A stretch of 62,350 nucleotides of DNA from a virus: IMG/VR virus record IMGVR_UViG_3300017987_000016. One strand, written 5' to 3'. Of the stretch, positions 1 to 62,350 are shown piece by piece. The first letter of the stretch is position 1. Each line of letters begins with the position of its first letter. The translations under genes were made by a program, and so were the position numbers. Below the pieces are notes generated by a model. It worked only from the letters and a program-made list of their open reading frames with translations, did not search any database and had not been told where the DNA came from.

Positions 1-123
1 ATTGTAAACTTGATTAGAAGTAATAAAAATGCCAAAATCCATAAGGTTAGCTGGCCGGCCCGTGCAACAACTCCCATATCAATAAGTAATTGTGAATGAA
101 TGTGTCCCCTTTCTTCGTTCCAG
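1..123. repeat. Terminal direct repeat copy 1 (123 nt, identical to 62228..62350); end overlap of a circular or circularly permuted genome
   Basis: attgtaaacttgattagaag...ttcttcgttccag occurs verbatim at both window ends; unit genome 62227 bp. Confidence 0.95.
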
Positions 124-344
124 TGCCGGATACCGTCAATTAATTCCTTGCGTCTTTCTTTGGTTAAAACCATGCCGTCGCGCCCACCCCGCTTAACCTT
201 ATTAAATTGATTGTATGTCCATCCAATTGATTTTGCAAAATGTTCTTCGTTTATATCGGCATCTCCACAGACGCTTGCAATAGCCCTGAAAATATCATAT
301 CTATCGGAATCTTCAACGGAAAGACTATTTGTTTTGCGTCTCAT
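1..344 (-). CDS. Small early protein with HTH-like centre and C-terminal hydrophobic anchor; ORF runs off the left edge and closes across the circular junction (TAA at 62224..62226)
   Basis: ATG at 342..344; MRRKTNSLSVEDSDRYDIFRAIASVCGDADINEEHFAKSIGWTYNQFNKVKRGG...GQLTLWILAFLLLLIKFTI; absent from ORF track because it is cut by the window edge. Confidence 0.6.
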   Translation of the reverse strand, partial: MRRKTNSLSVEDSDRYDIFRAIASVCGDADINEEHFAKSIGWTYNQFNKVKRGGRDGMVLTKERRKELIDGIRHWNEERGHIHSQLLIDMGVVARAGQLTLWILAFLLLLIKFT

Positions 345-418
345 GGGGTTAATTTCTTTCTAAAACTGGCAAATCATTTTCCTTGATTTTTAGGTAAAAA
401 ATTTTTTATCTTTTATCA

Positions 419-685
419 TCATGATTTGTTATAGACCCTTAGAAAATCATTGCGCATCACATAATTGTATCCGTCGTTTCCTTTATAAAGTGGGATCCCA
501 TAAGGACGGGGATCACCGTGTTTTTTTCTTGAACGATGAACGGCTACCTGCCATGCCTTTGATGTTCTGCCTAACATTATTCTTGCGTATCTGGCGAGGA
601 TTTTATTGGCTCGGTGATCAATCCCCAAATCATCGCAGTCTTTTACAAAATCAGGGTCAGCATTATTTCTGCTTGACTTATTCAC
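419..685 (-). CDS. Hypothetical basic protein (88 aa), early leftward operon
   Basis: ORF track; co-oriented with neighbours; no recognisable motif. Confidence 0.5.
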   Translation of the reverse strand: MNKSSRNNADPDFVKDCDDLGIDHRANKILARYARIMLGRTSKAWQVAVHRSRKKHGDPRPYGIPLYKGNDGYNYVMRNDFLRVYNKS

Positions 686-785
686 AGCAAATCCTTACAA
701 TAAATAGATACACGGCGAGTCCATGCAACCCGCCGTGTATTTCGGAGGAGTAGAGATGATAGAGGATAAGATTTGGTGTGTAATG

Positions 786-992
786 TCACACAAAAACAAG
801 TTCATTTTTTATCACTGCCTTTTGCCTTTGGATGATTTTAATTTCATAAATTATGTCACCATCCAAGATGCTACCGTCTTTCATCCATGTTTCCAAATCA
901 TCTTTAGACAATACAGACATTTCTATGTCTTTACGGGGTGGCACCAACAAATAATAGGATGAATCAATGCTTAGGGTTTCTGCCAAATCCAT
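786..992 (-). CDS. Hypothetical protein (68 aa from ATG 992; the track start at 1043 is a TTG without RBS)
   Basis: ATG at 990..992 preceded by TGGAGCAGTATC; MDLAETLSIDSSYYLLVPP... Confidence 0.4.
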   Translation of the reverse strand: MDLAETLSIDSSYYLLVPPRKDIEMSVLSKDDLETWMKDGSILDGDIIYEIKIIQRQKAVIKNELVFV

Positions 993-1141
993 GATACTGC
1001 TCCAATTAATATCCAAAGCGGGCCCATTAAAAGCCGGTAGCAAAATGAACCCGCTTTTAAACGAGACAGCGTGTGATTAGAGGAGCCATGAAGGAAAGCA
1101 CTGTCTCTATATGTTGGACTGTTTTGACGTTGATTAAACAT
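971..1141 (-). CDS. Small hypothetical protein (56 aa), first ORF of the leftward early operon (Cro position)
   Basis: ATG at 1139..1141 preceded by TTGAGGAGCACC; odd W/C-rich composition, so coding status is uncertain. Confidence 0.3.
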   Translation of the reverse strand: MFNQRQNSPTYRDSAFLHGSSNHTLSRLKAGSFCYRLLMGPLWILIGAVSWIWQKP

Positions 1142-1215
1142 GGTGCTCCTCAAATCTAAATCACGTTCATAATAAAAACATTTTGTATCTAAAAGTCAAG
1201 CGAAAAATACTTATA

Positions 1216-1791
1216 ATGAACATTAATATTTCTAATAGTAACGCTAACATCTGGAAAAACAATGCTATATTCTTTTTAGATATGGGTAAAAAAAATGGTT
1301 ATAGTCAACGTTTTTTAGCGAAACGATTTGATCTTGGGATAGGAACACTTACTGATTATAGAAAAGGTATTGTTCCTAAAAGAGAAAAAAATTTTGAAAA
1401 ATTTGCCAAACTATGTTCTTTTGTTTTGAACATCCCCTATGATCTTTTTGAAAACGGCCAAGCCCTGTTAAAAAAAGATTTCTCCAAGATCATCGAGGAA
1501 CGAAATTTGCAGAAAGATAAAACACCGTCATCCACAGACATAAAAGGTTCTGGGCGGGTGGATGATATTCTCGCAATTGCACCGATTTCAACCAGTGAAA
1601 TAATTTTTATTTTGTCGCTTCGTAATATTTCGGGATCGGTTTATGATGAGGTTCCTGAAATATCCTTGAAGCACCTTCGATCCATTTATAAAATGGTCGA
1701 AGGTGATGTCAATGTTTTAGCGTCCATAAAAAACATTGTTGAATATCGAGAAAGGCGACAAAATGATAAAGGCGAAATTAACGAGAGGTGA
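1216..1791 (+). CDS. XRE/Cro-CI-type helix-turn-helix regulator, prophage repressor candidate (no S24 peptidase domain seen)
   Basis: GYSQRFLAKRFDLGIGTLTDYRKG HTH motif; divergent from the leftward early operon; track start 1183 is TTG, first ATG at 1216 (alternative ATG 1285). Confidence 0.6.
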   Translation: MNINISNSNANIWKNNAIFFLDMGKKNGYSQRFLAKRFDLGIGTLTDYRKGIVPKREKNFEKFAKLCSFVLNIPYDLFENGQALLKKDFSKIIEERNLQKDKTPSSTDIKGSGRVDDILAIAPISTSEIIFILSLRNISGSVYDEVPEISLKHLRSIYKMVEGDVNVLASIKNIVEYRERRQNDKGEINER

Positions 1792-1969
1792 AGCGCTTTT
1801 TATAAAATGGTGGAGAAAAAATCAGTATAAATATCCATGGTTCAGTCAACATCTTGAATTAAGGGAGGGCCATTATCCGGGAGATAAATGTTTTAATCGT
1901 CTTTGCGATTCAATAATGAAGGCGATAGAAAAAAATAAGGGGCAAGGCACAAAGGGAGGTGTGCCATGA
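1763..1969 (+). CDS. Hypothetical small protein (68 aa)
   Basis: MIKAKLTRGEALFIKWWRKNQYKYPW...; ATG 1763 after GAAAGG. Confidence 0.4.
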   Translation: MIKAKLTRGEALFIKWWRKNQYKYPWFSQHLELREGHYPGDKCFNRLCDSIMKAIEKNKGQGTKGGVP

Positions 1970-2088
1970 AATGTATTTCAAGCGAACGAATTTTAAAAAA
2001 TATAAAAAATTTTATTATTTTTTGATAGTCTTAATGTCTTTTATAATTGGCTATTTAATTGCCACGCTCAATAAATAAAATATAATTA

Positions 2089-2697
2089 ATGCACAAACGA
2101 GTCTATAAAGAATTTGAAAAGATTTGTTCTTCGTGGCATATTATTGGTTCCGTTTTAGAGGTTGGCGCTACCCCCAACGATAAATCTCTTTTGTGTATGG
2201 AATCCTTAAAAAACGCCAAAGAGAAAATTGGACTAAATTTAGATGGACCACACGACTATAAAGACTTTAAAATAATTAAGGGCAATGCGAATAAAATGGA
2301 TTTTTTTGAGAACGAACAATTTGATGCCGTTCTATCTAACGCCACATTTGAACACGATAAATATTTTTGGAAATCAATATCTGAAATCAAAAGAGTGATT
2401 AAGCCTGGGGGGCTTGTTGTTATTGGAACTCCTGGATACAGTTATTTTAAAATAGAAGAATTAAAAAAACTTTTCAGGAAAATTCCGATTATAAACAAAT
2501 TACAAAAAAATCAATATTTAAATATGTTGTTTACTGCGACCATAACATTTCAAATACACTCAGCACCAGGCGACTATTACCGGTTCAGCCCACAAACTTT
2601 TAAGGATGTTTTTTTTGAAGATTTTGAAAATATAAAAATATACTCAATTATGTTGCCACCAAGAATAATTGGTGTCGGGACAAAACGCAATACGTGA
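2089..2697 (+). CDS. Class I SAM-dependent methyltransferase (Methyltransf_11-like), cargo gene next to the integrase
   Basis: VLEVGA (motif I-like), FDAVLSNATFEH, IKPGGLVVIGTPG. Confidence 0.6.
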   Translation: MHKRVYKEFEKICSSWHIIGSVLEVGATPNDKSLLCMESLKNAKEKIGLNLDGPHDYKDFKIIKGNANKMDFFENEQFDAVLSNATFEHDKYFWKSISEIKRVIKPGGLVVIGTPGYSYFKIEELKKLFRKIPIINKLQKNQYLNMLFTATITFQIHSAPGDYYRFSPQTFKDVFFEDFENIKIYSIMLPPRIIGVGTKRNT

Positions 2698-2727
2698 AAA
2701 ACCTTCCTCACGCTAAACGAACCGACC

Positions 2728-3747
2728 ATGCCACACCTCGATAAAATCCCATACAAGAATACCACGCTCTATCGAATCCGTTACTCCCTTAACAAGAAAC
2801 GCCAAAAGCCCGCATATCTACCCCTGGGAACGTCTTACTTAAAAGCTAAAACCATTCTTAATCGATTCGAAATTGCCGTTGCAAATTATAATCTCGGAGA
2901 ACCCTTTGTAAATCCGCTCAATAAAAAAGCATCTGCTTATACCATATCCGAGTTCAGGGAATGGTTTTTTGAAAACAAAAAGTCGGTGGCCGAACGAACG
3001 CTTAAAGATTATGAAAGAACATTTAAAATATTAATCAACAGCGTGGGCGATGTATTTATCAACGACATTCCCCTGTCTAAATTTGAGGATTCCATTTCCC
3101 GTCTTGCGCCGGCCACAAAGTCTATTATCATCCGGTCGTTGCGGGCTGCGTTTAACTTTGGTATAGAACGAGAAGTCATCAAGGAAAATCCTTTCTTAAA
3201 AATAAAAATTCCCAGGAATAAAAGAATTCCCGACATTTTGATACCAGAAGAAAAAGACAGGATCGAGCAATACATTACCAGCGCAAAAGCAAGGCGGGGA
3301 TGGTATCTTGGCAGATACGGAGCATTGCGAAGAAAAGAGATCGTGCGAAACGTCAGGAAAAAAGATTTATGGTTTAATCAGAGAATTATCAATATCCCAA
3401 AAGCCAAAACCACAGAACATCAGAAACGGCCCCTATATCCTATCTTGGAAGAAAAAATGAAACCACTTCTTCAGAACTTAAAAGACAATGATTTCTTGGT
3501 AGACATGGAACCCGACACATTTACTAAATTAATACGTCGGGCAATTTTCAAGGCAGGCATAACAAAACGTGGTGCGGTTCACATCTTAAGACATTCTTTT
3601 GGAACTGCCATGAGAATAAAAGGCGTGGACATCAAAGACATTAAAGACGCTCTCGGACATTCCTCTTTAAACGCTACAGAACTTTATACACAACTCGCCA
3701 TTCAAAAAATAGTAGAAAAAACTAAAAACATTGAAAACGATCTTTAG
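2728..3747 (+). CDS. int: Tyrosine recombinase / phage integrase
   Basis: C-terminal catalytic region GALRRKEI ... HILRHSFGTAM ... LGHSSLNATELYTQ (R..HxxR..H..Y). Confidence 0.9.
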   Translation: MPHLDKIPYKNTTLYRIRYSLNKKRQKPAYLPLGTSYLKAKTILNRFEIAVANYNLGEPFVNPLNKKASAYTISEFREWFFENKKSVAERTLKDYERTFKILINSVGDVFINDIPLSKFEDSISRLAPATKSIIIRSLRAAFNFGIEREVIKENPFLKIKIPRNKRIPDILIPEEKDRIEQYITSAKARRGWYLGRYGALRRKEIVRNVRKKDLWFNQRIINIPKAKTTEHQKRPLYPILEEKMKPLLQNLKDNDFLVDMEPDTFTKLIRRAIFKAGITKRGAVHILRHSFGTAMRIKGVDIKDIKDALGHSSLNATELYTQLAIQKIVEKTKNIENDL

Positions 3748-3770
3748 TACAGGACACAATACAGGACACA
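3748..3770 (+). repeat. Two tandem arm-type repeats TACAGGACACA (12-bp phase), putative integrase arm-binding sites (P arm)
   Basis: tacaggacaca at 3748..3758 and 3760..3770, immediately after the int stop codon. Confidence 0.6.
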
Positions 3771-3774
3771 TATT

Positions 3775-3793
3775 TGTATAGAAGTGTATAGAA
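3775..3793 (+). repeat. Two direct repeats TGTATAGAA (10-bp phase), possible accessory-factor sites in attP
   Basis: tgtatagaa at 3775..3783 and 3785..3793. Confidence 0.35.
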
Positions 3794-3845
3794 ATGTTAT
3801 TTTGCCTTCGTTTTGTCACTTTCACAATCCCATAAATAACAAAGC

Positions 3846-3866
3846 CCTTGACCATAAAAATCAAGG
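3846..3866 (-). terminator. Hairpin downstream of the tRNA 3' end; would terminate the tRNA gene rebuilt after integration
   Basis: ccttga/tcaagg 6-bp stem; on the minus strand it directly follows the CCA end and is followed by a T-rich tract. Confidence 0.4.
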
Positions 3867-3874
3867 ACTTAAAA

Positions 3875-3925
3875 TGGTGAGGGTGTTGGGGATCGAACCC
3901 AAGACCCACGGCTTAAAAGGCCGTT
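3875..3925 (-). other. attP core: 3' half of a tRNA-Lys(UUU) (anticodon arm, variable loop, T arm, acceptor 3' strand, CCA); not a complete tRNA
   Basis: Minus strand reads acggc-cttttaa-gccgt gggtc ttggg-ttcgatc-cccaa caccctc a cca; no D arm or 5' acceptor strand upstream. Confidence 0.75.
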
Positions 3926-3969
3926 TTTTGGCATACTTAAAATGTTGTTTTTATTGATGTCTTAAAATT

Positions 3970-3991
3970 TACAGGACACCAGAAAGGACAC
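3970..3991 (+). repeat. Two further arm-type repeats (TACAGGACAC, AAAGGACAC; 12-bp phase) on the other side of the core (P' arm)
   Basis: tacaggacac 3970..3979 and aaaggacac 3983..3991, same orientation as 3748..3770. Confidence 0.55.
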
Positions 3992-4180
3992 GGGTTTATC
4001 AATATAAAAACCCCCCAGATCGTAATCTGAGGGGCAAGCCAAGCACGTAGCTTGGTGCTGTTTGCAGCGACCACTTTATGTGGCCCCCGATCTCCTTCTG
4101 TCGCAATTGACAGATGAGTCATGTTAATACTCTCGCGCGAAAGCAGTCACCACCTACGGCGTATTCGCGCTTTCAGTGGT

Positions 4181-4351
4181 TCAAACAGCTTTTTTATCGC
4201 CGAATATTATCATGCCAATAAAACCCATAAAAACTCCCACCCCTCCCAATATTGAAAGTCCGACACTTAAATGAGCTGCCCCTAAGAATAATCCACCGAA
4301 TAAAAGAAAAACAGAAATGGCAAATAAGGTTAAAATAGTTGTTTCTTTCAT
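4181..4351 (-). CDS. Small membrane protein (56 aa, two predicted TM helices)
   Basis: MKETTILTLFAISVFLLFGGLFLGAAHLSVGLSILGGVGVFMGFIGMIIFGDKKAV; below the track size cutoff; translated by hand. Confidence 0.5.
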   Translation of the reverse strand: MKETTILTLFAISVFLLFGGLFLGAAHLSVGLSILGGVGVFMGFIGMIIFGDKKAV

Positions 4352-4363
4352 TTTTTGCCTCGT

Positions 4364-5563
4364 TTAAGAATTCTCTTTTTGAAACATCAACGTTGTATAA
4401 ATCCCATTTTCGTCTGGTTTCAGTCTCGTATATTCTGCAAGTCTCAATTTGTATTCCCAGGTCTTGCCGTGTTCGTTCATGCCGAAAAAGAACTGTTCGG
4501 GTTTGTTCGCGGTTAAAAGATCATTCACGGAATAACACGATCCCCCCTCAAAGGAACCGTTGCCGATAATCTCTCCTATGGCAACTTCACCCGTATGTGG
4601 TTGGTGATGATGTCCGTGATAGAGAAAATGAATAACAAGCCCCGAAAGTGTTGTCAGTTTTTTGTACATTCGGTCGATCCCATAATAAGGATAGCCCATA
4701 TAACTCCGCGCCTGCTGGCCGTGAATCAAGGCATGGTTTTGGCCTGGGTAAAGTTCATAAATCAAAAATGGCGGTGCTGAAATATAAAATTTAACGTGTT
4801 TAATGTTCTGTAGGCGTTGTTTCCATAGCCAATAAACTATATAATCCCAATTCGTTTGTCGGGATTGCGTCCCGTGTTTACCCCCTGCTTTTCCATGATT
4901 CCCAGGAACGCAGAATATTTCAATATCCTCATAAAGTTCCGCAAGCGGTAAAAAGATTCTGTCAAGAACTTCATCGCCCAGTTGAAAAACCTGCTCCATC
5001 ATCAAAGCATCCAGCGAAAACCCCTGTCCCTTAAATACGTCCTCGCCCTGAACGATGTCTCCCAAGACATTTATTTTTAGCTTTCTTAATGGAATAGCTT
5101 TGCGTTGAATATCCACGCATTCGTATATTTTTTTGATAAGCAAATCGGCTCGTTTTTTTAGTTCTTCTTTATTATAATAGGCAAGTCTGGCTGTTAGGTT
5201 TGGATCCACAAAACTACCGAGTTGAAAGTCGCTCAAAAGCAAAATCGATGTTTCTTCTTTATATTGTGTCTTGGGTTTTGGTATTCGGGGTTTGTGAATA
5301 GTAGGCAGAGAAACAACACTTCTTTCAACGGTTTCAATGATTGTTTTTTGAAAAGCCTTTAAGCGCCCATTTTCCGTTTTCAGTGAGCTATTCTGTTTCT
5401 CAATTAATTCCCATTGGTTGTCTGTCCGGCTACTTCGGTTTGCTTCGCATTCTTCTACGGCATTGAATCCGCATTCAGGGCATTTATATCTTTGGACTTT
5501 TCCGGTCGACGTATAATTATGACCGTTTTTAAGTAACTTTATTTTACATTTAGGGCATTCCAT
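4364..5563 (-). CDS. Zinc-ribbon + calcineurin-like metallophosphoesterase fusion
   Basis: N-terminus CPKC...CPEC; then LLLSDFQLG, VLGDIVQGED, VPGNHG, LIHGQQ, YHGHHHQP matching the D-x-H/GD/GNH/H/GHxH series (first His is Gln). Confidence 0.65.
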   Translation of the reverse strand: MECPKCKIKLLKNGHNYTSTGKVQRYKCPECGFNAVEECEANRSSRTDNQWELIEKQNSSLKTENGRLKAFQKTIIETVERSVVSLPTIHKPRIPKPKTQYKEETSILLLSDFQLGSFVDPNLTARLAYYNKEELKKRADLLIKKIYECVDIQRKAIPLRKLKINVLGDIVQGEDVFKGQGFSLDALMMEQVFQLGDEVLDRIFLPLAELYEDIEIFCVPGNHGKAGGKHGTQSRQTNWDYIVYWLWKQRLQNIKHVKFYISAPPFLIYELYPGQNHALIHGQQARSYMGYPYYGIDRMYKKLTTLSGLVIHFLYHGHHHQPHTGEVAIGEIIGNGSFEGGSCYSVNDLLTANKPEQFFFGMNEHGKTWEYKLRLAEYTRLKPDENGIYTTLMFQKENS

Positions 5564-5565
5564 AA

Positions 5566-5853
5566 TTATCCTCGTGCAACCTTATTTTTATTATTATAAT
5601 ATAATGCTAATACGACCCAAGTCGTATTAGCTGTTACAACAAATGCACCACCAGTAAAACTCATCCATTGGTCCAAGCTGGGATAATAAATTAAATTCCA
5701 AAATCCCCATAACCCAAAAAATACAGTCGGAAAGATAAAAACACCTCGAATCATTTTATCGCGGACTATTTTTATACAATTCATCCAAAGAAGCAACCCA
5801 CCCGTAAATTCAAAAACACCATTTATTAGGTCTATCATTTGCATTTTATCCAC
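5566..5853 (-). CDS. Membrane protein (95 aa, about 3 TM)
   Basis: Hydrophobic segments GVFEFTGGLLLWMNCI, VFIFPTVFFGLWGFWNLIYY, FTGGAFVVTANTTWVVLALYY. Confidence 0.5.
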   Translation of the reverse strand: MDKMQMIDLINGVFEFTGGLLLWMNCIKIVRDKMIRGVFIFPTVFFGLWGFWNLIYYPSLDQWMSFTGGAFVVTANTTWVVLALYYNNKNKVARG

Positions 5854-5883
5854 CTCTATTCTTGTATTCCCATAGTCTATCCT

Positions 5884-6129
5884 CTATTGGGCCGATGCAT
5901 CCCATCCCTCTAATTCAATAATCAAATCGATCTCATGTTTTATTTTCTCTAAGTCTTCCAACCCCTTTCCCCCTTTTATATTATATCTTGTTATTCTTTT
6001 TATTATACAACCCTGTAAAAAGGAAAGCTTGTTTTTGGTTGTATATTCTACAGGTTGAATCGGGAAATTTTTATAATGATTCCCCGCAACTTGTCTATTA
6101 AGCGCTTTTTCAGATATGCTTTTTGCCAT
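5884..6129 (-). CDS. DUF3310-like phage protein
   Basis: VAGNHYKNFPIQPVEY...CIIKRITRYNIKGGKGLEDLEKIKHEIDLI matches the G(G/N)xHY..IQP..IKY..R.. pattern of that family. Confidence 0.55.
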   Translation of the reverse strand: MAKSISEKALNRQVAGNHYKNFPIQPVEYTTKNKLSFLQGCIIKRITRYNIKGGKGLEDLEKIKHEIDLIIELEGWDASAQ

Positions 6130-6397
6130 TTAGAATCTTATCTCCCCACTTTAGATGAATGCGCTCCCCAGCCCAACGCCCCGCACAAGTTCCAAGCCCC
6201 GCAAAGATCGAATAAACAAGGGCTATCCAAAAACCACTTATTACAATTTGTTTTACGATATATGTCCAAGTGAAAGTAATTAAAGTCCCTACTATGAACA
6301 TTCCTATATATCGAGCATTGGCAATTTGCCAGATATTCATGCTTTTAAGAAACATATAGAAGAAACCTGCAACAAAAAGCACTAAATTTGTTACCAT
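6110..6397 (-). CDS. Membrane protein (95 aa, about 3 TM)
   Basis: LVLFVAGFFYMFL, IGMFIVGTLITFTWTYIV, ISGFWIALVYSIFAGLGTCAG. Confidence 0.5.
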   Translation of the reverse strand: MVTNLVLFVAGFFYMFLKSMNIWQIANARYIGMFIVGTLITFTWTYIVKQIVISGFWIALVYSIFAGLGTCAGRWAGERIHLKWGDKILNGKKHI

Positions 6398-6422
6398 GTT
6401 CTTTCCTTATTATATAGAAAGT

Positions 6423-7001
6423 TCATTGATTGGCCTCAAAAAATGCTTTTGCAAAACATTGTGGTGTTATGGCCCTTCTTTCTTGTCTGCTTAATTCTCC
6501 ATAAAATTCGGGACAGATGTCCTTGCTTTTCAACAAACTAAACTTGATTAAATTTTCAGGTTTTTCAGAAACGGTCTTTTGGGGTAAATTAAAATTGCCC
6601 CATAAATCAGTTTTCTTCTGATAATTTCCTCCAAATTCCCAAGGATCAAAAGTTAGAATGGGTTCGCCCAAAAACCTCCTTAAATAACCCTTTGGATTTT
6701 CAAGCGCCCAAAATCTTGGTCTCGATATTAAAATAATTCTCATACAAGCATCTACTGTTTCGAGCCCCTTAATAAAATCGTGTTTATATTTCCCCTTTCC
6801 GGCAAGGTGTTTTGCAAAAGAAAATTCAGTACATGGTGGCGCTGCAAGAATTCCATAAACACTTTCGGGCGGAACATATAATCTTACATCATGTTCTGGC
6901 AGTGTTATATTTCTTACATCATATCCAGCTTCTTTATATGGGTTCGACCATGCACCCGTTCCGCCACATAAATCAAGTATGATTTTATTTTCAGCTATCA
7001 T
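6423..7001 (-). CDS. Unusually short DNA (cytosine-5) methyltransferase-like protein (192 aa)
   Basis: ILDLCGGTGAWS (motif I FxGxG), ILAAPPCTEFS (motif IV PC), ALENPKG (motif VI ENV), RRAITPQCFAKAF near the C-terminus; almost no room for a target-recognition domain. Confidence 0.6.
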   Translation of the reverse strand: MIAENKIILDLCGGTGAWSNPYKEAGYDVRNITLPEHDVRLYVPPESVYGILAAPPCTEFSFAKHLAGKGKYKHDFIKGLETVDACMRIILISRPRFWALENPKGYLRRFLGEPILTFDPWEFGGNYQKKTDLWGNFNLPQKTVSEKPENLIKFSLLKSKDICPEFYGELSRQERRAITPQCFAKAFFEANQ

Positions 7002-7024
7002 TATTATATAGAAAGTTTAGGGAA

Positions 7025-7046
7025 GGGGCCGGATTATTCCGGCCCC
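7025..7046 (-). terminator. GC-rich hairpin separating the late/lysis operon from the cargo cluster
   Basis: ggggccgga-ttat-tccggcccc, 9-bp stem; on the minus strand followed by TTCCCTAAACTTTCT. Confidence 0.45.
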
Positions 7047-7066
7047 CAGGGAGGATGTAGAAGGTA

Positions 7067-7414
7067 TTAGGATTCTGATTTACCGAAGATTTCCATGCCG
7101 TCCTGTACCAAATCGACAATTTGGATACCTACACGGAAAGCCTTTTCTACAAACTCCTCTACCCTGTCGTCTGGAATGTCGAACTTTTCACTGACGTAAT
7201 CCGTCAATTCCTTACGCTCGGCTTCATCGAGGTCTTCAAACTCGGCAGGAATTTCCCCGACGTCTTTGATCGCAGGAATTGCGGCCTTCGCTGCCGGTGC
7301 GAAATTGATAATGTCTTTCCAGTCCAGGTGTTCATCTTCGTAAGACTTGACAATACCATTCACAATTTCGCATCCGAAAAGTACGACTTCCTTCAGATTT
7401 TGGATTCCAGCCAT
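7067..7414 (-). CDS. Hypothetical acidic protein (115 aa)
   Basis: ORF track; no motif recognised. Confidence 0.5.
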   Translation of the reverse strand: MAGIQNLKEVVLFGCEIVNGIVKSYEDEHLDWKDIINFAPAAKAAIPAIKDVGEIPAEFEDLDEAERKELTDYVSEKFDIPDDRVEEFVEKAFRVGIQIVDLVQDGMEIFGKSES

Positions 7415-7415
7415 A

Positions 7416-7811
7416 TTATTTACCTCCTTCTTTTTTAAGATTTTTTATGACTGTGTATACCCTTAAAAGGGCATTCAATAAATCCTTTAAAGCATTCCAC
7501 AAGTCTTTAAATCCAAACTTACCTTCTTCGCCATACTTAGAAGCCTTGCCTTCCCGATGTATTAGGGAGGCTCCTACACTACCAAAAGAAACTGCAAAAA
7601 GAGCCTTGCCAAGAAGCGACGTTGCTGGGATTACAGACAAAACTCCACCGGCCAACATGCCGATGTAACAGATTGTAGACTTGTGGCCGTTAATTTTAGC
7701 CCAGAACCTTTTTAACCATCCGATATTAATTTCGGGCAAATCCATTTCTGGATATTCTTTGTCAACAAACTGATCGGGTGAGTCCAACGGTAGGCGTTCT
7801 ATGTCGTTCAT
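7416..7811 (-). CDS. Holin candidate (two TM helices, charged C-terminus)
   Basis: STICYIGMLAGGVLSVIPATSLLGKALFAVSFGSVGASLIH; overlaps the endolysin gene end. Confidence 0.45.
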   Translation of the reverse strand: MNDIERLPLDSPDQFVDKEYPEMDLPEINIGWLKRFWAKINGHKSTICYIGMLAGGVLSVIPATSLLGKALFAVSFGSVGASLIHREGKASKYGEEGKFGFKDLWNALKDLLNALLRVYTVIKNLKKEGGK

Positions 7812-8230
7812 GGCATATCCTCATCTTCAAAATTTTCCCTTTTCCATTTCTTCCTATTTTCTTCACTGTACTCAAAGTGCCCTACGTCGTAACTGCCGTT
7901 GGGCATCTTCCATCTTCCACCCCAGACACCACCAAGAGATTCCCAATACGCTCCCATTACACCGTAAACGGGTGATTGATAGATGGGTTGTCCTGCTTTA
8001 TAAATAAGTAAATCCACGGCTAAACCCTTTAAGTGTTTGGACCGCAAAGTTTTCGACGCTCCGCTAATAACTTTTAATCTCTGTTGTTCGGGCGTTCTGT
8101 ACCATTCGGCTACTTTCAAATAGATGTCTTTCATGTGAGAATACTGCTTGCCATTGAAAAGATTTCTGGCATATAACAGAAAGTCAGATACCATCCACAT
8201 GAACTCAGACTGTTGTTCAGATAGTCTCAT
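7808..8230 (-). CDS. Endolysin, peptidase M15 (VanY / L-alanyl-D-glutamate peptidase-like)
   Basis: SKHLKGLAVDL (SxHxxGxAxD) and YDVGHFEY zinc-ligand motifs. Confidence 0.8.
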   Translation of the reverse strand: MRLSEQQSEFMWMVSDFLLYARNLFNGKQYSHMKDIYLKVAEWYRTPEQQRLKVISGASKTLRSKHLKGLAVDLLIYKAGQPIYQSPVYGVMGAYWESLGGVWGGRWKMPNGSYDVGHFEYSEENRKKWKRENFEDEDMP

Positions 8231-8595
8231 TTCGGGTTTTCTTTCTGTTTTTCAAGCTGTTCTTTCATAGCCTTTTCCATTTCTTTGGATTGGGTGATAA
8301 TTGTGTCGGCATTTTCAGGGGCAACCTTTTTTAATATGGCCTCCAGAATCACATTGCTTTTGGCCTGCTCGACCGCCACGATCATCTCCAGAGTATCAAC
8401 CCTTTCTTCAAGTCTTGGAACAGTTTTTATAGAATCTTGGACACTACCAAAAAACCTGACACCTGCATAAAGACTTCCACCAACAATGCTTATGAGTGCA
8501 AAAAAAGCCAGTGTCGTTTTAAGCGTAGGTTTCCGAAATTTAAAAACGATCTGATTGTCACCGTTCGTTTCAAAAGGAGTTTTAAGTTCGCGCAT
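8227..8595 (-). CDS. Spanin-like / lysis accessory protein (N-terminal TM plus coiled coil)
   Basis: ATG 8595 (MRELKTPFE...); TLAFFALISIVGGSLYAGVRFF then heptad-like EERVDTLEMIVAVEQAK...; the track start 8661 overlaps the upstream gene. Confidence 0.4.
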   Translation of the reverse strand: MRELKTPFETNGDNQIVFKFRKPTLKTTLAFFALISIVGGSLYAGVRFFGSVQDSIKTVPRLEERVDTLEMIVAVEQAKSNVILEAILKKVAPENADTIITQSKEMEKAMKEQLEKQKENPK

Positions 8596-8608
8596 TATTT
8601 TCACCTTG

Positions 8609-9271
8609 TTAATTTTTAATCTGACTGAACCGAATGAATACCATGTGACCATCCCAATCATAACTCATCACGTCCGAACTGTCTGGTGCTAACGTCACCC
8701 CACCACAATCAAAGGTGGCTCCATGTTGAAATTGTGTCGAATCGTCCATCACATAGATATGACCCCATTGTGGAATACTGGACCCGGGCGTATTCGTAAA
8801 ACTCGTAATCGTCGTTAAACTGGTATTATTTGTCCTGAATGAAGGCCCCCCTGCTATGCTGGGAGTTACAGAATTCTGAGTTAAGGTATCCAGGTTACCA
8901 AATGGATTAGCCACATAAAGATTCTCACCACTGGCCTTTATTGTCACATCATCGGGATTATTGGTCACATCACCACCGACATATGATTTTGCTGCATCGG
9001 ACAAATCAGATAATACAATAGTGCCATCTTCAATAATAGTCGATGTTACCGCCCCTTCTTTCAAGGCTCTTGTTGCAATAGCTGTATCTCCGATACCACT
9101 ACTTCGAAGCTTGTTATCTATGATCTTATAGCCCAAAAATCGCGTGATATTATTATCCAGAATTTCTACATAGGCCCGTATCTCAAGGCTGTCAACTCGT
9201 GTTTTTCGCCGTTGGGCATGAACAAAAACTGGAAGAACTATCAATAGCAATATCAAATATTTTGTTTTCAT
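8609..9271 (-). CDS. Secreted protein with Sec-type signal peptide (220 aa)
   Basis: ATG 9271 after GAGGAGAATAGA; MKTKYLILLLIVLPVFVHAQ-RRK. Confidence 0.55.
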   Translation of the reverse strand: MKTKYLILLLIVLPVFVHAQRRKTRVDSLEIRAYVEILDNNITRFLGYKIIDNKLRSSGIGDTAIATRALKEGAVTSTIIEDGTIVLSDLSDAAKSYVGGDVTNNPDDVTIKASGENLYVANPFGNLDTLTQNSVTPSIAGGPSFRTNNTSLTTITSFTNTPGSSIPQWGHIYVMDDSTQFQHGATFDCGGVTLAPDSSDVMSYDWDGHMVFIRFSQIKN

Positions 9272-9281
9272 TCTATTCTCC

Positions 9282-12200
9282 TCACTTCTTTTCAAAATTC
9301 TCAATAATCCTTTTCGCTCGTTCCCTTTGTTGATGTGTGGCTTTATGCCTTCCAGATGCAATCATTTTTTGTCGCCACAGATAACGTTTTATATTTATCA
9401 AAAGCTTTCTTCCTGCATCTCGAACCTCTTTGGGAACGGATTCCTTTTCGACAAATTTATTGATCTGTTTATTATATTCTTCTACATTTTTTATCGGGTC
9501 GTTTATTGTGGTTAAATATCGGAATAACTCATCTCGATTATTTCTTAGTTTGTAAAACTTTTCCCAATGCTCTCTCCGTCTTTTTTCTTCTTCTGTAACC
9601 GTAGTCCTCACGCCAAGAGCAGACATAGCAAAGGCCAGAGCTGCATTTGCACCTCTACGCCGTGATTGCTGAAAAGTGCTTGTTGATATGGGCGCCATTC
9701 GGGTCAATTCATAATTAACAAACTTCATTATTTCCTGCATATCCAAAGGTACATCAACAACAACATCGTTTTTCCAATCTATGACAGCCTTGCCTTGCAT
9801 CAACTCACCCATGTCCGTGGCCACCTGCAATAACGTAGAATTCATACCCCCCACCCTATCAAGGACACCAGAGGGTATCTTGTCTGCCTGTCCCGTGAAA
9901 AGATTACCCCAAATTTGCCAGTAGTCTTTGTCATAAGTGAGCATATCTATCATAATGTCTCTGTCTTTATCGTCCTTCAACCCCGTATTGACTTTGAATA
10001 AATCTCTAATATCTTCAACGGTTTCCGGTTTTTTGGGTGATTTTTTTGTAAATATTAATGTCCCGATTGTTGCCAGTGTTGCGGAAATAATCAAAGAATT
10101 GACTACGTTCTGCCTGGATCGATCCCCAGGCCCACCTTTTCCCCATTGGGCCAAAGCTTTAATGTTCGTTCTATAGTTCCCTTCGGCATATCCGGGCGCC
10201 ATCCAGATAAATCGCATTAAAGTTGTTGTTGTGCCGCTTCGCCCAAAAAGACGCTCGTTCATCTCACCGTAAAAATTTTGTCCTTCCTTAATCGTATCGA
10301 TCAATTCGGCATCTGTAAGATTTCTTTTTAATTTCGTTTCGCGTCTGGCAATGTCTTTCATATAAGCCTGAAATTTAAGCTGTGGTATATACCATCTAAA
10401 AAGCCAGCTTACGTAATTAAATGGCAACTGCGGAACCTTAAATGCGGCTCTGCCAAGTTTGGTTTTAAAAACTTTCATCGTGCCGGTTTTCTCAAACAAC
10501 TTTTCAATTTGACGAACAGCCGCTCTTTCAATCTCGAAATGGCCCTCACCACCGATAGGCGTTCCGCCAAGTCTTATATAGTGTTGGTACGCCCTCTTAA
10601 TCGTCGGGTCTTTGATAACTTTCGAGTGGGCATCTTTTGTGATTCTTACGGCATCCCTAACAGTGCCGGTAAATTTCTTGGGATTCATAAAGCCAAACCA
10701 ACCATTGTCCGCAAAAGCCTGTTTGGTAACTGACATTTGATGAAAGGCACTAAACAAGAATTTAAAAGCCCTTAAATAATTATTCATCGACCAGAAAAAT
10801 CGTCCAGTTTTATTCGTGGTAATTTTATTTATAGATAGCAGGCTGTTGATCAATCTTGCCAGGTCAGGTTCGGCCCAAATATTATTCCACACGGGATCAC
10901 CCTCTGCTCCGATTAGCTTCCATCCTGCCGGTCGTTTCTTTTTGGGTGTCTGGCGCATAACGTATTTGTCTTTGCCGTCTTCTAAAAGTGTTTCCCTTAA
11001 CCACGTGTTGGCTCGGATTCTTTCAATCGTTCCGATTTCAGATTTGATATTCGTTATCGGATTTGGATTTTTCAATTCAAGTCCGTAAATTGCCTTTGCG
11101 TCTGCATAAGTCCCAAATGTTTTGGGATGTAAGAACGATGTTGAATTTCTGAAATGATCTTGGAGTCTTTTCTTAACATCTCTTATATAATCTCTGTAAG
11201 CGTCGTTGTTTTTGTAAACACCCCTGAAATAGTCGTTTACATAAAATAGGTTAATCTCTGTCATCTCGTCGGCTGTCAAACCATCCCCTTTTCCGGTTTC
11301 CTCGGCATATCGTAAAAGTTTGCCATAAGCAATGTCAGCCGCTTCCTGGGTGACTGCCATAGTTCTTTCGTATACATTTCTCATTTCAGGTGAGACTTTA
11401 TGAGTGGCTTCTTTCTGTAAATCTATCCCCTCTATATCTGTAGGATCACCCCTTGTCAGCATAAAATTATCAAGTTCGGCATTACTAAAATTCTTGTTCA
11501 AATATTGTTCTACATCACCGAAGGTTTTGTCCGATTTGCTGATAGCCCTATCCGAAAACTCAACCTGTTGTGCCTGAGCATGATGAAAGGCTTTAATAAC
11601 GTCGGCGGCGACCTTAGAACCGTGTTTCCATTCTACAAGCTTTGCAGGTTCAACGACCTTCGCAATGGGAGTAATGGCCTTTTTTGTAGCAGCCACGACC
11701 TCTTTAGCTGAAGGGCCGCCGCCGTACATCCTTACTTTCTCAGGTGCTATTGTCTTTTCTGTCCCCTCATATTCAACAACAACGTGACCCTTGTTCTTTC
11801 CTTTCTCAATCTTCCGAACGAATGTTCCTGTACGAAGAGCATCATTCTTATCGTAAAAACTGACTTTCTCCTGTGCTTTAAATAAATCTCCCGTTTTGAG
11901 TTCCTTGGTCTTAAACATCCCCACACCTTCACGACCCACTACTGGCTTGGTTTCTTTTTTAATCTTGCCTGTCGGCATCTTGGCTTGACCGAGAAGTTCG
12001 GGAGATACTATTTGTTCGTGCTTAGCACCTGGGACTTTTTGGGTGGTGAGTTTCTTGGGCTGTAATTTTGGATAATCTTTATCCTTTATGCTTACGTATT
12101 TAAAAACCTTTTTAATGTCGTCTGGTAATTCAAGTTTTTTGGTGGATACCCAACCCCCACCATGTCGCGCAACAATGTTCCGTGCAACTCCAATGGGTAT

Positions 12201-15200
12201 TTCTACGTCTTCATATCCACCACCCTGGTTGTCTCGTTTGTGCCCATCCACCAATAAACTCTTTTTCTCCTTCAATTCTGGATAATCCTTCAGCACTTCT
12301 GCGGGTACGGGCTTGCCAGCCCTAATCCGTTTTTTTATTGATAATCTATGACGTGCTTTTAATTGGTCTTCTGGAATTGCGTTTCTAATTTTTTCGCCAG
12401 TATCTTTATGATAAAAATATGCGTTCTGATCAAAATAATCTTTCCAAGTCATCTCCCAGGGTTCTTTTGCGGGCTGTTCTTTAATTTGTTTTTCAAGATC
12501 CCGTTCATACATTTGCTGCGTAATGCCAATTTTATCAATACTGTCGCCATGTACAGTTTTTACTTGAACTGGCTCTCCGTTTTCATCAATGGGGATTAAA
12601 TTATATCCCTTACCGGTCTTTTTGGGTTCTATCCTGAACTGATAATCGCCTTCGGGCAGATTGTAAGGATATGATTCACCAAATCCGGGCAGTTTGTAAG
12701 GATATGATTCACCAAATTTATCTTTCTTCATTTCAGACTTAAATTTTACAATCTGCGGTTCTTCTTTCTTCGGCTTCTCTTTAAACCCTTCCCTCGCCTC
12801 ATTCATTCTTTTTTCAAGCACTTCAACCGTAGACCCCGTGGGCACACCAAAAGTTGTTCCTTTCGCTTCTGGGTCGTTGAACATCAAAAGGTCGGGAAGT
12901 TCTGCAATGCCCTTCTGAACACCGATGTATTCAAGGTCGTGTTTCTTGATAGCTTCTTTTACGCCTGGCTTGAAAAGAACTTTCGCTTTTTCTGCAGGAA
13001 TAATCTCTCCCCGATCAACCGTAATCTTATCAAATTCATCCAATTCATACCGTGTACCATCTTCCAGAACTATTTCCCCAGGTTCGGCTTTTTTAACTTC
13101 ATAATCTTCCCCCCGAATCTTGACTTTAGCACCAACACCTTTCTTTGCAATTTCACCAGCCGTCATCTCCACGGGTTCGAATTTCTCAAAATCCTCGACC
13201 TCTTTCTCTCGGGCTTTCTCCTCAGTTTCTTTCACTTGTTTTCCAGTGGCAGGAAGTTCCTCTTTGGCCATCAATTTATTGATAAGATCATTCACGCTTT
13301 CAACCGGATAACCGTCTTCTTTTAATCTTTCCCACATTTGATCAAGGGTAAGACCATCTCCTCTGCGAACCCACAAGGGAAGTCTTTTAACCTCACCAGC
13401 CAGATCACCTTCTGATTTCAATCCACCATAATTCCTGACAAGATGCTGATAGGTCATCGGTTTTTTGCCTTCTCCCCATCGGCCTTCAATAAATTTCTCT
13501 GCGTCCTGCTCAGTTTTGAAGATAAATCCTGGGATAGCTCCCTGTTGTTTGTATTTAGAATAATACCCACCCAATGATCTTGCGCGTTGGCTTAATGCTT
13601 TGAATTGATCTTTATCAATTCTTTTACCGAGAGTGATAACATGTTTGTCTTCGCCAGTTTGAGAATGCTTAAAAATTTTTTTCTCAAATAATGGTTTTTC
13701 TATTTTCTCGGTCGCTACTTCCTCAATTGATATTTCTTTGGCTTCAGTTTTTTCTGTTTTCAACTCTTTTAATAATTGTTCGGACTGTTTAATATTCTCC
13801 CTTGCGGTCGTGATCATCTCTTTATCATTTTTGAAATAATCTATTTCTAATATTAATTTATTGGTTTTAATTCGATTTTTAAGATATTTTTCTGGATTAT
13901 TCTGTAGTTCTTCGATGTCTGATTTTTCTCGAAGTTGCTTTGATTCTTCATCAATAAATCTTTGTAAATTGGAAGGCCACTTAGTTTTCGTTGATTTTTC
14001 CTCTAATCGTAATTCCTTGTCACTGGCTTCTGGCCTTGTTTTCTCTGGGCGTTGTATATTCTCGCCGCCTTGGTCTTCGCCTTCTTCAATGCCCTCTCCG
14101 GCGAGTACCCCTCTTTCTCGAACTCCTTCCTGAATCTCAGCTTCATCACCTCGTATGCGTAAGGCATCTTCTTCTCCTAAACCTTTTTTTTCCATCTCGG
14201 CAAGGGCTTCTAATACGGCTTGCCGACCTTCCTCAGAAGCACGAACTTTATGTAATTTTTCTAATGTAGAAACATTCTCCATCCACCATTGTTCATGTTC
14301 TGATAAAGGCTTTTCTTCATGAAGTTTCATCTTCTCAGAGATGGCTTCATTAATTTCGTTTAAATCTTCTTCGGTAATATTTTCAATTGGTTTTGAGCGA
14401 ACATTCTTAGCGGCATTGGAAACTCTGTTAGCTACCGAGCGAACTGCTCCACCTGCACCTGCATGAACCAAACCCAATGCTGCACCCGCTAAAAATTCCT
14501 CCTTAAGATCAGTGCTTTGATAAGGCAGTTCCTCTTCGGAAAGTCCGTGGCGTTCTCTCATCTCATCAATGGCTTTATTCATCATCCAAGTCTGCGTTCC
14601 GCCCTGGATGACTTCTTCCAAACCCTCTACACTCGCGCCCAAAAGTTCGGCAATAACCCTCCCTGCCTTTGAGATCATTAATTTCTTTAAAGACTCGGAA
14701 AATACCTTCTTAGCTATTTCACGTTCAGGCTTTGTTTTGCCAAACCGGCTAAAAAGCCATGCCTGCTGAAGATACTCAACAGGTCCGGCTACTGCACCGT
14801 ATCTTTCAGCCCACTTCTCAGTGATGTCTTTATCGATTCCTGTTTCGTTGGCATTTTTAACAAAATTTCCGGTCTCCTGACTCCCCATTACCAGAATACC
14901 ACCCAAAGGCCCGTACGCTTTGCCAGCCACTTTTGCAGAAAGAAGCGTCGCCAAGTTACGCCCCAAAAGCACCTGAAGCTTATTGAATGACTTTGAAATT
15001 TCTTCCAGATTGAACTTTTTGGGAATCAAACTTGCTCCCATAGCCTTGTTCATTTCCGCATAGTCTTTTTCGCTCAGTTCGTTAGGCAGATTGTCCAGCC
15101 AATCGGCTGCCTTTAATAGTGCGGGATCAATATATTTATCCGAAAAACTTTCTGCCTGTTCTGGTGTAATTCCCAATTGTTCCTGTACTTCGGGACTGAG

Positions 15201-15632
15201 TGGTTTCCCCAAGCCCACGGTAGCGCCCCTGAGATGACTCGCTGCGGTTTCTGGAAATCCAGAAACCGCAGCCTTCATTCCAAGAAGAGGCTTAAAACCC
15301 GAAACACCTTTTTCTGTGCTTTTCTGAACATTAAAATCAGCCAGACTCATAGCCGCTTCATGCGTCAACCCCTCTTTTCTCCACTTGCTGTAGTCAGGAT
15401 ACAGATCGGGACGTTCCATCGCTATTTGATTTTTCTCAACATCTTCCCGTGGAATTTCCGGTTCCTTTGGGGCGAGAATCTGATCAATGATATTTGTCGG
15501 ACGTTGAAATTCCTGGTATCTCTGAGAATATCTACGTTCGGCCTCCATCACATCTCCTGCTTGACCGAACACCTGGTCGTATAATGTATTGAGATCAGAT
15601 TGATCTTGTTTTTTAGGGGAAAGGATCGACAC
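9282..15632 (-). CDS. Giant virion-associated protein (2116 aa), candidate internal/ejection or polyvalent protein
   Basis: Single uninterrupted ORF; GTG start overlapping the upstream TAG; charged coiled-coil middle; hydrophobic segment VVNSLIISATLATIGTLIF in the C-terminal third. Confidence 0.6.
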   Translation of the reverse strand: MSILSPKKQDQSDLNTLYDQVFGQAGDVMEAERRYSQRYQEFQRPTNIIDQILAPKEPEIPREDVEKNQIAMERPDLYPDYSKWRKEGLTHEAAMSLADFNVQKSTEKGVSGFKPLLGMKAAVSGFPETAASHLRGATVGLGKPLSPEVQEQLGITPEQAESFSDKYIDPALLKAADWLDNLPNELSEKDYAEMNKAMGASLIPKKFNLEEISKSFNKLQVLLGRNLATLLSAKVAGKAYGPLGGILVMGSQETGNFVKNANETGIDKDITEKWAERYGAVAGPVEYLQQAWLFSRFGKTKPEREIAKKVFSESLKKLMISKAGRVIAELLGASVEGLEEVIQGGTQTWMMNKAIDEMRERHGLSEEELPYQSTDLKEEFLAGAALGLVHAGAGGAVRSVANRVSNAAKNVRSKPIENITEEDLNEINEAISEKMKLHEEKPLSEHEQWWMENVSTLEKLHKVRASEEGRQAVLEALAEMEKKGLGEEDALRIRGDEAEIQEGVRERGVLAGEGIEEGEDQGGENIQRPEKTRPEASDKELRLEEKSTKTKWPSNLQRFIDEESKQLREKSDIEELQNNPEKYLKNRIKTNKLILEIDYFKNDKEMITTARENIKQSEQLLKELKTEKTEAKEISIEEVATEKIEKPLFEKKIFKHSQTGEDKHVITLGKRIDKDQFKALSQRARSLGGYYSKYKQQGAIPGFIFKTEQDAEKFIEGRWGEGKKPMTYQHLVRNYGGLKSEGDLAGEVKRLPLWVRRGDGLTLDQMWERLKEDGYPVESVNDLINKLMAKEELPATGKQVKETEEKAREKEVEDFEKFEPVEMTAGEIAKKGVGAKVKIRGEDYEVKKAEPGEIVLEDGTRYELDEFDKITVDRGEIIPAEKAKVLFKPGVKEAIKKHDLEYIGVQKGIAELPDLLMFNDPEAKGTTFGVPTGSTVEVLEKRMNEAREGFKEKPKKEEPQIVKFKSEMKKDKFGESYPYKLPGFGESYPYNLPEGDYQFRIEPKKTGKGYNLIPIDENGEPVQVKTVHGDSIDKIGITQQMYERDLEKQIKEQPAKEPWEMTWKDYFDQNAYFYHKDTGEKIRNAIPEDQLKARHRLSIKKRIRAGKPVPAEVLKDYPELKEKKSLLVDGHKRDNQGGGYEDVEIPIGVARNIVARHGGGWVSTKKLELPDDIKKVFKYVSIKDKDYPKLQPKKLTTQKVPGAKHEQIVSPELLGQAKMPTGKIKKETKPVVGREGVGMFKTKELKTGDLFKAQEKVSFYDKNDALRTGTFVRKIEKGKNKGHVVVEYEGTEKTIAPEKVRMYGGGPSAKEVVAATKKAITPIAKVVEPAKLVEWKHGSKVAADVIKAFHHAQAQQVEFSDRAISKSDKTFGDVEQYLNKNFSNAELDNFMLTRGDPTDIEGIDLQKEATHKVSPEMRNVYERTMAVTQEAADIAYGKLLRYAEETGKGDGLTADEMTEINLFYVNDYFRGVYKNNDAYRDYIRDVKKRLQDHFRNSTSFLHPKTFGTYADAKAIYGLELKNPNPITNIKSEIGTIERIRANTWLRETLLEDGKDKYVMRQTPKKKRPAGWKLIGAEGDPVWNNIWAEPDLARLINSLLSINKITTNKTGRFFWSMNNYLRAFKFLFSAFHQMSVTKQAFADNGWFGFMNPKKFTGTVRDAVRITKDAHSKVIKDPTIKRAYQHYIRLGGTPIGGEGHFEIERAAVRQIEKLFEKTGTMKVFKTKLGRAAFKVPQLPFNYVSWLFRWYIPQLKFQAYMKDIARRETKLKRNLTDAELIDTIKEGQNFYGEMNERLFGRSGTTTTLMRFIWMAPGYAEGNYRTNIKALAQWGKGGPGDRSRQNVVNSLIISATLATIGTLIFTKKSPKKPETVEDIRDLFKVNTGLKDDKDRDIMIDMLTYDKDYWQIWGNLFTGQADKIPSGVLDRVGGMNSTLLQVATDMGELMQGKAVIDWKNDVVVDVPLDMQEIMKFVNYELTRMAPISTSTFQQSRRRGANAALAFAMSALGVRTTVTEEEKRRREHWEKFYKLRNNRDELFRYLTTINDPIKNVEEYNKQINKFVEKESVPKEVRDAGRKLLINIKRYLWRQKMIASGRHKATHQQRERAKRIIENFEKK
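12661..12717. repeat. 33-nt tandem duplication inside the giant gene (encodes FGESYPYKLPG / FGESYPYNLPE)
   Basis: ttgtaaggatatgattcaccaaat at 12661..12684 and 12694..12717. Confidence 0.85.
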
Positions 15633-16489
15633 TATTTACCCTTTCGACTGAAATAAATCACATCGTCCAAATCCATATTTAAAGGCTTTAATCTTTCATT
15701 TATCATGGCCTCAAGTTCTTCACGGGGGACATCCAGTTCACCGTTTTGCCATTGGTTCATCAATTCTGAAGCGATAGCCGTACCCTCTGCAACGGTTCGA
15801 CTTAATTGACCAGGGGTTATGTCTAATCCACTTTTTTGAAGTCTGTCAGCTTCTCTTAAAAAGAAAACAGAATCCGCATAAGCAGCCTGAGTTTGTTTTG
15901 CTATGTCCCTCAAATCTTCTGAATATTTCGGAACAATTGGTGCATCCCATTCGGTGCCTTCTTTTTTTGTAGCACTTAAAATATTTTCCGCTTCTTTCAT
16001 GCGGTTGATATATTCTTTTTGTTTATCAGAACTGCTTTTGCCTTTTTTGCCTTCTTTCGGTGCGTATTTATATTGTCTTAAACGAGCCAGTTCATTAAGT
16101 TCTTCTTGGGAAGCCTGACCCTTTGAAGCCTTTGAAACCAAATAAGCATAGCGCTGTTCACGTGCTTTTTTGAAATCATATTTTTCTTTTTCAGGAAATA
16201 TTGACTTTTCCCCAGGATGAAGTCGGTCGTACATCAAGCTGTCTTCGCGGGTCGGTTGTGTGGCGAGATTTAAAAGATTCTGATCTTTCATCACGTCAAG
16301 TTTTGATCCAGGGCTTGAAAGCTTTTCTATGCGAGACCTATACAAAGCTCTCTCATTCGGAGTCTTAAACCAAAGCGTATCGCTCTCAGGAGAAATGAAT
16401 TGATAAGGTTTCTCTCTCATCTCCTGCTGTCTTAACATTCGCTCCCAGGTTTGTTGGAGCCTGGTTTTCTTTTTGGTCTGGCCGTTCAT
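15632..16489 (-). CDS. Virion-module protein (285 aa), internal-protein candidate
   Basis: ORF track; charged, coiled-coil-like; translationally coupled to its neighbours. Confidence 0.45.
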   Translation of the reverse strand: MNGQTKKKTRLQQTWERMLRQQEMREKPYQFISPESDTLWFKTPNERALYRSRIEKLSSPGSKLDVMKDQNLLNLATQPTREDSLMYDRLHPGEKSIFPEKEKYDFKKAREQRYAYLVSKASKGQASQEELNELARLRQYKYAPKEGKKGKSSSDKQKEYINRMKEAENILSATKKEGTEWDAPIVPKYSEDLRDIAKQTQAAYADSVFFLREADRLQKSGLDITPGQLSRTVAEGTAIASELMNQWQNGELDVPREELEAMINERLKPLNMDLDDVIYFSRKGK

Positions 16490-17262
16490 CGATTCCCCAA
16501 TTGTGTCCTCATGTTTTTGATTCTCTGACGATATGATGTATCTGTTCTGAAGGGAGTGCTGGCTACAATCTCAGCCTCTGGTATTTGACTAATCAGCATA
16601 CCGATTTCATTTTCATTAAGTCCCATATCCATCAGACCACCGATAAACTGTTCAGGCGACATTCCGGCGCCACCCTGATAAGCTTCAATCAAACCCATTA
16701 CGTTGGGTTTAATATCTTTCTTTCCCATCCGATTATAATAAGCCGTCCTTGCACCCAAAAGCTGTTGATTGAGCAGATTCGAAGCCAAACTTCCAGCAGC
16801 ACCCGCCAAACCACCGAATAGCTCACCCTTGGCCTGTCTTTCTCGTTCTCTCTGTCCTTGATCATATTCTGTTTTCAATCGTGCATATTCAGTAGCAGCC
16901 TCGGATTTGGATTGAGCGTTCGCCATAGCCATCTTTCTGGAAGCTTCGGACAGTCTGTCCGCATGTTCAGTATCAAACTCTGCCAACTTACCAGCGCCCG
17001 CAATACTACCCAACATTCCCATTTTAGCCAATCGGCCCCGGTACCCTGCTTTGGCCTGTTGGGTCAAGCCTCCCGTTGTACGGGCCACATCACCGATGAC
17101 TTCTTGTTGATAGCGAGGGGTATAGACTCCTTGTTTCATCAATTGTTGTAATCGATGAGCATAGGGAAGCGTTTCAAAACGGGGTTCTTTCTTGCGAGTA
17201 AAATAACTAAGTAAAGAGCTTCCCGCCTTAACTGCCGCTGGTACCCACATTGGGATTGCCAT
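16486..17262 (-). CDS. Virion-module protein (258 aa), Gly/Ala/Gln-rich internal-protein candidate
   Basis: ORF track; GGLAGAAGSLASNLLNQQLLG-type low-complexity segments. Confidence 0.45.
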   Translation of the reverse strand: MAIPMWVPAAVKAGSSLLSYFTRKKEPRFETLPYAHRLQQLMKQGVYTPRYQQEVIGDVARTTGGLTQQAKAGYRGRLAKMGMLGSIAGAGKLAEFDTEHADRLSEASRKMAMANAQSKSEAATEYARLKTEYDQGQRERERQAKGELFGGLAGAAGSLASNLLNQQLLGARTAYYNRMGKKDIKPNVMGLIEAYQGGAGMSPEQFIGGLMDMGLNENEIGMLISQIPEAEIVASTPFRTDTSYRQRIKNMRTQLGNR

Positions 17263-17897
17263 TATTTTGTTTCCTTAATTTTAAGATCGTTTAACATCTT
17301 TATTTGATCGTACGCAAATTTACGTGCTTCTCCCGCACGATCAGCCCGTTCGTCCACCAACCATGCCTTTGCTTCTGCAAGATCAAGAAGAATATTATGA
17401 AATGATTTATTGATTATCGGATCCACCAAATCTGAAACTTCCGGCGGTGGTTTCAGGTAGAATATATCTGCAGTGGTTCCCTCAGATGTTGTGCAGAGGA
17501 CATATACTCTCGACTTCCATACGTAATAATAAATGTTCGTATTTGAGTAAGCCCTGACCGATGTTTCAAGTTCTTTTAATTTTGAAAGTTCTGTTCGTGT
17601 TGCGTATAGGGCTCCCGATCCCCCAGGGGCTACTTTGACATTCGTAATACCCGCGGCACCCCTTAATATCGAATTACCCGAATTCAAACTTGAAATAGCA
17701 ATATATCCACCCGAAGCATCTTGATCTTCGTCAACATCCGTCAATTCATCCAGATAACCTTCATGAAGAAGCGTGGCCAGCTCAAACTGAGCCTCGGAAA
17801 TGAAGTCCATCAATTGTACTTCCGTAAAGCGATCTTCATTATCTTCGAGCCTAACTTGTAATTTTTCGACCAACTCTGCTGTGATATCCGCACCCAT
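17262..17897 (-). CDS. Head-tail connector / adaptor-like protein
   Basis: N-terminus ...VEKLQVRLEDNEDRFTEVQLMDFISEAQFELATLL resembles gp6-like connector N-termini; position in the module. Confidence 0.35.
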   Translation of the reverse strand: MGADITAELVEKLQVRLEDNEDRFTEVQLMDFISEAQFELATLLHEGYLDELTDVDEDQDASGGYIAISSLNSGNSILRGAAGITNVKVAPGGSGALYATRTELSKLKELETSVRAYSNTNIYYYVWKSRVYVLCTTSEGTTADIFYLKPPPEVSDLVDPIINKSFHNILLDLAEAKAWLVDERADRAGEARKFAYDQIKMLNDLKIKETK

Positions 17898-18027
17898 ATT
17901 CTACCTTCATTCTTATTTCCAAAATAACCCGTTTAAATCAACGTATCCGTTAATTTTTTTATTTCAGGCATAACACCATATACGATTTTCAAAATTCCCC
18001 TTATTTCGCATTTTGAATACCCATACA

Positions 18028-20562
18028 TTAATCTGTCGGATCGACTTCTATGCCGTAAATTTCCCAATATGACTTATTCTTAACCTCATCCCTGATTTCG
18101 AGTATAAAATCCATACACCGTTTCCGCAACGCAACACCTTTCGTGGTTTCAACAATACTCGCTGGCAGTGGTTTTGATCTTACGGGTATATCATCAACAC
18201 CATCCACATACATATTCACTCTCAGGGGAACGGCTGATTTATACTTAACCCTTAAAATTCTCACCGGCTCTTTTCTTTTGGATGAGACACGAAATCGTTT
18301 CGATTTATACCCTGCAATAACACTCTCCCGTGCGAACGTAGAATATAATGTCTGCGTGTTTTCGTTATAGATTAAAGCCCGTCCGTCAAAATCTTTCGAT
18401 GCAATGTCGATATAATGGGATGTCAGTTTCTGCTCCCAGGCTTGTTCGACAATATCGAAAGACCATACTTCCCCATTTGGAAATTGGAATATAAACTCAT
18501 TCTCAGCCTCATCGTAAATTCCGATTATGTTCGGCATCCCATTTTCAGGATCGAGAGCGAGATACTTATCGTTGATCGGTTCTGAAATACGATTTTCAAT
18601 CAAAGGCGTTTCGTCCGCAGCAGCCACCAAGTTGGCGTCAACCACATAAATCCCGTCATAGGAAGGCATGGCAATCCGATGACCTGATTGAGCCAAACCA
18701 TTAGGAGCCAGATTCCCCCTGTTGAATCGTGCCTCCTTAAATCCCCATGTACTCATATCAATCAAATCCACGATATCCATTTTGAATATGGCATGTTTTT
18801 TAAATATCATTGGGGATCCGAAAGATGAGCCAATACCCGTGATCGGACCGCCCTCTCTGTCCAAACAGGCTTTGACTCTCGATACCGGGATAGCATCATA
18901 ACATTCTGGATAAGAAAAGGCTCCCCAATCATCATGCGATTCATTCTCTCCACCAGGGTCGAGCACGATATCGGCTAAACACAAAAGTTCTTTAACTATA
19001 ACTGCATACTGGCCATTAACATTAATCGAAGGCTCACCCTGATAAGGATGTTCTTCTCCATCAGTGAGGTTATTATCAAAAAAATTGTAAGTGGCAATCC
19101 CGCCTGACCAATTAATCAGATAACTCCCGTCTATCATCTTAGCCAATTTCCACGAAACATCAGATTTGGTAGACCAATGGACATAACACAAAAAAGCATG
19201 GCCGTAATTTTCAAGAATCATGTTTGAACTATTATCTAAAAGAATTACAGAACCTTCATATCCTTCTCCCGTAGAATCATAGTCTAATATTATCGCTACA
19301 TCTTCACCGGCAAAACCACCTCCTTCATCGGTACCGCCTTCCGCTACCTTAACATCATCTTCATAAAGTCGCCAATCACAATTCCAAAAACCATAGTCTA
19401 CGGTTTCACCTCCCACATCTGCCCAAGCCGTCGTCGTTGCAACTAATGTCGTTGAATTCAATTGAGAAGCTATCGTGCCAATCGTCCAATAGCCAGGCCC
19501 AACCTTATGAGCTAAATGAACTTTATACGTATGTGACTCTAAATCCAATTCGTACTCTAAATCGGGAAGATAGACAACCTGATCCCCTGTATAGGCTCCG
19601 TCAGTTCCCGTGTGTGCTTTTCCTGTATCTCTCGTTAATTCAACGGTTTGAATTCTATAATACGTGCCATTAATAGAATCCGAACGATAAACATTTATCC
19701 CCGTAATTCTTTTATTGAAAGAGGTTGCTATCATCGAAAAAGCCAATCTCACATGGAATTCGGATGTGCTTTTTTCAACAATAATTGGATCCTCGGATAA
19801 AAGACTTTCCTGCACACCGTCATATAGAAAGGCAAGTTTATAATACCAATATTCTTTGCTTCCCGTATCGCCAGATTCCGCAGCAGCAAACGCCCCGCCT
19901 GCAATAGCAGAACCAGACGCACTCAGAGAAGCTATATTGGGTTTGGTAAGCTGAGAATTATATGCGAAAAATCCCTTATCATAATCTGTTCCTTCTATAT
20001 AAAGTCCATCGAAGTAATCCCTGTCAATATACCCGATCCAAATGGGCTGCCCACCAGATACATTTCCAGGCAGAATTCTCAGCATGTTATCCGCATGAAT
20101 GATAGGATTCTTTGCATATTTGTGATAAAACGTTCCCAGAGTATTTTTCAAAAGCGTGTTGATGTTTTTCCACTCCCCATCGTCCCAATATTTCAGGGTA
20201 ACAACGTTTGTAGAAGAGTTAATGATCACAACAATCGTCACATGATCCACCCCATCAGTCAGAAAATCCGATAAATTAGGATGAACAAACACAAACATAT
20301 TCTTTATAGACTCGCCAATTTCAGTGTCATAAGCACTCTCTACCCAATATTCGTGATCCGTCCATGCCTTAGAGTCATCCCAATTCCCACTTTCGATCAC
20401 GTCCATAATGGCCAATCGATCCCCAAACCCGAACGTTTTCATCAATTTCCCATATTTGGCCTTCATATTCTGTAGAGAACTTGGGGTTTCCTTCGGGATG
20501 TCCCCAAGATCAGCATTTGAAATCGGGCCTGTGAATTGATCTATTTCAATGTATTTCGACAT
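18028..20562 (-). CDS. Large virion structural protein (844 aa), tail tube/nozzle candidate
   Basis: Size and position between fibre genes and internal proteins; no signal peptide. Confidence 0.4.
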   Translation of the reverse strand: MSKYIEIDQFTGPISNADLGDIPKETPSSLQNMKAKYGKLMKTFGFGDRLAIMDVIESGNWDDSKAWTDHEYWVESAYDTEIGESIKNMFVFVHPNLSDFLTDGVDHVTIVVIINSSTNVVTLKYWDDGEWKNINTLLKNTLGTFYHKYAKNPIIHADNMLRILPGNVSGGQPIWIGYIDRDYFDGLYIEGTDYDKGFFAYNSQLTKPNIASLSASGSAIAGGAFAAAESGDTGSKEYWYYKLAFLYDGVQESLLSEDPIIVEKSTSEFHVRLAFSMIATSFNKRITGINVYRSDSINGTYYRIQTVELTRDTGKAHTGTDGAYTGDQVVYLPDLEYELDLESHTYKVHLAHKVGPGYWTIGTIASQLNSTTLVATTTAWADVGGETVDYGFWNCDWRLYEDDVKVAEGGTDEGGGFAGEDVAIILDYDSTGEGYEGSVILLDNSSNMILENYGHAFLCYVHWSTKSDVSWKLAKMIDGSYLINWSGGIATYNFFDNNLTDGEEHPYQGEPSINVNGQYAVIVKELLCLADIVLDPGGENESHDDWGAFSYPECYDAIPVSRVKACLDREGGPITGIGSSFGSPMIFKKHAIFKMDIVDLIDMSTWGFKEARFNRGNLAPNGLAQSGHRIAMPSYDGIYVVDANLVAAADETPLIENRISEPINDKYLALDPENGMPNIIGIYDEAENEFIFQFPNGEVWSFDIVEQAWEQKLTSHYIDIASKDFDGRALIYNENTQTLYSTFARESVIAGYKSKRFRVSSKRKEPVRILRVKYKSAVPLRVNMYVDGVDDIPVRSKPLPASIVETTKGVALRKRCMDFILEIRDEVKNKSYWEIYGIEVDPTD

Positions 20563-22124
20563 TAAAGAGCTTCTCCCAGTGAATTGGCCACGTATTTAAA
20601 ACCGATCATAATTACATAAGCATCTGATGTACAAGTATCGCTTGCATGATCTCCGTCACGCATCACATCCAGGGTTATGTAATAATCCGTTGCGCCGATG
20701 TCAGAAGCCGATATAGTCCAAGTGTCGATATTCAAACCCTTAGACGTAGATGAACTTGTTTTGGTGGAAGACGAAGAAGAACCCGCTATGGATGTATCTT
20801 CATTTTCAGTCCGTGCAAGATGCGTCACAACCCATTGAACATCATCCGATATATTATTAGTAGCCCAAAAAAGAACTACTGTAGCGTCTGCGCTTGTATC
20901 CATGTTTTCAGGTATGCCAATATTTGCACGGATCGCCTTATCTGCACCGTCGGCAAATGACCAACCTTTACCATTCCCCCAATTAGAGAGAGTGGCTGCC
21001 ATGGTGCTATTTTCTCTTAACTCATTCGCCCCAAGCCATATTGTTTGATAAATTCTGGCCGTACCATGTAAGCTTAATTCGCCATCGGCTGCAAACTGAG
21101 CATAATTTGTAGTCCCACCGTCGCCTATTTGCGTATTATCGCTGGCATCAACATTTACCACACCATTATCAAGTTGTGTATCTGAGTTCTGTGTGTGTTT
21201 TTTAGTGATCGCATCTGACGCATCCGAAACAGATAATCCACTATCATCGGGTAAACCGTTTGCGTCCGCATCCATCAGATTATTCTCTGTGATCGTAGAT
21301 GTATGATCCGAACTTGAGTCTATGGCGTGGCTTCTGTCGTGTAATTTAGAATGGTCATAACTTGATTCATGGGTTGAAACAGCACCGGCATCTTCATAAT
21401 CGGAATCGGATTTACCTGAATCTTTTGGTAGTCCGTTTGCGTCAAAGGATACGAAATTATCCTCTGTTGCACCCGAAACTCCATTATGATCGTCGGTTCC
21501 GTCAATATCATGTTTTCTGTCATGTTTCTTCGAAACAGCATCTTCTATGTCAGTGCCAGCAGAAGTAATGTCCACGTGTGCATTTACGGGTATTAAGTTA
21601 AGAGCATCGCTTACATTGGCCGAATCGGTAACATCGGCATTCGCTTCGATCCCATCGAGCTTTGCCCCATCTACTGAAATGTCTCTGTCGTCAATTAATA
21701 TCAAATTATCAACAGTTAAAGTATCTTGGAGATTTCCCCCACAGATCAACGTATCTGAAGTATTGACCATTAAAACAGTATCGGTATTTTGAGTGTGTCT
21801 TTTAGAAACCGCATCTTCAATATTGGCGCCAGAAGATGTGATGTCTGAATGTGCGTTTGCCGTTATCTCCTCATGGGCATCTTCAACATCTTCGATGAAG
21901 TTTTCAACCTGAGTACCCTTCGTTAATTCCCACCAAACTACTTTGCCATCAATTGCGGCAATCTGATACCTTCGGCTTTTATAAATACATAGGGTGACAC
22001 TATTCTTACTGAGTTCGGAAACCCGCACCGATGCTGGATTTTTCCGAAGCAATCGATATTTGATCTGCCCGAAAGAAGAAGTGGCAAAAATGAGAAAAAT
22101 GAGTATTTTAATTAGTCTTTTCAT
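20562..22124 (-). CDS. Tail fibre-like protein with signal peptide and internal His/Asp-rich repeats
   Basis: MKRLIKILIFLIFATSSFGQ; repeats NAHSDITSSGANIEDAVSKRHTQNTD / NAHVDITSAGTDIEDAVSKKHDRKHD / SDAITKKHTQNSD. Confidence 0.5.
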   Translation of the reverse strand: MKRLIKILIFLIFATSSFGQIKYRLLRKNPASVRVSELSKNSVTLCIYKSRRYQIAAIDGKVVWWELTKGTQVENFIEDVEDAHEEITANAHSDITSSGANIEDAVSKRHTQNTDTVLMVNTSDTLICGGNLQDTLTVDNLILIDDRDISVDGAKLDGIEANADVTDSANVSDALNLIPVNAHVDITSAGTDIEDAVSKKHDRKHDIDGTDDHNGVSGATEDNFVSFDANGLPKDSGKSDSDYEDAGAVSTHESSYDHSKLHDRSHAIDSSSDHTSTITENNLMDADANGLPDDSGLSVSDASDAITKKHTQNSDTQLDNGVVNVDASDNTQIGDGGTTNYAQFAADGELSLHGTARIYQTIWLGANELRENSTMAATLSNWGNGKGWSFADGADKAIRANIGIPENMDTSADATVVLFWATNNISDDVQWVVTHLARTENEDTSIAGSSSSSTKTSSSTSKGLNIDTWTISASDIGATDYYITLDVMRDGDHASDTCTSDAYVIMIGFKYVANSLGEAL

Positions 22125-22126
22125 CT

Positions 22127-22681
22127 TTAGATATTGTTTGAAAATACCTGTAATTCATAATCTAAATTAGATGTATCCGCCACACTCCCATAGGCCCCCA
22201 CACCAACCACCACAGTCACAGTACCCGCCACAAGAGTCACCGATTGCCTGTGGAACGCCCAGTCACATTTGGAAATTATGCTTACTTTTGGTGTCGTTGT
22301 ATAAGTTTTAGCAAGGGTGTGTGTTACTGTATTTAAATCAAGAGGATCATCGGGCGCCGGAGAAGGACTCGGCGTACCCGAAGAATAAGCTTGAATCTCT
22401 ACGAGCCTTCCCCCTCCGAAATTTGTTAATATCTGCCATGTGGAACCATTATATAAAATTGCGTCAAACTGCTCACAGACGACCCCTCCGTAAGTTCCGG
22501 CTTCGTTTATATAATAAAAATCTCCCGAACTCGGGCTACCCGTGACTATATCTCCGTTGTTCAACACGCCTTTCCAAGTAAGTCCGGCAAGCATGTAATT
22601 GAACAACTCATCGAACATGCTGTTTAATTTAGACCGTACCGACGCTCCAGAATCATTATTATTTATAACTTGCCGTGCCAT
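22127..22681 (-). CDS. Tail fibre-associated protein (184 aa)
   Basis: N-terminus MARQVINNNDSGASVRSKLNSMFDELFN resembles the conserved N-terminal motif of many phage fibre proteins. Confidence 0.4.
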   Translation of the reverse strand: MARQVINNNDSGASVRSKLNSMFDELFNYMLAGLTWKGVLNNGDIVTGSPSSGDFYYINEAGTYGGVVCEQFDAILYNGSTWQILTNFGGGRLVEIQAYSSGTPSPSPAPDDPLDLNTVTHTLAKTYTTTPKVSIISKCDWAFHRQSVTLVAGTVTVVVGVGAYGSVADTSNLDYELQVFSNNI

Positions 22682-22695
22682 TATTTAAGTCTCCG

Positions 22696-24609
22696 CTATT
22701 CTTCCTTGCTTTTTTCCCAACGATATTCTGCACCAGAAGCTCCGTCAGCAGGTCTTACAACGATCAACGAATCATTCCTTGCATCCCACTTCGGAACATC
22801 TTGTGCGTCGGCAGCAGAACCAAGAAACGTGATGGTATAACTATCTGTGGATTTTGCCCCTGGAATTAAAACCGTATCTTTTACTGCCGTACCACTAAAT
22901 GAATCTCTTCCAGACGCCGCATTCGTCAGCGAACTCAATACAGCACCGGATATATTTGTTATATAATTATTTTTGACATAATTACTATCAGACCCAGCGA
23001 TTCCCTTTATAAAATTGGTTGGGACATCACTGGAGTCACTCCCAACCATGTTATTAGTAAATACATTTCCATCCCCAGCACCGGAAAAGTATATAACATG
23101 GGGATATGATGACCCACTGCTCGATGCAACATCTTGCAGAAAGTTAAGAGCGATAAGGTTATCATCAGCGCTTTCATCTAATCGGATTTCATAAACAGAA
23201 CTCCCTCCAAGTAAATTTCCACCAATTATATTATCAGCAGCTGATGTCCGAATACCATAAGAATCACCCCAGGCCAGATTCCCCCAGACAATAGACTTTC
23301 CACCATTTGGCCTGATTGATCTGGAATCCTTCAAAACATTGAATGATATGATCGTTCCAGGACCGGAGCTAATTATAGCATCTTTGCACCCATAGAATGT
23401 ATTGACTGTAATCGTCCCCCAATCCCAATATGCTTCAATGCCAGTATCTAAATTATTAAAATGGTTCCCGTATATAGAATTCCCTCTCATGGTCGTACTG
23501 TTTGTACCTGAAATCCCATGCGATCCGCCAATATTCCCATCCCCTTCAAATGTATTGCCCTCAACAACATTTCCTTGACAGGGATTAGAACCATCTGTAC
23601 TAAAAATTATTCCTGCAATATCATAGCCGAGATTGTCAGGGATATTCTTGAAATAGGACTTAGAAATCTTATTGTAATAAGTATCTATAAAGATTGCACT
23701 TGAATTGACTTCCTGCTCTCTTGTCAATGTAAAAGTACATCCAATGACTTTGTTAGACCTTCCTGAATGCAGCCTTAAATGCACATAATCGATCGAGTCC
23801 CACCTACAATTTTCAAAATACCAGTACCACGGACTATCAATATTTATTCCATAATGCTCTGAACCCTTGAAAGCACAATTCTTCATAGTAATGCAGTGTG
23901 TCGCAGCTGCATCATCATCATGAATGAGATTAAAATTGGTTTTATCGTGTTTTGGGTGATTTCTATTCCCATCCCATGTCAATCCCTCAAACGTACAACT
24001 ATCGCCATTAATAAAGCAAAAATAGATTGAATAAGCCGAATCACATTCGCATTTCAATGTCGTAAAATGGCCCACGTACTTCACTCCACTGCTATCAAAC
24101 GTGATCTTCTTCATCATATACGTAACCCAGGGCTTGTAGCTCATGTGTCGGCAGATATTCGCATCTATTGCACGTTCATGATTGGTCTCATTGTCCGTGG
24201 ACCCATCACCAACGACTCCCCACCATTCCGGGAAACACACTTCATTGCTGATTTTGCCCGTAATAGTTAAATTGGGGCCAAATATCTGATACCTTCCTGC
24301 ATTGATGTAGCAATTATCTAAATGCAGTGTTTTGGCATTACCCGGAGAGATTTTACCACCCATGGGGATATCCAAAGTAACATTAGCATCTACCGTATCG
24401 TCGGTTGAAAGACCAATCACATCGGGGATGAGTAGGGTTGCAGTATCGGACGCAGCTTTCGTCAAAGCAGCTCCGAGGCTATCGAAACCGTCTACGGTAT
24501 AATAAGCATTATATTGATAGGCGTATTTAGTCTCTTTACCTCTATATGATTGACCAAAAAGTATCGAGGCAAATAATAGTGTAAATATATATATTCCAAA
24601 TCGTTTCAT
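22696..24609 (-). CDS. Right-handed beta-helix (pectate-lyase-like) tailspike / depolymerase candidate with signal peptide
   Basis: MKRFGIYIFTLLFASILFGQ; FPEWWGVVGDGSTDNETNHERAIDA (Pectate_lyase_3-like); many N/G-rich repeats such as GNSIYGNHFNN. Confidence 0.55.
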   Translation of the reverse strand: MKRFGIYIFTLLFASILFGQSYRGKETKYAYQYNAYYTVDGFDSLGAALTKAASDTATLLIPDVIGLSTDDTVDANVTLDIPMGGKISPGNAKTLHLDNCYINAGRYQIFGPNLTITGKISNEVCFPEWWGVVGDGSTDNETNHERAIDANICRHMSYKPWVTYMMKKITFDSSGVKYVGHFTTLKCECDSAYSIYFCFINGDSCTFEGLTWDGNRNHPKHDKTNFNLIHDDDAAATHCITMKNCAFKGSEHYGINIDSPWYWYFENCRWDSIDYVHLRLHSGRSNKVIGCTFTLTREQEVNSSAIFIDTYYNKISKSYFKNIPDNLGYDIAGIIFSTDGSNPCQGNVVEGNTFEGDGNIGGSHGISGTNSTTMRGNSIYGNHFNNLDTGIEAYWDWGTITVNTFYGCKDAIISSGPGTIISFNVLKDSRSIRPNGGKSIVWGNLAWGDSYGIRTSAADNIIGGNLLGGSSVYEIRLDESADDNLIALNFLQDVASSSGSSYPHVIYFSGAGDGNVFTNNMVGSDSSDVPTNFIKGIAGSDSNYVKNNYITNISGAVLSSLTNAASGRDSFSGTAVKDTVLIPGAKSTDSYTITFLGSAADAQDVPKWDARNDSLIVVRPADGASGAEYRWEKSKEE

Positions 24610-27600
24610 TTTATTTTCTCCTCAAGAGCTTCGATACGTTTCTGTTGATCTTGAATGACACCAATCAAGTAGGTTATCATCCGTTTCTGGTGCCAGTCTT
24701 TAGGATTTCCTTCACTGTCATAGGCTGTGATAAGTTCTGGCAACACCCTAGCCACGTCCTCGGCAACCAATCCATAATCGTGCATTCCGGCGACCGCACT
24801 TTTTTCATTCCAGTCAAATTCAACGGGACAAAGCATGTTTATTTTGATTGGGTCTAACTTCCATCCCTTAATATTGTTTTTATAGATTCTACTGGAAGCA
24901 TCCTCAACAATTTCATCTGTATTGGCTACTCTATACAATGTTTGTCCAGTTCCCGTGTCAAGCCCTTGCATAAAAACATCACCATCAGAAGCATTTACTA
25001 TAAGCGCACTATCTTCATTCGCTGATTGAACACGGAAATCCACATCACCTCCATTACCATTAATCTCGAAGTAGTCTTGGGAGTCATTCTCTAACATATC
25101 GAACATTAATACGTCGCCAGTTTTTAGATAAAATCGGTCATTCGCAAATGCAAAGTACGTATCGGGGTCGCCATTATGCTTAACTGTCTGGTCAAAACCA
25201 ACCTCTGCACCAATGACCTGAAATGGATAATCAGGGTTTGCCGTACAAACACCAAGCCAACCTTTCGCTGTTACGACAACACTACTATCCCCAGGGTTGC
25301 CGTCGTCATCGTTGATAGCTTGGAATAAATTGCCAGTCGTTTTGTTACCATCAATCTTTAACCCAAGGGCACTGCCAGACGTGTTAATATCAACTGGACC
25401 GATAAAATCAGGAGCCGTACTAAATACTATATTGGTCGAAACAGTACCCGTCGTACCCGTTGCATTACTCAAATAATTAAGTTGTGTTCTGGTTGTGGAC
25501 AAATCATCAATGACCTCTAATTCAGCCTCATTTATAACGGCGTCGCCTATGGCAATTTGAGTTGTAAACAGTGGGCTGTTAAGCGGTGCCAAACTGGCCG
25601 TTGAAGTTGGAAAAGTATATGTCTGCGCGGCGGTTCCAGAGAATGTATATCCGGCATAGGCAGGAGCCGTTGTAACCCCACCACTTAAAAGAGGCTGTCC
25701 GGCGGCCACATCAGCAAGTTTACCATAAGTCTCCGCGGCAGTGGCATATAACAAGTCCCCGACTGCGTGAGATTGTCCGGCGAGTGATGTTAAGTTTGCG
25801 TCTAATCCTTGCCCGCCGATTTGAGTCAATACATTTGCCGGTGTTTTAAATTCCAAAGCAGAGTTATCGGAATTGGAGCCCAGGATATAATTATTCCCAC
25901 CCGAAGTAACAACGCCATAGGTGTTGTCGGCTGTCGTTTCGAGGATAGAAACGTCTGCTTCTGTCAACCCTGCAATACTCGCCAGGGCTGCATGAGCATC
26001 CTGAAAAGCAGTTGCTTCCTCTCCATCCAATAGATCGGCGTTTAAATTTGTGTTGACTGTGGTAGACGTTATTGAGAAAGGTGAGGTTCCAACTGGTACT
26101 CCACTAACCCATTGACCCAACTTATTTACTACGGAAGAACTATCTCCAGCGACACCGTCATCATCATTTATAAATTCTGCAAGATTGCCAGTTGTCTTGT
26201 TTCCGTCAACAGATATACCATTCGCACTACCATATAGAGTAAGAGCTAAATTACCGGACGAGGAAAGGCTCATTCTCAATTGTGTGTCATTATACCACCC
26301 GAAAAGCTTCTTTCCAGCACCAAAGGGAGACCATGTTGTAGCCGTCTTTTCGCCAGCAGAAAACTTCATAACATAATCGGTAGGCGTGGCTTGGGTAGAT
26401 GCGCCAGCCAACCATAGACCTTCTACATCGGCTGCCTTAGTAAGACCAATTAATCTTAACCCCCCATCGCTACCATCATTAATACTGAAATTAGCATAGG
26501 CATCAGAAGAACTCAAACCGGTCATACCATGATTGAGACCATCTTTTCTAAATTCTACCTCTTCAGACGACTCGGCAACATAAGTCGCCGTGTCATCCTG
26601 ACTCCAATAGGTGTTCACCCCACTAAGTGCAGTTCGTAAGGCAGAAGCCGAATCTGTTAGCGCGCTTCGGGTCGCCACATGACCTGTAGCATGGCTGGTT
26701 GAATCGGCAATGTTTACTTTTTTATTTATTTCTGTCCAATGATTAGAAGCCGTGTCCGTACCAGCAGAACGTGTCATATAATGATTTACTGCATGAGATG
26801 TAGAATCTACTTTGTTAACTTTGGAATCAATCTGCGTCTGCACGTCCGAGGTTACAGAGGACAAATAGCCTAATTCGGTCGCGGATACATTCGTTTCATA
26901 GCTCTTGGCAGAAAAATCTCCGGTAGCCTGGACTTTCCCGTCTGTCTTTATTATCAAAGACTGATTTCCAACCTTAATGGGGTTATCTGATACTATTCGA
27001 GTCGTGTCTCCATCGTCATACCAATAAGAAGAGTCTGCCTTGGAGTCATCAGTAACCATGAATCTCTTACTGTACACAACCTGCCATCTCTTATCGGGGT
27101 GTGCAGAATCATGACTCCCATCATCAACGGGTTCAATAGAACCTTTAAACCCAATAGAACCTCCCTTCCCTTTCATTACATCTCCAACCCGGGTCGTGTC
27201 ATCTGCATCGGAGAAATAATCTGATAAAACAGTATCGGCAGTTGCATTCCCGTTAGCTTCTAAATCACCATCTACATAAAAATTATTAGATAGTTCAAAT
27301 CTACTATTCCCGTCGTCCCACTTGAAGCTTTCAGCCGTAAAACTCCCATCATCGGCAAAATAGAGAATTGCATCATGGTCGCCCGTCGTGGTATCACCAA
27401 TAGTAACTGTCTGAAGCGTGTAGACCCCTCCAGATGTATCCACCCAAAATGCCTGAGTTCCCTCATCTTTTATTTCGATAAAATATTTTGACCTCGAAGC
27501 ATCAATCCTAATCGTATCATTGTCCGCAACCCAGGCCGTCGCTGAATCGACTATTCCGATTTCAATCTGATAATAGTATTCATTGATCGTCACACTGTCG

Positions 27601-27818
27601 GCCGTAAGTTCGGTCGCATGAAGGCTATCTACTTGAAGTAAAACAGCGTAAAGATCGGCCACATGAAGGCTATCTATCCCCACGATATAACCAAATCCCT
27701 TTATCCATATCGTGTCGTTCGTGGCATAGACAAACTTATTCCCAAGTCTTCCCTGACCCATGGCCGACTGACCGAACAAAAGGATAAGGATTGCTAAAAA
27801 AATGAATATCTTCTTCAT
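24606..27818 (-). CDS. Tail fibre (1070 aa) with C-terminal peptidase S74 intramolecular-chaperone domain and N-terminal signal peptide
   Basis: C-terminus SSRIYKNNIKGW...PVEFDWNEKS...HDYGLVAEDVARVLPELI...IGVIQDQQKRIEALEEKIK; N-terminus MKKIFIFLAILILLFGQSAMGQ. Confidence 0.7.
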   Translation of the reverse strand: MKKIFIFLAILILLFGQSAMGQGRLGNKFVYATNDTIWIKGFGYIVGIDSLHVADLYAVLLQVDSLHATELTADSVTINEYYYQIEIGIVDSATAWVADNDTIRIDASRSKYFIEIKDEGTQAFWVDTSGGVYTLQTVTIGDTTTGDHDAILYFADDGSFTAESFKWDDGNSRFELSNNFYVDGDLEANGNATADTVLSDYFSDADDTTRVGDVMKGKGGSIGFKGSIEPVDDGSHDSAHPDKRWQVVYSKRFMVTDDSKADSSYWYDDGDTTRIVSDNPIKVGNQSLIIKTDGKVQATGDFSAKSYETNVSATELGYLSSVTSDVQTQIDSKVNKVDSTSHAVNHYMTRSAGTDTASNHWTEINKKVNIADSTSHATGHVATRSALTDSASALRTALSGVNTYWSQDDTATYVAESSEEVEFRKDGLNHGMTGLSSSDAYANFSINDGSDGGLRLIGLTKAADVEGLWLAGASTQATPTDYVMKFSAGEKTATTWSPFGAGKKLFGWYNDTQLRMSLSSSGNLALTLYGSANGISVDGNKTTGNLAEFINDDDGVAGDSSSVVNKLGQWVSGVPVGTSPFSITSTTVNTNLNADLLDGEEATAFQDAHAALASIAGLTEADVSILETTADNTYGVVTSGGNNYILGSNSDNSALEFKTPANVLTQIGGQGLDANLTSLAGQSHAVGDLLYATAAETYGKLADVAAGQPLLSGGVTTAPAYAGYTFSGTAAQTYTFPTSTASLAPLNSPLFTTQIAIGDAVINEAELEVIDDLSTTRTQLNYLSNATGTTGTVSTNIVFSTAPDFIGPVDINTSGSALGLKIDGNKTTGNLFQAINDDDGNPGDSSVVVTAKGWLGVCTANPDYPFQVIGAEVGFDQTVKHNGDPDTYFAFANDRFYLKTGDVLMFDMLENDSQDYFEINGNGGDVDFRVQSANEDSALIVNASDGDVFMQGLDTGTGQTLYRVANTDEIVEDASSRIYKNNIKGWKLDPIKINMLCPVEFDWNEKSAVAGMHDYGLVAEDVARVLPELITAYDSEGNPKDWHQKRMITYLIGVIQDQQKRIEALEEKIK

Positions 27819-27830
27819 GGCTTTTCCTTT

Positions 27831-27851
27831 AATAATTATGTACTTGACAAA
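27831..27851. repeat. Left copy of a perfect 21-bp inverted repeat (13 nt upstream of the fibre ATG)
   Basis: aataattatgtacttgacaaa; exact reverse complement at 28355..28375. Confidence 0.95.
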
Positions 27852-27863
27852 CCACCTTGTTTT

Positions 27864-28331
27864 TTATTCCGTTGTTAAATAATAATTGGGAACAGATTTT
27901 AGTTCATAGGCTATGATACCATAAATAATTTTAAGCATTGTAGATTGTTCAAAAGGCCCATCGGGTAAATCTCGGCCCCTTTTCCATGTTTCCCCTGGTC
28001 GTTCCATGCGATTGCTTACAGTACACCCTATATAGCCTTTGTCGTTATTTGGTTTTCTGATACAAATATTGTATCGACTGCAATGAGTATATAAGAAAAC
28101 ACGTAGTCGTTCTTCTTTTGTACCTTGATCATTAATGCCATAAATAATAGATTTGCCATTTCTCCAACTGATATTTTGTATCCATTTGTAAAATTCTGGA
28201 TATGCGGTCTCGACAAACCTCTTGTCTACCAATTTGACCTTGTGGTCTCTTTCAAACATTTCACGAAAATGCTTTTTTCCATCCACGACATATTCCACGG
28301 GGTTTTCTGCTGATACTTTTTTTTCAGACAT
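27864..28331 (-). CDS. Hypothetical cytoplasmic protein (155 aa) bracketed by the 21-bp inverted repeats
   Basis: ORF track; RBS ACAGGAGGACACCTATC before the ATG; no signal peptide, unlike its neighbours. Confidence 0.55.
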   Translation of the reverse strand: MSEKKVSAENPVEYVVDGKKHFREMFERDHKVKLVDKRFVETAYPEFYKWIQNISWRNGKSIIYGINDQGTKEERLRVFLYTHCSRYNICIRKPNNDKGYIGCTVSNRMERPGETWKRGRDLPDGPFEQSTMLKIIYGIIAYELKSVPNYYLTTE

Positions 28332-28354
28332 GATAGGTGTCCTCCTGTTATGGA

Positions 28355-28375
28355 TTTGTCAAGTACATAATTATT
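28355..28375. repeat. Right copy of the perfect 21-bp inverted repeat (overlaps the stop codon of 28371..28709)
   Basis: tttgtcaagtacataattatt. Confidence 0.95.
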
Positions 28376-28709
28376 TGTCTTCTTTAATTCTCGATGATCT
28401 CTTAATTCCCTTCTTGATTTTCCCCATAACGTTCTTCGTGTGCCATTTATCATTTTTCCAATATGTTATAACTGCTTTTTTTGCTTTGGAATAAACAGTG
28501 GTATCGCTAAGACTGACCATAAAAATGGGTTCATCAAATTCATAAGTAATTTTCGCATCAGACTCATGCCTGTTCCCCCTGGGTGTGCCATGATACTCCT
28601 CTCCGTTAATCTCCATACAACTGAATTCCACCACGAAATAGACCTTTTTCTTCCCCTGACCGAACAGAGGTATGGCTATTAAAAGAACAAGACATAGAAT
28701 TCTTTTCAT
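28371..28709 (-). CDS. Small secreted protein (112 aa) with signal peptide
   Basis: ATG 28709 in an ATGA overlap with the upstream stop; MKRILCLVLLIAIPLFGQ-GKK. Confidence 0.5.
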   Translation of the reverse strand: MKRILCLVLLIAIPLFGQGKKKVYFVVEFSCMEINGEEYHGTPRGNRHESDAKITYEFDEPIFMVSLSDTTVYSKAKKAVITYWKNDKWHTKNVMGKIKKGIKRSSRIKEDK

Positions 28710-29200
28710 CTTTGATTCCCCTGTGGCCAAATACGGATGTTGTGATAAGAGGTGTCCTCATCATCGTCTGAACCGCCCTTCTTCAGAACTATCCGAATGC
28801 CGTCGTATACTCTGAAATTGACAAATAAAGGATCAATGGGATAAGTGTTAAAAGCATAAGCAGTCGTCAGCGAGATTGTTGCCACTCTTACAGAATCGGC
28901 ATACTCTGTGCGATAATTTGTCAATCCGGTAAGTAATTTTCTTGTTATCCCATAGGCTTCAACAGTCAATGTGTCCGTCGCAGACCCAACCTTGGCAAGA
29001 ATAGAATAATCTACCGGCCCTATATGCCGGTTCAGCGAAGTCGAGTCATTGTTCATGTTGAAATAGAAATCCCGAACTACCCTGGTTTGGGTAAACAGCG
29101 TATCCATCACCATGTATTGAGGACAATCCACGAAATTCTGTCCCAATAAAGGCATTGCTATTATCATGAATAACACAACCACATAGTTTCTCATCTTCAA
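28706..29200 (-). CDS. Secreted protein (164 aa) with signal peptide
   Basis: AAGGAGATTTGAAG before the ATG; MKMRNYVVVLFMIIAMPLLGQ-NFV. Confidence 0.5.
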   Translation of the reverse strand: MKMRNYVVVLFMIIAMPLLGQNFVDCPQYMVMDTLFTQTRVVRDFYFNMNNDSTSLNRHIGPVDYSILAKVGSATDTLTVEAYGITRKLLTGLTNYRTEYADSVRVATISLTTAYAFNTYPIDPLFVNFRVYDGIRIVLKKGGSDDDEDTSYHNIRIWPQGNQR

Positions 29201-29206
29201 ATCTCC

Positions 29207-29869
29207 TTATTCTGAAAAATAACCTTCAATGTTATCGACGTTATAAAACATTTCCTCTTCAGTGCGGCCCAAAACATCCTCAACAATTTTCTGATTTGCT
29301 TTCATGATGTTATATTTCTTTGTTGCTGCTTGAATTTCTTTTTCCCATCTGTTTTCATAAATGGTAGCCTGATCATATTTTTTTTCCATTTCAAATACTG
29401 TAAAAATGACATAATAAGCTAAACTCCTGTGTTCAACTACAGGAATGATCGGGCTGTCCGCAGTAGCAGTTTGATAATAGTGATACCATCGCCCCATATA
29501 ACCATGACTCGATGGCTTGGGGATCAATCTATATGTAGTTCCTTCAATCTGGTAAGCTGCCGGTATTCCGGTTTTCAACACACCAGATGAACGATAAATT
29601 TCAACTCCACTTTTTTCATGAACGGGTTCTATTTTATTCCCTTCCCACTCAAGCTTGATAAATTCATAGCCAGTAAATCCCGTCGGGAGATCATAGGTGT
29701 CCGAAAGAGTACCTTCGTTAAGGTCTTCCGTGCTTACTTTATCATGTTTCCAAAGGCAATGGGTCTTTTCAATGAATTCATTCTCAGCTTCCCGAAGCAG
29801 ACTAATAAAGTCATAACCCAACACACCCGTTTTTCTCGTAACGTTGTTTTTTAATGTTGCAAAAGTCAT
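29207..29869 (-). CDS. Virion structural protein (220 aa), adaptor / tail-tubular-A-like candidate
   Basis: MTFATLKNNVTRKTGVLGYDFISLLREAENEF... N-terminus and position after the capsid genes. Confidence 0.35.
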   Translation of the reverse strand: MTFATLKNNVTRKTGVLGYDFISLLREAENEFIEKTHCLWKHDKVSTEDLNEGTLSDTYDLPTGFTGYEFIKLEWEGNKIEPVHEKSGVEIYRSSGVLKTGIPAAYQIEGTTYRLIPKPSSHGYMGRWYHYYQTATADSPIIPVVEHRSLAYYVIFTVFEMEKKYDQATIYENRWEKEIQAATKKYNIMKANQKIVEDVLGRTEEEMFYNVDNIEGYFSE

Positions 29870-29925
29870 TAAGATTACCCTTAACTTTATGGCAGGAACC
29901 GTTAAGCTCCTGCCATATTTTTCTC

Positions 29926-31005
29926 TTAGTAAGTTGCGACACCAATCCCACCACCCGCGGCTGCCGCCGGCTGGTTCGACCAGACAACATCATTATCAGC
30001 CTCTGCATCGATCTTGGTAAAACCGACCGTAAGGCAATCCAGCATACCGATATTGCCCGTATTGGGCTTTGTTCCGATAAACCAGGAGGCACAGATATTG
30101 GCATGAGTATTGGCTCTCCATACCGCAAAAACGCATCTCTTGAAAATATCAATGCCGTTCAGAGTAGCAGCGCCGGAAGTCTCAAACCCGCCGAATGCAG
30201 TACCGGCGGACACTTGCTGTAGAAAGGTGCAATCAGTAAAGAAATTCTGTGCCGTTGCACCCGAGAGATGAATCCAGCAAGCTGCATTGTCCCCAGCATC
30301 ATAAGAACTCGACCCGAAAAAACAGTTGTTGAAAACGGTTTCATCACCACTGACCCTGATCTCTAAGTCAGACTTATAGGCATTGGCAGACTGCGGAGAA
30401 CAGTTGAAATGACAGTTTATAAACGCATTCCTTGGGCCGGATAACTGAACGGCCGACACTTTAGCAGTGGCACTCACAGGATCACCGTCGTTTTCAGGGC
30501 TGTTATAGAAATCAATATTGATAAACGTGTTGTTCTGGCCCGTCAAATAGATAAGGGTAACCAGTGAATCCGCAGCACTCGTGTGCGTTACGCGCGCTCT
30601 GCCGAAATAAGCATTGGGAGCTGCAAGACCAATAACGGTAATGCCATATTTGGCCCATGCTATTCGTGTCGTCATTGTCGATGAATTACTGGAACCCGAA
30701 ACAGCGCCAGAAACCAATATGATACCATCACCAGCACCCGAAGTACAAGCATTATAACCATAAGTCAGGCTCGCGAACGCATTATCATGGCATTTGCCAT
30801 CCAAAGTAGAAGAATCAGTACCATTGGCAGGGTCAACCCAAAACCATGTGCCCCCGATCTTCGGCAATTGCATCCCTTGAAAATCACTTGCGGTCAACTT
30901 CGCTGCATCCATCCATCCGACATATTGCCGAACTGAAGCTGGATGTTGGGCAAACAGAGGGATCGTAATCATAAGAATAAAGATGATTGGAAGAAATCTC
31001 TTCAT
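29926..31005 (-). CDS. Parallel beta-helix (pectin-lyase-fold) protein with signal peptide
   Basis: ATG 31005 after AAGGAGTATCTGATT; MKRFLPIIFILMITIPLFAQ; repeated NxF.NC.F rungs (NTFINIDFYN, NAFINCHFNC, TVFNNCFFGS, QNFFTDCTF). Confidence 0.5.
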   Translation of the reverse strand: MKRFLPIIFILMITIPLFAQHPASVRQYVGWMDAAKLTASDFQGMQLPKIGGTWFWVDPANGTDSSTLDGKCHDNAFASLTYGYNACTSGAGDGIILVSGAVSGSSNSSTMTTRIAWAKYGITVIGLAAPNAYFGRARVTHTSAADSLVTLIYLTGQNNTFINIDFYNSPENDGDPVSATAKVSAVQLSGPRNAFINCHFNCSPQSANAYKSDLEIRVSGDETVFNNCFFGSSSYDAGDNAACWIHLSGATAQNFFTDCTFLQQVSAGTAFGGFETSGAATLNGIDIFKRCVFAVWRANTHANICASWFIGTKPNTGNIGMLDCLTVGFTKIDAEADNDVVWSNQPAAAAGGGIGVATY

Positions 31006-31070
31006 AATCAGATACTCCTTATTTAAGTAACAGGCAAGCATTTAAAACCTGCCTGTTACGATTTTGATTA

Positions 31071-31520
31071 TTATGAAGCAGCTATCTGACAAGGTTCCCG
31101 ATAGAGCAAAACCTTTATAAGCGCTGCCGCTGCCGCTGCGTTAGCTTCCATTGCTATCGCACAGCTCTTAATGTTTCTCGTTGTAGATTCAGATGTGCCG
31201 TTGCAGACAAAATACGTTCCCGTGTTTAACAATTCGAGCTGGTCGTCTACTGCACAGGTATAAGCGTAAGCCTGTGCAACTATACCCATTTCCTGAAACT
31301 TCGATATTTTGCCAGCACCGCTCGTTTCAAGGGCGACTACCACTCTGTTGTTGTTCATGCTTGCCTCTGTGGCTGGGGCAATAGCACACTCGCCATACGT
31401 ACCGTCATAATCAATCACATAGGGTACGCCGAGCGTTACAGCTCCCACATGATACAGGGCGACTTTATCTTTATCATCTTGATCTGTCCAACGATGTCCT
31501 GCGAATTTTGCATGTTCCAT
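31071..31520 (-). CDS. Capsid decoration / DUF2190-like protein candidate (149 aa)
   Basis: Immediately follows the capsid gene; Ala/Gly-rich beta-type sequence. Confidence 0.3.
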   Translation of the reverse strand: MEHAKFAGHRWTDQDDKDKVALYHVGAVTLGVPYVIDYDGTYGECAIAPATEASMNNNRVVVALETSGAGKISKFQEMGIVAQAYAYTCAVDDQLELLNTGTYFVCNGTSESTTRNIKSCAIAMEANAAAAAALIKVLLYREPCQIAAS

Positions 31521-31534
31521 CTAAGAGTCCTCCT

Positions 31535-32536
31535 TTAAGTAATCGTTACGGGATTCTCAGGAGCACTTACAATAACACCCTGATACGCCCTGTTCGACAC
31601 GGTAAGTGCACCGTACCACGAAATTTTCGACGCAAACGCTTCCTGTCCAGTCGTAACCTCTTTGAACGGACCGACCGTAAAATTGAAGTCTTTGTGATGT
31701 ACAAACTGAAGATACTTAGTGTTCAGGAAGTAGATGTGCCCAGATGGACAACTTGAATCCGCAACCATCTCAGCTTGATCGAAATCCAAAAGACTGAAAG
31801 AACCGTTGACATGATTCTTTCCCTGATACCTGTTCTGCGTTCGGAGTAGGTTTTCGTAAGTACGCCACGTCTTTTTTGTGGTAACTATCAGGTCCGGGTG
31901 TTCGTTGTCGCTGCACAACTCATCGTACATAGCGCCGATAACTTTTTCCATGTAGTAATCGTCAGTAGGATTAATCCACTGAGCGTATGTTTTCCCAGAC
32001 AGAGACAGGTATCTCGACTGCCACCAGTCGTATTTTGAATCAGACGGATCAATGCCAGCAAGCGAGGCGCTGTAATTCACGATAATGTCGTACAGGTTAA
32101 AAGGCTCCGTAGAGGCAGCCGCAGAATTCTTAAACATCATATCCTGCATACCCCGCCTGAATGTTTTCGCAAGGTTCTTAGAGCCGACATCCAGAAGCTT
32201 CAATATCGCTTCCTTGCCCGTGTTCTGCACCCTGATCTGTTTTTCGGAAAATGCAATCGTATCCACAAGATGCGCCCAAGTGAAATAGGCGGCCGTTGCG
32301 AATTCTTTCACTCTATATTCTACCTTGTCCCATTCTGCCATCCAGATAGGACGATCATCGCCGTACTCAAGTAGTTGTTTGATTTGATCACCACCGGAAA
32401 CAGGCTCGGAACTGCCAAGCAATTTCTTGGTCAAGTAATTTGTATTTATAATCTGGTCGATGATTCTTGGCCTTAGATGATCTCTGGTAAGAACAGTTAG
32501 GGTATCAAGGGTTTTGGTCAATGTGGGATCAGCCAT
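31535..32536 (-). CDS. Major capsid protein candidate (333 aa)
   Basis: Portal-scaffold-capsid gene order, size, strong RBS (AAGGAGATATTCG before the ATG). Confidence 0.6.
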   Translation of the reverse strand: MADPTLTKTLDTLTVLTRDHLRPRIIDQIINTNYLTKKLLGSSEPVSGGDQIKQLLEYGDDRPIWMAEWDKVEYRVKEFATAAYFTWAHLVDTIAFSEKQIRVQNTGKEAILKLLDVGSKNLAKTFRRGMQDMMFKNSAAASTEPFNLYDIIVNYSASLAGIDPSDSKYDWWQSRYLSLSGKTYAQWINPTDDYYMEKVIGAMYDELCSDNEHPDLIVTTKKTWRTYENLLRTQNRYQGKNHVNGSFSLLDFDQAEMVADSSCPSGHIYFLNTKYLQFVHHKDFNFTVGPFKEVTTGQEAFASKISWYGALTVSNRAYQGVIVSAPENPVTIT

Positions 32537-32554
32537 CGAATATCTCCTTAAATG

Positions 32555-33730
32555 TTATTCGTTCATAAGAGCATCGAAATCACTTGACATACGGTTCATT
32601 AGCTCTTTATCGTCTTTCGGTTGATCTTTGTAGGTTTCCCGTTTAGCTGTTTTGCCGCTGGCAGTGGTTTCGTCAGTAGGCTCTATTTTTTTATCGGACT
32701 TCAGTTTCTTAACTTCTTCGTTTCGCTCTTTGAGTTCTTTTTTAAGCGAAACGATCTTTTCCTTCTGAGAATCAATTTGACTCGACATTGCATCAAGAGA
32801 CCTTATTCTATGCGCGGTATCCAGGTTGATAAAGTTGCCCGTTTTAACAGCGTATTCGTCAGCGAAGTCGATAGTCTTCTTGAGTTCTTCGTCATTGGAA
32901 TAATCAAACGGGGAATCTTTTATCTGTTTCAACCCGATAAGTTCTTTTTCAACCTCAAGCATACCTTTCTCGTCTGCCAGTTCTTTTTTCTCAGTACTGT
33001 ACCCCTGGACCTCTGGCACGCTTTTGGAAAATTGGTCGAAAACTTTACGCACTGGGTTTTTTGATGGGTCTGAACTTTCTGCGTCGTACCAATCATCAAG
33101 GCTTTTTAAAACATCCTCTTTGTCGGTTGACTTGTCGAATGCCTCAATCGCTTCGACCAGTTCAGGAGCCCCGATCCGCTTCACAAGCGCATCAACCGTC
33201 TTTCTCTCCTCTGCAATTTCCATAGCCTTTTGAGTATTGGAAGCGAAGAATTTGGGATGATTGTCAAGGTCTTCCAGGAATTTCTTGCGTTCCTTATCAG
33301 TCTTATAGACTTCAGCAAGGTTCTGTACTTTATCATTCACCTTATCCTGAAAATCCTTATCCCGATCTTCGGTTTCTTCCTCGTCTGGCTTTGGTTGCCC
33401 GTCTTGGGTCTCCTCGTCAGACTTTTCAGACTCTTTCCCCTTCTCGGTATCTTTTTCAGTGGCCTTTTCGGGCTTGTCAGTTTTACCGGAAGGTTCAACT
33501 ATGTCGGTCTCTTTCGATTCATCTTTCTCTTTTGGCTTGTCTTCTTTTGGTTTCTCCTCTTTATCTTTCAGTTTATCATCATCATCTTTTTTCTCGGGTT
33601 CAACAATTTCAAGGCTTCCGTCTGGATTTTCTTTAACAGAATCGAAAGTTTTTTGAGACAGTCCAAGAACGGCATTTTCCGTAAGTTCCACTGCCTCTTT
33701 GTCGGCGGCTACAGCTTCTAAGTCTTTCAT
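32555..33730 (-). CDS. Scaffolding protein candidate (391 aa, highly charged coiled coil)
   Basis: K/E/D-rich low-complexity sequence between the portal and capsid genes. Confidence 0.55.
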   Translation of the reverse strand: MKDLEAVAADKEAVELTENAVLGLSQKTFDSVKENPDGSLEIVEPEKKDDDDKLKDKEEKPKEDKPKEKDESKETDIVEPSGKTDKPEKATEKDTEKGKESEKSDEETQDGQPKPDEEETEDRDKDFQDKVNDKVQNLAEVYKTDKERKKFLEDLDNHPKFFASNTQKAMEIAEERKTVDALVKRIGAPELVEAIEAFDKSTDKEDVLKSLDDWYDAESSDPSKNPVRKVFDQFSKSVPEVQGYSTEKKELADEKGMLEVEKELIGLKQIKDSPFDYSNDEELKKTIDFADEYAVKTGNFINLDTAHRIRSLDAMSSQIDSQKEKIVSLKKELKERNEEVKKLKSDKKIEPTDETTASGKTAKRETYKDQPKDDKELMNRMSSDFDALMNE

Positions 33731-33733
33731 AGC

Positions 33734-34054
33734 TTACTCCGCCTTCTTTGTGATTCTGAACATGCCGATACCAAAAAGAATCTTACCGTCTTCATCCTCG
33801 ACAATTTCCACCTTCGGAACGAACACGGAATTAGAAGTGCTGCCACCACCCAAAGATTCTTTAAATATCTTTGTGGTTAGAAGTATTACACCGACCCCGG
33901 GGACTTGTATCCCCTCGACAAGCGTAATGCCTTCATCGTCATGTCTTTTCATGATGAGTTGCAAATCATCAATTTTGCCCTTATCCTCTGGTTTTTCTTG
34001 TTTCCCCTTGATCTCAGGGGCTTCTTCGATTTTTTTCTTTTCATTCTTTTCCAT
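33734..34054 (-). CDS. Hypothetical head-module protein (106 aa)
   Basis: ORF track; K/E-rich N-terminus. Confidence 0.45.
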   Translation of the reverse strand: MEKNEKKKIEEAPEIKGKQEKPEDKGKIDDLQLIMKRHDDEGITLVEGIQVPGVGVILLTTKIFKESLGGGSTSNSVFVPKVEIVEDEDGKILFGIGMFRITKKAE

Positions 34055-34093
34055 GGTTTACCTCCTGTTGGCTTTTCAGCGCGGTTGGTAAAT

Positions 34094-34133
34094 AAAAAAA
34101 GCCACCTCTTACCTTTCGGTAATCAGTGGCTTT
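34094..34133 (-). terminator. Rho-independent terminator-like hairpin with U-run (minus strand) between the portal block and the scaffold/capsid block
   Basis: aaagccac-ctc-ttacc tttc ggtaa-tca-gtggcttt; seven A at 34094..34100 form the U-tract on the minus transcript. Confidence 0.5.
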
Positions 34134-34208
34134 AGAAATGTCCAGTCTGATGACTGGTGAAGTCTAAGCTGCCGTTAAAATTGGTTTATTATTTTTTTAA
34201 ATTTACCC

Positions 34209-34403
34209 TCAATCTTCTATGCTAACAGGAATCATTGTTTTAACATCAACAAAAATTATTCTTTTCCCAAGTTCTTCCGTAGGATTCAATTCAAGATTTA
34301 TTTCATGAATTTTACAACCTGTAATATTTTCATATTCGTTAAGCTCGGTCAATAATTTCTTTTCCAATGATCTTTTTAGTTTAGATATGTCTGCACTGTC
34401 CAC
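34209..34403 (-). CDS. Hypothetical protein (64 aa, GTG start)
   Basis: AAGGAGTAATAATT before GTG at 34403. Confidence 0.5.
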   Translation of the reverse strand: MDSADISKLKRSLEKKLLTELNEYENITGCKIHEINLELNPTEELGKRIIFVDVKTMIPVSIED

Positions 34404-34442
34404 AATTATTACTCCTTATTTCTTCGGTTGTCTCCCTGTACC

Positions 34443-34589
34443 TCATATATCTTTGAACTTGTCCATCGTTCTTATTCGCGTTATCCCTCCCTGGCTGAAA
34501 TCAATTAAAAGCCAAAGGGTACCAGTGAATTTCTGTTTCATGTAATTCATAATTAAAGTACAGATTTCTTTTACGCGGTCGTAGTTCAT
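34443..34589 (-). CDS. Small hypothetical protein (48 aa)
   Basis: MNYDRVKEICTLIMNYMKQKFTGTLWLLIDFSQGGITRIRTMDKFKDI; GAGG 10 nt upstream; hand translated. Confidence 0.35.
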   Translation of the reverse strand: MNYDRVKEICTLIMNYMKQKFTGTLWLLIDFSQGGITRIRTMDKFKDI

Positions 34590-34649
34590 TATGCCTACGC
34601 CTCAGCAACGGTTTTGATGAATTTTCTTCGGTCAATACTTTTTATGGTA

Positions 34650-36611
34650 TCATCCATTAACTGCTTCCGCACTTTGTTGATTCCCCATCATTGCCCCACC
34701 ATTAGCTATATACATGGCTATACCTTTTTTCAGTCTATCTGGAAGTGCTTGGTATAGCGGAGATGTTAATATTTCTGGAATCTGAAAAATTATTTGAACA
34801 ACCTGCCCGAATAATTGTTCTTCCTCCTGACTCCCTGGCTGGACATTATCAAATGCACCTGCGATTTGTTCAAACTGCCCCAAAAGTTCTTCTTTCTGTG
34901 CCTGCTCTTGGCCTTGTTGCTGAATCTTTGCAGCATTGTCTTTGGCTCTTTGTTTATCCGTTATGGCGGTCGCTGCATCGATAAGTTGTTCAACCGCTAT
35001 CGGAGGATAACCGAACACTGAATTGCATTCCCTGTTTACAAGAATCATTTCCTCGAATTCAGCCTGGGGATCCAATGGAAGCATTGAAAGCAAACTTATC
35101 TTAACTTTTATGTCCACTTCAGGATAAAGTTTTGTATTAAATAGAGTATAGTTTAAATTCCCCTCTTCGTCATCTTTTTTCTGAGTTACGATTTCAGGAT
35201 AATAATTCCGAATGATAAAAGCCCAATGTTCATACAGTTTTCGATAAAGATTATGAAACTCTAAAACCTTCGGTTGTATCCTGCCTGTAGCCTGTGAAAT
35301 CAATGCCTGTGTCTTTACCCCACTGTCACCCGATACAGATTCTCCCCTCAAAGCATCGTTAATGCCGGACTTTCTATCTCGATCCTGATCGTTGTACTGT
35401 AGAAATTGTTGTATGTACGCAGGCATGGACGGGGGATCGATATTTTTAACAGCATCGGGGATTTCTGACGTATACACTTTGTTGGGATCGTTGTTTACAA
35501 CGTCGGTAACTGACGGGTGTTTCAATTTTTGGGGATTGCCAGTAGCTCTTACATTGTCATTGATATTGGATATAATCTGATTCTTTACATGAATATGCGT
35601 TTCAAGGTTCTTGCCGTCACTTATTCCCCAAATATCTCCCCTGCGTTTGAAATTAGCACCCATGAAAAACGGAAGTCTCGGATAAGCGTTCGGCACTGTT
35701 TTTACGACTTTGTTTTCATGGTTTCTGATTATGGTCTCAATTTTTCCGTACTTGTACTTGGTTCTTTGGGCGTTCTCCTTAACAACATTACCCTCATCGT
35801 CTTTTTTAACCATGCCCTCATCATCATAAACATCTCTTTCGTATTCTTCTTCTTCGTCTGATTTTGAGTACATTTGAATTACAAGAGCAAAACCCTTTCT
35901 CTCCGCAGAACCCATCGCCTGTTTTGTGGCTTCCCGCTTTTGATTGTAATACCTGAAAGTTCCGTCAAAATCAAAATCTCCTTCTGGAGGAACCTCGATA
36001 CCATATTCTTTTTTAATATCTTCTACGTCTTTGTAATCAGCATAAACAAACCATGAATCATAACAATCTTCAATTGTGCCCTTCATTGGGTCGGGTAAAC
36101 AACATGCAAGGTCTATCACTTCATTTACTATGACTCCTTTCTTGCTGTCGTAATATGACTTAACACAATAGTTTCCCCTTATCCCATAATCGCGGTAAGC
36201 TTCCTGTGCTTTTGTCTGCATATCTGATTTTATAAATACATCTATCAACTGCTTTTGAAGTTTGTCTGACCATTCACCCAACCCGTTAAGATACTCTCTG
36301 AAAGCCTCATCACCCTTCTCTTCAAGAGACTGCAGTACTTCAGGCGGTGGCTCAACCTCCACGTCTGGCCTGGGAGCCCGGGATGTAACGATGGGCAACA
36401 TCACTTCTACTGTTTCAAAAAGCTCGTTTGACGTGTGTCTTGTTAAGTATGACGACCTCGACGATCCCTCCCAATACCTGTTATCATAATATTTCTCCAT
36501 CTTGTTCCAGGAATTGGGAAGTTTCCTGTATTCAATCGTTTTCTTCGCATACTCGAAGTTGTTCATTATCTTTTCAAAACGACTTGCTTCAATTTTATCT
36601 TTTTTTGCCAT
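34650..36611 (-). CDS. Portal protein candidate (653 aa)
   Basis: Size and position downstream of terL and upstream of scaffold/capsid. Confidence 0.6.
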   Translation of the reverse strand: MAKKDKIEASRFEKIMNNFEYAKKTIEYRKLPNSWNKMEKYYDNRYWEGSSRSSYLTRHTSNELFETVEVMLPIVTSRAPRPDVEVEPPPEVLQSLEEKGDEAFREYLNGLGEWSDKLQKQLIDVFIKSDMQTKAQEAYRDYGIRGNYCVKSYYDSKKGVIVNEVIDLACCLPDPMKGTIEDCYDSWFVYADYKDVEDIKKEYGIEVPPEGDFDFDGTFRYYNQKREATKQAMGSAERKGFALVIQMYSKSDEEEEYERDVYDDEGMVKKDDEGNVVKENAQRTKYKYGKIETIIRNHENKVVKTVPNAYPRLPFFMGANFKRRGDIWGISDGKNLETHIHVKNQIISNINDNVRATGNPQKLKHPSVTDVVNNDPNKVYTSEIPDAVKNIDPPSMPAYIQQFLQYNDQDRDRKSGINDALRGESVSGDSGVKTQALISQATGRIQPKVLEFHNLYRKLYEHWAFIIRNYYPEIVTQKKDDEEGNLNYTLFNTKLYPEVDIKVKISLLSMLPLDPQAEFEEMILVNRECNSVFGYPPIAVEQLIDAATAITDKQRAKDNAAKIQQQGQEQAQKEELLGQFEQIAGAFDNVQPGSQEEEQLFGQVVQIIFQIPEILTSPLYQALPDRLKKGIAMYIANGGAMMGNQQSAEAVNG

Positions 36612-36632
36612 GTTTTACTGCTATGCACCTTT

Positions 36633-36863
36633 TTATAAATCAAGCGTAACTTCCGAACAATACTCTCCACGTTGCACATTTCTATGAACGGAAACTCCCT
36701 CCACTGCTAAACTTTGATCTCTTATTATAGAAAGTATGTGTTCCAATGTTGCAGATATTGCCAACTTGCCGTCACTATCTACCAATTCAGCATAAATTGT
36801 ATTTGCTCTTAATCGACCATGTTCATTGCCAGACATTCTAATTTTTTGTAATTTGTAAATCAT
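36633..36863 (-). CDS. Hypothetical protein (76 aa)
   Basis: ORF track. Confidence 0.45.
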   Translation of the reverse strand: MIYKLQKIRMSGNEHGRLRANTIYAELVDSDGKLAISATLEHILSIIRDQSLAVEGVSVHRNVQRGEYCSEVTLDL

Positions 36864-37030
36864 TTTAAGCCCCCATTGTGTTTTCCCGTCTTGTTAAAAA
36901 TCATGTGAGCAATCAAAATCAATGTCTTTGCTATTGTTATAAAAACCAAATTGGGGGTTGTGTGTATCTCGTTTCCATACGCCACATCATCGAGTTCTTT
37001 TAATCTTTTAGCAATAGCATTCTTGGTCAT
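36860..37030 (-). CDS. Small membrane protein (56 aa)
   Basis: MTKNAIAKRLKELDDVAYGNEIHTTPNLVFITIAKTLILIAHMIF...; ATGA overlap with the next gene. Confidence 0.4.
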   Translation of the reverse strand: MTKNAIAKRLKELDDVAYGNEIHTTPNLVFITIAKTLILIAHMIFNKTGKHNGGLK

Positions 37031-37058
37031 GGGAAAACCTCATTTAATACCATATAAC

Positions 37059-37361
37059 CTAATACAGTTTTCTGTATTCTTGTTTTAAAGTAATTATAAA
37101 TTTGCCGTTACTTTGTTTTTCTTCAATGCGCATAGGCTTAAATAATATTAGTGGTTTGCCCAAATGGAAAAGAATTTTATGTCCACCTGGATATATCCCA
37201 AACCTACATTCTTTAGCAATCCGCTTCTTGTTAATTGCTAAAATCTGGTTCTCTTTTAATGCTTCACTTATTATAAATTCAAAGTTCTTCACGTACTCAC
37301 ATTGAACCTGATCAATTTTACCATTTACGAAACTTGCCGGTTCTTCTTTCATCATATTCAC
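37059..37361 (-). CDS. Hypothetical protein (100 aa)
   Basis: ORF track. Confidence 0.45.
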   Translation of the reverse strand: MNMMKEEPASFVNGKIDQVQCEYVKNFEFIISEALKENQILAINKKRIAKECRFGIYPGGHKILFHLGKPLILFKPMRIEEKQSNGKFIITLKQEYRKLY

Positions 37362-37362
37362 C

Positions 37363-37623
37363 CTAACTGTTTAAAAAATCCATATTATCGCTCTCCACTT
37401 CAACCCTTCTATTTTTACTGAAATATTCATCGACGTTTTCCTTGACTTTCTTATTGATTACTGAGGAAAGCTTTTTTGTGAATTGCGGGATGACAACATC
37501 CATTACTTTTTTAAAAATAATGTCTTTCCGTGAGAACAACAGAACGATAAAAACGGTTATCACTGGCATCAATGCAATCGTTTCCACCAAAAGAATCGCC
37601 AGTAATATCTCAATTAAACTCAT
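37363..37623 (-). CDS. Small membrane protein (86 aa)
   Basis: ATG 37623 after GAGGTTAGT; MSLIEILLAILLVETIALMPVITVFIVLLF. Confidence 0.45.
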   Translation of the reverse strand: MSLIEILLAILLVETIALMPVITVFIVLLFSRKDIIFKKVMDVVIPQFTKKLSSVINKKVKENVDEYFSKNRRVEVESDNMDFLNS

Positions 37624-37630
37624 ACTAACC

Positions 37631-39349
37631 TCATGTATTAAGCCAGCCAACACTATCCGGATCAATCGGGCTGTCTTTCACTTCGGGAACGTAGTCTTTG
37701 CTCCTGACTCGTTCCCATTCTTTTTCTTCTTCGGTCTTCGGTTTCTCTGGTATTTTGGCAAATGCATCCGCACAAACCCCGTACCTTACAACGTCGGGAA
37801 AATCTTTGTATTTCTGGACAATGGTTCCCTCACCTGATGCTTTTTCCTCCAATTGTTTCCCCTTCAATCTTGCACGAATATAATGAGTTAAACCGTTCCA
37901 GGTATGATAACAGGTATTCCAAATCACTAAACCTGGCTTATCATCCTCTAATAACTCCAATGCCCTGTTGACTCGCTTATGACCGTATGCAAGTTCTGTT
38001 TCTGTGGTGCTCTTGTAGGACTTCAAGAATATAAAATCATGCCCGGCTCTCCGGCCTCCGTCAAGATATAGTTCTGCAAAGGTCTTTTTGCCCCTTAACT
38101 GCCAGCCAAAATGACGATCCAGAATACGGGTAAACTGCATAAATCGCTTTTTATCCTCGAAATGGTTGTACTTCTTCTCAAATTCCAACCAAAGTTCAAT
38201 TTCTTGGTCGATGGTATATGTCTTTTTCATCTCCCAAAAAGGTCTGTCAACCTCGTAAGGGCACTCACCGAATACAATCTTACGTCCGTTCGGACATATT
38301 GCCATCCAAATAGCTACCGAAGGTCTCGAGTCGTGCGGGTCTACAATGTGTAAAATATGTGAATAGTCAGGTATGGGATAATCAGCAGGGGAAACAAGAT
38401 GTTTGGCTTTATCAAGCATCGGATGAATCATGCCTGAAAAGTACATAAACTCGCCGTAAACCCTTGCCTCTCGTTCCTCTGCGTCATAACCTTTTACCAT
38501 ATCGTCGACAATATCCGGTTCCAGGTGTCCTCGTATGCCTCTTTTTTGACAGGCATCGTAAACCGTGGCTGTCAAATGATAATAACCTGGAATCCCGTCA
38601 TCAGCAGCCCGTGTGACTTCGTCTAAAATATAGGGCGGACAGTACAACGGTGTCATGGGCATTAAAACGATACAACCTTTACGTCTGCGGGACTTTATGG
38701 CCTTCCAAATGCCCTCAGGGGCCGGTTCGTCCAGTACAATAATCCCTACAGTAGACGACTCAAACTCTCCCGGGTCCTGATTGTAAGTCTTAAAATACCA
38801 AGTCCAGCCGTTAGGAAACTGTATCTTGGAAATGACTCTCTTACCTTCTTTGGTCTCTGTGTATTCTCTGCCTATATGTAGCTGTTTCTTAACGATTTCC
38901 TCGAGCATGGGCTCCACTGTTTCGGCTATCGCGTCCGGTCTTGAACAGTACCATATTTTCTTCGGAAGCGGAAAATTTTGAAAAATCGGATAATCAAACC
39001 ATCCATTCTGCGGACCGTAAATGAAGTTTAGAAGGATGTGTAGGGTTGTAGTGGTCTTTCCGACACCGTTGGCATAAGTGCACAGTATTACTGGGATTTT
39101 TGTCTCTTCCAGGCTCTTAGCTACGGTCTTGATATACTTTTCTGCGGGCCCGTTGGCACAGTAGAATTTTAGCGGATCAAGAAGAACCCCTGCGTAAAAT
39201 TCCTTTTTCTGCTCCGCTGTATCTAATTTTTCTGCAATAGCTTCCGGTTGCGTAGATAAAAAGCTAAGCACCAGAAATACCCCCAACACTTTCAGCCAAT
39301 TCAACCGCTCTCTCCAAAACACTGTTGATTTTTCCAATGATTTCCTCAT
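37631..39349 (-). CDS. terL: Terminase large subunit
   Basis: Walker A CTYANGVGKTTTTLH, Walker B-like GIIVLDEPAPE, C-terminal nuclease-size domain; the true start may be the GTG near 39270 because 39349 overlaps terS by 86 nt. Confidence 0.85.
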   Translation of the reverse strand: MRKSLEKSTVFWRERLNWLKVLGVFLVLSFLSTQPEAIAEKLDTAEQKKEFYAGVLLDPLKFYCANGPAEKYIKTVAKSLEETKIPVILCTYANGVGKTTTTLHILLNFIYGPQNGWFDYPIFQNFPLPKKIWYCSRPDAIAETVEPMLEEIVKKQLHIGREYTETKEGKRVISKIQFPNGWTWYFKTYNQDPGEFESSTVGIIVLDEPAPEGIWKAIKSRRRKGCIVLMPMTPLYCPPYILDEVTRAADDGIPGYYHLTATVYDACQKRGIRGHLEPDIVDDMVKGYDAEEREARVYGEFMYFSGMIHPMLDKAKHLVSPADYPIPDYSHILHIVDPHDSRPSVAIWMAICPNGRKIVFGECPYEVDRPFWEMKKTYTIDQEIELWLEFEKKYNHFEDKKRFMQFTRILDRHFGWQLRGKKTFAELYLDGGRRAGHDFIFLKSYKSTTETELAYGHKRVNRALELLEDDKPGLVIWNTCYHTWNGLTHYIRARLKGKQLEEKASGEGTIVQKYKDFPDVVRYGVCADAFAKIPEKPKTEEEKEWERVRSKDYVPEVKDSPIDPDSVGWLNT

Positions 39350-39740
39350 TTACGTCGTGTGTGAGTTTGTCTTCCCATCCCATGTTTTTAAGCGCAAAAA
39401 TAGCTCCGGTCACATTGCCATATTGCAACTGCTCCTCATACTCAACCTCAATAAATAATCGCGCTCTTTTTATTATGTAAGAAAACTCTTTTCTTTTACC
39501 GTAGTCATAAAAACTTTGTCTGCTCTCAAATCCCAAATAATATGCTAATCCTGTAATCGTTGGAACTGGAACTTCAATCTCTATTTGATTTGGCACTCTA
39601 CCGATTAATATTTTACGCTTTTTTAACCCACTGTTAAAATACTCATCAATCTTTTGTATAATATCCTCTACGTTCTCATATTTGGGCGGTCTGCCCCCAT
39701 TATTCCCAATTGCAAATTTATTTCCTTTTGGTGCACCCAT
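39264..39740 (-). CDS. terS: Terminase small subunit
   Basis: MGAPKGNKFAIGNNGGRPPKY...ITGLAYYLGFESRQSFYDY...TGAIFALKNMGW, a typical small-terminase signature. Confidence 0.8.
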   Translation of the reverse strand: MGAPKGNKFAIGNNGGRPPKYENVEDIIQKIDEYFNSGLKKRKILIGRVPNQIEIEVPVPTITGLAYYLGFESRQSFYDYGKRKEFSYIIKRARLFIEVEYEEQLQYGNVTGAIFALKNMGWEDKLTHDVNEEIIGKINSVLERAVELAESVGGISGA

Positions 39741-39930
39741 CTTTTTATCTTTTTTTGCTCAATTTCATTTTTTTACAACTTTCTTCACGCACAAATTATT
39801 GAACTTAGCTCAAGTAGGTAAAAATTTCCCTTGACAAATTTATTTTTATTGCTTACCTTTACATAGTCATTAATCACAAGTCGGGAGTTGCTCCGTGAAT
39901 GCGACATTTTTTTATTCCCCCGTTAATCAT

Positions 39931-40000
39931 TCCCTGGTCTGGCTATATCGTAAGAATAGCCACGGCTTACTTGTGAGCCGATGACAAGGCCAGGGATTTT
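39931..40000 (+). other. Three-way-junction RNA-like structure ending in a U-run, in the leader of the plus-strand island (attenuator or riboswitch-like candidate)
   Basis: P1 tccctggtc/ggccaggga, P2 tggctat/atagcca, P3 cggct/agccg, then ttttatatt; tcacaagt at 39874..39881 is complementary to acttgtga at 39969..39976. Confidence 0.3.
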
Positions 40001-40015
40001 ATATTGAGGTATATC

Positions 40016-40144
40016 ATGAAATATAAACATGTTGACTACTCCGCTCTTGATGATGAGGTTATCGTCCCGTCACACAAAAACATCATCATTTTTGCTCTTC
40101 TGAAACTTTGGAATCGAATCAAATCTCTTTTACTGTCATGGTGA
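40016..40144 (+). CDS. Small hypothetical protein (42 aa)
   Basis: GAGGTATATC before the ATG; MKYKHVDYSALDDEVIVPSHKNIIIFALLKLWNRIKSLLLSW. Confidence 0.35.
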   Translation: MKYKHVDYSALDDEVIVPSHKNIIIFALLKLWNRIKSLLLSW

Positions 40145-40150
40145 TATAAA

Positions 40151-40381
40151 ATGAAGTGGATACGAATAAATGTAAATGACTGTGAGCGTATTAATGTTTT
40201 TCGTTCTGATTATGGGAAGGCTTTACAGATATGGGTTTCTTCCGATAAATTGCCCTTTTCCCCTACTCCTGAAATATATTTCCGTCGCACAAAGAAAAAT
40301 AACTTTGTCTGCATATACGACAATGTGGGCTATGTTCTCACTGGCAATATTCGCTCATTTTTACTAAAATCAATGTCATAA
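40151..40381 (+). CDS. Hypothetical protein (76 aa)
   Basis: ORF track. Confidence 0.45.
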   Translation: MKWIRINVNDCERINVFRSDYGKALQIWVSSDKLPFSPTPEIYFRRTKKNNFVCIYDNVGYVLTGNIRSFLLKSMS

Positions 40382-40401
40382 AACACAAGGAGAAAGCCGT
40401 C

Positions 40402-40605
40402 ATGAATGCACAAGAAACCTTTTTACACGATGTAGCCCAAGAGCATCAGGGAAAACGAGTTGACTTTTGGGACTCGGATCAACGTTTACACTCGGCTCAC
40501 TTTGTCAGGATCAACTTAACAGGTGAATGGATCGTCAGGGATTTGGCCGGAAACGAATTCGCCGTCGATCTGTTCAGAATCAGAAATCTTTCAGACTTTT
40601 CATAA
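40402..40605 (+). CDS. Hypothetical protein (67 aa)
   Basis: AAGGAGAAAGCCGTC before the ATG. Confidence 0.5.
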   Translation: MNAQETFLHDVAQEHQGKRVDFWDSDQRLHSAHFVRINLTGEWIVRDLAGNEFAVDLFRIRNLSDFS

Positions 40606-40623
40606 ATCACAAGGAGGTATATC

Positions 40624-41607
40624 ATGCCTCAAGCAGATTATGAAGACCGCAAACAAGCCCGAATTGAGCGTTTACGGGCAAGTGCTGAAAAAGCCGAAGA
40701 AGAATCACAACAAACAAGAGAACAAGCTGATAACATGGCACGGGCAATACCTTTCGGGCAACCCATCCTTGTGGGTCATCACTCAGAAAAACGTGACCGG
40801 AATTACCGCAACAAAATCCATAACAAATTCGGCAAATCCATTGCGCTCCAAGAAAAGGCTGACCATTTAACCAAGCGTGCCGATGCCGCCGAAAGCAACC
40901 GAACCATATCTTCTGACGATCCCGAAGCACTCACCAAACTACAGGAAAAAATTACTAAACTTGAAGAAGAACGAAACCGGATGAAAGTCTTTAACAGGGC
41001 GTGGAAAACCTACGAAAAGGGCGATGATTCAAAGTTAAAAGTTCTCGGTTTGGATGATGCTGGAATTCAACGAATGAAAACCAAAATCGACAATGACTAT
41101 TCCTGGAATAAACAGCCTTTCGCTTCTTGGCAATTATCAAATCTTGGAGCAACTATTCGGTCAGCTAAACAACGCCTTGAACATTTAAGCGTCCAATTTA
41201 ACGCTGTAACCAATTCCGAAACCTTTGGAGATGTTGAGATCATCGAAAACGCCGAAGAAAACCGATTGCAAATAGTTTTTCCAGGTAAGCCAGACGCGAA
41301 TATCCGCTCCGAATTAAAACGCCGTGGCTTCCGGTGGTCTCCAAGAAACAAAGCCTGGCAACTCCACCTCACTAATGCAGCCAAATGGAAAGCCCATCAA
41401 GTCGTCGAAATATACCTCAAAGACAAATACCAGAAAGAAAACGGTTTAAGCTTTGAAGATGCCGACTTCCAATTATTCCCTGAGGTCACCCCAAAGATTA
41501 AAAAACAATGTTCTTTATGTCTTTGGGCTGGAGCTGAATGTAAAAACAAATCCATGCTTAAATTATCCATCGACGGCGAGTGTGCAGCTTATACCTATTA
41601 CGATTGA
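40624..41607 (+). CDS. DUF3560-like protein (family typical of plasmid and ICE/phage accessory regions)
   Basis: AIPFGQPILVGHHSEKRDRNYRNK core motif; C-terminal RLQIVFPGKPDANIRSELKRRGFRWSPRNKAWQ module. Confidence 0.6.
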   Translation: MPQADYEDRKQARIERLRASAEKAEEESQQTREQADNMARAIPFGQPILVGHHSEKRDRNYRNKIHNKFGKSIALQEKADHLTKRADAAESNRTISSDDPEALTKLQEKITKLEEERNRMKVFNRAWKTYEKGDDSKLKVLGLDDAGIQRMKTKIDNDYSWNKQPFASWQLSNLGATIRSAKQRLEHLSVQFNAVTNSETFGDVEIIENAEENRLQIVFPGKPDANIRSELKRRGFRWSPRNKAWQLHLTNAAKWKAHQVVEIYLKDKYQKENGLSFEDADFQLFPEVTPKIKKQCSLCLWAGAECKNKSMLKLSIDGECAAYTYYD

Positions 41608-41722
41608 TAACCATAAGGAGTAATAGCCATGGAACACACACCCGCAAGCATGTTGCTTGTGGCCGGTGGGCTGGCGGAACCAGCCTGACCAACGACGGCA
41701 CGTATGCCGTAAGGAGAATACC

Positions 41723-42034
41723 ATGATAGCCATCATCAATAACAAACGGTATAATACGGAGACTGCCACCCACATCTACGGATGGAGCAACGGACATTAT
41801 ACCAACGATTTTGCCCGTCGGTCGAAAGATTTGTATCGCACCAAAAAAGGTACATGGTTTATCCACCACACTGGCGGGCCAATGACCGACATGGCCTCAT
41901 CTCACGGATCAAACCTTGGCTGGGGCGAAAAAATCGAGCCTGTCTCCGATACCGATGCTTTCCGGTTCCTGCAAACCCACGGCGGCGAAGAAGCAGCCGA
42001 TAAATACTTTGGGGACCAGATCGAAGAAGCTTAA
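41723..42034 (+). CDS. Conserved hypothetical protein (103 aa), family seen next to DUF3560-type genes on mobile elements
   Basis: TAAGGAGAATACC before the ATG; MIAIINNKRYNTETATHIYGWSNGHYTNDFARRSKDLYRTKKGTWFIHHTGG... Confidence 0.5.
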   Translation: MIAIINNKRYNTETATHIYGWSNGHYTNDFARRSKDLYRTKKGTWFIHHTGGPMTDMASSHGSNLGWGEKIEPVSDTDAFRFLQTHGGEEAADKYFGDQIEEA

Positions 42035-42110
42035 AAACTCCCGTCTTGTCAAAGAAACGCCTTGCCCCTTCTCCTCGGACTCGCAACCTTGCAGGAGGGG
42101 CTGGCAAAAA

Positions 42111-42143
42111 GCCCTGCCTTATTCGGCGGGGCTTTCTATTTCT
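42111..42143 (+). terminator. Rho-independent terminator closing the plus-strand island (convergent with the early minus operon)
   Basis: gccctgcc-ttattc-ggcggggc (one G-U pair) followed by tttctatttct. Confidence 0.6.
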
Positions 42144-42342
42144 AATTCATATCCCATAAAACGAAGCATCTTTTCAAGGTCTGGTGTCTCAAACTCTTGA
42201 AAAATATCTTTTGTTTCGGTGTCCGCATCTTCATCCATTATAAAAAAATGCGCATATTCAACTATCTGAATGTACGCATTATATAAATTAATGTCAATAG
42301 GCGTTTATGCTATTTAGGTGGGTTTGTGTCAACGTTTTTTCC

Positions 42343-42525
42343 CTACCACTTACATCTGCAATGTGCTGCCTGCTCCCCCCTTGCCTTTTCTTCTAATAAT
42401 CTTTTAATCTGCTTATCCTTTGGGTCTTCACTATTTTTTACGCTGTCATATAATTTTGAATCTTCAATATTCAAATACGCATAACGGCTCGGCTCAAGCT
42501 TATCTCTTTCTAGCTCCACCCTCAA
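42343..42525 (-). CDS. Hypothetical protein (about 58-60 aa, non-ATG start)
   Basis: Track start is TTG; a GTG 6 nt downstream follows AAGGAGGGTTGAGG. Confidence 0.35.
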   Translation of the reverse strand: MRVELERDKLEPSRYAYLNIEDSKLYDSVKNSEDPKDKQIKRLLEEKARGEQAAHCRCKW

Positions 42526-42752
42526 CCCTCCTTTTTATCTATCGGCAAAAACACCCTTGTTCTTTTGTTGTCCAAAATCACTTCATGGGTTACTGGTTTC
42601 TGGTTTATAATCACCGAAACCTCAGAAAAAATATGTCCGCATTCCTCACATCGTCTTTTTCTGGTCACTCCTTCTTTCTGGAATGTTTTCCGAGTTTCTT
42701 TGACTCTTGTTTTTGAAGAACCACATTTAGGACATTCTATAAATTGTGTCAT
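42522..42752 (-). CDS. Zinc-ribbon regulator (Ogr/Delta-like or NrdR-N-like), late-transcription activator candidate
   Basis: CPKCGSSKTRVKETR...RRCEECGHIFSE four-Cys ribbon; last regulator-like gene of the early operon. Confidence 0.45.
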   Translation of the reverse strand: MTQFIECPKCGSSKTRVKETRKTFQKEGVTRKRRCEECGHIFSEVSVIINQKPVTHEVILDNKRTRVFLPIDKKEG

Positions 42753-43027
42753 GGCTGCTCCAATTCTATTAACTTTCCATTCTCAGCAATAAAGAATCCT
42801 TTGTAATACGCACACCCGATCGTGCCGTTCATTTTCTCAACGTACTCAATGTCACTATTCCTCGCCTGTCGTGCCGTTACTTTTCCGTACTTTGTTCTCA
42901 TTTCTCTACCATACGGCCCGGGCCATTTCAAAACTTTCCCGGGATTTGTAATCACAACCCATATTCTACCCTGACCGACTAATTCTCGTAACCGTTTTAA
43001 ATGCTTTTGGGTGATGTAGTTATTCAT
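42749..43027 (-). CDS. Hypothetical protein (92 aa)
   Basis: ORF track. Confidence 0.45.
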   Translation of the reverse strand: MNNYITQKHLKRLRELVGQGRIWVVITNPGKVLKWPGPYGREMRTKYGKVTARQARNSDIEYVEKMNGTIGCAYYKGFFIAENGKLIELEQP

Positions 43028-43061
43028 GTTATCGCCTTTTTTGTTTATTCATTTTTTACCA

Positions 43062-43277
43062 TTAATAAAAACCTGTCTTTTTTAATTTATCATATAGCTT
43101 ATCGCTTAATTTTTTCACTTGCTCTTTTAGACTAAGTATATGTATTTCTTCCGATAAATACCGTTGATCAATTATATCTAATATCCATTCGGACATTATA
43201 TTCGCCAACTTTCTTTTTCTTAGCTGTATTAATTCTTTAAATGATTGCGTTAAATCTGTTTTAATTTTCTTTTTCAT
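43062..43277 (-). CDS. Hypothetical coiled-coil protein (71 aa)
   Basis: ORF track. Confidence 0.45.
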   Translation of the reverse strand: MKKKIKTDLTQSFKELIQLRKRKLANIMSEWILDIIDQRYLSEEIHILSLKEQVKKLSDKLYDKLKKTGFY

Positions 43278-43386
43278 TTTTCACCCTCGCTATAAATCCC
43301 CAACCTTCGCACTTGGCAACCAAAAGAGCAATGACTGCTAAATTAATAATTTCACCGAAGCCTCTGCCGATTTTTTCTGGTTTCAT
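43261..43386 (-). CDS. Small membrane-associated peptide (41 aa)
   Basis: MKPEKIGRGFGEIINLAVIALLVAKCEGWGFIARVKNEKEN; shares the WG(I/F)IARVK C-terminus and underlying DNA with 43965..44339. Confidence 0.3.
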   Translation of the reverse strand: MKPEKIGRGFGEIINLAVIALLVAKCEGWGFIARVKNEKEN

Positions 43387-43578
43387 TCTCAATTTCCCCA
43401 AATCACCATTATATCTAATCATCCCAAAGAGCAACTATCAATGAAATTATCGCTACGCATAATACTATTATTGAAAAAACCATTTTCCCCATCCAAGGTT
43501 TAAGAGCCCTACTTATTGTTCACCCCAATAATAAGATTTCCCAGTAAATATTGCTCTAATCTTGTCTGATTGACATAT

Positions 43579-43968
43579 CTAATCATGGGATGACCTTTTT
43601 CTTTTAACATTTCCTTTTTTAATTTTCCTCAATGCAGTCCGAAACAAATATTGAAAATAATAATTAACCGCTTCTGAGTCAGGTTCAATTTTAACTCGCT
43701 TCACTGTAGCCTGAACAGAATGTAATATTTCGTGGGCGAGAACAGCATAATCCTCAACGCACCATTTAAAATTCTTTAGCCATACTACGTTTGTCTGAAA
43801 ACCATCTTTTGTTCTTATCAAGTGCGATGCCTGTCCTGCCTGATATTGCCATTCTTCCATCTCAACATCCCAACTCCTCTTTAAATATCTTTGATAATCT
43901 TCCCATTTACCTATAATGACAATTAAATCAACACCATAAACATAATCAAATATTTTATATATTTTCAT
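43579..43968 (-). CDS. HExxH zinc-metallopeptidase-like protein (129 aa)
   Basis: VLAHEILHSVQ; ATG 43968 in an ATGA overlap with the upstream stop. Confidence 0.45.
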   Translation of the reverse strand: MKIYKIFDYVYGVDLIVIIGKWEDYQRYLKRSWDVEMEEWQYQAGQASHLIRTKDGFQTNVVWLKNFKWCVEDYAVLAHEILHSVQATVKRVKIEPDSEAVNYYFQYLFRTALRKIKKGNVKRKRSSHD

Positions 43969-44339
43969 TTCACCCTCGCTATAATTCCCCAATTTTCAAG
44001 ATGCCAAATAACCTCACAGTCTTTAAGCCATTCCAGTCTTGACAGTTGAGGTCTGGATTGTGCCTCTAAGCGTCCCCAAAAAATGTACTGAACATCATTA
44101 CTTTTACACCAGGGTATAAAATCTTGCGTCTCTATGTCTTGGGGGATGCACCGAAACTTTAAGCCCAGCATAAAAGCTTGATTTGCCTTTCTCGCTGTTA
44201 GGGTTCCGGTTAAGTTGAGCTTTGTTTTGGCCTGGCCTAAGTAGACCAAACCCTCGTCCTGAAGGTCTGCCCATCGATCGATGTTGACTGCAACGACAAA
44301 GGCACTAATCAGGATTATTGCTATTATCGTTATTTTCAT
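43965..44339 (-). CDS. Membrane-anchored or secreted protein (124 aa)
   Basis: ATG 44339 (ATGA overlap); MKITIIAIILISAFVVAVNIDRW. Confidence 0.45.
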   Translation of the reverse strand: MKITIIAIILISAFVVAVNIDRWADLQDEGLVYLGQAKTKLNLTGTLTARKANQAFMLGLKFRCIPQDIETQDFIPWCKSNDVQYIFWGRLEAQSRPQLSRLEWLKDCEVIWHLENWGIIARVK

Positions 44340-44614
44340 TCGTCTTTTCCCTTTCGAGAATCTTCTTTTTTCTTGGGTGTTAAAACAAGCATTACGCAAT
44401 CATCATCTGCAAACGCTCTTAACCATCCGCCGTGACAAAAATTAACTTTATAACCCAAAACGTTACCATAATTTTCATAAAAAGAACCATGTTTCGTTTC
44501 AATTGTAATATCATCGGCTACCGTAATCATTTGTAAAGCTTGCTTTTCATTTTCGTTTTCAGGGGCAAACATTATTTGCTTTACTCCGTCAGCCAACACT
44601 ATCGCACATTTCAT
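44336..44614 (-). CDS. Hypothetical protein (92 aa)
   Basis: ORF track. Confidence 0.45.
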   Translation of the reverse strand: MKCAIVLADGVKQIMFAPENENEKQALQMITVADDITIETKHGSFYENYGNVLGYKVNFCHGGWLRAFADDDCVMLVLTPKKKEDSRKGKDE

Positions 44615-45542
44615 GGCTTAATCTCCTTATAAACAAACTTGCCCCAATTAAAACCGGCAACATCACCGGCAGGAAAAACCGCATTGAATAAAACGTCAAG
44701 CTCACCGTCCCGATCATCACCACACCAATTATAATTAACTCCCAACGCTTCTGTCTAACCAATTCATAAAACGCCAAGACTAACACTATCCCAAACAGCG
44801 GCCACATTTCAGACATAAACTGAATCGGGAATAGCCAGAGATTTTTCAGGATCGCCCCGAAGTTCAAGGCCGTGCCTTTCTGCATGACGTTCATCCCGAA
44901 ATTATTTCCAAGGATCCCGAATCCGTTTCTCAGGTTTAAAAATCCCTGAAACCCGACAAGACTCAAAAACGGAACTAAAAATAGCCAAATCTTACGCCAA
45001 GGGATGAACAACGTTAAGATTAATAACAATATCATGGGATAACGAGTACAAAACGCAAGACCGGCATAGACCCCCGACAATACAAAGAAAATATTCACAC
45101 CCAGGGAGGAATTGTTAAATTTTGATAATCCGTTTATCCAACAGCCATCACACCAACCCCAATATGCACCGCACATAAACAACCACGCCAACGAGTCAGT
45201 CGTCAAATGGTAGGAACACCACCAGAACAGGGGACTTATCAACAGTAAAATAACTCCCGTCCAGCCCGTCAGTTGAAAGATGAAGAATAGACTTAGTGCC
45301 ATTGATAACGCTGAAATCATCCGACCTGACATCATCCAATCACCCCAGACTTCGTGAAAAACTTTAAGGGTATAGGTGTAGACGAATCCGTGAAACTGAT
45401 CGACGTGTTCACCTTTCACTGCTGGCACGAAATTCCAGGGGAAGTCTGTATCCCCATCGTAGTTGGGGACTGAATGAGGGATCAGCCAGATCATACAGAA
45501 AACGAGGAAAATTAACAGCCAAATTTTATGTGCGGATTTCAT
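44589..45542 (-). CDS. Polytopic membrane protein (317 aa, about 9-10 TM), GT-C-type glycosyltransferase / O-antigen-modification-like candidate
   Basis: Multiple hydrophobic helices; acidic first loop PNYDGDTDFPW as in GT-C enzymes. Confidence 0.4.
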   Translation of the reverse strand: MKSAHKIWLLIFLVFCMIWLIPHSVPNYDGDTDFPWNFVPAVKGEHVDQFHGFVYTYTLKVFHEVWGDWMMSGRMISALSMALSLFFIFQLTGWTGVILLLISPLFWWCSYHLTTDSLAWLFMCGAYWGWCDGCWINGLSKFNNSSLGVNIFFVLSGVYAGLAFCTRYPMILLLILTLFIPWRKIWLFLVPFLSLVGFQGFLNLRNGFGILGNNFGMNVMQKGTALNFGAILKNLWLFPIQFMSEMWPLFGIVLVLAFYELVRQKRWELIIIGVVMIGTVSLTFYSMRFFLPVMLPVLIGASLFIRRLSHEMCDSVG

Positions 45543-45572
45543 TGATTTTCACCTTTGAATACAACCGTATCT

Positions 45573-45719
45573 TCATCTTGACCTCTCCTTCAAATATTTA
45601 ATAACATTAATAAACTTCGGCCCAAGGAAGACAAATCCCATTAGACCACAAAATATTCCCCAGGCCATACCTATCGGGTAGATGATATATTTTAAAATAC
45701 ATCTCGTTAACTTTTTCAT
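45573..45719 (-). CDS. Small membrane protein (48 aa)
   Basis: MKKLTRCILKYIIYPIGMAWGIFCGLMGFVFLGPKFINVIKYLKERSR; hand translated. Confidence 0.4.
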   Translation of the reverse strand: MKKLTRCILKYIIYPIGMAWGIFCGLMGFVFLGPKFINVIKYLKERSR

Positions 45720-45720
45720 T

Positions 45721-45936
45721 TTATCGGCCTGAGAATCGCATAAACAAGATTTCGTATTCGCCTTCTTCGGTCGACGAAAGTGTGGCTATGACAAAATTAC
45801 ATCTCTTACAGATAATGTCTCCCCAGTATCCGTATTCCAGACAATCTTCATGCTGCACTAACGGACAGATAATAAATTCTTGCATGCTATCGCAGCATTC
45901 ACAGTATATTTTTAAGATTGGTTTTTGCTGGCTCAT
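45721..45936 (-). CDS. Cys-rich zinc-ribbon protein (71 aa)
   Basis: CECC...C and CKRC pairs. Confidence 0.45.
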   Translation of the reverse strand: MSQQKPILKIYCECCDSMQEFIICPLVQHEDCLEYGYWGDIICKRCNFVIATLSSTEEGEYEILFMRFSGR

Positions 45937-46266
45937 TCAAAGTTCCCCAGGTTTCTCATTAAGCATATCGTATACTTCAGCAAAATCATCTTTTTGTTTT
46001 TGCGTCAATCCATCAATATAAATTCCACAGCGCACTATGACATTCATTACTTTTCGGGTTTCTTGAGGTGTTAATTTTATGGTGTCGCCTATAGCTATGT
46101 CTATTTTCATGCGTGAATTTGGACTCGGTTTTATTAAACCACGTTCCCACTTTTTCCATGTGTTCAGATGTACACCTGCAATACCCGCACAGACTTTTTG
46201 TGTAAGATTCAACTCATTACGTCTTTTTCTAATGTATTCGGGTGCGTATTTTCCGTTTCCGCTCAT
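45937..46266 (-). CDS. XRE-type HTH regulator (109 aa)
   Basis: IRKRRNELNLTQKVCAGIAGVHLNTWKKWERG. Confidence 0.6.
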   Translation of the reverse strand: MSGNGKYAPEYIRKRRNELNLTQKVCAGIAGVHLNTWKKWERGLIKPSPNSRMKIDIAIGDTIKLTPQETRKVMNVIVRCGIYIDGLTQKQKDDFAEVYDMLNEKPGEL

Positions 46267-46453
46267 TTAATTCTATCTTTCTTACACATTCTGGACAAAG
46301 ATCAATACTTTCACCCCTTCCCGTATAAACCTGTTGCCAACCAACCTCTTTTGCGTCCCTTCGAAGTCTCCGGACAGACTTATTTGAGAAAATGAATGTC
46401 TTTCGACAATCCTCGCCATTACAGTGTAGTTGATAAACCCTTATTACCGACAT
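46229..46453 (-). CDS. Zinc-ribbon protein (74 aa)
   Basis: HCNGEDC ... CPEC. Confidence 0.45.
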   Translation of the reverse strand: MSVIRVYQLHCNGEDCRKTFIFSNKSVRRLRRDAKEVGWQQVYTGRGESIDLCPECVRKIELNERKRKIRTRIH

Positions 46454-46470
46454 TTAATTACTTTATTCCT

Positions 46471-46731
46471 TTACTCTGGAACTTTATAATAAACAACTTT
46501 GCCCGCTTCCACCCCGTCAACATCTTTTATCGGCCAAAATCCTACTCGATACTGATTGCCAAGCGAATCAGAAACCCAAAAATCAGCCCAATATATCGGT
46601 CTATCGGTAGCGGACATTTCTTTAATCGCAGCATCTTCTTGTCTAAGTAAACATAGCTGATGGCCAGCAAAGACGACTACGCCAAACAAAATCAAATACC
46701 AGGACAACCAAAAAATTCGACTTTTTTTCAT
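46471..46731 (-). CDS. N-terminally anchored small protein (86 aa)
   Basis: MKKSRIFWLSWYLILFGVVVFAG. Confidence 0.45.
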   Translation of the reverse strand: MKKSRIFWLSWYLILFGVVVFAGHQLCLLRQEDAAIKEMSATDRPIYWADFWVSDSLGNQYRVGFWPIKDVDGVEAGKVVYYKVPE

Positions 46732-46806
46732 GGCTTTACCTCTTTCTTTTTCGGCAATCTTTCCTCAACGCTTATCCATTCCATCTTTCGCTCCTTCTCT
46801 GCGTGG

Positions 46807-47229
46807 TCACCATTCGGTATCAACAATAATTTTATCCCATCCCTTTTTTCTTAATAGTATTCTAACGGCACTTTGAAATGGAGTGCAACTCGGCGAAGCT
46901 TCCTCTATTACAACTCGATATAGAGCATACAATTCTTTGCCCCCTTGATGATAACTCAGCACATATTGAGCCTCTACACAACGCAAATCAGCCCAATTGA
47001 CAGCACCCCCCTGACATCCCATTTCAACCTTTTTTTCTTTTACTCTACCAATAGCTTCATTTGCATCGGCCGTGAGCTTACTTAATTCTTGTCGTAATTT
47101 TAATTTATTCATCATTTCTCCTTTCTTCCGCGTTATTAACGGTATGCGCGACCCACCGTTGGGGCATAACTGCTCCGTCAGGAAGTACTTTGCCATCCTT
47201 CGGCACTGGGCATTACCTCCTATCCTCAT
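46807..47229 (-). CDS. Hypothetical protein (track 140 aa; likelier start ATG 47115 after AAGGAGAA)
   Basis: ORF track; internal MMNKLKLRQ... preceded by a strong RBS. Confidence 0.4.
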   Translation of the reverse strand: MRIGGNAQCRRMAKYFLTEQLCPNGGSRIPLITRKKGEMMNKLKLRQELSKLTADANEAIGRVKEKKVEMGCQGGAVNWADLRCVEAQYVLSYHQGGKELYALYRVVIEEASPSCTPFQSAVRILLRKKGWDKIIVDTEW

Positions 47230-47396
47230 GGTATAAATGTTGTCGTTTGTCGGCTTCTCCTATCGCAGATATTGCGTTTTGCTTGCTCCGTAGCATCATC
47301 AGGGTCAACTCCTGTTCTGATTAGCCTGGCTGCTTCCTCCTCAACATCTTTATGCCAACGCCTTTTTTCTCCCTCAAGACTTCCACCGATAGTCAT
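47226..47396 (-). CDS. Small hypothetical protein (56 aa)
   Basis: MTIGGSLEGEKRRWHKDVEEEAARLIRTGVDPDDATEQAKRNICDRR...; GGGGGTGAAG upstream; ATGA overlap downstream. Confidence 0.4.
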   Translation of the reverse strand: MTIGGSLEGEKRRWHKDVEEEAARLIRTGVDPDDATEQAKRNICDRRSRQTTTFIP

Positions 47397-47422
47397 TTTA
47401 CTTCACCCCCAATCAAAAATAT

Positions 47423-47623
47423 TCATTCAGCAACATAAATAATGCCGTTATATTCCTCAAAGGCGTCTTTTTGTTTTTTGGGATCAAGTTCGATGATTCC
47501 CCGAGCAACCGACATGGCGTCACCGTGTTGCTCAATATATTTGTTGGCCTCTTTAACTCTTTTGCGAACTTTCCTTTTTATCCGCGATCGCGCTTTCCAG
47601 TCCATCATCCCTCCTCCAAACAC
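47423..47623 (-). CDS. Hypothetical basic protein (66 aa)
   Basis: ORF track. Confidence 0.4.
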   Translation of the reverse strand: MFGGGMMDWKARSRIKRKVRKRVKEANKYIEQHGDAMSVARGIIELDPKKQKDAFEEYNGIIYVAE

Positions 47624-47636
47624 TCCAATGCTTTCT

Positions 47637-47912
47637 TTATCTGTCTGTTGGACAAAAACTATCTACGCCAGGAATCATTAAGCCCTTCTCGCTATCATCC
47701 AAACATAAACACTTCATTACCCGTTCGTTAAAATCTTCTTGGCAAGCTTGTTTGGCTTCGGCGGGCGTGTCCTGAAAGCCAAGATATGAATTTCTCCAGT
47801 AGATCGTCCAACCTGATAAAGCCTTAAATATGTGATACCGGCCAAATGATGTTTCCGCACGATATTGCGGAACTCCGCGTAGCTCCTTCCATTCAAGCTC
47901 TCTCACTTTCAT
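47637..47912 (-). CDS. Hypothetical protein (91 aa), paralogue of 48267..48497
   Basis: LEWKEL...AETSFGRYHI...W...EAKQACQEDFNERV versus LVWEKK...ARTYFGCYFI...W...KAKCEADWRERI. Confidence 0.5.
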   Translation of the reverse strand: MKVRELEWKELRGVPQYRAETSFGRYHIFKALSGWTIYWRNSYLGFQDTPAEAKQACQEDFNERVMKCLCLDDSEKGLMIPGVDSFCPTDR

Positions 47913-48109
47913 GGCTGTTGCTCCTCAAATGAGGCTATAATTTTTTTAGCCATCGCAAGCATTTTCTCAGATTTTCCAAGCATTCTCTCAGACTTTCGTT
48001 GAGTCTTCTTCGCTTCTTCTAAGGCTGTCTGTGTTCGTTGATCCAACTCCTTGTATTCTTCATTTATTGCCCTTGACTTAGGAATCAAATAAAACTTATT
48101 CGCCCACAT
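47909..48109 (-). CDS. Hypothetical coiled-coil protein (66 aa)
   Basis: ORF track. Confidence 0.4.
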   Translation of the reverse strand: MWANKFYLIPKSRAINEEYKELDQRTQTALEEAKKTQRKSERMLGKSEKMLAMAKKIIASFEEQQP

Positions 48110-48279
48110 TTCGAACAGGTTGCGTTTGGTTTTTCAGAGATCCCACTTAAGCTTGTATAAATCTCTTTATCTGGCTTCACGAATCGATGGCATTTTTCAC
48201 ATACCCGAACAAAACCAGCATCTCCATCTTCTCCACAATCATAACTTACTCTCGGGCTGCCCTCGTCTAATTGCCACAT
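48085..48279 (-). CDS. Zinc-ribbon protein (64 aa)
   Basis: CEKCHRF ... CSKCG. Confidence 0.45.
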   Translation of the reverse strand: MWQLDEGSPRVSYDCGEDGDAGFVRVCEKCHRFVKPDKEIYTSLSGISEKPNATCSKCGRISFI

Positions 48280-48497
48280 CCCGCCTCCCTAAAACATTCC
48301 TTGATTCTCTCCCGCCAGTCGGCTTCACACTTGGCTTTGCCGTACCATTTTCCATTTGAACAACGCTCAATAAAATAGCAACCGAAATATGTTCTTGCTA
48401 AATAGTAATCCTCTCTTTTCCCGACATCGATAATACGATACTTTTTCTCCCATACCAACGGCTTCAAGTTTTGCTGTGGCTGCCGAGATGATGACAT
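48267..48497 (-). CDS. Hypothetical protein (76 aa), paralogue of 47637..47912
   Basis: See 47637..47912. Confidence 0.5.
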   Translation of the reverse strand: MSSSRQPQQNLKPLVWEKKYRIIDVGKREDYYLARTYFGCYFIERCSNGKWYGKAKCEADWRERIKECFREAGCGN

Positions 48498-48501
48498 TGT
48501 T

Positions 48502-48678
48502 TTATCCTCTCACTTCATTTGTATTGGGAATTATCCATGACAAAAGTCCATTTGTGAGTATCCGATTGCAAGTTTTACATTGTATTTTAATTCCTTTTTC
48601 AACAGAATCTACAATCGATTGTTCTGTATATACTTGTAAACATTTAGGACAAACGGCAACTCTTATAGTTTCTTCCAT
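48502..48678 (-). CDS. Small zinc-ribbon protein (58 aa)
   Basis: MEETIRVAVCPKCLQVYTEQ...IQCKTCNRILTNG...; hand translated. Confidence 0.45.
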   Translation of the reverse strand: MEETIRVAVCPKCLQVYTEQSIVDSVEKGIKIQCKTCNRILTNGLLSWIIPNTNEVRG

Positions 48679-48694
48679 CTCATGTCCCTTTCAT

Positions 48695-48844
48695 TCAGAG
48701 GGCATCGGCAGGATTCGGTACCTGCATGGAAAACGGATGGCTCGTGATGCTCCGTCCTTCCGCAACCAACCTTGCGTCCAAGTGCGTTACTTCTCGCAGG
48801 CGCCTAAGCTGTTTTTCCCGCGCTTCCGCCACGATGCCCCCCAT
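48695..48844 (-). CDS. Small GC-rich ORF (49 aa); coding status uncertain
   Basis: MGGIVAEAREKQLRRLREVTHLDARLVAEGRSITSHPFSMQVPNPADAL; starts 2 nt after the upstream stop; the segment is much GC-richer than its flanks. Confidence 0.3.
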   Translation of the reverse strand: MGGIVAEAREKQLRRLREVTHLDARLVAEGRSITSHPFSMQVPNPADAL

Positions 48845-48846
48845 GA

Positions 48847-49203
48847 TTAAATGTCTTCTTCACCAATACAAACCAATTCTACTATTTTGAAATCTGGATG
48901 ACTCTTTTTCATTTTTATCAAAACTCCTTCAATGTCTTCCGCAATTACATCGTGGTAGTGTTGGCCCTTCTCAATTGCCATTGATCCCTCCGCACCTAAT
49001 CTGATGCGGTAAAGTTTCTTTGTTTTGTTTTCACTCATCCCTTCTTTCTCCCATCCATTCTCCTCATACTTAACATTGGGAGTCTGTTGTTGTAAAAGTC
49101 TTAGATTCCCTTCGTGGGTTTCGGCTTTCACCGATTTTTTTAGTGTCAATGGCACACCGTTAATTTTCACAATACTTCCTTTTTTCAGTTTTAACGTTTC
49201 CAT
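48847..49203 (-). CDS. Hypothetical protein (118 aa)
   Basis: ORF track; conserved junction GAATAGGAGGATGTCATG. Confidence 0.5.
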   Translation of the reverse strand: METLKLKKGSIVKINGVPLTLKKSVKAETHEGNLRLLQQQTPNVKYEENGWEKEGMSENKTKKLYRIRLGAEGSMAIEKGQHYHDVIAEDIEGVLIKMKKSHPDFKIVELVCIGEEDI

Positions 49204-49212
49204 GACATCCTC

Positions 49213-49581
49213 CTATTCTGCTAACATTTTATTCTCTTCTTCTACTCGTTTTTGAGCTTCATCCGAAAACTCAACATTCGGGCAATCCGTCACCAATGAA
49301 AAAGCATCTTCAAACGCTTTTCTAATCGATTCTCTTTCATTTTCCTCAATGAATATACTTGGTTTAACTTCAAACACTACATGAGGAATACCCACCGATG
49401 GATCGCCAAAGTCATGCACGACAATAGTTATTTCTTTGTCTCGGTAACTCATTAAATCTCTTCTGAGATCACCACAGAATCTAATCATGTCAAAATCTTT
49501 TATATCTCCATACTCTCCCACAGAAATCAAATTCAAGGCTTGTCTTAAGACTCCCTCGGTATATCCCCGTTTATTCCACAT
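49213..49581 (-). CDS. Hypothetical protein (122 aa)
   Basis: ORF track. Confidence 0.5.
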   Translation of the reverse strand: MWNKRGYTEGVLRQALNLISVGEYGDIKDFDMIRFCGDLRRDLMSYRDKEITIVVHDFGDPSVGIPHVVFEVKPSIFIEENERESIRKAFEDAFSLVTDCPNVEFSDEAQKRVEEENKMLAE

Positions 49582-49593
49582 AATGTCCTCCTA

Positions 49594-49881
49594 TTAATCA
49601 ATGTCAACATATCCAAGAAATACAATCTCGCACATAATGTCCCAAAATTCTCTTGAAATAAGCATTCCCGAAGCTCCTCCTTCAATGTAGCCAGCATCCT
49701 TCCATTTCCTTAATATTTTTCTTTCTTCACTGGAAACGCAGGTGGGGTCGAGTCGCTGTTCATTACACATCACATATTGTAAATAGGGAATAAACCTTAA
49801 TTCCGTTTGATTGATCTCGTAACCAAATAGTTCTTTAGATTTTTCTTTTATTCGCTGGGTTAGTTGGCCTCGTTTCTGCAT
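49594..49881 (-). CDS. Hypothetical protein (95 aa)
   Basis: ORF track; conserved junction GAATAGGAGGATGTCATG. Confidence 0.5.
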   Translation of the reverse strand: MQKRGQLTQRIKEKSKELFGYEINQTELRFIPYLQYVMCNEQRLDPTCVSSEERKILRKWKDAGYIEGGASGMLISREFWDIMCEIVFLGYVDID

Positions 49882-49890
49882 GACATCCTC

Positions 49891-50751
49891 CTATTCAGCT
49901 ACGTAATCCACCGACGTCGGATCTGATTCATTGAACGAATAATCATACGCTGATACACCGATGATATATCTGATGCCCCTGTTGATCCGTGTATTCCATT
50001 CGGTCACGTTGGCAACGTCGATACTTGTATAAAACTCTCCAGGCCAAAGTCCTAAATGAGTGCGATAGCCTGCCAGGTCTTCCTCGGTGTTTGGGTTCCA
50101 CTTGACTTTAATTCCCGCAGTTCCCCCAGGAGTAACATCGCCAACCGGCACGTCAAGTTCCGTATCCTCAACAGCCCCAAGCGGTACAGTCAATGTATCC
50201 TGCCCGAAAAGTAGTTGAACCGTCAAATTTGCGTAATTGTCGCTTTTATGAACAACAGATATTGGCAATATATCCCCGCTTACGAGAAGAATATCCGTTT
50301 CCGCTCTTTGGCATAGAAATGGTGGAATGTTGCCGTCATTTGTTCCTCCACAAAGAATAAATCCGTTGTCTATATTGGCTCTAATTTGGTCAAACTTTAA
50401 CCCTGAGAATATAATATGTCCGAGTGTCCGGTTGCTCATGTTGTGAACGGACATGAAAAACCAGTTATCTCCTTGATTGTCGGGATCGATGCAGAGCCTT
50501 ACAGTTCCGGCTGTTGAATCGGGAGCAGTTGTATCGGGCGGGGCTTCAGTTGTGTCTGTGTACGTAACTGTGACCTGCAAAACAAGCGAGTCCCAGGACG
50601 TGTTAAAAAGATAGGTTGTGTTTTCCTCTGTAAACGCAGAGTCCACCACGGAGCCCGTTCGGTGTGATAATGTGTCGGTTTTAATTGTCTGTCCTGCCAG
50701 CATCGCCGGAATGAGGGCGATGAATGCGAGTCGTGCGATTGTGCGTTTCAT
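49891..50751 (-). CDS. Secreted protein with signal peptide and C-terminal fibronectin type III-like domain
   Basis: MKRTIARLAFIALIPAMLAGQ; IKVKWNPNTEEDLAGYRTHLG...YIIGVSAYDYSFNESDPTS. Confidence 0.55.
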   Translation of the reverse strand: MKRTIARLAFIALIPAMLAGQTIKTDTLSHRTGSVVDSAFTEENTTYLFNTSWDSLVLQVTVTYTDTTEAPPDTTAPDSTAGTVRLCIDPDNQGDNWFFMSVHNMSNRTLGHIIFSGLKFDQIRANIDNGFILCGGTNDGNIPPFLCQRAETDILLVSGDILPISVVHKSDNYANLTVQLLFGQDTLTVPLGAVEDTELDVPVGDVTPGGTAGIKVKWNPNTEEDLAGYRTHLGLWPGEFYTSIDVANVTEWNTRINRGIRYIIGVSAYDYSFNESDPTSVDYVAE

Positions 50752-51131
50752 CTTTCTTCCTCCTTGATGACGTTCATTCTGAATATGTCAAATCCATATT
50801 TTTCTCTTATTTCCTTTATCGTAAGATTTTGGAACCATTCTTCAAAAGCATATTCCGCAGCGTTAAATCTGGGGTCGGAGTATTCAAGTTCAACATCTCC
50901 ACCTATAATGATTATCCCATGAAATCTAATGGTGTGCAGAGTGTCTGAAAAATGAAAAGTCCAGGATTGTGGTGCTGTATCGTTTAGAGAATCTTGGTTT
51001 GTATAAAATGAATCAAAGTCAGTCCAATCGAATAACTCTTTAAGCTGGTCGTCAGAAAGTGAATTTCCCGTTGTTGTCTGCCCCATCACCGAGACGGCGA
51101 GCAGGACTAAAATTGTTGTGAAGTATTTCAT
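50748..51131 (-). CDS. Small secreted protein with signal peptide (127 aa)
   Basis: MKYFTTILVLLAVSVMGQ-TTT. Confidence 0.5.
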   Translation of the reverse strand: MKYFTTILVLLAVSVMGQTTTGNSLSDDQLKELFDWTDFDSFYTNQDSLNDTAPQSWTFHFSDTLHTIRFHGIIIIGGDVELEYSDPRFNAAEYAFEEWFQNLTIKEIREKYGFDIFRMNVIKEEER

Positions 51132-51346
51132 GGTCTTTTCTCCTTTAAAATTTCAAGTTCTTCAATTTGTTCATCATAAAGTTCTTTTGTCCACAGAAGT
51201 CGAGGGCACGAATTCTTTGGATATTTAACCATCGACAGCCTCATGACATTTCCCTCACACACAATATCCCAATAAATAACTATCCATTTCTTTTTCTTGT
51301 ATTTTACGAGGTCGCCAGCTTTTATTTTTGAGCGAACATTCATCAT
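51128..51346 (-). CDS. Hypothetical protein (72 aa)
   Basis: ORF track. Confidence 0.45.
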   Translation of the reverse strand: MMNVRSKIKAGDLVKYKKKKWIVIYWDIVCEGNVMRLSMVKYPKNSCPRLLWTKELYDEQIEELEILKEKRP

Positions 51347-51729
51347 GGCTTCTCTCCTATATCATAAATCCATCGCCGTGCGATTTCACACAAGGCCACA
51401 AACACAGCGTCTTTATCACGTTCCAACTGGCCGAGGTCTGCGTAAGGAACCAAATCTGGATGGGTTTTGTTTTCCTGGCTGTATTCAGGGCCATACTCCC
51501 AACCCATTGCAAAATATGATTGCATCCAACTTCCATGTAATTCTTCTGGCGACTTCGAACGCTGTTCGCCACATTGTCGCTCAATCACTTTCAAAAACTG
51601 CTTACGGAATGCTTCTTCGCGATCATCCCAGAACACCGGCACAATCGGTGCTTCGGCCGCTATCGCTGCAAGTCGAGCTGCCTCGTAGACAAATTTTGCC
51701 CGTCTTGTTATAATATCTGTTACATTCAT
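51343..51729 (-). CDS. RyR-domain protein
   Basis: ELHGSWMQSYFAMGWEYGPEYSQENKTHPDLVPYADLGQLERDKD matches the RyR repeat pattern (H..W....GW.YG....K.HP.LVPY..L...E..KD). Confidence 0.65.
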   Translation of the reverse strand: MNVTDIITRRAKFVYEAARLAAIAAEAPIVPVFWDDREEAFRKQFLKVIERQCGEQRSKSPEELHGSWMQSYFAMGWEYGPEYSQENKTHPDLVPYADLGQLERDKDAVFVALCEIARRWIYDIGEKP

Positions 51730-51869
51730 GGCTTCTCTCCTTGTTTTTCTTCCAGATAATTAAGTAACCAATCTATTGCTTCCACGGGTATAACAACAAA
51801 TTCTAATCCTTCAATCTCTGCGTTTGCGTTTTCATCTTTCAAATTTTCTATTACTTCTTCTTTCGTCAT
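51726..51869 (-). CDS. Small acidic protein (47 aa)
   Basis: MTKEEVIENLKDENANAEIEGLEFVVIPVEAIDWLLNYLEEKQGEKP; start and end both lie in the 32-nt repeat. Confidence 0.45.
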   Translation of the reverse strand: MTKEEVIENLKDENANAEIEGLEFVVIPVEAIDWLLNYLEEKQGEKP

Positions 51870-51896
51870 GGCTTCTCTCCTTGTTTTTCTTCCAGA

Positions 51897-52283
51897 TTAT
51901 TTTAATATAATTTTCTGTTCTTCAATTAACTGTTTTGCTATTTCCATAGGATTGTTTATTTCAAAATTGCGTTCTAATCTATAATACTCAAACCCGGACA
52001 ATCGTTTTTTTAGCCAAAGAGGCCCTCCAACACAAGTTTCTAAGCGTACGCCCGTTCTCGGTACATATATCACCCAATAATAGTCATCCTCATATTGGTC
52101 TGTCCACCCAAGCAATCTCGCTACTTCATTCCCCTGGCTCAAAACCAATTCATTTCTATGTTTATTTACTCCCCATTGAATGTGTTTAGCATTGTCCCAT
52201 TTCAACATTTTTCGTAAGAAAAAACCTGAAATTATTCGTCTTGGTCGTTCAATGTATTGCCAATAAAAATTAAATTTCGTCAT
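51897..52283 (-). CDS. Hypothetical protein (128 aa)
   Basis: ORF track. Confidence 0.5.
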   Translation of the reverse strand: MTKFNFYWQYIERPRRIISGFFLRKMLKWDNAKHIQWGVNKHRNELVLSQGNEVARLLGWTDQYEDDYYWVIYVPRTGVRLETCVGGPLWLKKRLSGFEYYRLERNFEINNPMEIAKQLIEEQKIILK

Positions 52284-52316
52284 GGCTTATCCCTTGCCAA
52301 CTCTTTGGCCTTGCGT

Positions 52317-52841
52317 TCAATCAACAATTTTATCAATCAACTTTTCTGTTTTGCCACATATCTCTTTGGTTTCTTGCTTTTCATTTAACATTAACCGCCC
52401 TGCCTTAACATCTGCTTTATACGCATTTAACATTTGAGCGCGGGTAGCTGATGGATTAAACTGATTCACCATTTCAACCCCAAATCGATCAATCATTTCA
52501 GCTAAATATTCTTTGCCATCTTCTTTGAGTTTCTGGCTTATTATGTTCATACTTGACTCTCCAAACCCAGGGAAATAATAATTATTTAAAAGATTTTCTA
52601 AATAGGCAATATCCTTCTGAGCTTGAATTTCAATATTTTGCTCTCCACGTAGCTCCGAGGGTTTTGGAAAAAATTTATTTAATCTGATGTGATTGTTGAT
52701 ATTGCTTTTGATCGTTCCGAGTGGAAGGTCTTTTAGCGCTTCCCAAAACAAAAGCAATCTTTCGTCAGAGACATTTTCTCCGTAAATCTCTGCAAGCCCC
52801 TGCATCAAACCATTGAATTCTTCAATCTCTTTATTGGTCAT
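52317..52841 (-). CDS. Replication accessory protein, helicase-loader (G39P-like) candidate
   Basis: Follows the replisome-organiser gene; FWEALKDLPLGTIKSNINNHIRLNKFFPKPSEL pattern. Confidence 0.35.
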   Translation of the reverse strand: MTNKEIEEFNGLMQGLAEIYGENVSDERLLLFWEALKDLPLGTIKSNINNHIRLNKFFPKPSELRGEQNIEIQAQKDIAYLENLLNNYYFPGFGESSMNIISQKLKEDGKEYLAEMIDRFGVEMVNQFNPSATRAQMLNAYKADVKAGRLMLNEKQETKEICGKTEKLIDKIVD

Positions 52842-53613
52842 TTTCTGATCCCATTATTTTGTTACCGTATTTTTCCATAAAGCTATCATACCGTTGTTGG
52901 ATTTTAGGCTTTAATGATCTTCGTACTTGATTCAAATATTCTGGAAATTTTGTCGGCCTGAATAAAGTTGAGGGTCTTAAAAATTTTATCATTTTTTCGT
53001 CGTGTTCCCAATCCTCTTTTTTTGTTTGAATAACTTTTATGCAGTCCTCAATAGTGTATCCACCACACAGCCTCGCATGTATGTTTTCCCGAACTGATTT
53101 CTCCCCTGTTTTATACTTTGTTCCAACAATTTTATTAAAACATTCTATTACTATATCAACTTCTTTTTCTTCTTTATTTTCTTTTTCCTTTTCTTTTTCT
53201 TTGTCTTTATCTTTGTCTTTAACCCCATCCCTGACCTCAACTTGACCCCTAATTGACTCCAAGTTGACCCCATTTTGACCCCAAAGTTCATAAATTGACC
53301 GGTGAACCCTATTGTTTAAGTTCATGATCCGACCATATTGGAACACAAAAAAATCAACAAGCAACCATCTGCCATTTTTTAATTCAATTAATCGTTGCTT
53401 ATCTTCATTAAATAATTTGAATGCTTTTTCTAAGTCAATTTCCGCTTTGGTTATTATTTCAATAAACTTTTTGTTCGGCTTCCAGATACCCGCATGATCA
53501 CAATTGTCTTTAATGTATATCCACAACATGATATATTCGGGGTCGAGGCCAATGATCCAGTCTTCGTGCCACATAGACGTATCGGTAAATCGTTTAGGCA
53601 TTAGTGTGTCCAC
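52831..53613 (-). CDS. Replication initiation / replisome organiser protein with conserved phage C-terminal domain (Phg_2220_C-like)
   Basis: IECFNKIVGTKYKTGEKSVRENIHARLCGGYTIEDCIKVIQTKKEDWEHDEKMIKFLRPSTLFRPTKFPEYLNQ. Confidence 0.7.
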   Translation of the reverse strand: MDTLMPKRFTDTSMWHEDWIIGLDPEYIMLWIYIKDNCDHAGIWKPNKKFIEIITKAEIDLEKAFKLFNEDKQRLIELKNGRWLLVDFFVFQYGRIMNLNNRVHRSIYELWGQNGVNLESIRGQVEVRDGVKDKDKDKEKEKEKENKEEKEVDIVIECFNKIVGTKYKTGEKSVRENIHARLCGGYTIEDCIKVIQTKKEDWEHDEKMIKFLRPSTLFRPTKFPEYLNQVRRSLKPKIQQRYDSFMEKYGNKIMGSENDQ

Positions 53614-54085
53614 TTTTTTGTATCTCTTTCCGGTGATTGCTTAAAATTTTATTACCCTTAGATAGATTGCATGATTTACACAGGCATTGCAGATTGTTTA
53701 AATCGTTGCTTCCCCCTAAACTAAATGGTATTATGTGATCAACCTCAAGATTTTGATCACTTCCGCACAATTTACACTTACCAACAGATAATACTTTATC
53801 GCGGATATGTTTAGGAATAAATCGGCTTTGATAATAAACAACGTTTGAATGCAATACACTATTATCAATGTCGAATTTGGTTTTTATGGTTTTCCATATC
53901 GGCGTAAACTCGTCTGGCGTACATCCTGCAATTCGCGCAAGCCGGCTCATTTCGCTTGGTAGGTTTCCGTGAATTTCTTCAACAACCAATAGCCGAGTGT
54001 AAGCTCCAATCTCTGAAACTGTCCATGCGGACGTGTCCATATAAAAGTCAGAAGCGTAAAGTGGAAAGGCTGGTGCTTTACCCAT
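53594..54085 (-). CDS. DUF1376 (YdaU-like) domain fused to an HNH endonuclease
   Basis: MGKAPAFPLYASDFYMDTSAWTVSEIGAYTRLL...; C-terminus CKLCGSDQNLEVDHIIPFSLGGSNDLNNLQCLCKSCNLSKG; start ATG 54085 overlaps the upstream stop. Confidence 0.7.
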   Translation of the reverse strand: MGKAPAFPLYASDFYMDTSAWTVSEIGAYTRLLVVEEIHGNLPSEMSRLARIAGCTPDEFTPIWKTIKTKFDIDNSVLHSNVVYYQSRFIPKHIRDKVLSVGKCKLCGSDQNLEVDHIIPFSLGGSNDLNNLQCLCKSCNLSKGNKILSNHRKEIQKSGHTNA

Positions 54086-54260
54086 CAATGGCTCCGGTGT
54101 CAATTTTCGTTTTCGCATCTTTAAATCGACTCGGCGACCAATCACAATGACGTTCCGAGCCTCCAATACCGATCAACCAAACGCATCTCGTAAAGTGATA
54201 ACAATGACAACACATTTTATCTTTTGGCAAATACATATCTTCTTCATACATTTTCCCCAT
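54078..54260 (-). CDS. Cys-rich small protein (60 aa)
   Basis: CCHCYHFTRC ... HC. Confidence 0.4.
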   Translation of the reverse strand: MGKMYEEDMYLPKDKMCCHCYHFTRCVWLIGIGGSERHCDWSPSRFKDAKTKIDTGAIDG

Positions 54261-54287
54261 TATTCCCCTCCTTCAATGGCCCCGGTG

Positions 54288-54521
54288 TCAAATTGAATAT
54301 TGTTTTTCAAGCACGTCTACAATTTTAGTATATGCTTCCAATGCCCCAACATTGTTTTCAAAAGTAAAAACATCAACATACTGCTCATCATATATGGATG
54401 TGTCAGAATTTGTGCGATAGCCATGTTGAATTCCACAAAAATAAACGTCTGTTCCGCTTACAAAAAACGATGAAACATTATCCATGTTTACAGTTTGTTT
54501 GCCTTTTGTTATAAACATCAT
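54288..54521 (-). CDS. Hypothetical protein (77 aa)
   Basis: ORF track. Confidence 0.45.
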   Translation of the reverse strand: MMFITKGKQTVNMDNVSSFFVSGTDVYFCGIQHGYRTNSDTSIYDEQYVDVFTFENNVGALEAYTKIVDVLEKQYSI

Positions 54522-54739
54522 TCCCCTCCTTCCATTTTCTTAATCATCCCCGCGTGTTGTTTGCAGTAAAGCCCTGCAGGGCCATGGCCGTTTTTGCGAG
54601 AGCACTGATAACCAATAAGATCACCAACCTCATAAGCACAATATCCCTCATTATAACTCCAACCTTTGGGATTTCCTGCCCATTGATGGTATCTATGTTT
54701 CCGCGCGTCTTTTAAAGTCTTGGGTGGGCCGTTAAGCAT
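54518..54739 (-). CDS. Hypothetical protein (73 aa)
   Basis: ORF track. Confidence 0.45.
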   Translation of the reverse strand: MLNGPPKTLKDARKHRYHQWAGNPKGWSYNEGYCAYEVGDLIGYQCSRKNGHGPAGLYCKQHAGMIKKMEGGE

Positions 54740-54743
54740 CTTT

Positions 54744-54935
54744 TTATCCTCGCTTTATATGCTTTTCATATTCTTTAATACAAAGTTCACACTTGGGTTT
54801 CTTGTCGTTTTTTCGCCATCCATAAGGTTTCATGGGTTTTATAGTACAAAGTGCAAACGTACTATCCCCTTGGACAAGATGAGACTCATTATAGCAAGGT
54901 GCAGATTTCCAAACGAAGGTCATTTCTTCTCCCAA
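54744..54935 (-). CDS. Hypothetical protein (63 aa)
   Basis: ORF track. Confidence 0.4.
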   Translation of the reverse strand: MGEEMTFVWKSAPCYNESHLVQGDSTFALCTIKPMKPYGWRKNDKKPKCELCIKEYEKHIKRG

Positions 54936-54953
54936 AAGTCACAGCCGAAAGTT

Positions 54954-55310
54954 TTATAAAATTGCGCACCTTTCAAATTCTTCTACGGTTTTATAAAGCG
55001 CATTCTTGAATGTCAATTTCTCCCGCATTTCGTTTTTAATCAATTCATTTTCAGGACAAATACAACATCCCATGCCAATACCGAGCATGTGCGAAAATAG
55101 TTTTTTTAAAAATTCTTCTTTCCATCCAACGTTTTCACCTAAATCAATATATTTATTTGCGTGCAATACCAATCCACAATAATATTTACCGTCGATTTCC
55201 TCAAGTGCTTTACATGGGCGATGATCACCCAATAATGCAAGTCCGATCCCGCAAGGAATAGTCTTACAACATCTTCCACAATGAGTACATTTATCACCAT
55301 AGGCCATCAT
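54954..55310 (-). CDS. CxxCxxCC Fe-S/zinc-chelating domain protein (YkgJ/UPF0153-like)
   Basis: CTHCGRCCKTIPC ... CGL ... GCCICP. Confidence 0.5.
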   Translation of the reverse strand: MMAYGDKCTHCGRCCKTIPCGIGLALLGDHRPCKALEEIDGKYYCGLVLHANKYIDLGENVGWKEEFLKKLFSHMLGIGMGCCICPENELIKNEMREKLTFKNALYKTVEEFERCAIL

Positions 55311-55702
55311 GCGTCCTCAAATTCTTCTACTTCTTTCAACTTCTTTTCTAAATAAGTTTTAACCATTCTTAAATCATGGGTGGTTTGATTTCTTAATAAA
55401 GCCATTCGCTCATAAATATCTTTACCTTTAACTCGTTTAATGGCTTTTCTGTACTCTTCTTCATGGTTGCCATGAATTCCGTATCGATGTTCCCATTTAG
55501 TTAGGACTATTCCGTTTTCAAGTTCATATCTAAGTCTGTAGTTGGGTTTTCGGGCGATGTGATGAACATCTAAAACAGCTCCATTTTTGTCAGTCTGTTT
55601 ACCAGCAATTCCAGAAAGTTCAGACTTATAATCAGCTTTTATTAAAAGAATCTTACGCCAGAGTTCTTCACATTCTTTTTCAAGTCGTTTGCGTGGTGTC
55701 AT
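55307..55702 (-). CDS. NinG/HNH-like recombination nuclease candidate
   Basis: VLDVHHIARKPNYRLRYELENGIVLTKWEHRYGIHGNHEEEYRKAI. Confidence 0.4.
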   Translation of the reverse strand: MTPRKRLEKECEELWRKILLIKADYKSELSGIAGKQTDKNGAVLDVHHIARKPNYRLRYELENGIVLTKWEHRYGIHGNHEEEYRKAIKRVKGKDIYERMALLRNQTTHDLRMVKTYLEKKLKEVEEFEDA

Positions 55703-55820
55703 CTATTTCCTCAACTTCTTCCCAACAGACAGGACAAAAATTTGGTGGATAACAATCATGTAATCTCATGCCGTGCTTTCTCCATCCGTATACTAATTCG
55801 TGTTTTTCGCCGTTGGGCAT
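55680..55820 (-). CDS. Small Cys-containing protein (46 aa)
   Basis: MPNGEKHELVYGWRKHGMRLHDCYPPNFCPVCWEEVEEIDDTTQTT; hand translated. Confidence 0.35.
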   Translation of the reverse strand: MPNGEKHELVYGWRKHGMRLHDCYPPNFCPVCWEEVEEIDDTTQTT

Positions 55821-55830
55821 TTATACATGA

Positions 55831-56532
55831 TTACCTCAAATCTAAAACTTCTTGACTACATCTCTTTGCTGCAATTTCACAGTATTTTTCTTCTATCTCG
55901 ATACCGATACATTTACGGTTGAGTTGTTTGGCTGCTACACAGGTTGTGCCAGAACCAAGAAAGGGGTCGAGGATACAATCGCTTGGCGTTCTTTGCAAAA
56001 TAATCTTATATAGTTTCAATGGTTTTTGGGTTAAATGATATCTACCTTCTTTGAAGTTTGATTGTGGTCTCGGGACCGGCAAGACAGATGTATACCACAT
56101 TCCTTTTTCTCCCGCCTCGAGATCCGGCAATTCGCCTTTTCCCATAAAAAGAATTGGTTCGTGGCGATATGACCACGTTTTTCGTTTTAATTGCATTGAA
56201 TATCCATTTGGCCCCCACCAAATAAGAGTCTGGATATATTCAAAACCGATGGTCTCGAGTATTGATTTTGCCCTGTAAACTCCCTTATCAGAATGAGAAA
56301 TATAAAAATATCCATTTGAAATCAACTTAAATGCTTTTTCAAAAACATTTAAAAACCATTCCCAGTATTGATCGGGGTCTCGAGCATCATTAAATTTAGC
56401 CCCGTATTTTTTACCTAAATTATACGGTGGATCCGTAAGAATTAAATCACATTGCTCGAGATCCAACATGATCTCTAAACAATCGCCGTGATAAATCGTC
56501 ACCCAATCGTCTTTGTAATAAGGTTCAATCAT
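55831..56532 (-). CDS. DNA methyltransferase, N6-adenine/N4-cytosine type (beta-class motif order)
   Basis: LILTDPPYNLG then DPFLGSGTTCVAAKQLNRKCIGIEIEEKY. Confidence 0.85.
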   Translation of the reverse strand: MIEPYYKDDWVTIYHGDCLEIMLDLEQCDLILTDPPYNLGKKYGAKFNDARDPDQYWEWFLNVFEKAFKLISNGYFYISHSDKGVYRAKSILETIGFEYIQTLIWWGPNGYSMQLKRKTWSYRHEPILFMGKGELPDLEAGEKGMWYTSVLPVPRPQSNFKEGRYHLTQKPLKLYKIILQRTPSDCILDPFLGSGTTCVAAKQLNRKCIGIEIEEKYCEIAAKRCSQEVLDLR

Positions 56533-56687
56533 GTTTCCTCAAAAACAGGGATTAGCCAACGGCGCCAAATTGTTATTCGCCAATTTGCATTTGTCCCATG
56601 AACATATTCGTACATTTTTGAATAGCCATACTCACACTTAAAATCTTTCACGCTCCACCCGAAGATGAAGCGACGGAGGGCGGTCAT
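56529..56687 (-). CDS. Small protein (52 aa) translationally coupled to the methyltransferase
   Basis: MTALRRFIFGWSVKDFKCEYGYSKMYEYVHGTNANWRITIWRRWLIPVFEET; ATGA overlaps at both ends. Confidence 0.4.
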   Translation of the reverse strand: MTALRRFIFGWSVKDFKCEYGYSKMYEYVHGTNANWRITIWRRWLIPVFEET

Positions 56688-56947
56688 GGCATTTTTCCTG
56701 CTTCTTTTTGATATTGTTCAAATAATTTTTTGTTATGTTCGTTTTCATACCACTTGTTTACTTTTTCTTGGCCGTCCAAATGTACGATACCAATGAGTTC
56801 TCCAGGACAGAATCCCATACAATTCATGCCAATTACTAAATCCCCGTTTGATTCGATTGGAATGAATGTTGGCATTTCTTCTTGTGGGTTCCAAAATGTA
56901 ACGTCTAAAACCCATTTATCAAACATTGCCTTCATTGCGTTTCCCAT
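56684..56947 (-). CDS. Hypothetical protein (87 aa)
   Basis: ORF track. Confidence 0.45.
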   Translation of the reverse strand: MGNAMKAMFDKWVLDVTFWNPQEEMPTFIPIESNGDLVIGMNCMGFCPGELIGIVHLDGQEKVNKWYENEHNKKLFEQYQKEAGKMP

Positions 56948-57398
56948 TGTTCTCCCTCGTCTGAAAAAATCCCCTTAACTTCGGTTCGTTTTCCATGATT
57001 AATCTTGCGTAAAAAGGTGTAAAATTATTGTTCAGTTTAAAGTCGTCGCTGATAGTTCCAACCTTCTGATCCCAGCGTATAGATTCAAAGATTGCTTTCA
57101 TTCCGTGGTGTCGGTGACCGGCGTGCCAAAGCTTCCAAGTCTTTTCAAGGATGATTCTGTAAACGTGCGGATTCTCTCGATGGAATTTCAGGAACTTTTC
57201 TTCGGCACGGGCCTTTCGTTCTTCTTCAATCTGTCTGCGTCTTGCCTCACGTCTCAGTCTATCGCACCGCTCCTCACAGTCGGGATGAATCTCTCGTTTG
57301 CCGTGAAAACCTTCAAGGCTCCGGCCACAACCACATTTGCATTTGCGGACTTTCTTGCCAGTATCAAACAATGTCGGTGTCTCTACCACAAAAGTCAT
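56919..57398 (-). CDS. Hypothetical protein with N-terminal Cys cluster (159 aa)
   Basis: CKCGCG ... HPDCEERC; C-terminal NPHVYRIILEKTWKLWHAGH...NNNFTPFYARLI. Confidence 0.45.
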   Translation of the reverse strand: MTFVVETPTLFDTGKKVRKCKCGCGRSLEGFHGKREIHPDCEERCDRLRREARRRQIEEERKARAEEKFLKFHRENPHVYRIILEKTWKLWHAGHRHHGMKAIFESIRWDQKVGTISDDFKLNNNFTPFYARLIMENEPKLRGFFQTRENNGKRNEGNV

Positions 57399-57476
57399 TT
57401 TAAACCGCTTAACTTAGCGTCTACGGGATTTTATTTTTTAAAATGTTGCTGAGGCTGTTCATTTTTTAAAATGCCG

Positions 57477-57689
57477 TTATTTGGTGTTTTTAGGGCTTTG
57501 GGATGACGCTTCTATTTCTCTATCCCTGTCATCCAATAAATCCCGGAGCAAACCCTCCCACCCACAGGTTCTATCGTGTTTTTCAATTCGGCCAGAATCT
57601 ATTATGCTTGTATTTACATAAACTGTATAATCATAATTTGCAATTCTATTATTTCCAGTTCCATCATTATGAAAAGCGATTATCAACAT
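57477..57689 (-). CDS. Hypothetical protein (70 aa from ATG 57689)
   Basis: GAAAGGAAAGAAC before the ATG; MLIIAFHNDGTGNN... Confidence 0.4.
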   Translation of the reverse strand: MLIIAFHNDGTGNNRIANYDYTVYVNTSIIDSGRIEKHDRTCGWEGLLRDLLDDRDREIEASSQSPKNTK

Positions 57690-57700
57690 GTTCTTTCCTT

Positions 57701-57883
57701 TCACATACCGTCTGATTCCCGTTCTTCCCAATGCCATCCCTGTAGCCAGGCTTGATATTCGATTGAATTTATATCATGATGAGGATTGTCTTTTTCAGAT
57801 TTACCAAAACGATAAGCATCTCTGCCCTGTTGAACGCATTCCCGCCATATGATAAGTTCTGTTTCGGTAAGCTCTGCGCTCAT
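57701..57883 (-). CDS. Small protein with ribosome-modulation-factor-like motif
   Basis: QQGRDAYRFGKSEKDNPHHDINSIEYQAWLQGW resembles the Rmf pattern G(Y/R).A...G....NP......W..GW. Confidence 0.3.
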   Translation of the reverse strand: MSAELTETELIIWRECVQQGRDAYRFGKSEKDNPHHDINSIEYQAWLQGWHWEERESDGM

Positions 57884-58266
57884 TTCTCCTCCAAATGCCT
57901 ATAAATAGATTGGAGTCCGTTAAGTTCTGCGGTAAGTGCTTTCATACCATTAATGGCGGTTGTATATTGATTGATTGCAAGCTGTTCAGCTAATTTTTCT
58001 TTCCAACAAATCCCACGTGCGAGATTATCTGTAATTGAAACGGACGGGTTTTTTATCTTAACGTCGTCGAGTTCAAATTCAACACCGTTTCTGAGTTGCA
58101 TTATAACCTTAGCGCGTTCTTTCCGGTAGTCACTTATTGCCTTAGCACTTGCGTCACCACGCTTCTTGAGTTCGGCGCGCCCACGTTCAAGCTGTCGGAT
58201 TTTCTCGTCTATTCTTTCTGCTATTTCAATGACATCCACTTTTTCGGCTCCGGTATTAATGACCAT
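57880..58266 (-). CDS. Coiled-coil protein (128 aa), Gp157/Gam-like position next to the recombinase candidate
   Basis: ORF track; heptad-rich. Confidence 0.35.
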   Translation of the reverse strand: MVINTGAEKVDVIEIAERIDEKIRQLERGRAELKKRGDASAKAISDYRKERAKVIMQLRNGVEFELDDVKIKNPSVSITDNLARGICWKEKLAEQLAINQYTTAINGMKALTAELNGLQSIYRHLEEK

Positions 58267-58409
58267 TGGCCTGGCAAATTATCAATTTTCATCCCATTAA
58301 TTCTATATGCAGGATAGGCAATTCCATTTGGGCCAATTTGACAAATTACAGGATATTGAAATCTTACACTGTCTTTATACCAATAATAACGGCCTTCAAT
58401 GAGTTCCAT
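58221..58409 (-). CDS. Hypothetical protein (62 aa)
   Basis: ORF track. Confidence 0.4.
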   Translation of the reverse strand: MELIEGRYYWYKDSVRFQYPVICQIGPNGIAYPAYRINGMKIDNLPGQWSLIPEPKKWMSLK

Positions 58410-58500
58410 TTTTTACTCCTCATTTATACTCGAATTCCATTTTAGTGTATCTTTTGACTTCCCATAAAATAGTGTTTTCCATCTTGTCCTCCTTACCTCC

Positions 58501-58579
58501 CCACCGGCCCACAAACCTACTGCTTTTAGTCAAACCTCCTCACCGGTGGACTGTCAGTAGATTTTAAGTGGGCCGGTGG
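58501..58579. repeat. GC-rich nested palindromic element (12-bp perfect inverted repeat, inner 6-bp inverted repeat, central 8-bp palindrome)
   Basis: ccaccggcccac (58501..58512) / gtgggccggtgg (58568..58579); ctactg/cagtag; caccggtg at 58541..58548; CCACCGG/CCGGTGG motif recurs. Confidence 0.85.
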
Positions 58580-58584
58580 CATTC

Positions 58585-59352
58585 TCATTTCGCCGTCGTT
58601 GCTTTCTCAAAATCTTCGACCTTGTGGCATATCTTCATCCACATTTGGTCTATCTGTCCGTTAGTCAGGTCGTTGAACATTTTCTTTCCAGTAATATCAA
58701 GGTCTTTCAACAAGGCTATGAATAGCTTTTGTGCGCCCTCGTCCGATTCATTGGCTTTTGCGAGAAAATAATTGTGCATTCGCTTGGCGAATTTCTTGTG
58801 TTCTGTGTCGAATTTTTTCTCTGGTTTCTTCTTGGGTGGTGATTCAAACCCATTTGGAGGAACTTCTTCGGCTGGTGTCGCTTCGAGTCCGGCGAGGGTC
58901 GCCAGAAACGAAAGGCCAATACGATATGCCTTTGCTACAGCCCTTGTCTGTGCCATTGACTTGATAGCGTATTCGTCGGCGTAGTTCCATCGCTTCTCAG
59001 CGTTTGAGCAAATCGCTTCTGCGGAAGTGACCACGTTTCCGTCTCGGCGTACCTCAACTTTGGCGAGATAGAGATATTCTCCATTGTCTCTATCAACTCG
59101 TTCTGCCGATAGAATAACGGGGAAAAGATTAAGAACGGCCCCTACCGTTGTCCACCATTCAACTTTTGGATAATCCCTACCTTTAATTTTACATACGAAT
59201 TTTGGTCCTACACATCTCGATGAAACGGCCCTTACCAAAGCTTCGGCCTGTTCAATGGCAATGAGAGGGTCATCCGCAAAAACACCGTGTTGAAGTGCGG
59301 GCAATTCTTGTGTTGCTGGCAAAATTTCTTCTGTAGTTTCTACGTCTTTCAT
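58585..59352 (-). CDS. Single-strand annealing protein candidate (RecT/Red-beta/ERF-like)
   Basis: EYAIKSMAQTRAVAKAYRIGLSFL...GLEATPAEE pattern and early-region context. Confidence 0.4.
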   Translation of the reverse strand: MKDVETTEEILPATQELPALQHGVFADDPLIAIEQAEALVRAVSSRCVGPKFVCKIKGRDYPKVEWWTTVGAVLNLFPVILSAERVDRDNGEYLYLAKVEVRRDGNVVTSAEAICSNAEKRWNYADEYAIKSMAQTRAVAKAYRIGLSFLATLAGLEATPAEEVPPNGFESPPKKKPEKKFDTEHKKFAKRMHNYFLAKANESDEGAQKLFIALLKDLDITGKKMFNDLTNGQIDQMWMKICHKVEDFEKATTAK

Positions 59353-59426
59353 TTTCTTTTCCCTCCAAGATATTATCCCCGACCCCCTATCTTGAGAGGG
59401 AGAGACAGGAGGCCGGAGAAGTGATG

Positions 59427-59978
59427 TTATATATAAATTCCCGTATGTTCTCCCGCAAAGTGTCTCTCGGCGACACCCTCCAAAGTATCTAATGTTAATT
59501 GGTTTTCGCGGATTTCTTTTTCGAGCTTCGCCCGCACTTTATTAATCCATTTTTCTTTTGCTAATTTTACTATTTCGGGCCAAGGCTTTAAGCTTTCCCC
59601 CCATCGGCCAAGGAGATATTCTTTGCTATCATCTGTGACTCCGACAAGAATCGGATCGGGATCGTTTTCAAACTCGGTCCAGACAACAAACTTCTTGAAA
59701 TATCCTTTTTCTTCTGCGAGTTTCACGACACCAAGAATTTGCAGAGGGATGAGACCTGCATCATAATCATCCAAACTTTTCTTCCCTGGACAATAGGCCC
59801 TCCAAATTGTTTTAATGTTTGGCTCCATTTTTTGAAATGGAATAATGGAGTCCTCTGGCGATTCGCTAATAAGTTTTTTTTGTCCCTCAAGACCAAGCTC
59901 CTCCACCAACTCTTTGTATTCTTGATCTACTTCTGGCTGAACGCCGATGCCTTTTTCTTGATAAATTTCGACTTCCAT
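59427..59978 (-). CDS. Hypothetical protein (183 aa from ATG 59978)
   Basis: AAGGAGGGAATAAAA before the ATG; MEVEIYQEKGIGVQ... Confidence 0.5.
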   Translation of the reverse strand: MEVEIYQEKGIGVQPEVDQEYKELVEELGLEGQKKLISESPEDSIIPFQKMEPNIKTIWRAYCPGKKSLDDYDAGLIPLQILGVVKLAEEKGYFKKFVVWTEFENDPDPILVGVTDDSKEYLLGRWGESLKPWPEIVKLAKEKWINKVRAKLEKEIRENQLTLDTLEGVAERHFAGEHTGIYI

Positions 59979-60150
59979 TTTTATTCCCTCCTTTAATATG
60001 ACCAAGCAGAGATCAGACAATCTGTATGACTCATTGATATGTGAAGGTCTTGCACCTTCCTGGGGGCTACCATCTTTAGTTGTCGCCAACTAAAAACCTG
60101 TAAGGCGTCCAAGTGTATTACAGCCGACATATAACGAGGCGTTTTCATCA

Positions 60151-60504
60151 TCATCGCTCTGCTTGGCCTTTCCCATCTTCATGACACTGTTGGACGCCTA
60201 TGCTTAAAAGTCGTTCTTCGGCGTCAAGCCGTGCATCTTCTTCTTCGGTATTATAAGGAAGTTTCTGTTTGTACCGGATTTCATTCAATTTCTTGATGTT
60301 GCCTTGCTCGTGTTCTATCATTCTCCATGTGGTTTCGGGTGCCGTTATTGATCCATTGGTGATTTCAATGCTCTGTATGAGTTGTTCTAAGTTGATGATT
60401 CGCAATCGCGCGGCGGTCAATTTGTTCTGCATGTCAAGAGATTGAATAATGACTCGCTCAGTTTCCTGTTGTATGACTTTGCGTACTTTCTCTGTTATTT
60501 CCAT
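60151..60504 (-). CDS. Hypothetical coiled-coil protein (117 aa)
   Basis: ORF track. Confidence 0.5.
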   Translation of the reverse strand: MEITEKVRKVIQQETERVIIQSLDMQNKLTAARLRIINLEQLIQSIEITNGSITAPETTWRMIEHEQGNIKKLNEIRYKQKLPYNTEEEDARLDAEERLLSIGVQQCHEDGKGQAER

Positions 60505-60514
60505 GGCTCCCTCC

Positions 60515-61285
60515 TCATTTCAATTTCTTCAATTTTGTATCTTTGTTTGGTGTTATAATGATCACACTATCACCCGAATATTCAATAACAAGCGATTTAT
60601 CGTATTGATTATTAACCTTGACAGTTTTATTATATTTTTTGACCTGGGAGCTTCCCCCCATCACGCCGACCTGGGAGCTTTCCCTCATCTCGCCGACCTG
60701 GGAGCTCCCCCACATCTCGCCGACCTGGGAGCTTTCCCTCATCTCGCCGACCTGGGAGCTCCCCCACATCTCGCCGACCTGGGAGCCTCCCCTCATCACG
60801 CCGACCTGGGAGCTTTCCCCCATCACGCCGACCTGGGAGCTTTCCCCCATCACGCCGACCCGGGAGCTTCCCCCCATCACGCCGACCCGGGAGCTTCCCC
60901 CCATCACGCCGACCCGGGAGCTTTGCATCCGATTTATAATTACATTTTTTGCGAATCGTATGTGTTGATTAATTAACTCGTCAATTTTTTGATCCATTAA
61001 AAACGTCTTTTTGAAAACTTTTTTAATGGCTTTTTTCATTTCCTGTTCTGCGAATTTCTCATTAAACCATTCTGGTCGATAATCTTGGTCAACCTTAAGT
61101 TTCCAGTTTTTTATGTCGTGGTTGAAAATGTCATTATCTTGTGGGAGTAGCTCAACACGCACAAAATCAGGATCATGGGTATTGTCGTTCAATTTATATT
61201 TGCGGATAAGCTCCTCATGGGAATCATTATAATAATCCCATAGGGTTTTCTCGCGTGTGATGATTCCGCTAAAAAATTGACACAT
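60515..61285 (-). CDS. Protein with about 130-aa N-terminal domain followed by 10.5 nonapeptide repeats (GVMGGSSQV-type)
   Basis: MCQFFSGIITREKTLWDYYNDSHEELI... then SSRVGVMGG x3, SSQVGVMGE x2, SQVGEMWGS / SQVGEMRES alternating. Confidence 0.6.
   Translation of the reverse strand: MCQFFSGIITREKTLWDYYNDSHEELIRKYKLNDNTHDPDFVRVELLPQDNDIFNHDIKNWKLKVDQDYRPEWFNEKFAEQEMKKAIKKVFKKTFLMDQKIDELINQHIRFAKNVIINRMQSSRVGVMGGSSRVGVMGGSSRVGVMGESSQVGVMGESSQVGVMRGGSQVGEMWGSSQVGEMRESSQVGEMWGSSQVGEMRESSQVGVMGGSSQVKKYNKTVKVNNQYDKSLVIEYSGDSVIIITPNKDTKLKKLK
60641..60924. repeat. Tandem repeat, 27-nt unit x 10 plus a partial 11th, in frame inside 60515..61285
   Basis: Units start at 60641, 60668, 60695 ... 60911 (gacctgggagcttccccccatcacgcc and variants); units 2-3 = 4-5, 7 = 8, 9 = 10. 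Confidence 0.95.
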
Positions 61286-61294
61286 GGCTCCCTC

Positions 61295-61561
61295 CTAAAC
61301 TTTAAAATCTTCGCTTTCATCCGAAGCGTTCTGTCCGGTGCATTGAGTACAAAGACCCGTCCGCTTAAAGATTTGATCATTGTGTCGATTCTCAAAACAC
61401 TGAGGACATATTTCGGCTATATTGCCGAGTACTCGTTTGATGGCGCGCATAGATTCTTTATCAAGATCGCTGTGATGTTTAAGCCAAATTCTATATAAAG
61501 CCCTCCGCGCAAGAAATCTCTCCTCTGCATCCGGCACTGTCATTGGTATTTCAACCATCAT
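61295..61561 (-). CDS. Zinc-ribbon protein (88 aa)
   Basis: CPQC ... CTQC. Confidence 0.5.
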   Translation of the reverse strand: MMVEIPMTVPDAEERFLARRALYRIWLKHHSDLDKESMRAIKRVLGNIAEICPQCFENRHNDQIFKRTGLCTQCTGQNASDESEDFKV

Positions 61562-61709
61562 AACCCCCTCTTTCTTAAATAGATTGTAAAATGTTTCCGC
61601 TCTCTCCGGATCCGGAATCGTGATAGATAATCAATCCACTTTCCCCAAATCCCAATCAAGAAGATTTGGGAGATTGGAGTTCTGTAGCAGGTGATAAGCA
61701 TTGATCCCC

Positions 61710-62213
61710 TCACGCCGGCACACAATTTGGACATGAAAACGGAAATCCAGCGCAGGTTCTCCAAGAACCACAAAGTGCCTTATAATATTTTTCACAATGC
61801 TTGAATGTGTTCTCAGTAAAAACGCAACCCACCATGTCGATGATGAAGTTCTTTGCTTTCTGCTCTGACATGGCGTTAATGGTATCGGTGTATGTGCCGG
61901 AACTGAATCCGTAATTATCATAAACCGTTCTCTTTATCCCCGCCGATACCTTTTCTTGATCGTGCATGAAAACACGCTGAACAATCTTAGAAATCCAATC
62001 CTTCGCTTCCCCCTCTGTCATACTGTTGACATCTTCTAAAAACTTATCCCAATAGCATGGGGTGTAGTGATAAACAGTTTTCGTCGGATTCTCGATTCGT
62101 TCGGATTGTTCTGTTTTGGTGGGCGATTTTAAACAGGCAACCAAAGCACCAAAAACAGTAGCCAGTGATCCCTCTAAAAGGTTCTTGATGAATTCACGTC
62201 GACTTTCTTTCAA
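61710..62213 (-). CDS. Predicted Tat-exported lipoprotein (167 aa)
   Basis: TTG start 6 nt after AAGGAG; MKESRREFIKNLLEGSLATVFGALVAC = twin-arginine motif SRREFIK plus lipobox LVAC. Confidence 0.55.
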   Translation of the reverse strand: MKESRREFIKNLLEGSLATVFGALVACLKSPTKTEQSERIENPTKTVYHYTPCYWDKFLEDVNSMTEGEAKDWISKIVQRVFMHDQEKVSAGIKRTVYDNYGFSSGTYTDTINAMSEQKAKNFIIDMVGCVFTENTFKHCEKYYKALCGSWRTCAGFPFSCPNCVPA

Positions 62214-62223
62214 AACATTCTCC

Positions 62224-62350
62224 TTATATTGTAAACTTGATTAGAAGTAATAAAAATGCCAAAATCCATAAGGTTAGCTGGCCGGCCCGTGCAACAACTC
62301 CCATATCAATAAGTAATTGTGAATGAATGTGTCCCCTTTCTTCGTTCCAG
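62224..62350 (-). CDS. 3' end of the wrap-around gene listed at 1..344 (same gene, second copy of the overlap)
   Basis: Frame continues ...KFT-ATA-TAA with the stop at 62224..62226. Confidence 0.6.
   Translation of the reverse strand, partial: WNEERGHIHSQLLIDMGVVARAGQLTLWILAFLLLLIKFTI
62228..62350. repeat. Terminal direct repeat copy 2
   Basis: Identical to 1..123. Confidence 0.95.

Follow-up and report, generated by a model that had tools for sequence, protein, structure and literature searches.

Predicted Q-rule signal peptides on fibre-slot and spike-slot proteins of a temperate SU10-type podophage of Bacteroidota

The window, that is the whole stretch of 62,350 nucleotides analyzed here (IMG/VR record IMGVR_UViG_3300017987_000016), holds the genome of a temperate SU10-type podophage in circularly permuted form. 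It carries a tyrosine integrase gene (2728..3747, plus strand; Pfam Phage_integrase, E 1.7e-16), and junction mapping placed the attP crossover, the prophage/host junction, near position 3925. Core genes on the minus strand include those for the portal (34650..36611; SU10_portal/P22_portal), the major capsid protein (31535..32536; phrog_9953, E 2.6e-38) and a 220-aa SU10-type adaptor (29207..29869; PF24175). A second adaptor-like paralogue is also present. The 844-aa product of 18028..20562 (minus strand), 33-35% conserved in the relatives L007, L008 and L010, is assigned to the nozzle by position only and has no sequence match to the SU10 nozzle. The endolysin (7808..8230, minus strand; Peptidase_M15_4) has neither a signal peptide nor a SAR domain, so its release should depend on a holin, expected to be of the hole-forming type. 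A 10-TM GT-C/PMT_2-like protein is also encoded by the phage. Compared with the tail structure of the E. coli phage SU10, a Kuravirus (Siborova et al. 2022, PMC9509320), the SU10_portal and SU10_adaptor families are held in common and the genes follow the same order, namely portal, scaffold, capsid, small/decoration gene, adaptor, fibres, nozzle-sized protein and internal proteins; no sequence homology to the SU10 fibres or nozzle was detected among the proteins encoded here.

Nine minus-strand ORFs encode proteins that begin with MK and a positively charged n-region, followed by a hydrophobic core of 11-14 residues and an (A/G)↓Q junction (the arrow marks the predicted cleavage site), confirming in full the set listed in the preliminary description. 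Seven of them lie within the late structural operon. The gene for a 359-aa right-handed beta-helix protein (29926..31005) lies between the genes for capsid and adaptor; its signal (codons 30949-31005) is MKRFLPIIFILMITIPLFA↓Q, ending in IPLFA↓Q. The AF2 model (pLDDT 89.3) has a beta-helix fold with Foldseek matches to pectin methylesterase, PL9 lyase and tailspikes. Directly downstream of the adaptor, a core neck protein that is flanked by signal-bearing genes, lies the gene for a 164-aa jelly-roll (CBM-like) protein (28706..29200; signal 29141-29200, ending in MPLLG↓Q), whose model (pLDDT 91.2) matched CBM22/29/11/36 and viral jelly-rolls with a TM of about 0.4. It overlaps by 4 nt the gene for a 112-aa Lys-rich protein (28371..28709; signal 28659-28709, IPLFG↓Q), which is 75% identical to a signal-bearing orthologue in the relative L002 and may be a small partner or chaperone.

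The largest of the nine is a 1070-aa fibre-like protein (24606..27818; signal 27771-27818, ILLFG↓Q). The peptidase S74 end proposed for it earlier scored only 19.8 bits with Pfam Peptidase_S74, below the Pfam cut-off of 22, but tblastn with the C-terminal ~100-140 aa returned annotated tail fibres at 30-38% identity, which supports an S74-type C-terminus. Its N-terminal 156 aa, including the signal, are 63% identical in L002, and an internal motif is common with another signal-bearing protein, P0133. The fibre gene overlaps by 4 nt the gene for a 637-aa probable beta-helix protein (22696..24609; signal 24553-24609, ASILFG↓Q; Pfam Beta_helix, E 2.4e-5, 24.5 bits). This Beta_helix match stayed below the Pfam cut-off of 25.9. 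Beyond the two beta-helix proteins named in the preliminary description, the confident model makes the 359-aa protein a third. A 520-aa protein with no assigned fold and no family or PDB match (20562..22124; signal 22068-22124, ATSSFG↓Q) is encoded by a gene whose stop codon overlaps the start of the 844-aa gene. Between the gene for a giant 2116-aa protein and the lysis genes lies that for a 220-aa protein (8609..9271; signal 9215-9271, MKTKYLILLLIVLPVFVHA↓Q), whose residues 8-90 show weak similarity to the N-terminus of a signal-bearing 1009-aa protein in L010. The remaining two, of 286 aa (49891..50751; signal 50692-50751, AMLAG↓Q) and 127 aa (50748..51131; signal 51081-51131, VSVMG↓Q), belong to the early region; their genes overlap by 4 nt and neither product has a family match. 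Signals are absent from the portal, capsid, adaptor, nozzle-sized and giant proteins. Those of the structural module are confined to the fibre/decoration slots of the SU10 gene order, in genes translationally coupled to core genes via 4-nt overlaps.

All nine N-termini show canonical n-, h- and c-regions with A or G at -1 and Gln at +1, and most have Pro or Gly 3-7 residues ahead of the predicted cleavage site. A simple n/h/c-region heuristic, which has known false positives such as the SU10 nozzle and holin, found Q+1 signal peptides in 9 of the 84 called genes and in 0 of 105 antisense ORFs (P for at least 9 of 84, 2.6e-6 against the 1.4% Q-type rate of 45 related phage loci lacking the signals). 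The probability of Gln at +1 in nine of nine is ~2e-12 under an assumed ~5% frequency typical of phyla without the Q-rule, and 0.046 at the Bacteroidetes mean of 71%. The peptides are not near-identical as first described: their pairwise identity averages 40% (maximum 58%), that of their DNA 56% (maximum 72%), and the mature parts are not paralogues.

The design of these signals matches that of the host. Lysogen contigs L105 and L106 run on into host purA-secF-secD, and from these contigs the host is an uncultured, T9SS-bearing Bacteroidota/FCB diderm. Host SPase I substrates carry signals of the same design, such as an OMP ending in SVLG↓Q, an amidase ending in GLQA↓Q and a T9SS cargo protein with Por_Secre_tail, whose signal MKIGILIMVLVLCIPLFLNA↓Q ends in IPLFLNA↓Q. 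The Q-rule, in which SPase I substrates expose Gln, is specific to Bacteroidetes plus a few FCB relatives (Bochtler et al. 2018, PMC5837995; PMC10653852). The phage signals share with Q-rule substrates the positive n-region, the short h-region, the small residue at -1 and the Gln at +1, but they are phage-encoded, sit on fibre, spike and CBM-like proteins of a tail module, and have Gln at +1 in near 100% of cases compared with about 71% in host proteomes. Taken together, the sequence features make it very probable that the nine N-termini are functional, cleaved Sec/SPase I signals of the Bacteroidota Q-rule type. The initial reading of Sec-type signals on virion-module proteins, where they are not expected, is upheld.

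Relatives whose adaptors are 68-30% identical keep the signals on their orthologous genes, and between orthologues the (A/G/S)↓Q junction stays conserved as the peptide sequence drifts. A full HMMER search gave 38 representatives of the 164-aa family, all full-length ones with a signal ending in (A/G/S/T)↓Q; the +1 Gln (Q21) is at least 90% conserved, on par with core residues. In one protein, P0147, a domain of this type is fused to a coiled-coil fibre. The 359-aa protein is 62% identical to its orthologue in L008, compared with 28% for the capsid protein and portal and 30% for the adaptor. Of the 120 members of its beta-helix family, about 27 carry a signal peptide and about 93 lack one; the signal has been added in front of an equally long N-terminal extension, and the members lacking it, about three quarters of the family, occupy the same genomic position. 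The signal peptides are an addition to an otherwise signal-less beta-helix family. Downstream of the beta-helix gene, signal-bearing genes made up 14/37 in loci of the signal-bearing clade and 16/340 in the relatives without signals (Fisher p = 3e-8, a value that overstates independence as the loci are phylogenetically related), compared with 2/64 and 8/386, respectively, in the head modules. The same trend was seen with the nozzle gene as anchor. Between adaptor and nozzle, L008 and L013 have small signal-bearing proteins only, and at least one relative, L087, has a signal-bearing protein mixed with large proteins lacking signals.

The explanation that we consider best combines export signals with late docking on the virion, and we give it as a whole a probability of about 0.42. 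The core (terminase, portal, scaffold, capsid, adaptor, nozzle-sized protein and giant internal protein) would be made without signals, and the peripheral, glycan-directed proteins of the decoration and fibre slots would be made as pre-proteins: three beta-helix or probable beta-helix proteins, the 1070-aa S74-type fibre, the CBM-like jelly-roll and small partners. SecYEG would translocate the pre-proteins, which would be cut before the conserved Gln, and a host glutaminyl cyclase could convert this Gln to pyroglutamate. No T9SS CTD or lipobox was found in any of the nine proteins, which makes the periplasm their expected destination, where they would be retained; their cysteine patterns gave no hint of periplasm-specific disulfides. 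The exported proteins would be the real fibres and spikes, folding in the periplasm, and their mature N-termini would dock on the adaptor/nozzle only once the holin opens the inner membrane at the close of the infection cycle. Such attachment after the membrane breach is the tentatively favoured reading. In other podophages, fibres and spikes can be joined to particles in vitro. That the exported proteins belong to the virion is favoured from where their genes lie, from their fold types and from Pfam matches below the cut-offs. For the two early-region proteins, a role at the envelope of the infected or lysogenic cell is more likely.

The prior for late docking is low because, to our knowledge, no tailed phage sends virion proteins through Sec. 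The slot contents of L008, L013 and L087, the cysteine patterns and the missing sequence match to SU10 fibres and nozzle also count against the favoured reading. The filamentous Ff phages do have virion proteins with cleavable Sec-type signals, pIII and pVIII, which are assembled outside the cytoplasm, but these phages are non-lytic, membrane-extruded and without capsid, portal or terminase, whereas the head here is terminase-packaged in the cytoplasm. Among tailed phages, proteins of P22, CBA120 (TSP2), K1F (endosialidase) and T5 (pb1) have a right-handed beta-helix or an S74-like C-terminus in common with the proteins described here, but they fold in the cytoplasm and lack the signal peptide present here. 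If the favoured reading is true, outer parts of a phage would be exported and matured outside the cytoplasm, which has not been described for tailed phages; in the literature we found no earlier description of such signals, save a brief note on Porphyromonas gingivalis prophages.

The main competitor, in our view somewhat less likely and the strongest of the alternatives, is that the proteins are exported envelope factors outside the virion, either periplasmic or OMV/OM-associated, which bind or cleave glycans. They could trim nascent capsule, LPS or EPS, hide or destroy receptors, prevent superinfection or facilitate release, and receptor binding would then lie in proteins without signals such as the 844-aa nozzle-sized one. 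The Sec-exported proteins of tailed phages that we know of (Lom, Bor, Llp, Cor, Spackle, SP-endolysins) are all non-virion. Lambda Lom/Bor, T5 Llp, T4 Spackle and the SP-endolysins share the N-terminal signal and the host Sec pathway with the proteins here, but each stands alone as an accessory, lysis or exclusion protein, in contrast to the appendage-like proteins here, encoded by a coordinated set of seven genes within a structural operon. SP-endolysins such as fOg44 Lys44 use host Sec (PMC8878798). The closest precedent is that of the P. gingivalis "Nixviridae" prophages, with Q-rule signals on five genes without known function (Matrishin et al. 2023, PMC10367356). Those too are temperate Bacteroidota phages with predicted Sec/SPI signals exposing Gln, but the genes received a single paragraph and were interpreted as modifying the outer membrane, whereas here the signals mark the entire set of appendages in defined virion slots, were traced across many relatives and were shown to be an addition to a signal-less family. 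Envelope remodelling would also fit the temperate lifestyle, the GT-C/PMT_2-like protein, the early pair, the carbohydrate-active or CBM-like folds and the L008-type relatives with only small signal-bearing proteins in the slot. Against this, seven of the nine genes occupy the very slots that hold fibres in SU10 and in relatives lacking signals, with translational coupling to core tail genes, and many beta-helix family members are signal-less, and so cytoplasmic, at the same genomic position. The window encodes no other protein above 300 aa without a signal that could serve as a fibre besides the 844-aa and 2116-aa ones. The conserved N-terminus and S74-type C-terminus of the fibre are typical of virion fibres. 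The cell surface would be unreachable without a CTD or lipobox, which weakens the surface export proposed at first in favour of the periplasm. Maturation by an unusual route is favoured only slightly over an exported envelope factor.

A dual fate is considerably less probable. Weak signals, or a Sec pathway saturated or shut down late, would leave a cytoplasmic pool for virions and an exported pool for the envelope, the hydrophobic N-terminus of the virion pool being retained or removed by another protease. This would reconcile the virion-slot position with genuine signal features, and other phages have depolymerases in free and virion-bound forms. However, the signals look optimal rather than weak and match those of the host, and the high conservation of the +1 Gln points to selection for the cleaved form. 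Downstream of the signal, these genes show neither a conserved internal start codon nor an RBS; a Met near the cleavage site occurs in the fibre only and is absent from its L002 orthologue.

Lower still we rate an uncleaved hydrophobic helix serving as an inner-membrane assembly tether, a neck docking helix or a membrane-inserting element. In SU10 the adaptor is the docking site for the N-termini of the fibres (PMC9509320), the segment is helical in the AF2 models of the 359-aa and 164-aa proteins, and the n/h/c heuristic alone does not separate signal peptides from signal anchors. The N-termini of the SU10 fibres gp12, gp13 and gp16 are hydrophilic and without a signal. The short h-regions, the Pro/Gly before the site, the drift of the peptide around a conserved junction and a design equal to that of cleaved host secretory proteins, including T9SS cargo, all disfavour the uncleaved anchor suggested earlier; family members without the helix function, and a positive-inside orientation would still leave the bulk of the protein outside the cytoplasm.

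Finally, an annotation artefact, with wrong starts, untranslated hydrophobic stretches or chance in an AT-rich genome, is very improbable even if one start is TTG (28706..29200, for which the public call begins two codons later at an ATG and gives 162 aa, the TTG being the longer start), since eight of the nine genes have an RBS (seven a clear AGGAG-type, 24606..27818 a weaker AAGGAA), the ninth, that of the 520-aa protein, starts 2 nt past the upstream stop codon in keeping with coupling, public gene callers gave identical starts for the other eight proteins in exact-sequence look-ups, the signals are conserved in orthologues of 30-75% identity and no antisense ORF scored. The TerL ORF, too, has a hydrophobic stretch when read from its longest start, which is probably a mis-call.

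Nine genes of the window, all on the minus strand, encode proteins with a predicted Sec signal peptide (SP): those of 359 aa (29926-31005), 164 aa (28706-29200), 112 aa (28371-28709), 1070 aa (24606-27818), 637 aa (22696-24609), 520 aa (20562-22124), 220 aa (8609-9271), 286 aa (49891-50751), and 127 aa (50748-51131). The preliminary description had claimed nine open reading frames that start with MK, a positive charge, a hydrophobic stretch, and a Gln, and every one of them was recovered. The n-region opens with MK(K/R/T) in 9/9 and is followed by 11-14 uncharged hydrophobic residues, often with Pro or Gly before the cleavage site; position -1 is Ala or Gly and position +1 is Gln in all nine, and position -3 is Val, Ser, or Leu. 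The combination of a charged n-region with an h-region in the range of 7-15 uncharged hydrophobic residues, our criterion for Sec and signal peptidase I (SPase I), was found in 9/9. The claim that the peptides are near-identical was not borne out, as their mean pairwise identity is 40% (56% for the DNA) and no relationship exists between the mature proteins, which also rules out a duplicated SP cassette. Judged by sequence, the nine peptides are independent signals of one class.

Clear AGGAG-type ribosome-binding sites precede seven of the nine genes, a weaker AAGGAA precedes the 1070-aa gene, and the 520-aa gene starts 2 nt past the preceding stop codon. Public gene callers chose the same start for eight of the proteins in exact-sequence look-ups; for the 164-aa gene, the public call begins two codons later, at an ATG (162 aa). 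SP-less isoforms made from alternative internal starts were rejected as such starts are not conserved. The SPs were called with a simple home-made n/h/c-region heuristic, known to give false positives, that recovered all nine with Gln at +1. It gave four other matches in the window, none with Gln (two small membrane proteins, the ORF at 5566-5754, and the longest start of TerL), and it scored none of 105 antisense ORFs used as a control. The longest TerL ORF (37631-39349) overlaps the TerS gene by 86 nt and opens with a hydrophobic stretch, MNWLKVLGVFLVLSFLS; the TerL of another phage locus (L010, 33-1703) has a hydrophobic start likewise, IITAIAIIAMSMF, so that both phages show such a stretch. 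The wrong start codon was probably called here.

The products of the window include TerS, TerL, a portal of the SU10/P22 type, a scaffold-sized protein, a capsid protein (MCP) that is Mx8-like with an HK97 fold, an adaptor of the SU10 type, an 844-aa protein placed where a nozzle is expected, a giant protein of 2116 aa, an M15 endolysin, methyltransferases, and a tyrosine integrase (2728-3747); no tRNA genes are present. The closest capsid among cultured phages is ~27% identical. Our search of deposited phage genomes (50,697 phage records) uncovered no close relative, no homologue, and no member of the beta-helix family to which the 359-aa protein belongs. Scanning IMG/VR with a single MCP sequence and the GTDB genomes with the adaptor gave no match, and scanning GTDB with the beta-helix family gave one SP-less match, in a Syntrophus MAG. 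Two longer public contigs, of 68.8 and 65.3 kb, continue past the integrase into bacterial purA, a STAS gene, secF, secD, and a racemase, and their identity to the window stops at ~3925, the prophage/host junction. The joining of the integrase to host genes and the end of identity at this position indicate that the window is a circularly permuted temperate phage genome and that the two contigs are lysogens, with the phage integrated downstream of host purA, beside secDF. Both the prophage and a part of the host chromosome can now be pointed to in public assemblies, which makes direct tests of the system feasible; the lysogen occurs in the samples underlying ENA ERZ27256770 and JGI 3300029258.

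Contigs of the uninfected locus reveal a stretch of ~40 kb of the host chromosome, with a GC content of 50%. The host flank encodes an outer-membrane beta-barrel protein, a periplasmic-type amidase, and an FG-GAP protein ending in Por_Secre_tail, the sorting domain of the type 9 secretion system (T9SS) that marks the Bacteroidota/FCB group (the distribution of T9SS is discussed in PMC5837995). Shine-Dalgarno-like motifs were found before 50% of the window genes (internal control 9%) versus 10% in the Bacteroides phage B40-8, and the host flank likewise has strong Shine-Dalgarno sites. Such use in both phage and host, which classical Bacteroidia do not usually show, suggests that the host belongs to a non-Bacteroidia class of the FCB group.

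All three SPase I substrates of the host flank have Gln at +1 (...TVQSVLG↓QGFK, ...SFTGLQA↓QMRD, and MKIGILIMVLVLCIPLFLNA↓QTYT; arrows mark the cleavage site), and one of them carries the Por_Secre_tail domain; two lipoproteins of the host show the usual lipobox (...IG↓C and ...SG↓C). This is the Q-rule of Bacteroidetes, in which a mean of 71% of SPase I substrates expose Gln, against less than ~10% with Gln at +1 in most other phyla, and the exposed Gln is converted to pyroglutamate by an inner-membrane glutaminyl cyclase (PMC5837995; PMC10653852). The phage peptides (...IPLFA↓Q, ...IPLFG↓Q, ...MPLLG↓Q) have exactly this design, so that the proposed comparison with the signal peptides of a candidate host, run on the lysogen flank, came out in agreement. 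The signal design is a marker of host phylum and could be used in host prediction.

None of the nine proteins has a Cys at or beside the cleavage site that would make a lipobox, and no T9SS C-terminal sorting domain was matched in them with PF18962 (Pfam, E<=0.01) or TIGR04183/TIGR04131 (NCBIfam, E<=1), although the same kind of model picked up the domain of the host protein. T9SS and lipoprotein sorting were therefore ruled out, which under established Bacteroidota sorting leaves the periplasm as the default destination. No periplasm-specific cysteines were indicated in the beta-helix family, where a conserved Cys ladder is common to the SP and SP-less clades. From their sequences, the nine proteins would very probably be translocated by Sec, cleaved before Gln, cyclised, and retained in the periplasm.

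The position of the SP genes is best read against phage SU10, whose order is portal gp6, capsid gp9, Ig-like gp10, adaptor gp11, long fibres gp12/13, short fibre gp16, nozzle gp17, and needle gp18 (PMC9509320; record KM044272), and whose fibre N-termini dock on the adaptor and nozzle (PMC9509320). The window has the same gene order, with PF23899 on its portal and PF24175 on its 220-aa adaptor; its candidate nozzle, needle, and fibre proteins correspond to gp17, gp18, and gp12/13/16 by position only. Tail proteins of these kinds diverge past sequence recognition (PMC9509320), and PDB sequence searches with the 1070-, 637-, 520-, and 844-aa proteins gave nothing significant. The 359-aa SP protein occupies the gp10 slot, and those of 164, 112, 1070, 637, and 520 aa fill the fibre slots, which run from the adaptor to the 844-aa protein. 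No core protein (portal, capsid, adaptor, 844-aa protein, or 2116-aa protein) has an SP, and no SP-less protein of fibre size is left in the window. The SP genes are tightly packed with the core genes, with 4-nt overlaps between the 164- and 112-aa genes and between the 1070- and 637-aa genes, and with the stop of the 520-aa gene overlapping the start of the 844-aa gene. SU10's own fibres, in contrast, have no SPs.

AlphaFold2 models the 359-aa protein as a right-handed beta-helix (pLDDT 89.3, pTM 0.85); Foldseek, at probability 1.0, placed this model with pectin methylesterases, a PL9 lyase, and tailspikes, with RbmB and phage fibres also among the nearest structures, at 9-17% identity. The 164-aa protein was modelled as an eight-stranded jelly-roll (pLDDT 91), nearest to carbohydrate-binding modules and viral jelly-rolls at a weak TM of ~0.4. 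A Pfam Beta_helix match in the 637-aa protein lies below the cut-off, as does Peptidase_S74 in the 1070-aa protein (19.8 bits, under the 22-bit cut-off). The last ~100-140 aa of the 1070-aa protein matched annotated tail fibres by tblastn (30-38% identity, E 1e-5 to 3e-8).

Two other genes of the structural module were recorded. The nozzle-sized gene is directly followed by that of a second SU10_adaptor-like protein (17262-17897; 211 aa, a weaker PF24175 match, Pfam E 1e-8), which shares no pairwise similarity with the first and may be a needle base or plug; the locus L007 has two tandem copies of it (17641-19114), and the locus L008 (12564-15121) has one copy and a 625-aa protein that ends in the domain. 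The cysteine-free 2116-aa protein (9282-15632), in the position of an internal or ejection protein, has no Pfam domain, and only its residues 609-723 match anything, namely phrog_15406 and phrog_11358, from giant phage proteins.

A search for the same N-termini in homologous phages, as had been proposed, showed that uncultured relatives carry SPs at the orthologous genes. With the adaptor as an anchor, relatives at 68, 56, 41, 34, and 30% adaptor identity all had SPs on the adaptor-flanking genes. No gene product of the module is better conserved than the 359-aa protein, at 62% identity to L008 versus 28% for MCP and portal and 30% for the adaptor; as a sequence comparison, its high conservation relative to L008 and to the locus L013 implies module exchange or unusually strong constraint. 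Among the 120 sequences of its family, ~27 have an SP, nearly all with Gln at +1, and ~93 do not. SP-less members open with a hydrophilic extension of ~30 residues before a shared LPxIxGTW motif, and in the others the SP is an addition in front of an equally long extension, so that cleavage would leave a protein built like the SP-less members. The gene lies behind the capsid gene in every context examined. The 164-aa family comprises 38 representatives in a full HMMER search; every full-length one has an SP ending in (A/G/S/T)↓Q, and the +1 Gln is one of about a dozen positions conserved at >=90%. One relative has the 164-aa domain at the front of a 555-aa protein that contains coiled-coil repeats.

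Co-occurrence was counted in 57 IMG/VR loci retrieved by means of the beta-helix alignment and in the earlier loci, the group with an SP on the beta-helix protein including the window itself. SP-like genes made up 14/37 downstream genes in this group (12 with Gln) versus 16/340 in SP-less loci (8 with Gln), with Fisher p = 3e-8 and 1e-8, values that are indicative only as the loci are related; upstream, the counts were 2/64 versus 8/386. With the nozzle-sized protein as anchor, closer relatives had Q-rule SPs in the slot upstream of it, and distant, higher-GC relatives had ordinary proteins of 714-1202 aa without SPs in that slot. The SU10-type locus L011, with an SP-less beta-helix protein, has no SP across its whole structural module, and profile comparison of the 164-aa family with its fibre-slot proteins gave no homology.

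Large tail-module proteins of 555-1070 aa with Q-rule SPs were also found in other uncultured phage lineages, some of them in loci with an SP-less beta-helix homologue: L009 (18871-20963), L060 (15652-18627), L023 (9821-11839), L055 (11491-13158), and L099 (5427-7268). The proteins have 1070 aa in L009, 991 aa in L060, 672 aa in L023, and 555 aa in L055, and the phenomenon is thus broader than the clade of the window. A general trait of Bacteroidota phages was ruled out for the Bacteroides siphophage B40-8, in which no structural protein has a Q-rule SP. Appendage-slot SPs ending without Gln (...NANA↓T, ...AFA↓G, ...VTA↓K, ...AVFS↓D) were noted in L007 (8901-14886), L019 (9842-10933), and L081 (2010-4630). 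They may reflect hosts with lower Q-values, in which case the signals would track host signal-peptidase preferences.

The computed picture is of a host-matched signal design that is conserved, gained on an SP-less family, confined to peripheral slots, and free of further sorting signals. Textbooks describe tailed-phage assembly as entirely cytoplasmic, and phages are known to use Sec for accessory, exclusion, and lysis proteins and for filamentous phage coats. We slightly favour, at a probability of roughly 0.4, a model where the SP proteins, assigned to the virion by gene position, would be the real appendages of the phage; they would mature in the periplasm and be attached when holin action has opened the inner membrane. 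A wider and more tentative version splits assembly between two compartments. Cytoplasmic assembly would yield the DNA-filled head and the tail core; fibres, spikes, decoration, and their small partners, that is, all external appendages, would go out by Sec, acquire pyroglutamate N-termini through host SPase I and glutaminyl cyclase, fold in the periplasm, and join the particle only after holin action. This route would have arisen by the addition of host-type signals to a previously cytoplasmic beta-helix appendage family, and it would recur in several lineages of uncultured phages whose hosts follow the Q-rule.

If proven, such an assembly would be categorically new. Periplasmic folding, pyroglutamate capping, and post-holin attachment would constitute a new step in virion morphogenesis, phage infectivity would be tied to the host Sec, SPase I, and glutaminyl-cyclase machinery, and pipelines that exclude virion proteins by their SP would miss the receptor-binding proteins of such phages. 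In the literature on exported tail fibres and tailspikes, we found only SP-endolysins and one paragraph on Porphyromonas gingivalis prophages reporting Q-rule signals on five unknown genes (PMC10367356); no description was found of SPs on a coordinated fibre- or spike-like set of a tailed phage.

The main rival, which we consider somewhat less likely, is that the SP proteins are non-virion periplasmic factors directed at glycans. It fits the temperate lifestyle, the presence of a PMT_2-like membrane protein, and the two SP genes of the early region (286 and 127 aa). Even on this conservative reading, the proteins would be a large, conserved, previously unnoticed set of predicted periplasmic carbohydrate-active proteins encoded by uncultured Bacteroidota-type phages. 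The remaining explanations are less likely than these two. A dual fate of the SP proteins is doubtful, and an uncleaved N-terminal anchor is more doubtful again; in alignments, the signal region drifts freely and the cleavage junction is kept. An artefact is most improbable, nine SPs in 84 window genes having P = 2.6e-6 against the 1.4% frequency in 45 SP-less related phage loci.

Attachment of periplasmic appendages would depend on the opening of the inner membrane, and a hole-forming holin is expected since the M15 endolysin has neither a signal nor a SAR domain. Two candidate transmembrane (TM) proteins are encoded next to the endolysin. One, of 131 aa (7416-7811), has a long, holin-like hydrophobic segment. 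The other, of 144 aa (8227-8661), is i-spanin-like, with a single TM segment and a C-terminus that forms a charged coiled coil; no lipoprotein o-spanin partner was seen. The 220-aa SP protein, beside these lysis genes, might take part in lysis instead of having an appendage role.

The PMT_2-like protein (44589-45542; 317 aa) has ~8-10 TM segments and a sub-threshold match to PMT_2, a GT-C glycosyltransferase (E 7e-4); as an enzyme of the lysogen, it may modify envelope glycans. Nearby, 43965-44399 and 46471-46731 encode small proteins with a single TM segment. Close to the two early SP genes lie a RyR-domain protein (51343-51729; Pfam E 7e-10) and a 122-aa protein (49213-49581) with a weak YfiO/BamD-like TPR match (E 2e-4).

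Follow-up and report, generated by a model that had tools for sequence, protein, structure and literature searches.

A perfect 21-bp inverted repeat marks the ends of a single-gene mobile cassette upstream of a phage tail-fibre gene

Introduction

Why should a perfect 21-bp inverted repeat enclose one small gene directly upstream of a tail-fibre gene in a phage genome? The repeat lies in a 62,350-nt stretch of viral DNA (IMG/VR record IMGVR_UViG_3300017987_000016; this whole stretch is hereafter called the window), and an earlier sequence-only reading of it had offered three explanations: an invertible segment of the Mu G or P1 C kind, the terminal inverted repeats of a small inserted cassette, and a long-range dsRNA stem in the late transcript. 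Phage mosaicism is shaped by small selfish elements, and to our knowledge very few kinds of these exist beyond the homing endonuclease genes and the MPMEs of mycobacteriophages. We therefore analyzed the repeat, the gene that it encloses and the relatives of that gene in other phages.

Results

The inverted repeat is exact and unique in the window

Positions 27831-27851 of the plus strand read AATAATTATGTACTTGACAAA, and the exact reverse complement is found at 28355-28375 (21 of 21 positions matching), leaving a gap of 503 nt between the two arms. These are the only matches to the 21-mer in the window, even when three mismatches are allowed; dinucleotide shuffles gave an expectation of 0.01 matches, and two or more matches were present in none of 100 shuffles. 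The sequence-only reading had described a perfect repeat around a 155-aa ORF and considered it beyond chance, and both statements are confirmed by these values. Nowhere in the window is there a longer inverted repeat within 3 kb. Scoring all 112 window ORFs of at least 80 aa for bracketing repeats gave a value of 21 for the ORF at 27864-28331, the next best being 10.5 and the median 7, and this was the sole bracketed ORF of the set. The idea that the arm is a dispersed regulatory motif was rejected, as no further copies were detected in the window or in the loci of related genes.

Organization of the cassette and its neighbours

The repeat sets the ends of a 545-bp unit (27831-28375, minus strand) composed of a 5' arm, a leader, the 155-aa ORF (termed here ORF155), a 12-nt spacer and a 3' arm. 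The phage is a temperate SU10-like podophage, and the cassette occupies the narrow space that separates a small tail-region gene from the gene for the tail fibre. Read on the coding strand, the 5' terminal inverted repeat (28355-28375, minus strand) is AATAATTATGTACTTGACAAA and includes the TAA stop (28373-28371) of the upstream gene, which receives its last two nucleotides and its stop codon from this arm. The arm ends 23 nt before the ATG of ORF155, and the leader in between (28332-28354, minus strand) carries a strong Shine-Dalgarno sequence that can be read directly, AGGAGG at 28346-28341, 9 nt before the ATG. ORF155 itself (27864-28331, minus strand) encodes a member of a large uncharacterised phage family; its stop codon is followed by the 12-nt spacer (27852-27863, minus strand) and then by the 3' terminal inverted repeat (27831-27851, minus strand; coding-strand sequence TTTGTCAAGTACATAATTATT), which ends 12 nt before the ATG of the fibre gene at 27818. 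The earlier description of a right copy overlapping the upstream stop codon and a left copy adjoining the fibre ATG is thus accurate, being here given in the coding direction.

The upstream flanking gene of the host phage (28371-28730, minus strand) encodes 119 aa when read from a TTG, probably 112 aa from the ATG at 28709, with a signal peptide; its product forms a singleton cluster and has no relatives in viral contigs. Downstream, and outside the cassette, a 1070-aa tail-fibre-like protein (24606-27818, minus strand) shows a weak C-terminal match to Peptidase_S74 and a match to PHROG 1786, and its N-terminus has almost no homologues. ORF155 had also been singled out as the only protein of this stretch without a signal peptide, which holds among its immediate neighbours and fails further out, since the SU10-type adaptor (29207-29869) likewise has none.

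The G+C content of the cassette is 35-37%, compared with 43-48% in the neighbouring genes, which also differ from it with respect to the strong Shine-Dalgarno sequence; on account of these two features a foreign origin of the cassette is proposed. A consensus scan detected no sigma-70-like promoter and no intrinsic terminator within or next to 27831-28375, Bacteroidota-type promoters lying outside the range of such a scan. A sigma-70 promoter within the arms was considered and discarded, as TTGACA is present with no usable -10 element. An Rfam search of the 26-30 kb region returned nothing relevant.

ORF155 belongs to a widespread family restricted to phages

A phmmer search collected 973 cluster representatives at E<1e-3 (clusters at 50% identity), and about 90 loci of the family were located in IMG/VR. 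The members come from very diverse uncultivated phages, including jumbo phages, and the family is absent from GenBank phages; tblastn of two members against the latter gave no matches. ORF155 displays the conserved core GY(L/I)GC...R.GE.W.RG.DL.DG...E, and residues Y100, G102, R108, R118, G119, D121, D124, G125, I135 and E143 are invariant in the family alignment (A1). An AF2 model of ORF155 reached a pLDDT of 89.4, and the invariant Y, R, D, D and E residues are predicted to cluster in one loop region of the fold. The median pI of the family is 6.3, that is, the proteins are not basic.

The search of the 155-aa protein by HMM and by structure, proposed along with the original observation, was run and gave no significant match. 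ORF155 and 41 family members matched nothing significantly in Pfam, PHROGs, NCBIfam or PADLOC (a single member of the 41 gave a non-significant PADLOC 'HEase' match, E=0.003), nor did ORF155 match PDB sequences in a sequence and profile search. Foldseek comparison of the pLDDT-89 model with PDB and BFVD was equally negative, the best hits having E values of 0.17-0.25 and TM scores below 0.3. In particular, no DDE, HUH, serine or tyrosine transposase domain was found in the family with Pfam, NCBIfam, PDB sequences or Foldseek, and Pfam gave no match to HNH, GIY-YIG, LAGLIDADG, PD-(D/E)xK or EDxHD homing domains; the longer fusion proteins carried no informative partner domains. The ORF155 family is, in sum, widespread, previously unannotated and phage-restricted.

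Inverted repeats recur around a fraction of the family genes

An exact bracketing repeat of at least 10 nt was present at 17 of 68 unique family genes, against 2.2% of mismatched-flank controls and 1.8% of shuffles. When extension was allowed, 15-16 of about 70 genes scored above the 99th percentile of the null, and a second scan added two more repeat-bearing elements. Altogether, bracketing repeats of 12-33 nt flank about a quarter of the family genes in viral contigs (controls, about 1%), detectable arms being missing from about 75%. The geometry is shared: 13-26 nt separate the end of the 5' arm from the start codon, 5-19 nt lie between the stop and the 3' arm, and the cassettes of the relatives span 426-671 bp. 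Arms occur twice per fetched locus and no more; similarly, the window contains a single family gene, as does each of the loci fetched from the other phages. All 18 repeat-bearing elements are oriented in the same direction as the downstream gene, and their flanks contain no consistent direct repeat that could represent a target-site duplication.

Some features are confined to parts of the family. One subfamily has an invariant GTCA/TGAC core at the inner end of the arms. In one subfamily the 5' arm and a sigma-70-like TTGAAA-17/18-TATAAA overlap, so that a cassette transcript started there would lack this arm. A homologue 60% identical to ORF155 (L002) has the ribosome-binding and start region GGAGGACAyCTATCATGTCT in common with it, its upstream sequence of just 39 nt being too short to judge the arms, and a more distant one (L001, 38%) has no arms and is surrounded by early-type genes.

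Arms and gene move as a unit

Comparison of loci L020, L057 and L032, whose core proteins are 62-82% identical and whose flanking genes are not shared, revealed that the outer edges of the arms are the exact limits of DNA homology. Homology boundaries likewise coincide with the arms between L013 and L021, and L039 and L163 have their arms, not their flanks, in common. The collinear phages L004 and L032 (75-79% nucleotide identity, at which the junctions are not resolvable to the base) each carry a cassette at a position that in the other is taken by a short spacer. Eight relatives with six distinct junction sequences have just an 18-35-nt spacer at the L032 site; these empty sites are plain short spacers with no hairpin. 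Other genes inserted at this same hotspot lack such repeats (scores 6-8.5). Arms and gene therefore travel together, as a unit whose position varies from phage to phage and which some relatives have and others lack.

For the window itself, megablast of the region against GenBank phages gave no match, the 21-mer was absent from other viral contigs and from genome contigs, and in metagenome contigs it had one chance match, inside a bacterial crotonase-like gene. Look-ups of three window proteins by exact sequence found none on record, while relatives sought through the 112-aa neighbour, the fibre N-terminus and the adaptor amounted to none or to one 60-residue match. As the collections searched hold no relative of this phage, the empty site of its own insertion was not seen. 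The comparison of genomes with and without the cassette, also suggested at the outset, could thus be made for L004/L032 and the eight relatives and not for the phage of the window, and we infer the mobility of its cassette from the other family members. Homology boundaries, differing contexts, reciprocal empty sites and the lower G+C content all bear out the proposal that the arms are the terminal inverted repeats of a small inserted cassette: the repeat forms the ends of a 545-bp single-gene mobile cassette situated just upstream of the tail-fibre gene.

Pairing between the arms is conserved

In the alignment of the arms, 95.6% of the cells were paired, and in 14 of the 18 pairs both partners change. 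The score for covariation was 0.77, compared with 0.24 for shuffles (none of 500 reached the observed value) and at most 0.18 for slid registers. Arm-to-arm matching is thus actively maintained while the sequence of the arms turns over.

We then considered whether the pairing could take place in RNA. Folding in silico retained the 21-bp helix and four more pairs in both the MFE and the centroid structures, part of the spacer 27852-27863 (GGUGG) being able to lengthen the RNA stem by these 4 pairs. RNA-duplex energies were compared between sense and antisense within each locus, and the sense duplex was the stabler in 12 of 17 loci (p=0.03); a test across all loci was dropped because G+C differences between phages dominated its null. 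Transition mismatches on the sense strand comprised 19 G·U against 5 A·C, and the fixed-register alignment contained 14 G·U cells in sense against 3 in antisense; these counts are not phylogenetically independent, the ratio being roughly 13:5 once related elements are collapsed, and strand-biased mutation could also give rise to the excess. Two further hints of an RNA role are that the consensus scan found no promoter or terminator and that all 18 elements share the direction of the downstream gene. A long-range RNA helix is, on the basis of these predictions and hints, a plausible added role of the arms.

Comparison with known systems

By analogy of design, the closest counterpart is MPME1/MPME2, the "ultra-small mobile genetic elements" of mycobacteriophages (Sampson et al. 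2009; described in PMC3029335 and PMC4351075), which is not homologous. Both kinds of element are phage-borne, measure about 0.44-0.55 kb and have one small ORF (123 aa in MPME, 155 aa here) between left and right inverted repeats. Both occupy different positions in closely related phages (for the ORF155 family in L004/L032, not for the element of the window), and both encode a protein unlike known transposases; no classical target-site duplication is apparent in either, MPME having an unexplained 6-bp addition next to IR-L and the ORF155 elements showing no consistent duplication at the junctions compared. MPME insertions near tail genes have also been seen. The differences are equally clear. 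The two proteins are not related (for A1 against BPs gp58, hhalign gave a probability of 0.3% and an E value of 0.21, and none of 41 members matched a PHROG), and the arms are longer here, 21 nt and perfect in the window and up to 33 nt in relatives, and are kept by compensatory change. Moreover, MPME inserts in both orientations (PMC4351075), whereas ORF155-family elements are co-oriented in 18 of 18 cases, and the ORF155 family is absent from GenBank phages and found in diverse uncultivated ones.

IS1-like insertion sequences and MITEs resemble the cassette in their terminal inverted repeats of 20-30 bp, in being discrete units and in their presence or absence between relatives. The cassette differs from insertion sequences in being single-copy and in lacking a known transposase domain and a target duplication, from MITEs in encoding a protein, and from both in that arm sequence is far less conserved than arm pairing. 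The free-standing homing genes of T4-like phages (seg, mob) are also selfish single genes that sit between conserved genes, among other places beside those for terminase and structural proteins, and that only some relatives possess; however, they are not bounded by inverted repeats, and the cassette carries no homing nuclease domain. RNA hairpins restrain the expression of I-TevI and mobE within their host operons. Those hairpins are local and sequester the ribosome-binding site, whereas the helix predicted for the cassette would join its 5' and 3' ends across about 500 nt. In this respect the predicted 21-25 bp helix is more reminiscent of the RNase III stems around 16S and 23S rRNA, in which flanking complementary sequences pair into a helix of about 20-26 bp that closes a loop, although here the loop would be a protein-coding message on a mobile cassette. 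In Mu G and P1 C (Gin/Cin) and in the Bacteroides invertons, too, an inverted repeat of comparable length lies beside a fibre gene, the 21 bp seen here being somewhat shorter than gix/cix (about 26-34 bp); in contrast to these segments, the cassette has neither an invertase nor alternative coding capacity, and there is no orientation variation among the 18 related elements. A phage moron would have its own promoter upstream and a terminator downstream, and neither was found for the cassette by the sigma-70 consensus scan, which does not extend to Bacteroidota-type signals.

Discussion

Taken together, our results are best explained by a self-contained mobile cassette of 545 bp that is transcribed by read-through and whose arms pair in the RNA, a reading to which we give a probability of roughly 60%. 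Because no promoter or terminator of its own was found in the window, the cassette would be transcribed by read-through within the late operon, and ORF155 would be translated from its own Shine-Dalgarno sequence. In the late transcript the arms would pair into a helix of 21-25 bp, closing ORF155 into a loop, and this helix could act as a clamp of a processing (RNase III-type), insulating or stabilising kind, which would let a selfish gene reside within an operon that is essential. As DNA, the arms would also bound the moving unit, and its precise excision would be predicted to join GAAGACA to AAAGGAAAAGCC, either directly or with a few additional bases in between. Several observations weigh against this reading: detectable arms are confined to about a quarter of the family genes, no consistent target-site duplication was found, there is one copy per locus, the 5' arm would be missing from the cassette's own transcript in the subfamily with the sigma-70-like element, and the proteins are not basic and resemble no known transposase or nuclease. 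A more ambitious proposal, which we put forward only tentatively and hold to be rather doubtful at present, is that the ORF155 family represents a new class of mobility proteins with an unseen fold, acting on the ends of their own element, and hence a new superfamily of autonomous phage elements of 0.43-0.67 kb whose ends double as an RNA clamp insulating a selfish gene in late operons.

Among the other explanations, that of an autonomous mini-transposon is, on balance, rather unlikely. The arms would then be ends recognised by a protein, ORF155 a new transposase or end-binding nuclease moving the unit by cut-and-paste or by copying, and the RNA pairing incidental. Such an element would have the discrete, nucleotide-precise ends seen in three unrelated contexts, the reciprocal occupied and empty sites, and arms that accompany the ORF155 family specifically and are missing from the other hotspot inserts; the invariant GTCA/TGAC core of one subfamily and the grouping of invariant Y, R, D, D and E residues in a single loop region, within a fold predicted with confidence, point in the same direction, as does the MPME analogue, likewise made of a small ORF and inverted repeats with no target duplication. 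The behaviour of the arms is harder to reconcile with it, since 14 of 18 positions turn over under strict compensation while the proteins are still about 50% identical, a pattern typical of a helix more than of a protein-recognised sequence. Furthermore, neither the sequence nor the fold of ORF155 resembles a transposase, recombinase or nuclease, the proteins of the family are not basic, target-site duplications and more than one copy per locus were never seen, every insertion is co-oriented, and about 75% of the family genes are without arms.

The remaining explanations fare much worse. A recombinase flipping the 503-bp segment, and so toggling the expression of ORF155 or of the fibre, as in Mu G, P1 C and the Bacteroides invertons, would account for a perfect 21-bp inverted repeat adjoining a fibre gene; a tyrosine recombinase is encoded in the window, and the host, judging by the style of the signal peptides, looks like a member of the Bacteroidota, in which invertases acting in trans exist. 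Nevertheless, no Resolvase domain was found in the about 70 window ORFs scanned, and the absence of a serine invertase, remarked on from the beginning, is real: the sole recombinase is a typical tyrosine integrase (2728-3747), 24 kb away at the edge of the element. The segment encloses one non-fibre ORF; alternative exons of the fibre are lacking, and its opposite strand shows neither an ORF nor a promoter. The flanks of duplicate assemblies are identical, none of the 18 elements departs from the orientation of its downstream gene, and arms and ORF relocate jointly to new contexts, so that the invertible segment originally suggested is very improbable. Scarcely more credible is the proposal that an unrelated gene landed in the loop of an ancestral intergenic hairpin with a 21-bp stem (a terminator or RNase III site), the arms being derived from the target. 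Phage intergenic hairpins are common insertion points and the arms tightly abut the neighbouring genes, but arms are homologous between elements in unrelated contexts and so must travel with the gene, and the empty sites contain no hairpin; a search for a close relative with the intact hairpin at the junction of the 119-aa and fibre genes, and without ORF155, found none. Finally, a chance match or an assembly artefact, for example a join in a k=21 de Bruijn graph, deserves practically no credence. The arm length does equal a common assembler k-mer size, and one exact 21-mer copy arose by chance in an unrelated bacterial gene of a metagenome; against this, 0.01 such matches are expected in the window, and the intact ORF155 is properly spaced and co-oriented. 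An artefact is excluded by about 20 independent assemblies, from many other phages, that display this architecture with arms of different sequence.

What is new here is a large cassette family found neither among cultured phages nor in the annotation libraries that were searched. Its DNA signature, arm-gene-arm, provides an annotation rule for a recurrent "hypothetical protein", and the family explains one class of insertions beside structural genes such as those for the terminase and the tail fibre; the repeat of the window should accordingly not be taken as a host-range switch acting on the fibre gene. With about 0.5 kb and one protein, these cassettes offer a compact test system that could reveal either a new mobility enzyme or a new mode of RNA-level self-insulation of inserted genes.

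A perfect inverted repeat encloses a single gene

The perfect 21-bp inverted repeat claimed by the sequence-only reading was confirmed: AATAATTATGTACTTGACAAA lies at 27831-27851 and its exact reverse complement occupies 28355-28375, the two arms being 503 nt apart. Within a 3-kb span it exceeds all other inverted repeats of the window in length, and the arm occurs in these two copies only, even when 3 mismatches are allowed (0.01 copies predicted by shuffles). Among the 112 ORFs of at least 80 aa, only the 155-aa ORF at 27864-28331 (ORF155) is bracketed in this way, scoring 21 versus 10.5 for the next best.

All genes in this neighbourhood are on the minus strand. In the coding direction, the gene of a 119/112-aa signal-peptide protein comes first and its TAA stop (28373-28371) falls inside the 5' arm (28375..28355); there follow a leader of 23 nt with AGGAGG at 28346-28341, ORF155 itself (28331..27864), a 12-nt spacer, the 3' arm (27851..27831) and, after 12 nt more, the gene of a 1070-aa fibre-like protein (27818..24606). 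We refer to the 545-bp unit from arm to arm as the cassette; the bracketed stretch has a G+C content of 35-37% versus 43-48% on both sides. The 8-mer GGACACCT (coding strand) is found three times in 1.4 kb (28327-28342, 28742-28757 and 29687-29702), one copy being part of the ORF155 ribosome-binding region. Another perfect inverted repeat, of 16 nt (AATACCTGTTATCATA, at 36473-36488 and 37903-37918, 1414 nt between arms), has its arms within the portal gene (5' end) and the large-terminase gene (3' end), enclosing three small ORFs, and is borderline with respect to chance.

The window represents a tailed temperate phage or prophage; its products include a portal and an adaptor of SU10 type, a large and a gp3-like small terminase, a DNA methylase and a tyrosine integrase (2728-3747). 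No serine-recombinase or DDE-transposase domain was detected in any of its ORFs, and no close relative was found among GenBank phages, IMG/VR, metagenome contigs and GTDB genomes. Outside the window, the metagenome collection has just one exact copy of the 21-mer, inside a crotonase-like coding sequence of contig L084 (2442-2470); no family gene lies close to it, and it is adjoined by the 8-mer TCCATAAC on the side opposite to that of the window. We regard this match as due to chance. A signal-peptide-like hydrophobic segment ending in FGQ, LGQ, FAQ or MGQ stands at the start of many tail-region proteins, among them the 1070-aa fibre (genes 20562-22124, 22696-24609, 24606-27818, 28371-28709, 28706-29200, 29926-31041, 49891-50751 and 50748-51131, all on the minus strand). 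Such starts are unusual in virion proteins; they resemble the signal-peptidase "Q-rule" of Bacteroidota, a hint as to the host phylum.

ORF155 belongs to a large, so far unannotated protein family

An exhaustive phmmer search with ORF155 retrieved 973 cluster representatives at E<1e-3, of which 187 reach E<1e-10; almost all of the 973 have a length of 110-200 aa. The profile and structure searches that the sequence-only reading had proposed for this protein yielded no significant match in Pfam, PHROGs or the PDB sequences, and Foldseek of its model against PDB and BFVD gave a best E of 0.17-0.25 with TM <0.3. Likewise, 41 family members had no significant match in Pfam, PHROGs, NCBIfam or PADLOC, tblastn in GenBank phages found no member, and no description of the family was found in the libraries or in open-access literature text. 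In genomes of 185,579 species only 9 family loci were present, all of them on MAG contigs.

The alignment of these 41 members showed a conserved C-terminal core, GY(L/I)GC...R.GE.W.RG.DL.DG...E, with Y100, G102, R108, R118, G119, D121, D124, G125, I135 and E143 invariant. The AlphaFold model is a confident one (pLDDT 89.4), with helices at the N-terminus, a sheet of five strands and one helix at the C-terminus, and the invariant residues cluster in the predicted strand-loop-strand region 100-125. The median pI of the family is 6.3; its members are thus not basic. A 38%-identical member in locus L001 (6830-7327) lacks arms and lies among small early-type genes beside an Rv2179c-like exonuclease gene, indicating that the family also exists outside repeat-bounded cassettes. 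Residues ~50-84 of ORF155 had 35 separate partial matches within one protein of 1877 aa (P0004), which also had scattered Pfam matches and is probably an artefact of repetitive or low-complexity sequence.

The arms are the ends of a mobile unit

The two flanks of each family gene from 80 IMG/VR loci were checked as inverted repeats of each other. Once duplicates were removed, an exact bracketing repeat of at least 10 nt was found in 17 of 68 family genes and one of at least 12 nt in 8, compared with 2.2% and 0% when upstream flanks were set against the downstream flanks of other loci, 1.8% and 0.2% for shuffled flanks, and 3.9% and 1.1% for other ORFs of the same loci. After ungapped extension the arms measured 12-33 nt with 0-6 mismatches, 15-16 of ~70 genes lying above the null's 99th percentile; another two elements emerged from a second scan. 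The layout is also shared: 13-26 nt from the end of the 5' arm to the start codon (23 in the window), 5-19 nt from the stop to the 3' arm (12 in the window) and a unit size of 426-671 bp, the arms of each locus being present just as these two copies. In L013 (1722-1754) the 3' arm is in tandem duplicate, with AGTCCCACCGTATA twice. A motif, GGTATAAAAA(T), is conserved across subfamilies between the 5' arm and the start codon (L017, L035, L027, L046, L004, L020, L057, L032, L041, L039, L055 and L163) and is absent from the window cassette. L020 and L057 carry a sigma-70-like TTGAAA-17/18-TATAAA across the arm, so that, judging by sequence, a promoter of their own and near-leaderless messages are possible for some cassettes.

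Of 16 loci bearing repeats, L017 and L035 were the only pair with flanking genes in common on both sides. L020, L057 and L032 have core proteins 62-82% identical and no flanking proteins in common; end alignments showed that the outer arm edges delimit their nucleotide homology exactly, at the 5' arm (TAGTTCTTTGAAATCTGCGGG...) as at the 3' arm (...CCCGCAGATTTTAGAGAGCTA), the sequences beyond being unrelated. The same limits hold for L013, L021, L045 and L042, of the subfamily closest to the window, and L039 and L163 share arms and not flanks.

The comparison of cassette-bearing with cassette-lacking genomes suggested by the sequence-only reading was run on the family loci. L004 and L032 are collinear relatives (75-79% nucleotide identity) whose cassettes differ in position: at the L004 position, L032 has a cassette-free stretch of 158 nt, and at the L032 position, directly after the large-terminase gene, L004 has a 19-nt spacer. 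Eight of 31 further relatives of that terminase, with six distinct junction sequences, have an 18-35-nt spacer there, and others carry inserts of 311-682 nt with unrelated small genes. Neither family members nor bracketing repeats were found in these junction inserts (scores of 6-8.5, the null level). The junction is an insertion hotspot of one phage group (L085-L116, inserts of 311-737 nt with unrelated small ORFs), where the L032 insert is the sole family cassette with repeats; the repeats therefore go with the gene family rather than with the site. As they travel with the gene, an older hairpin that an insertion had split was ruled out.

These results show that the 21-bp arms delimit a discrete cassette of one gene, and that the cassette family is phage-restricted, with members at different sites and present or absent between relatives. 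Both the homology limits at the arm outer edges and the occupied and cassette-free sites of L004 and L032 support the earlier proposal of an inserted cassette with terminal inverted repeats. An invertible segment of the Mu G or P1 C type, also proposed, was rejected on invertase, coding content and the shared orientation of the family elements. No consistent target duplication was found at the element flanks; the only candidate long one is a 13-nt direct repeat in L045 (GAAAATGACTATA, ~3850-3862 and 4301-4313), which adjoins the 5' arm and recurs 10 nt past the 3' arm. About 90 nt upstream of the L004 cassette (~1340-1445) there is a partial arm-like copy (AAGTATATTTAA) with a local inverted repeat, GGCGAGTG...CACTCGCC, which may be a remnant of an earlier insertion.

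Complementarity, not sequence, is kept in the arms

The arm cores of ten elements were aligned in fixed register (18 pairs). Standard pairs occupied 95.6% of cells, both-sided changes were seen in 14 of the 18 pairs (43 cells), and the covariation score was 0.77 versus 0.24 for shuffles (0/500 reached the observed value), falling to 0.18 or less when registers were slid by 1-3 columns. Only the inner GTCA/TGAC is invariant, and an inner helix covaries as well (CGGT/ACC versus CGCT/AGCG). What is kept is complementarity rather than sequence, the match of the two ends being maintained by selection or by concerted evolution.

Mismatches over all arms comprise 19 G·U on the sense strand and 5 A·C. 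Across the ten aligned elements, G·U cells number 14 for the sense and 3 for the antisense strand (paired cells 95.6% versus 89.4%). The duplex is more stable on the sense strand in 12 of 17 loci (mean 3.9 kcal/mol, p=0.03). The elements counted are not phylogenetically independent, and collapsing related ones leaves a ratio of ~13:5. This skew to the transcript strand hints at an RNA role, and strand-biased mutation could contribute to it. All 18 elements have the orientation of the downstream gene, with a gap to the next start codon of 0-20 nt in many of them. No promoter-like or terminator-like site was detected in or beside the window cassette, and the predicted transcript fold retains the 21-bp helix plus four more pairs.

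A proposed role for the arms and comparison with known elements

We propose that the window cassette would be transcribed by read-through within the late operon and ORF155 translated from the cassette's own strong Shine-Dalgarno, while the arms would pair in the transcript into a 21-25-bp helix closing the ORF into a loop. Such a clamp, of the right size for RNase III and similar as predicted to the stems flanking rRNA, would fit the long-range dsRNA stem that the sequence-only reading put forward as a possibility; it might process, stabilise or insulate the inserted message, and a selfish gene would thereby be tolerated between two tail genes. The main rival explanation is that the arms are transposon ends recognised by a protein, ORF155 being a new transposase, as the nucleotide-precise ends and the exclusive linkage of the arms to an ORF155-family protein would suggest. 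Against it, 14 of 18 arm positions have turned over between elements whose proteins are still ~50% identical, no consistent target duplication was found, every copy observed is a single one, the orientation never varies, and the protein, which has no known catalytic fold, is neutral. The RNA clamp and a transposase are not mutually exclusive.

The closest known kind is that of the mycobacteriophage mobile elements MPME1/2, of ~440 bp, which carry a 123-aa ORF, have inverted repeats on the left and right and inserted independently in near-identical phages with an unexplained 6-bp addition in place of target duplication (PMC3029335, PMC4351075). Membership fails on homology, hhalign of the family profile against BPs gp58 giving a probability of 0.3%. 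An IS in the usual sense was ruled out by the lack of a known transposase, of a consistent duplication and of multiple copies in the window and the loci, a MITE by the encoded protein, and a moron by the lack of promoter-like and terminator-like sites; no homing endonuclease gene is recognisable in the cassette. We class the cassette as an ultra-small, inverted-repeat-bounded, single-gene mobile element of phages, from a family that stands out for two features: a protein with an unseen predicted fold, and ends whose evolution resembles that of an RNA helix.
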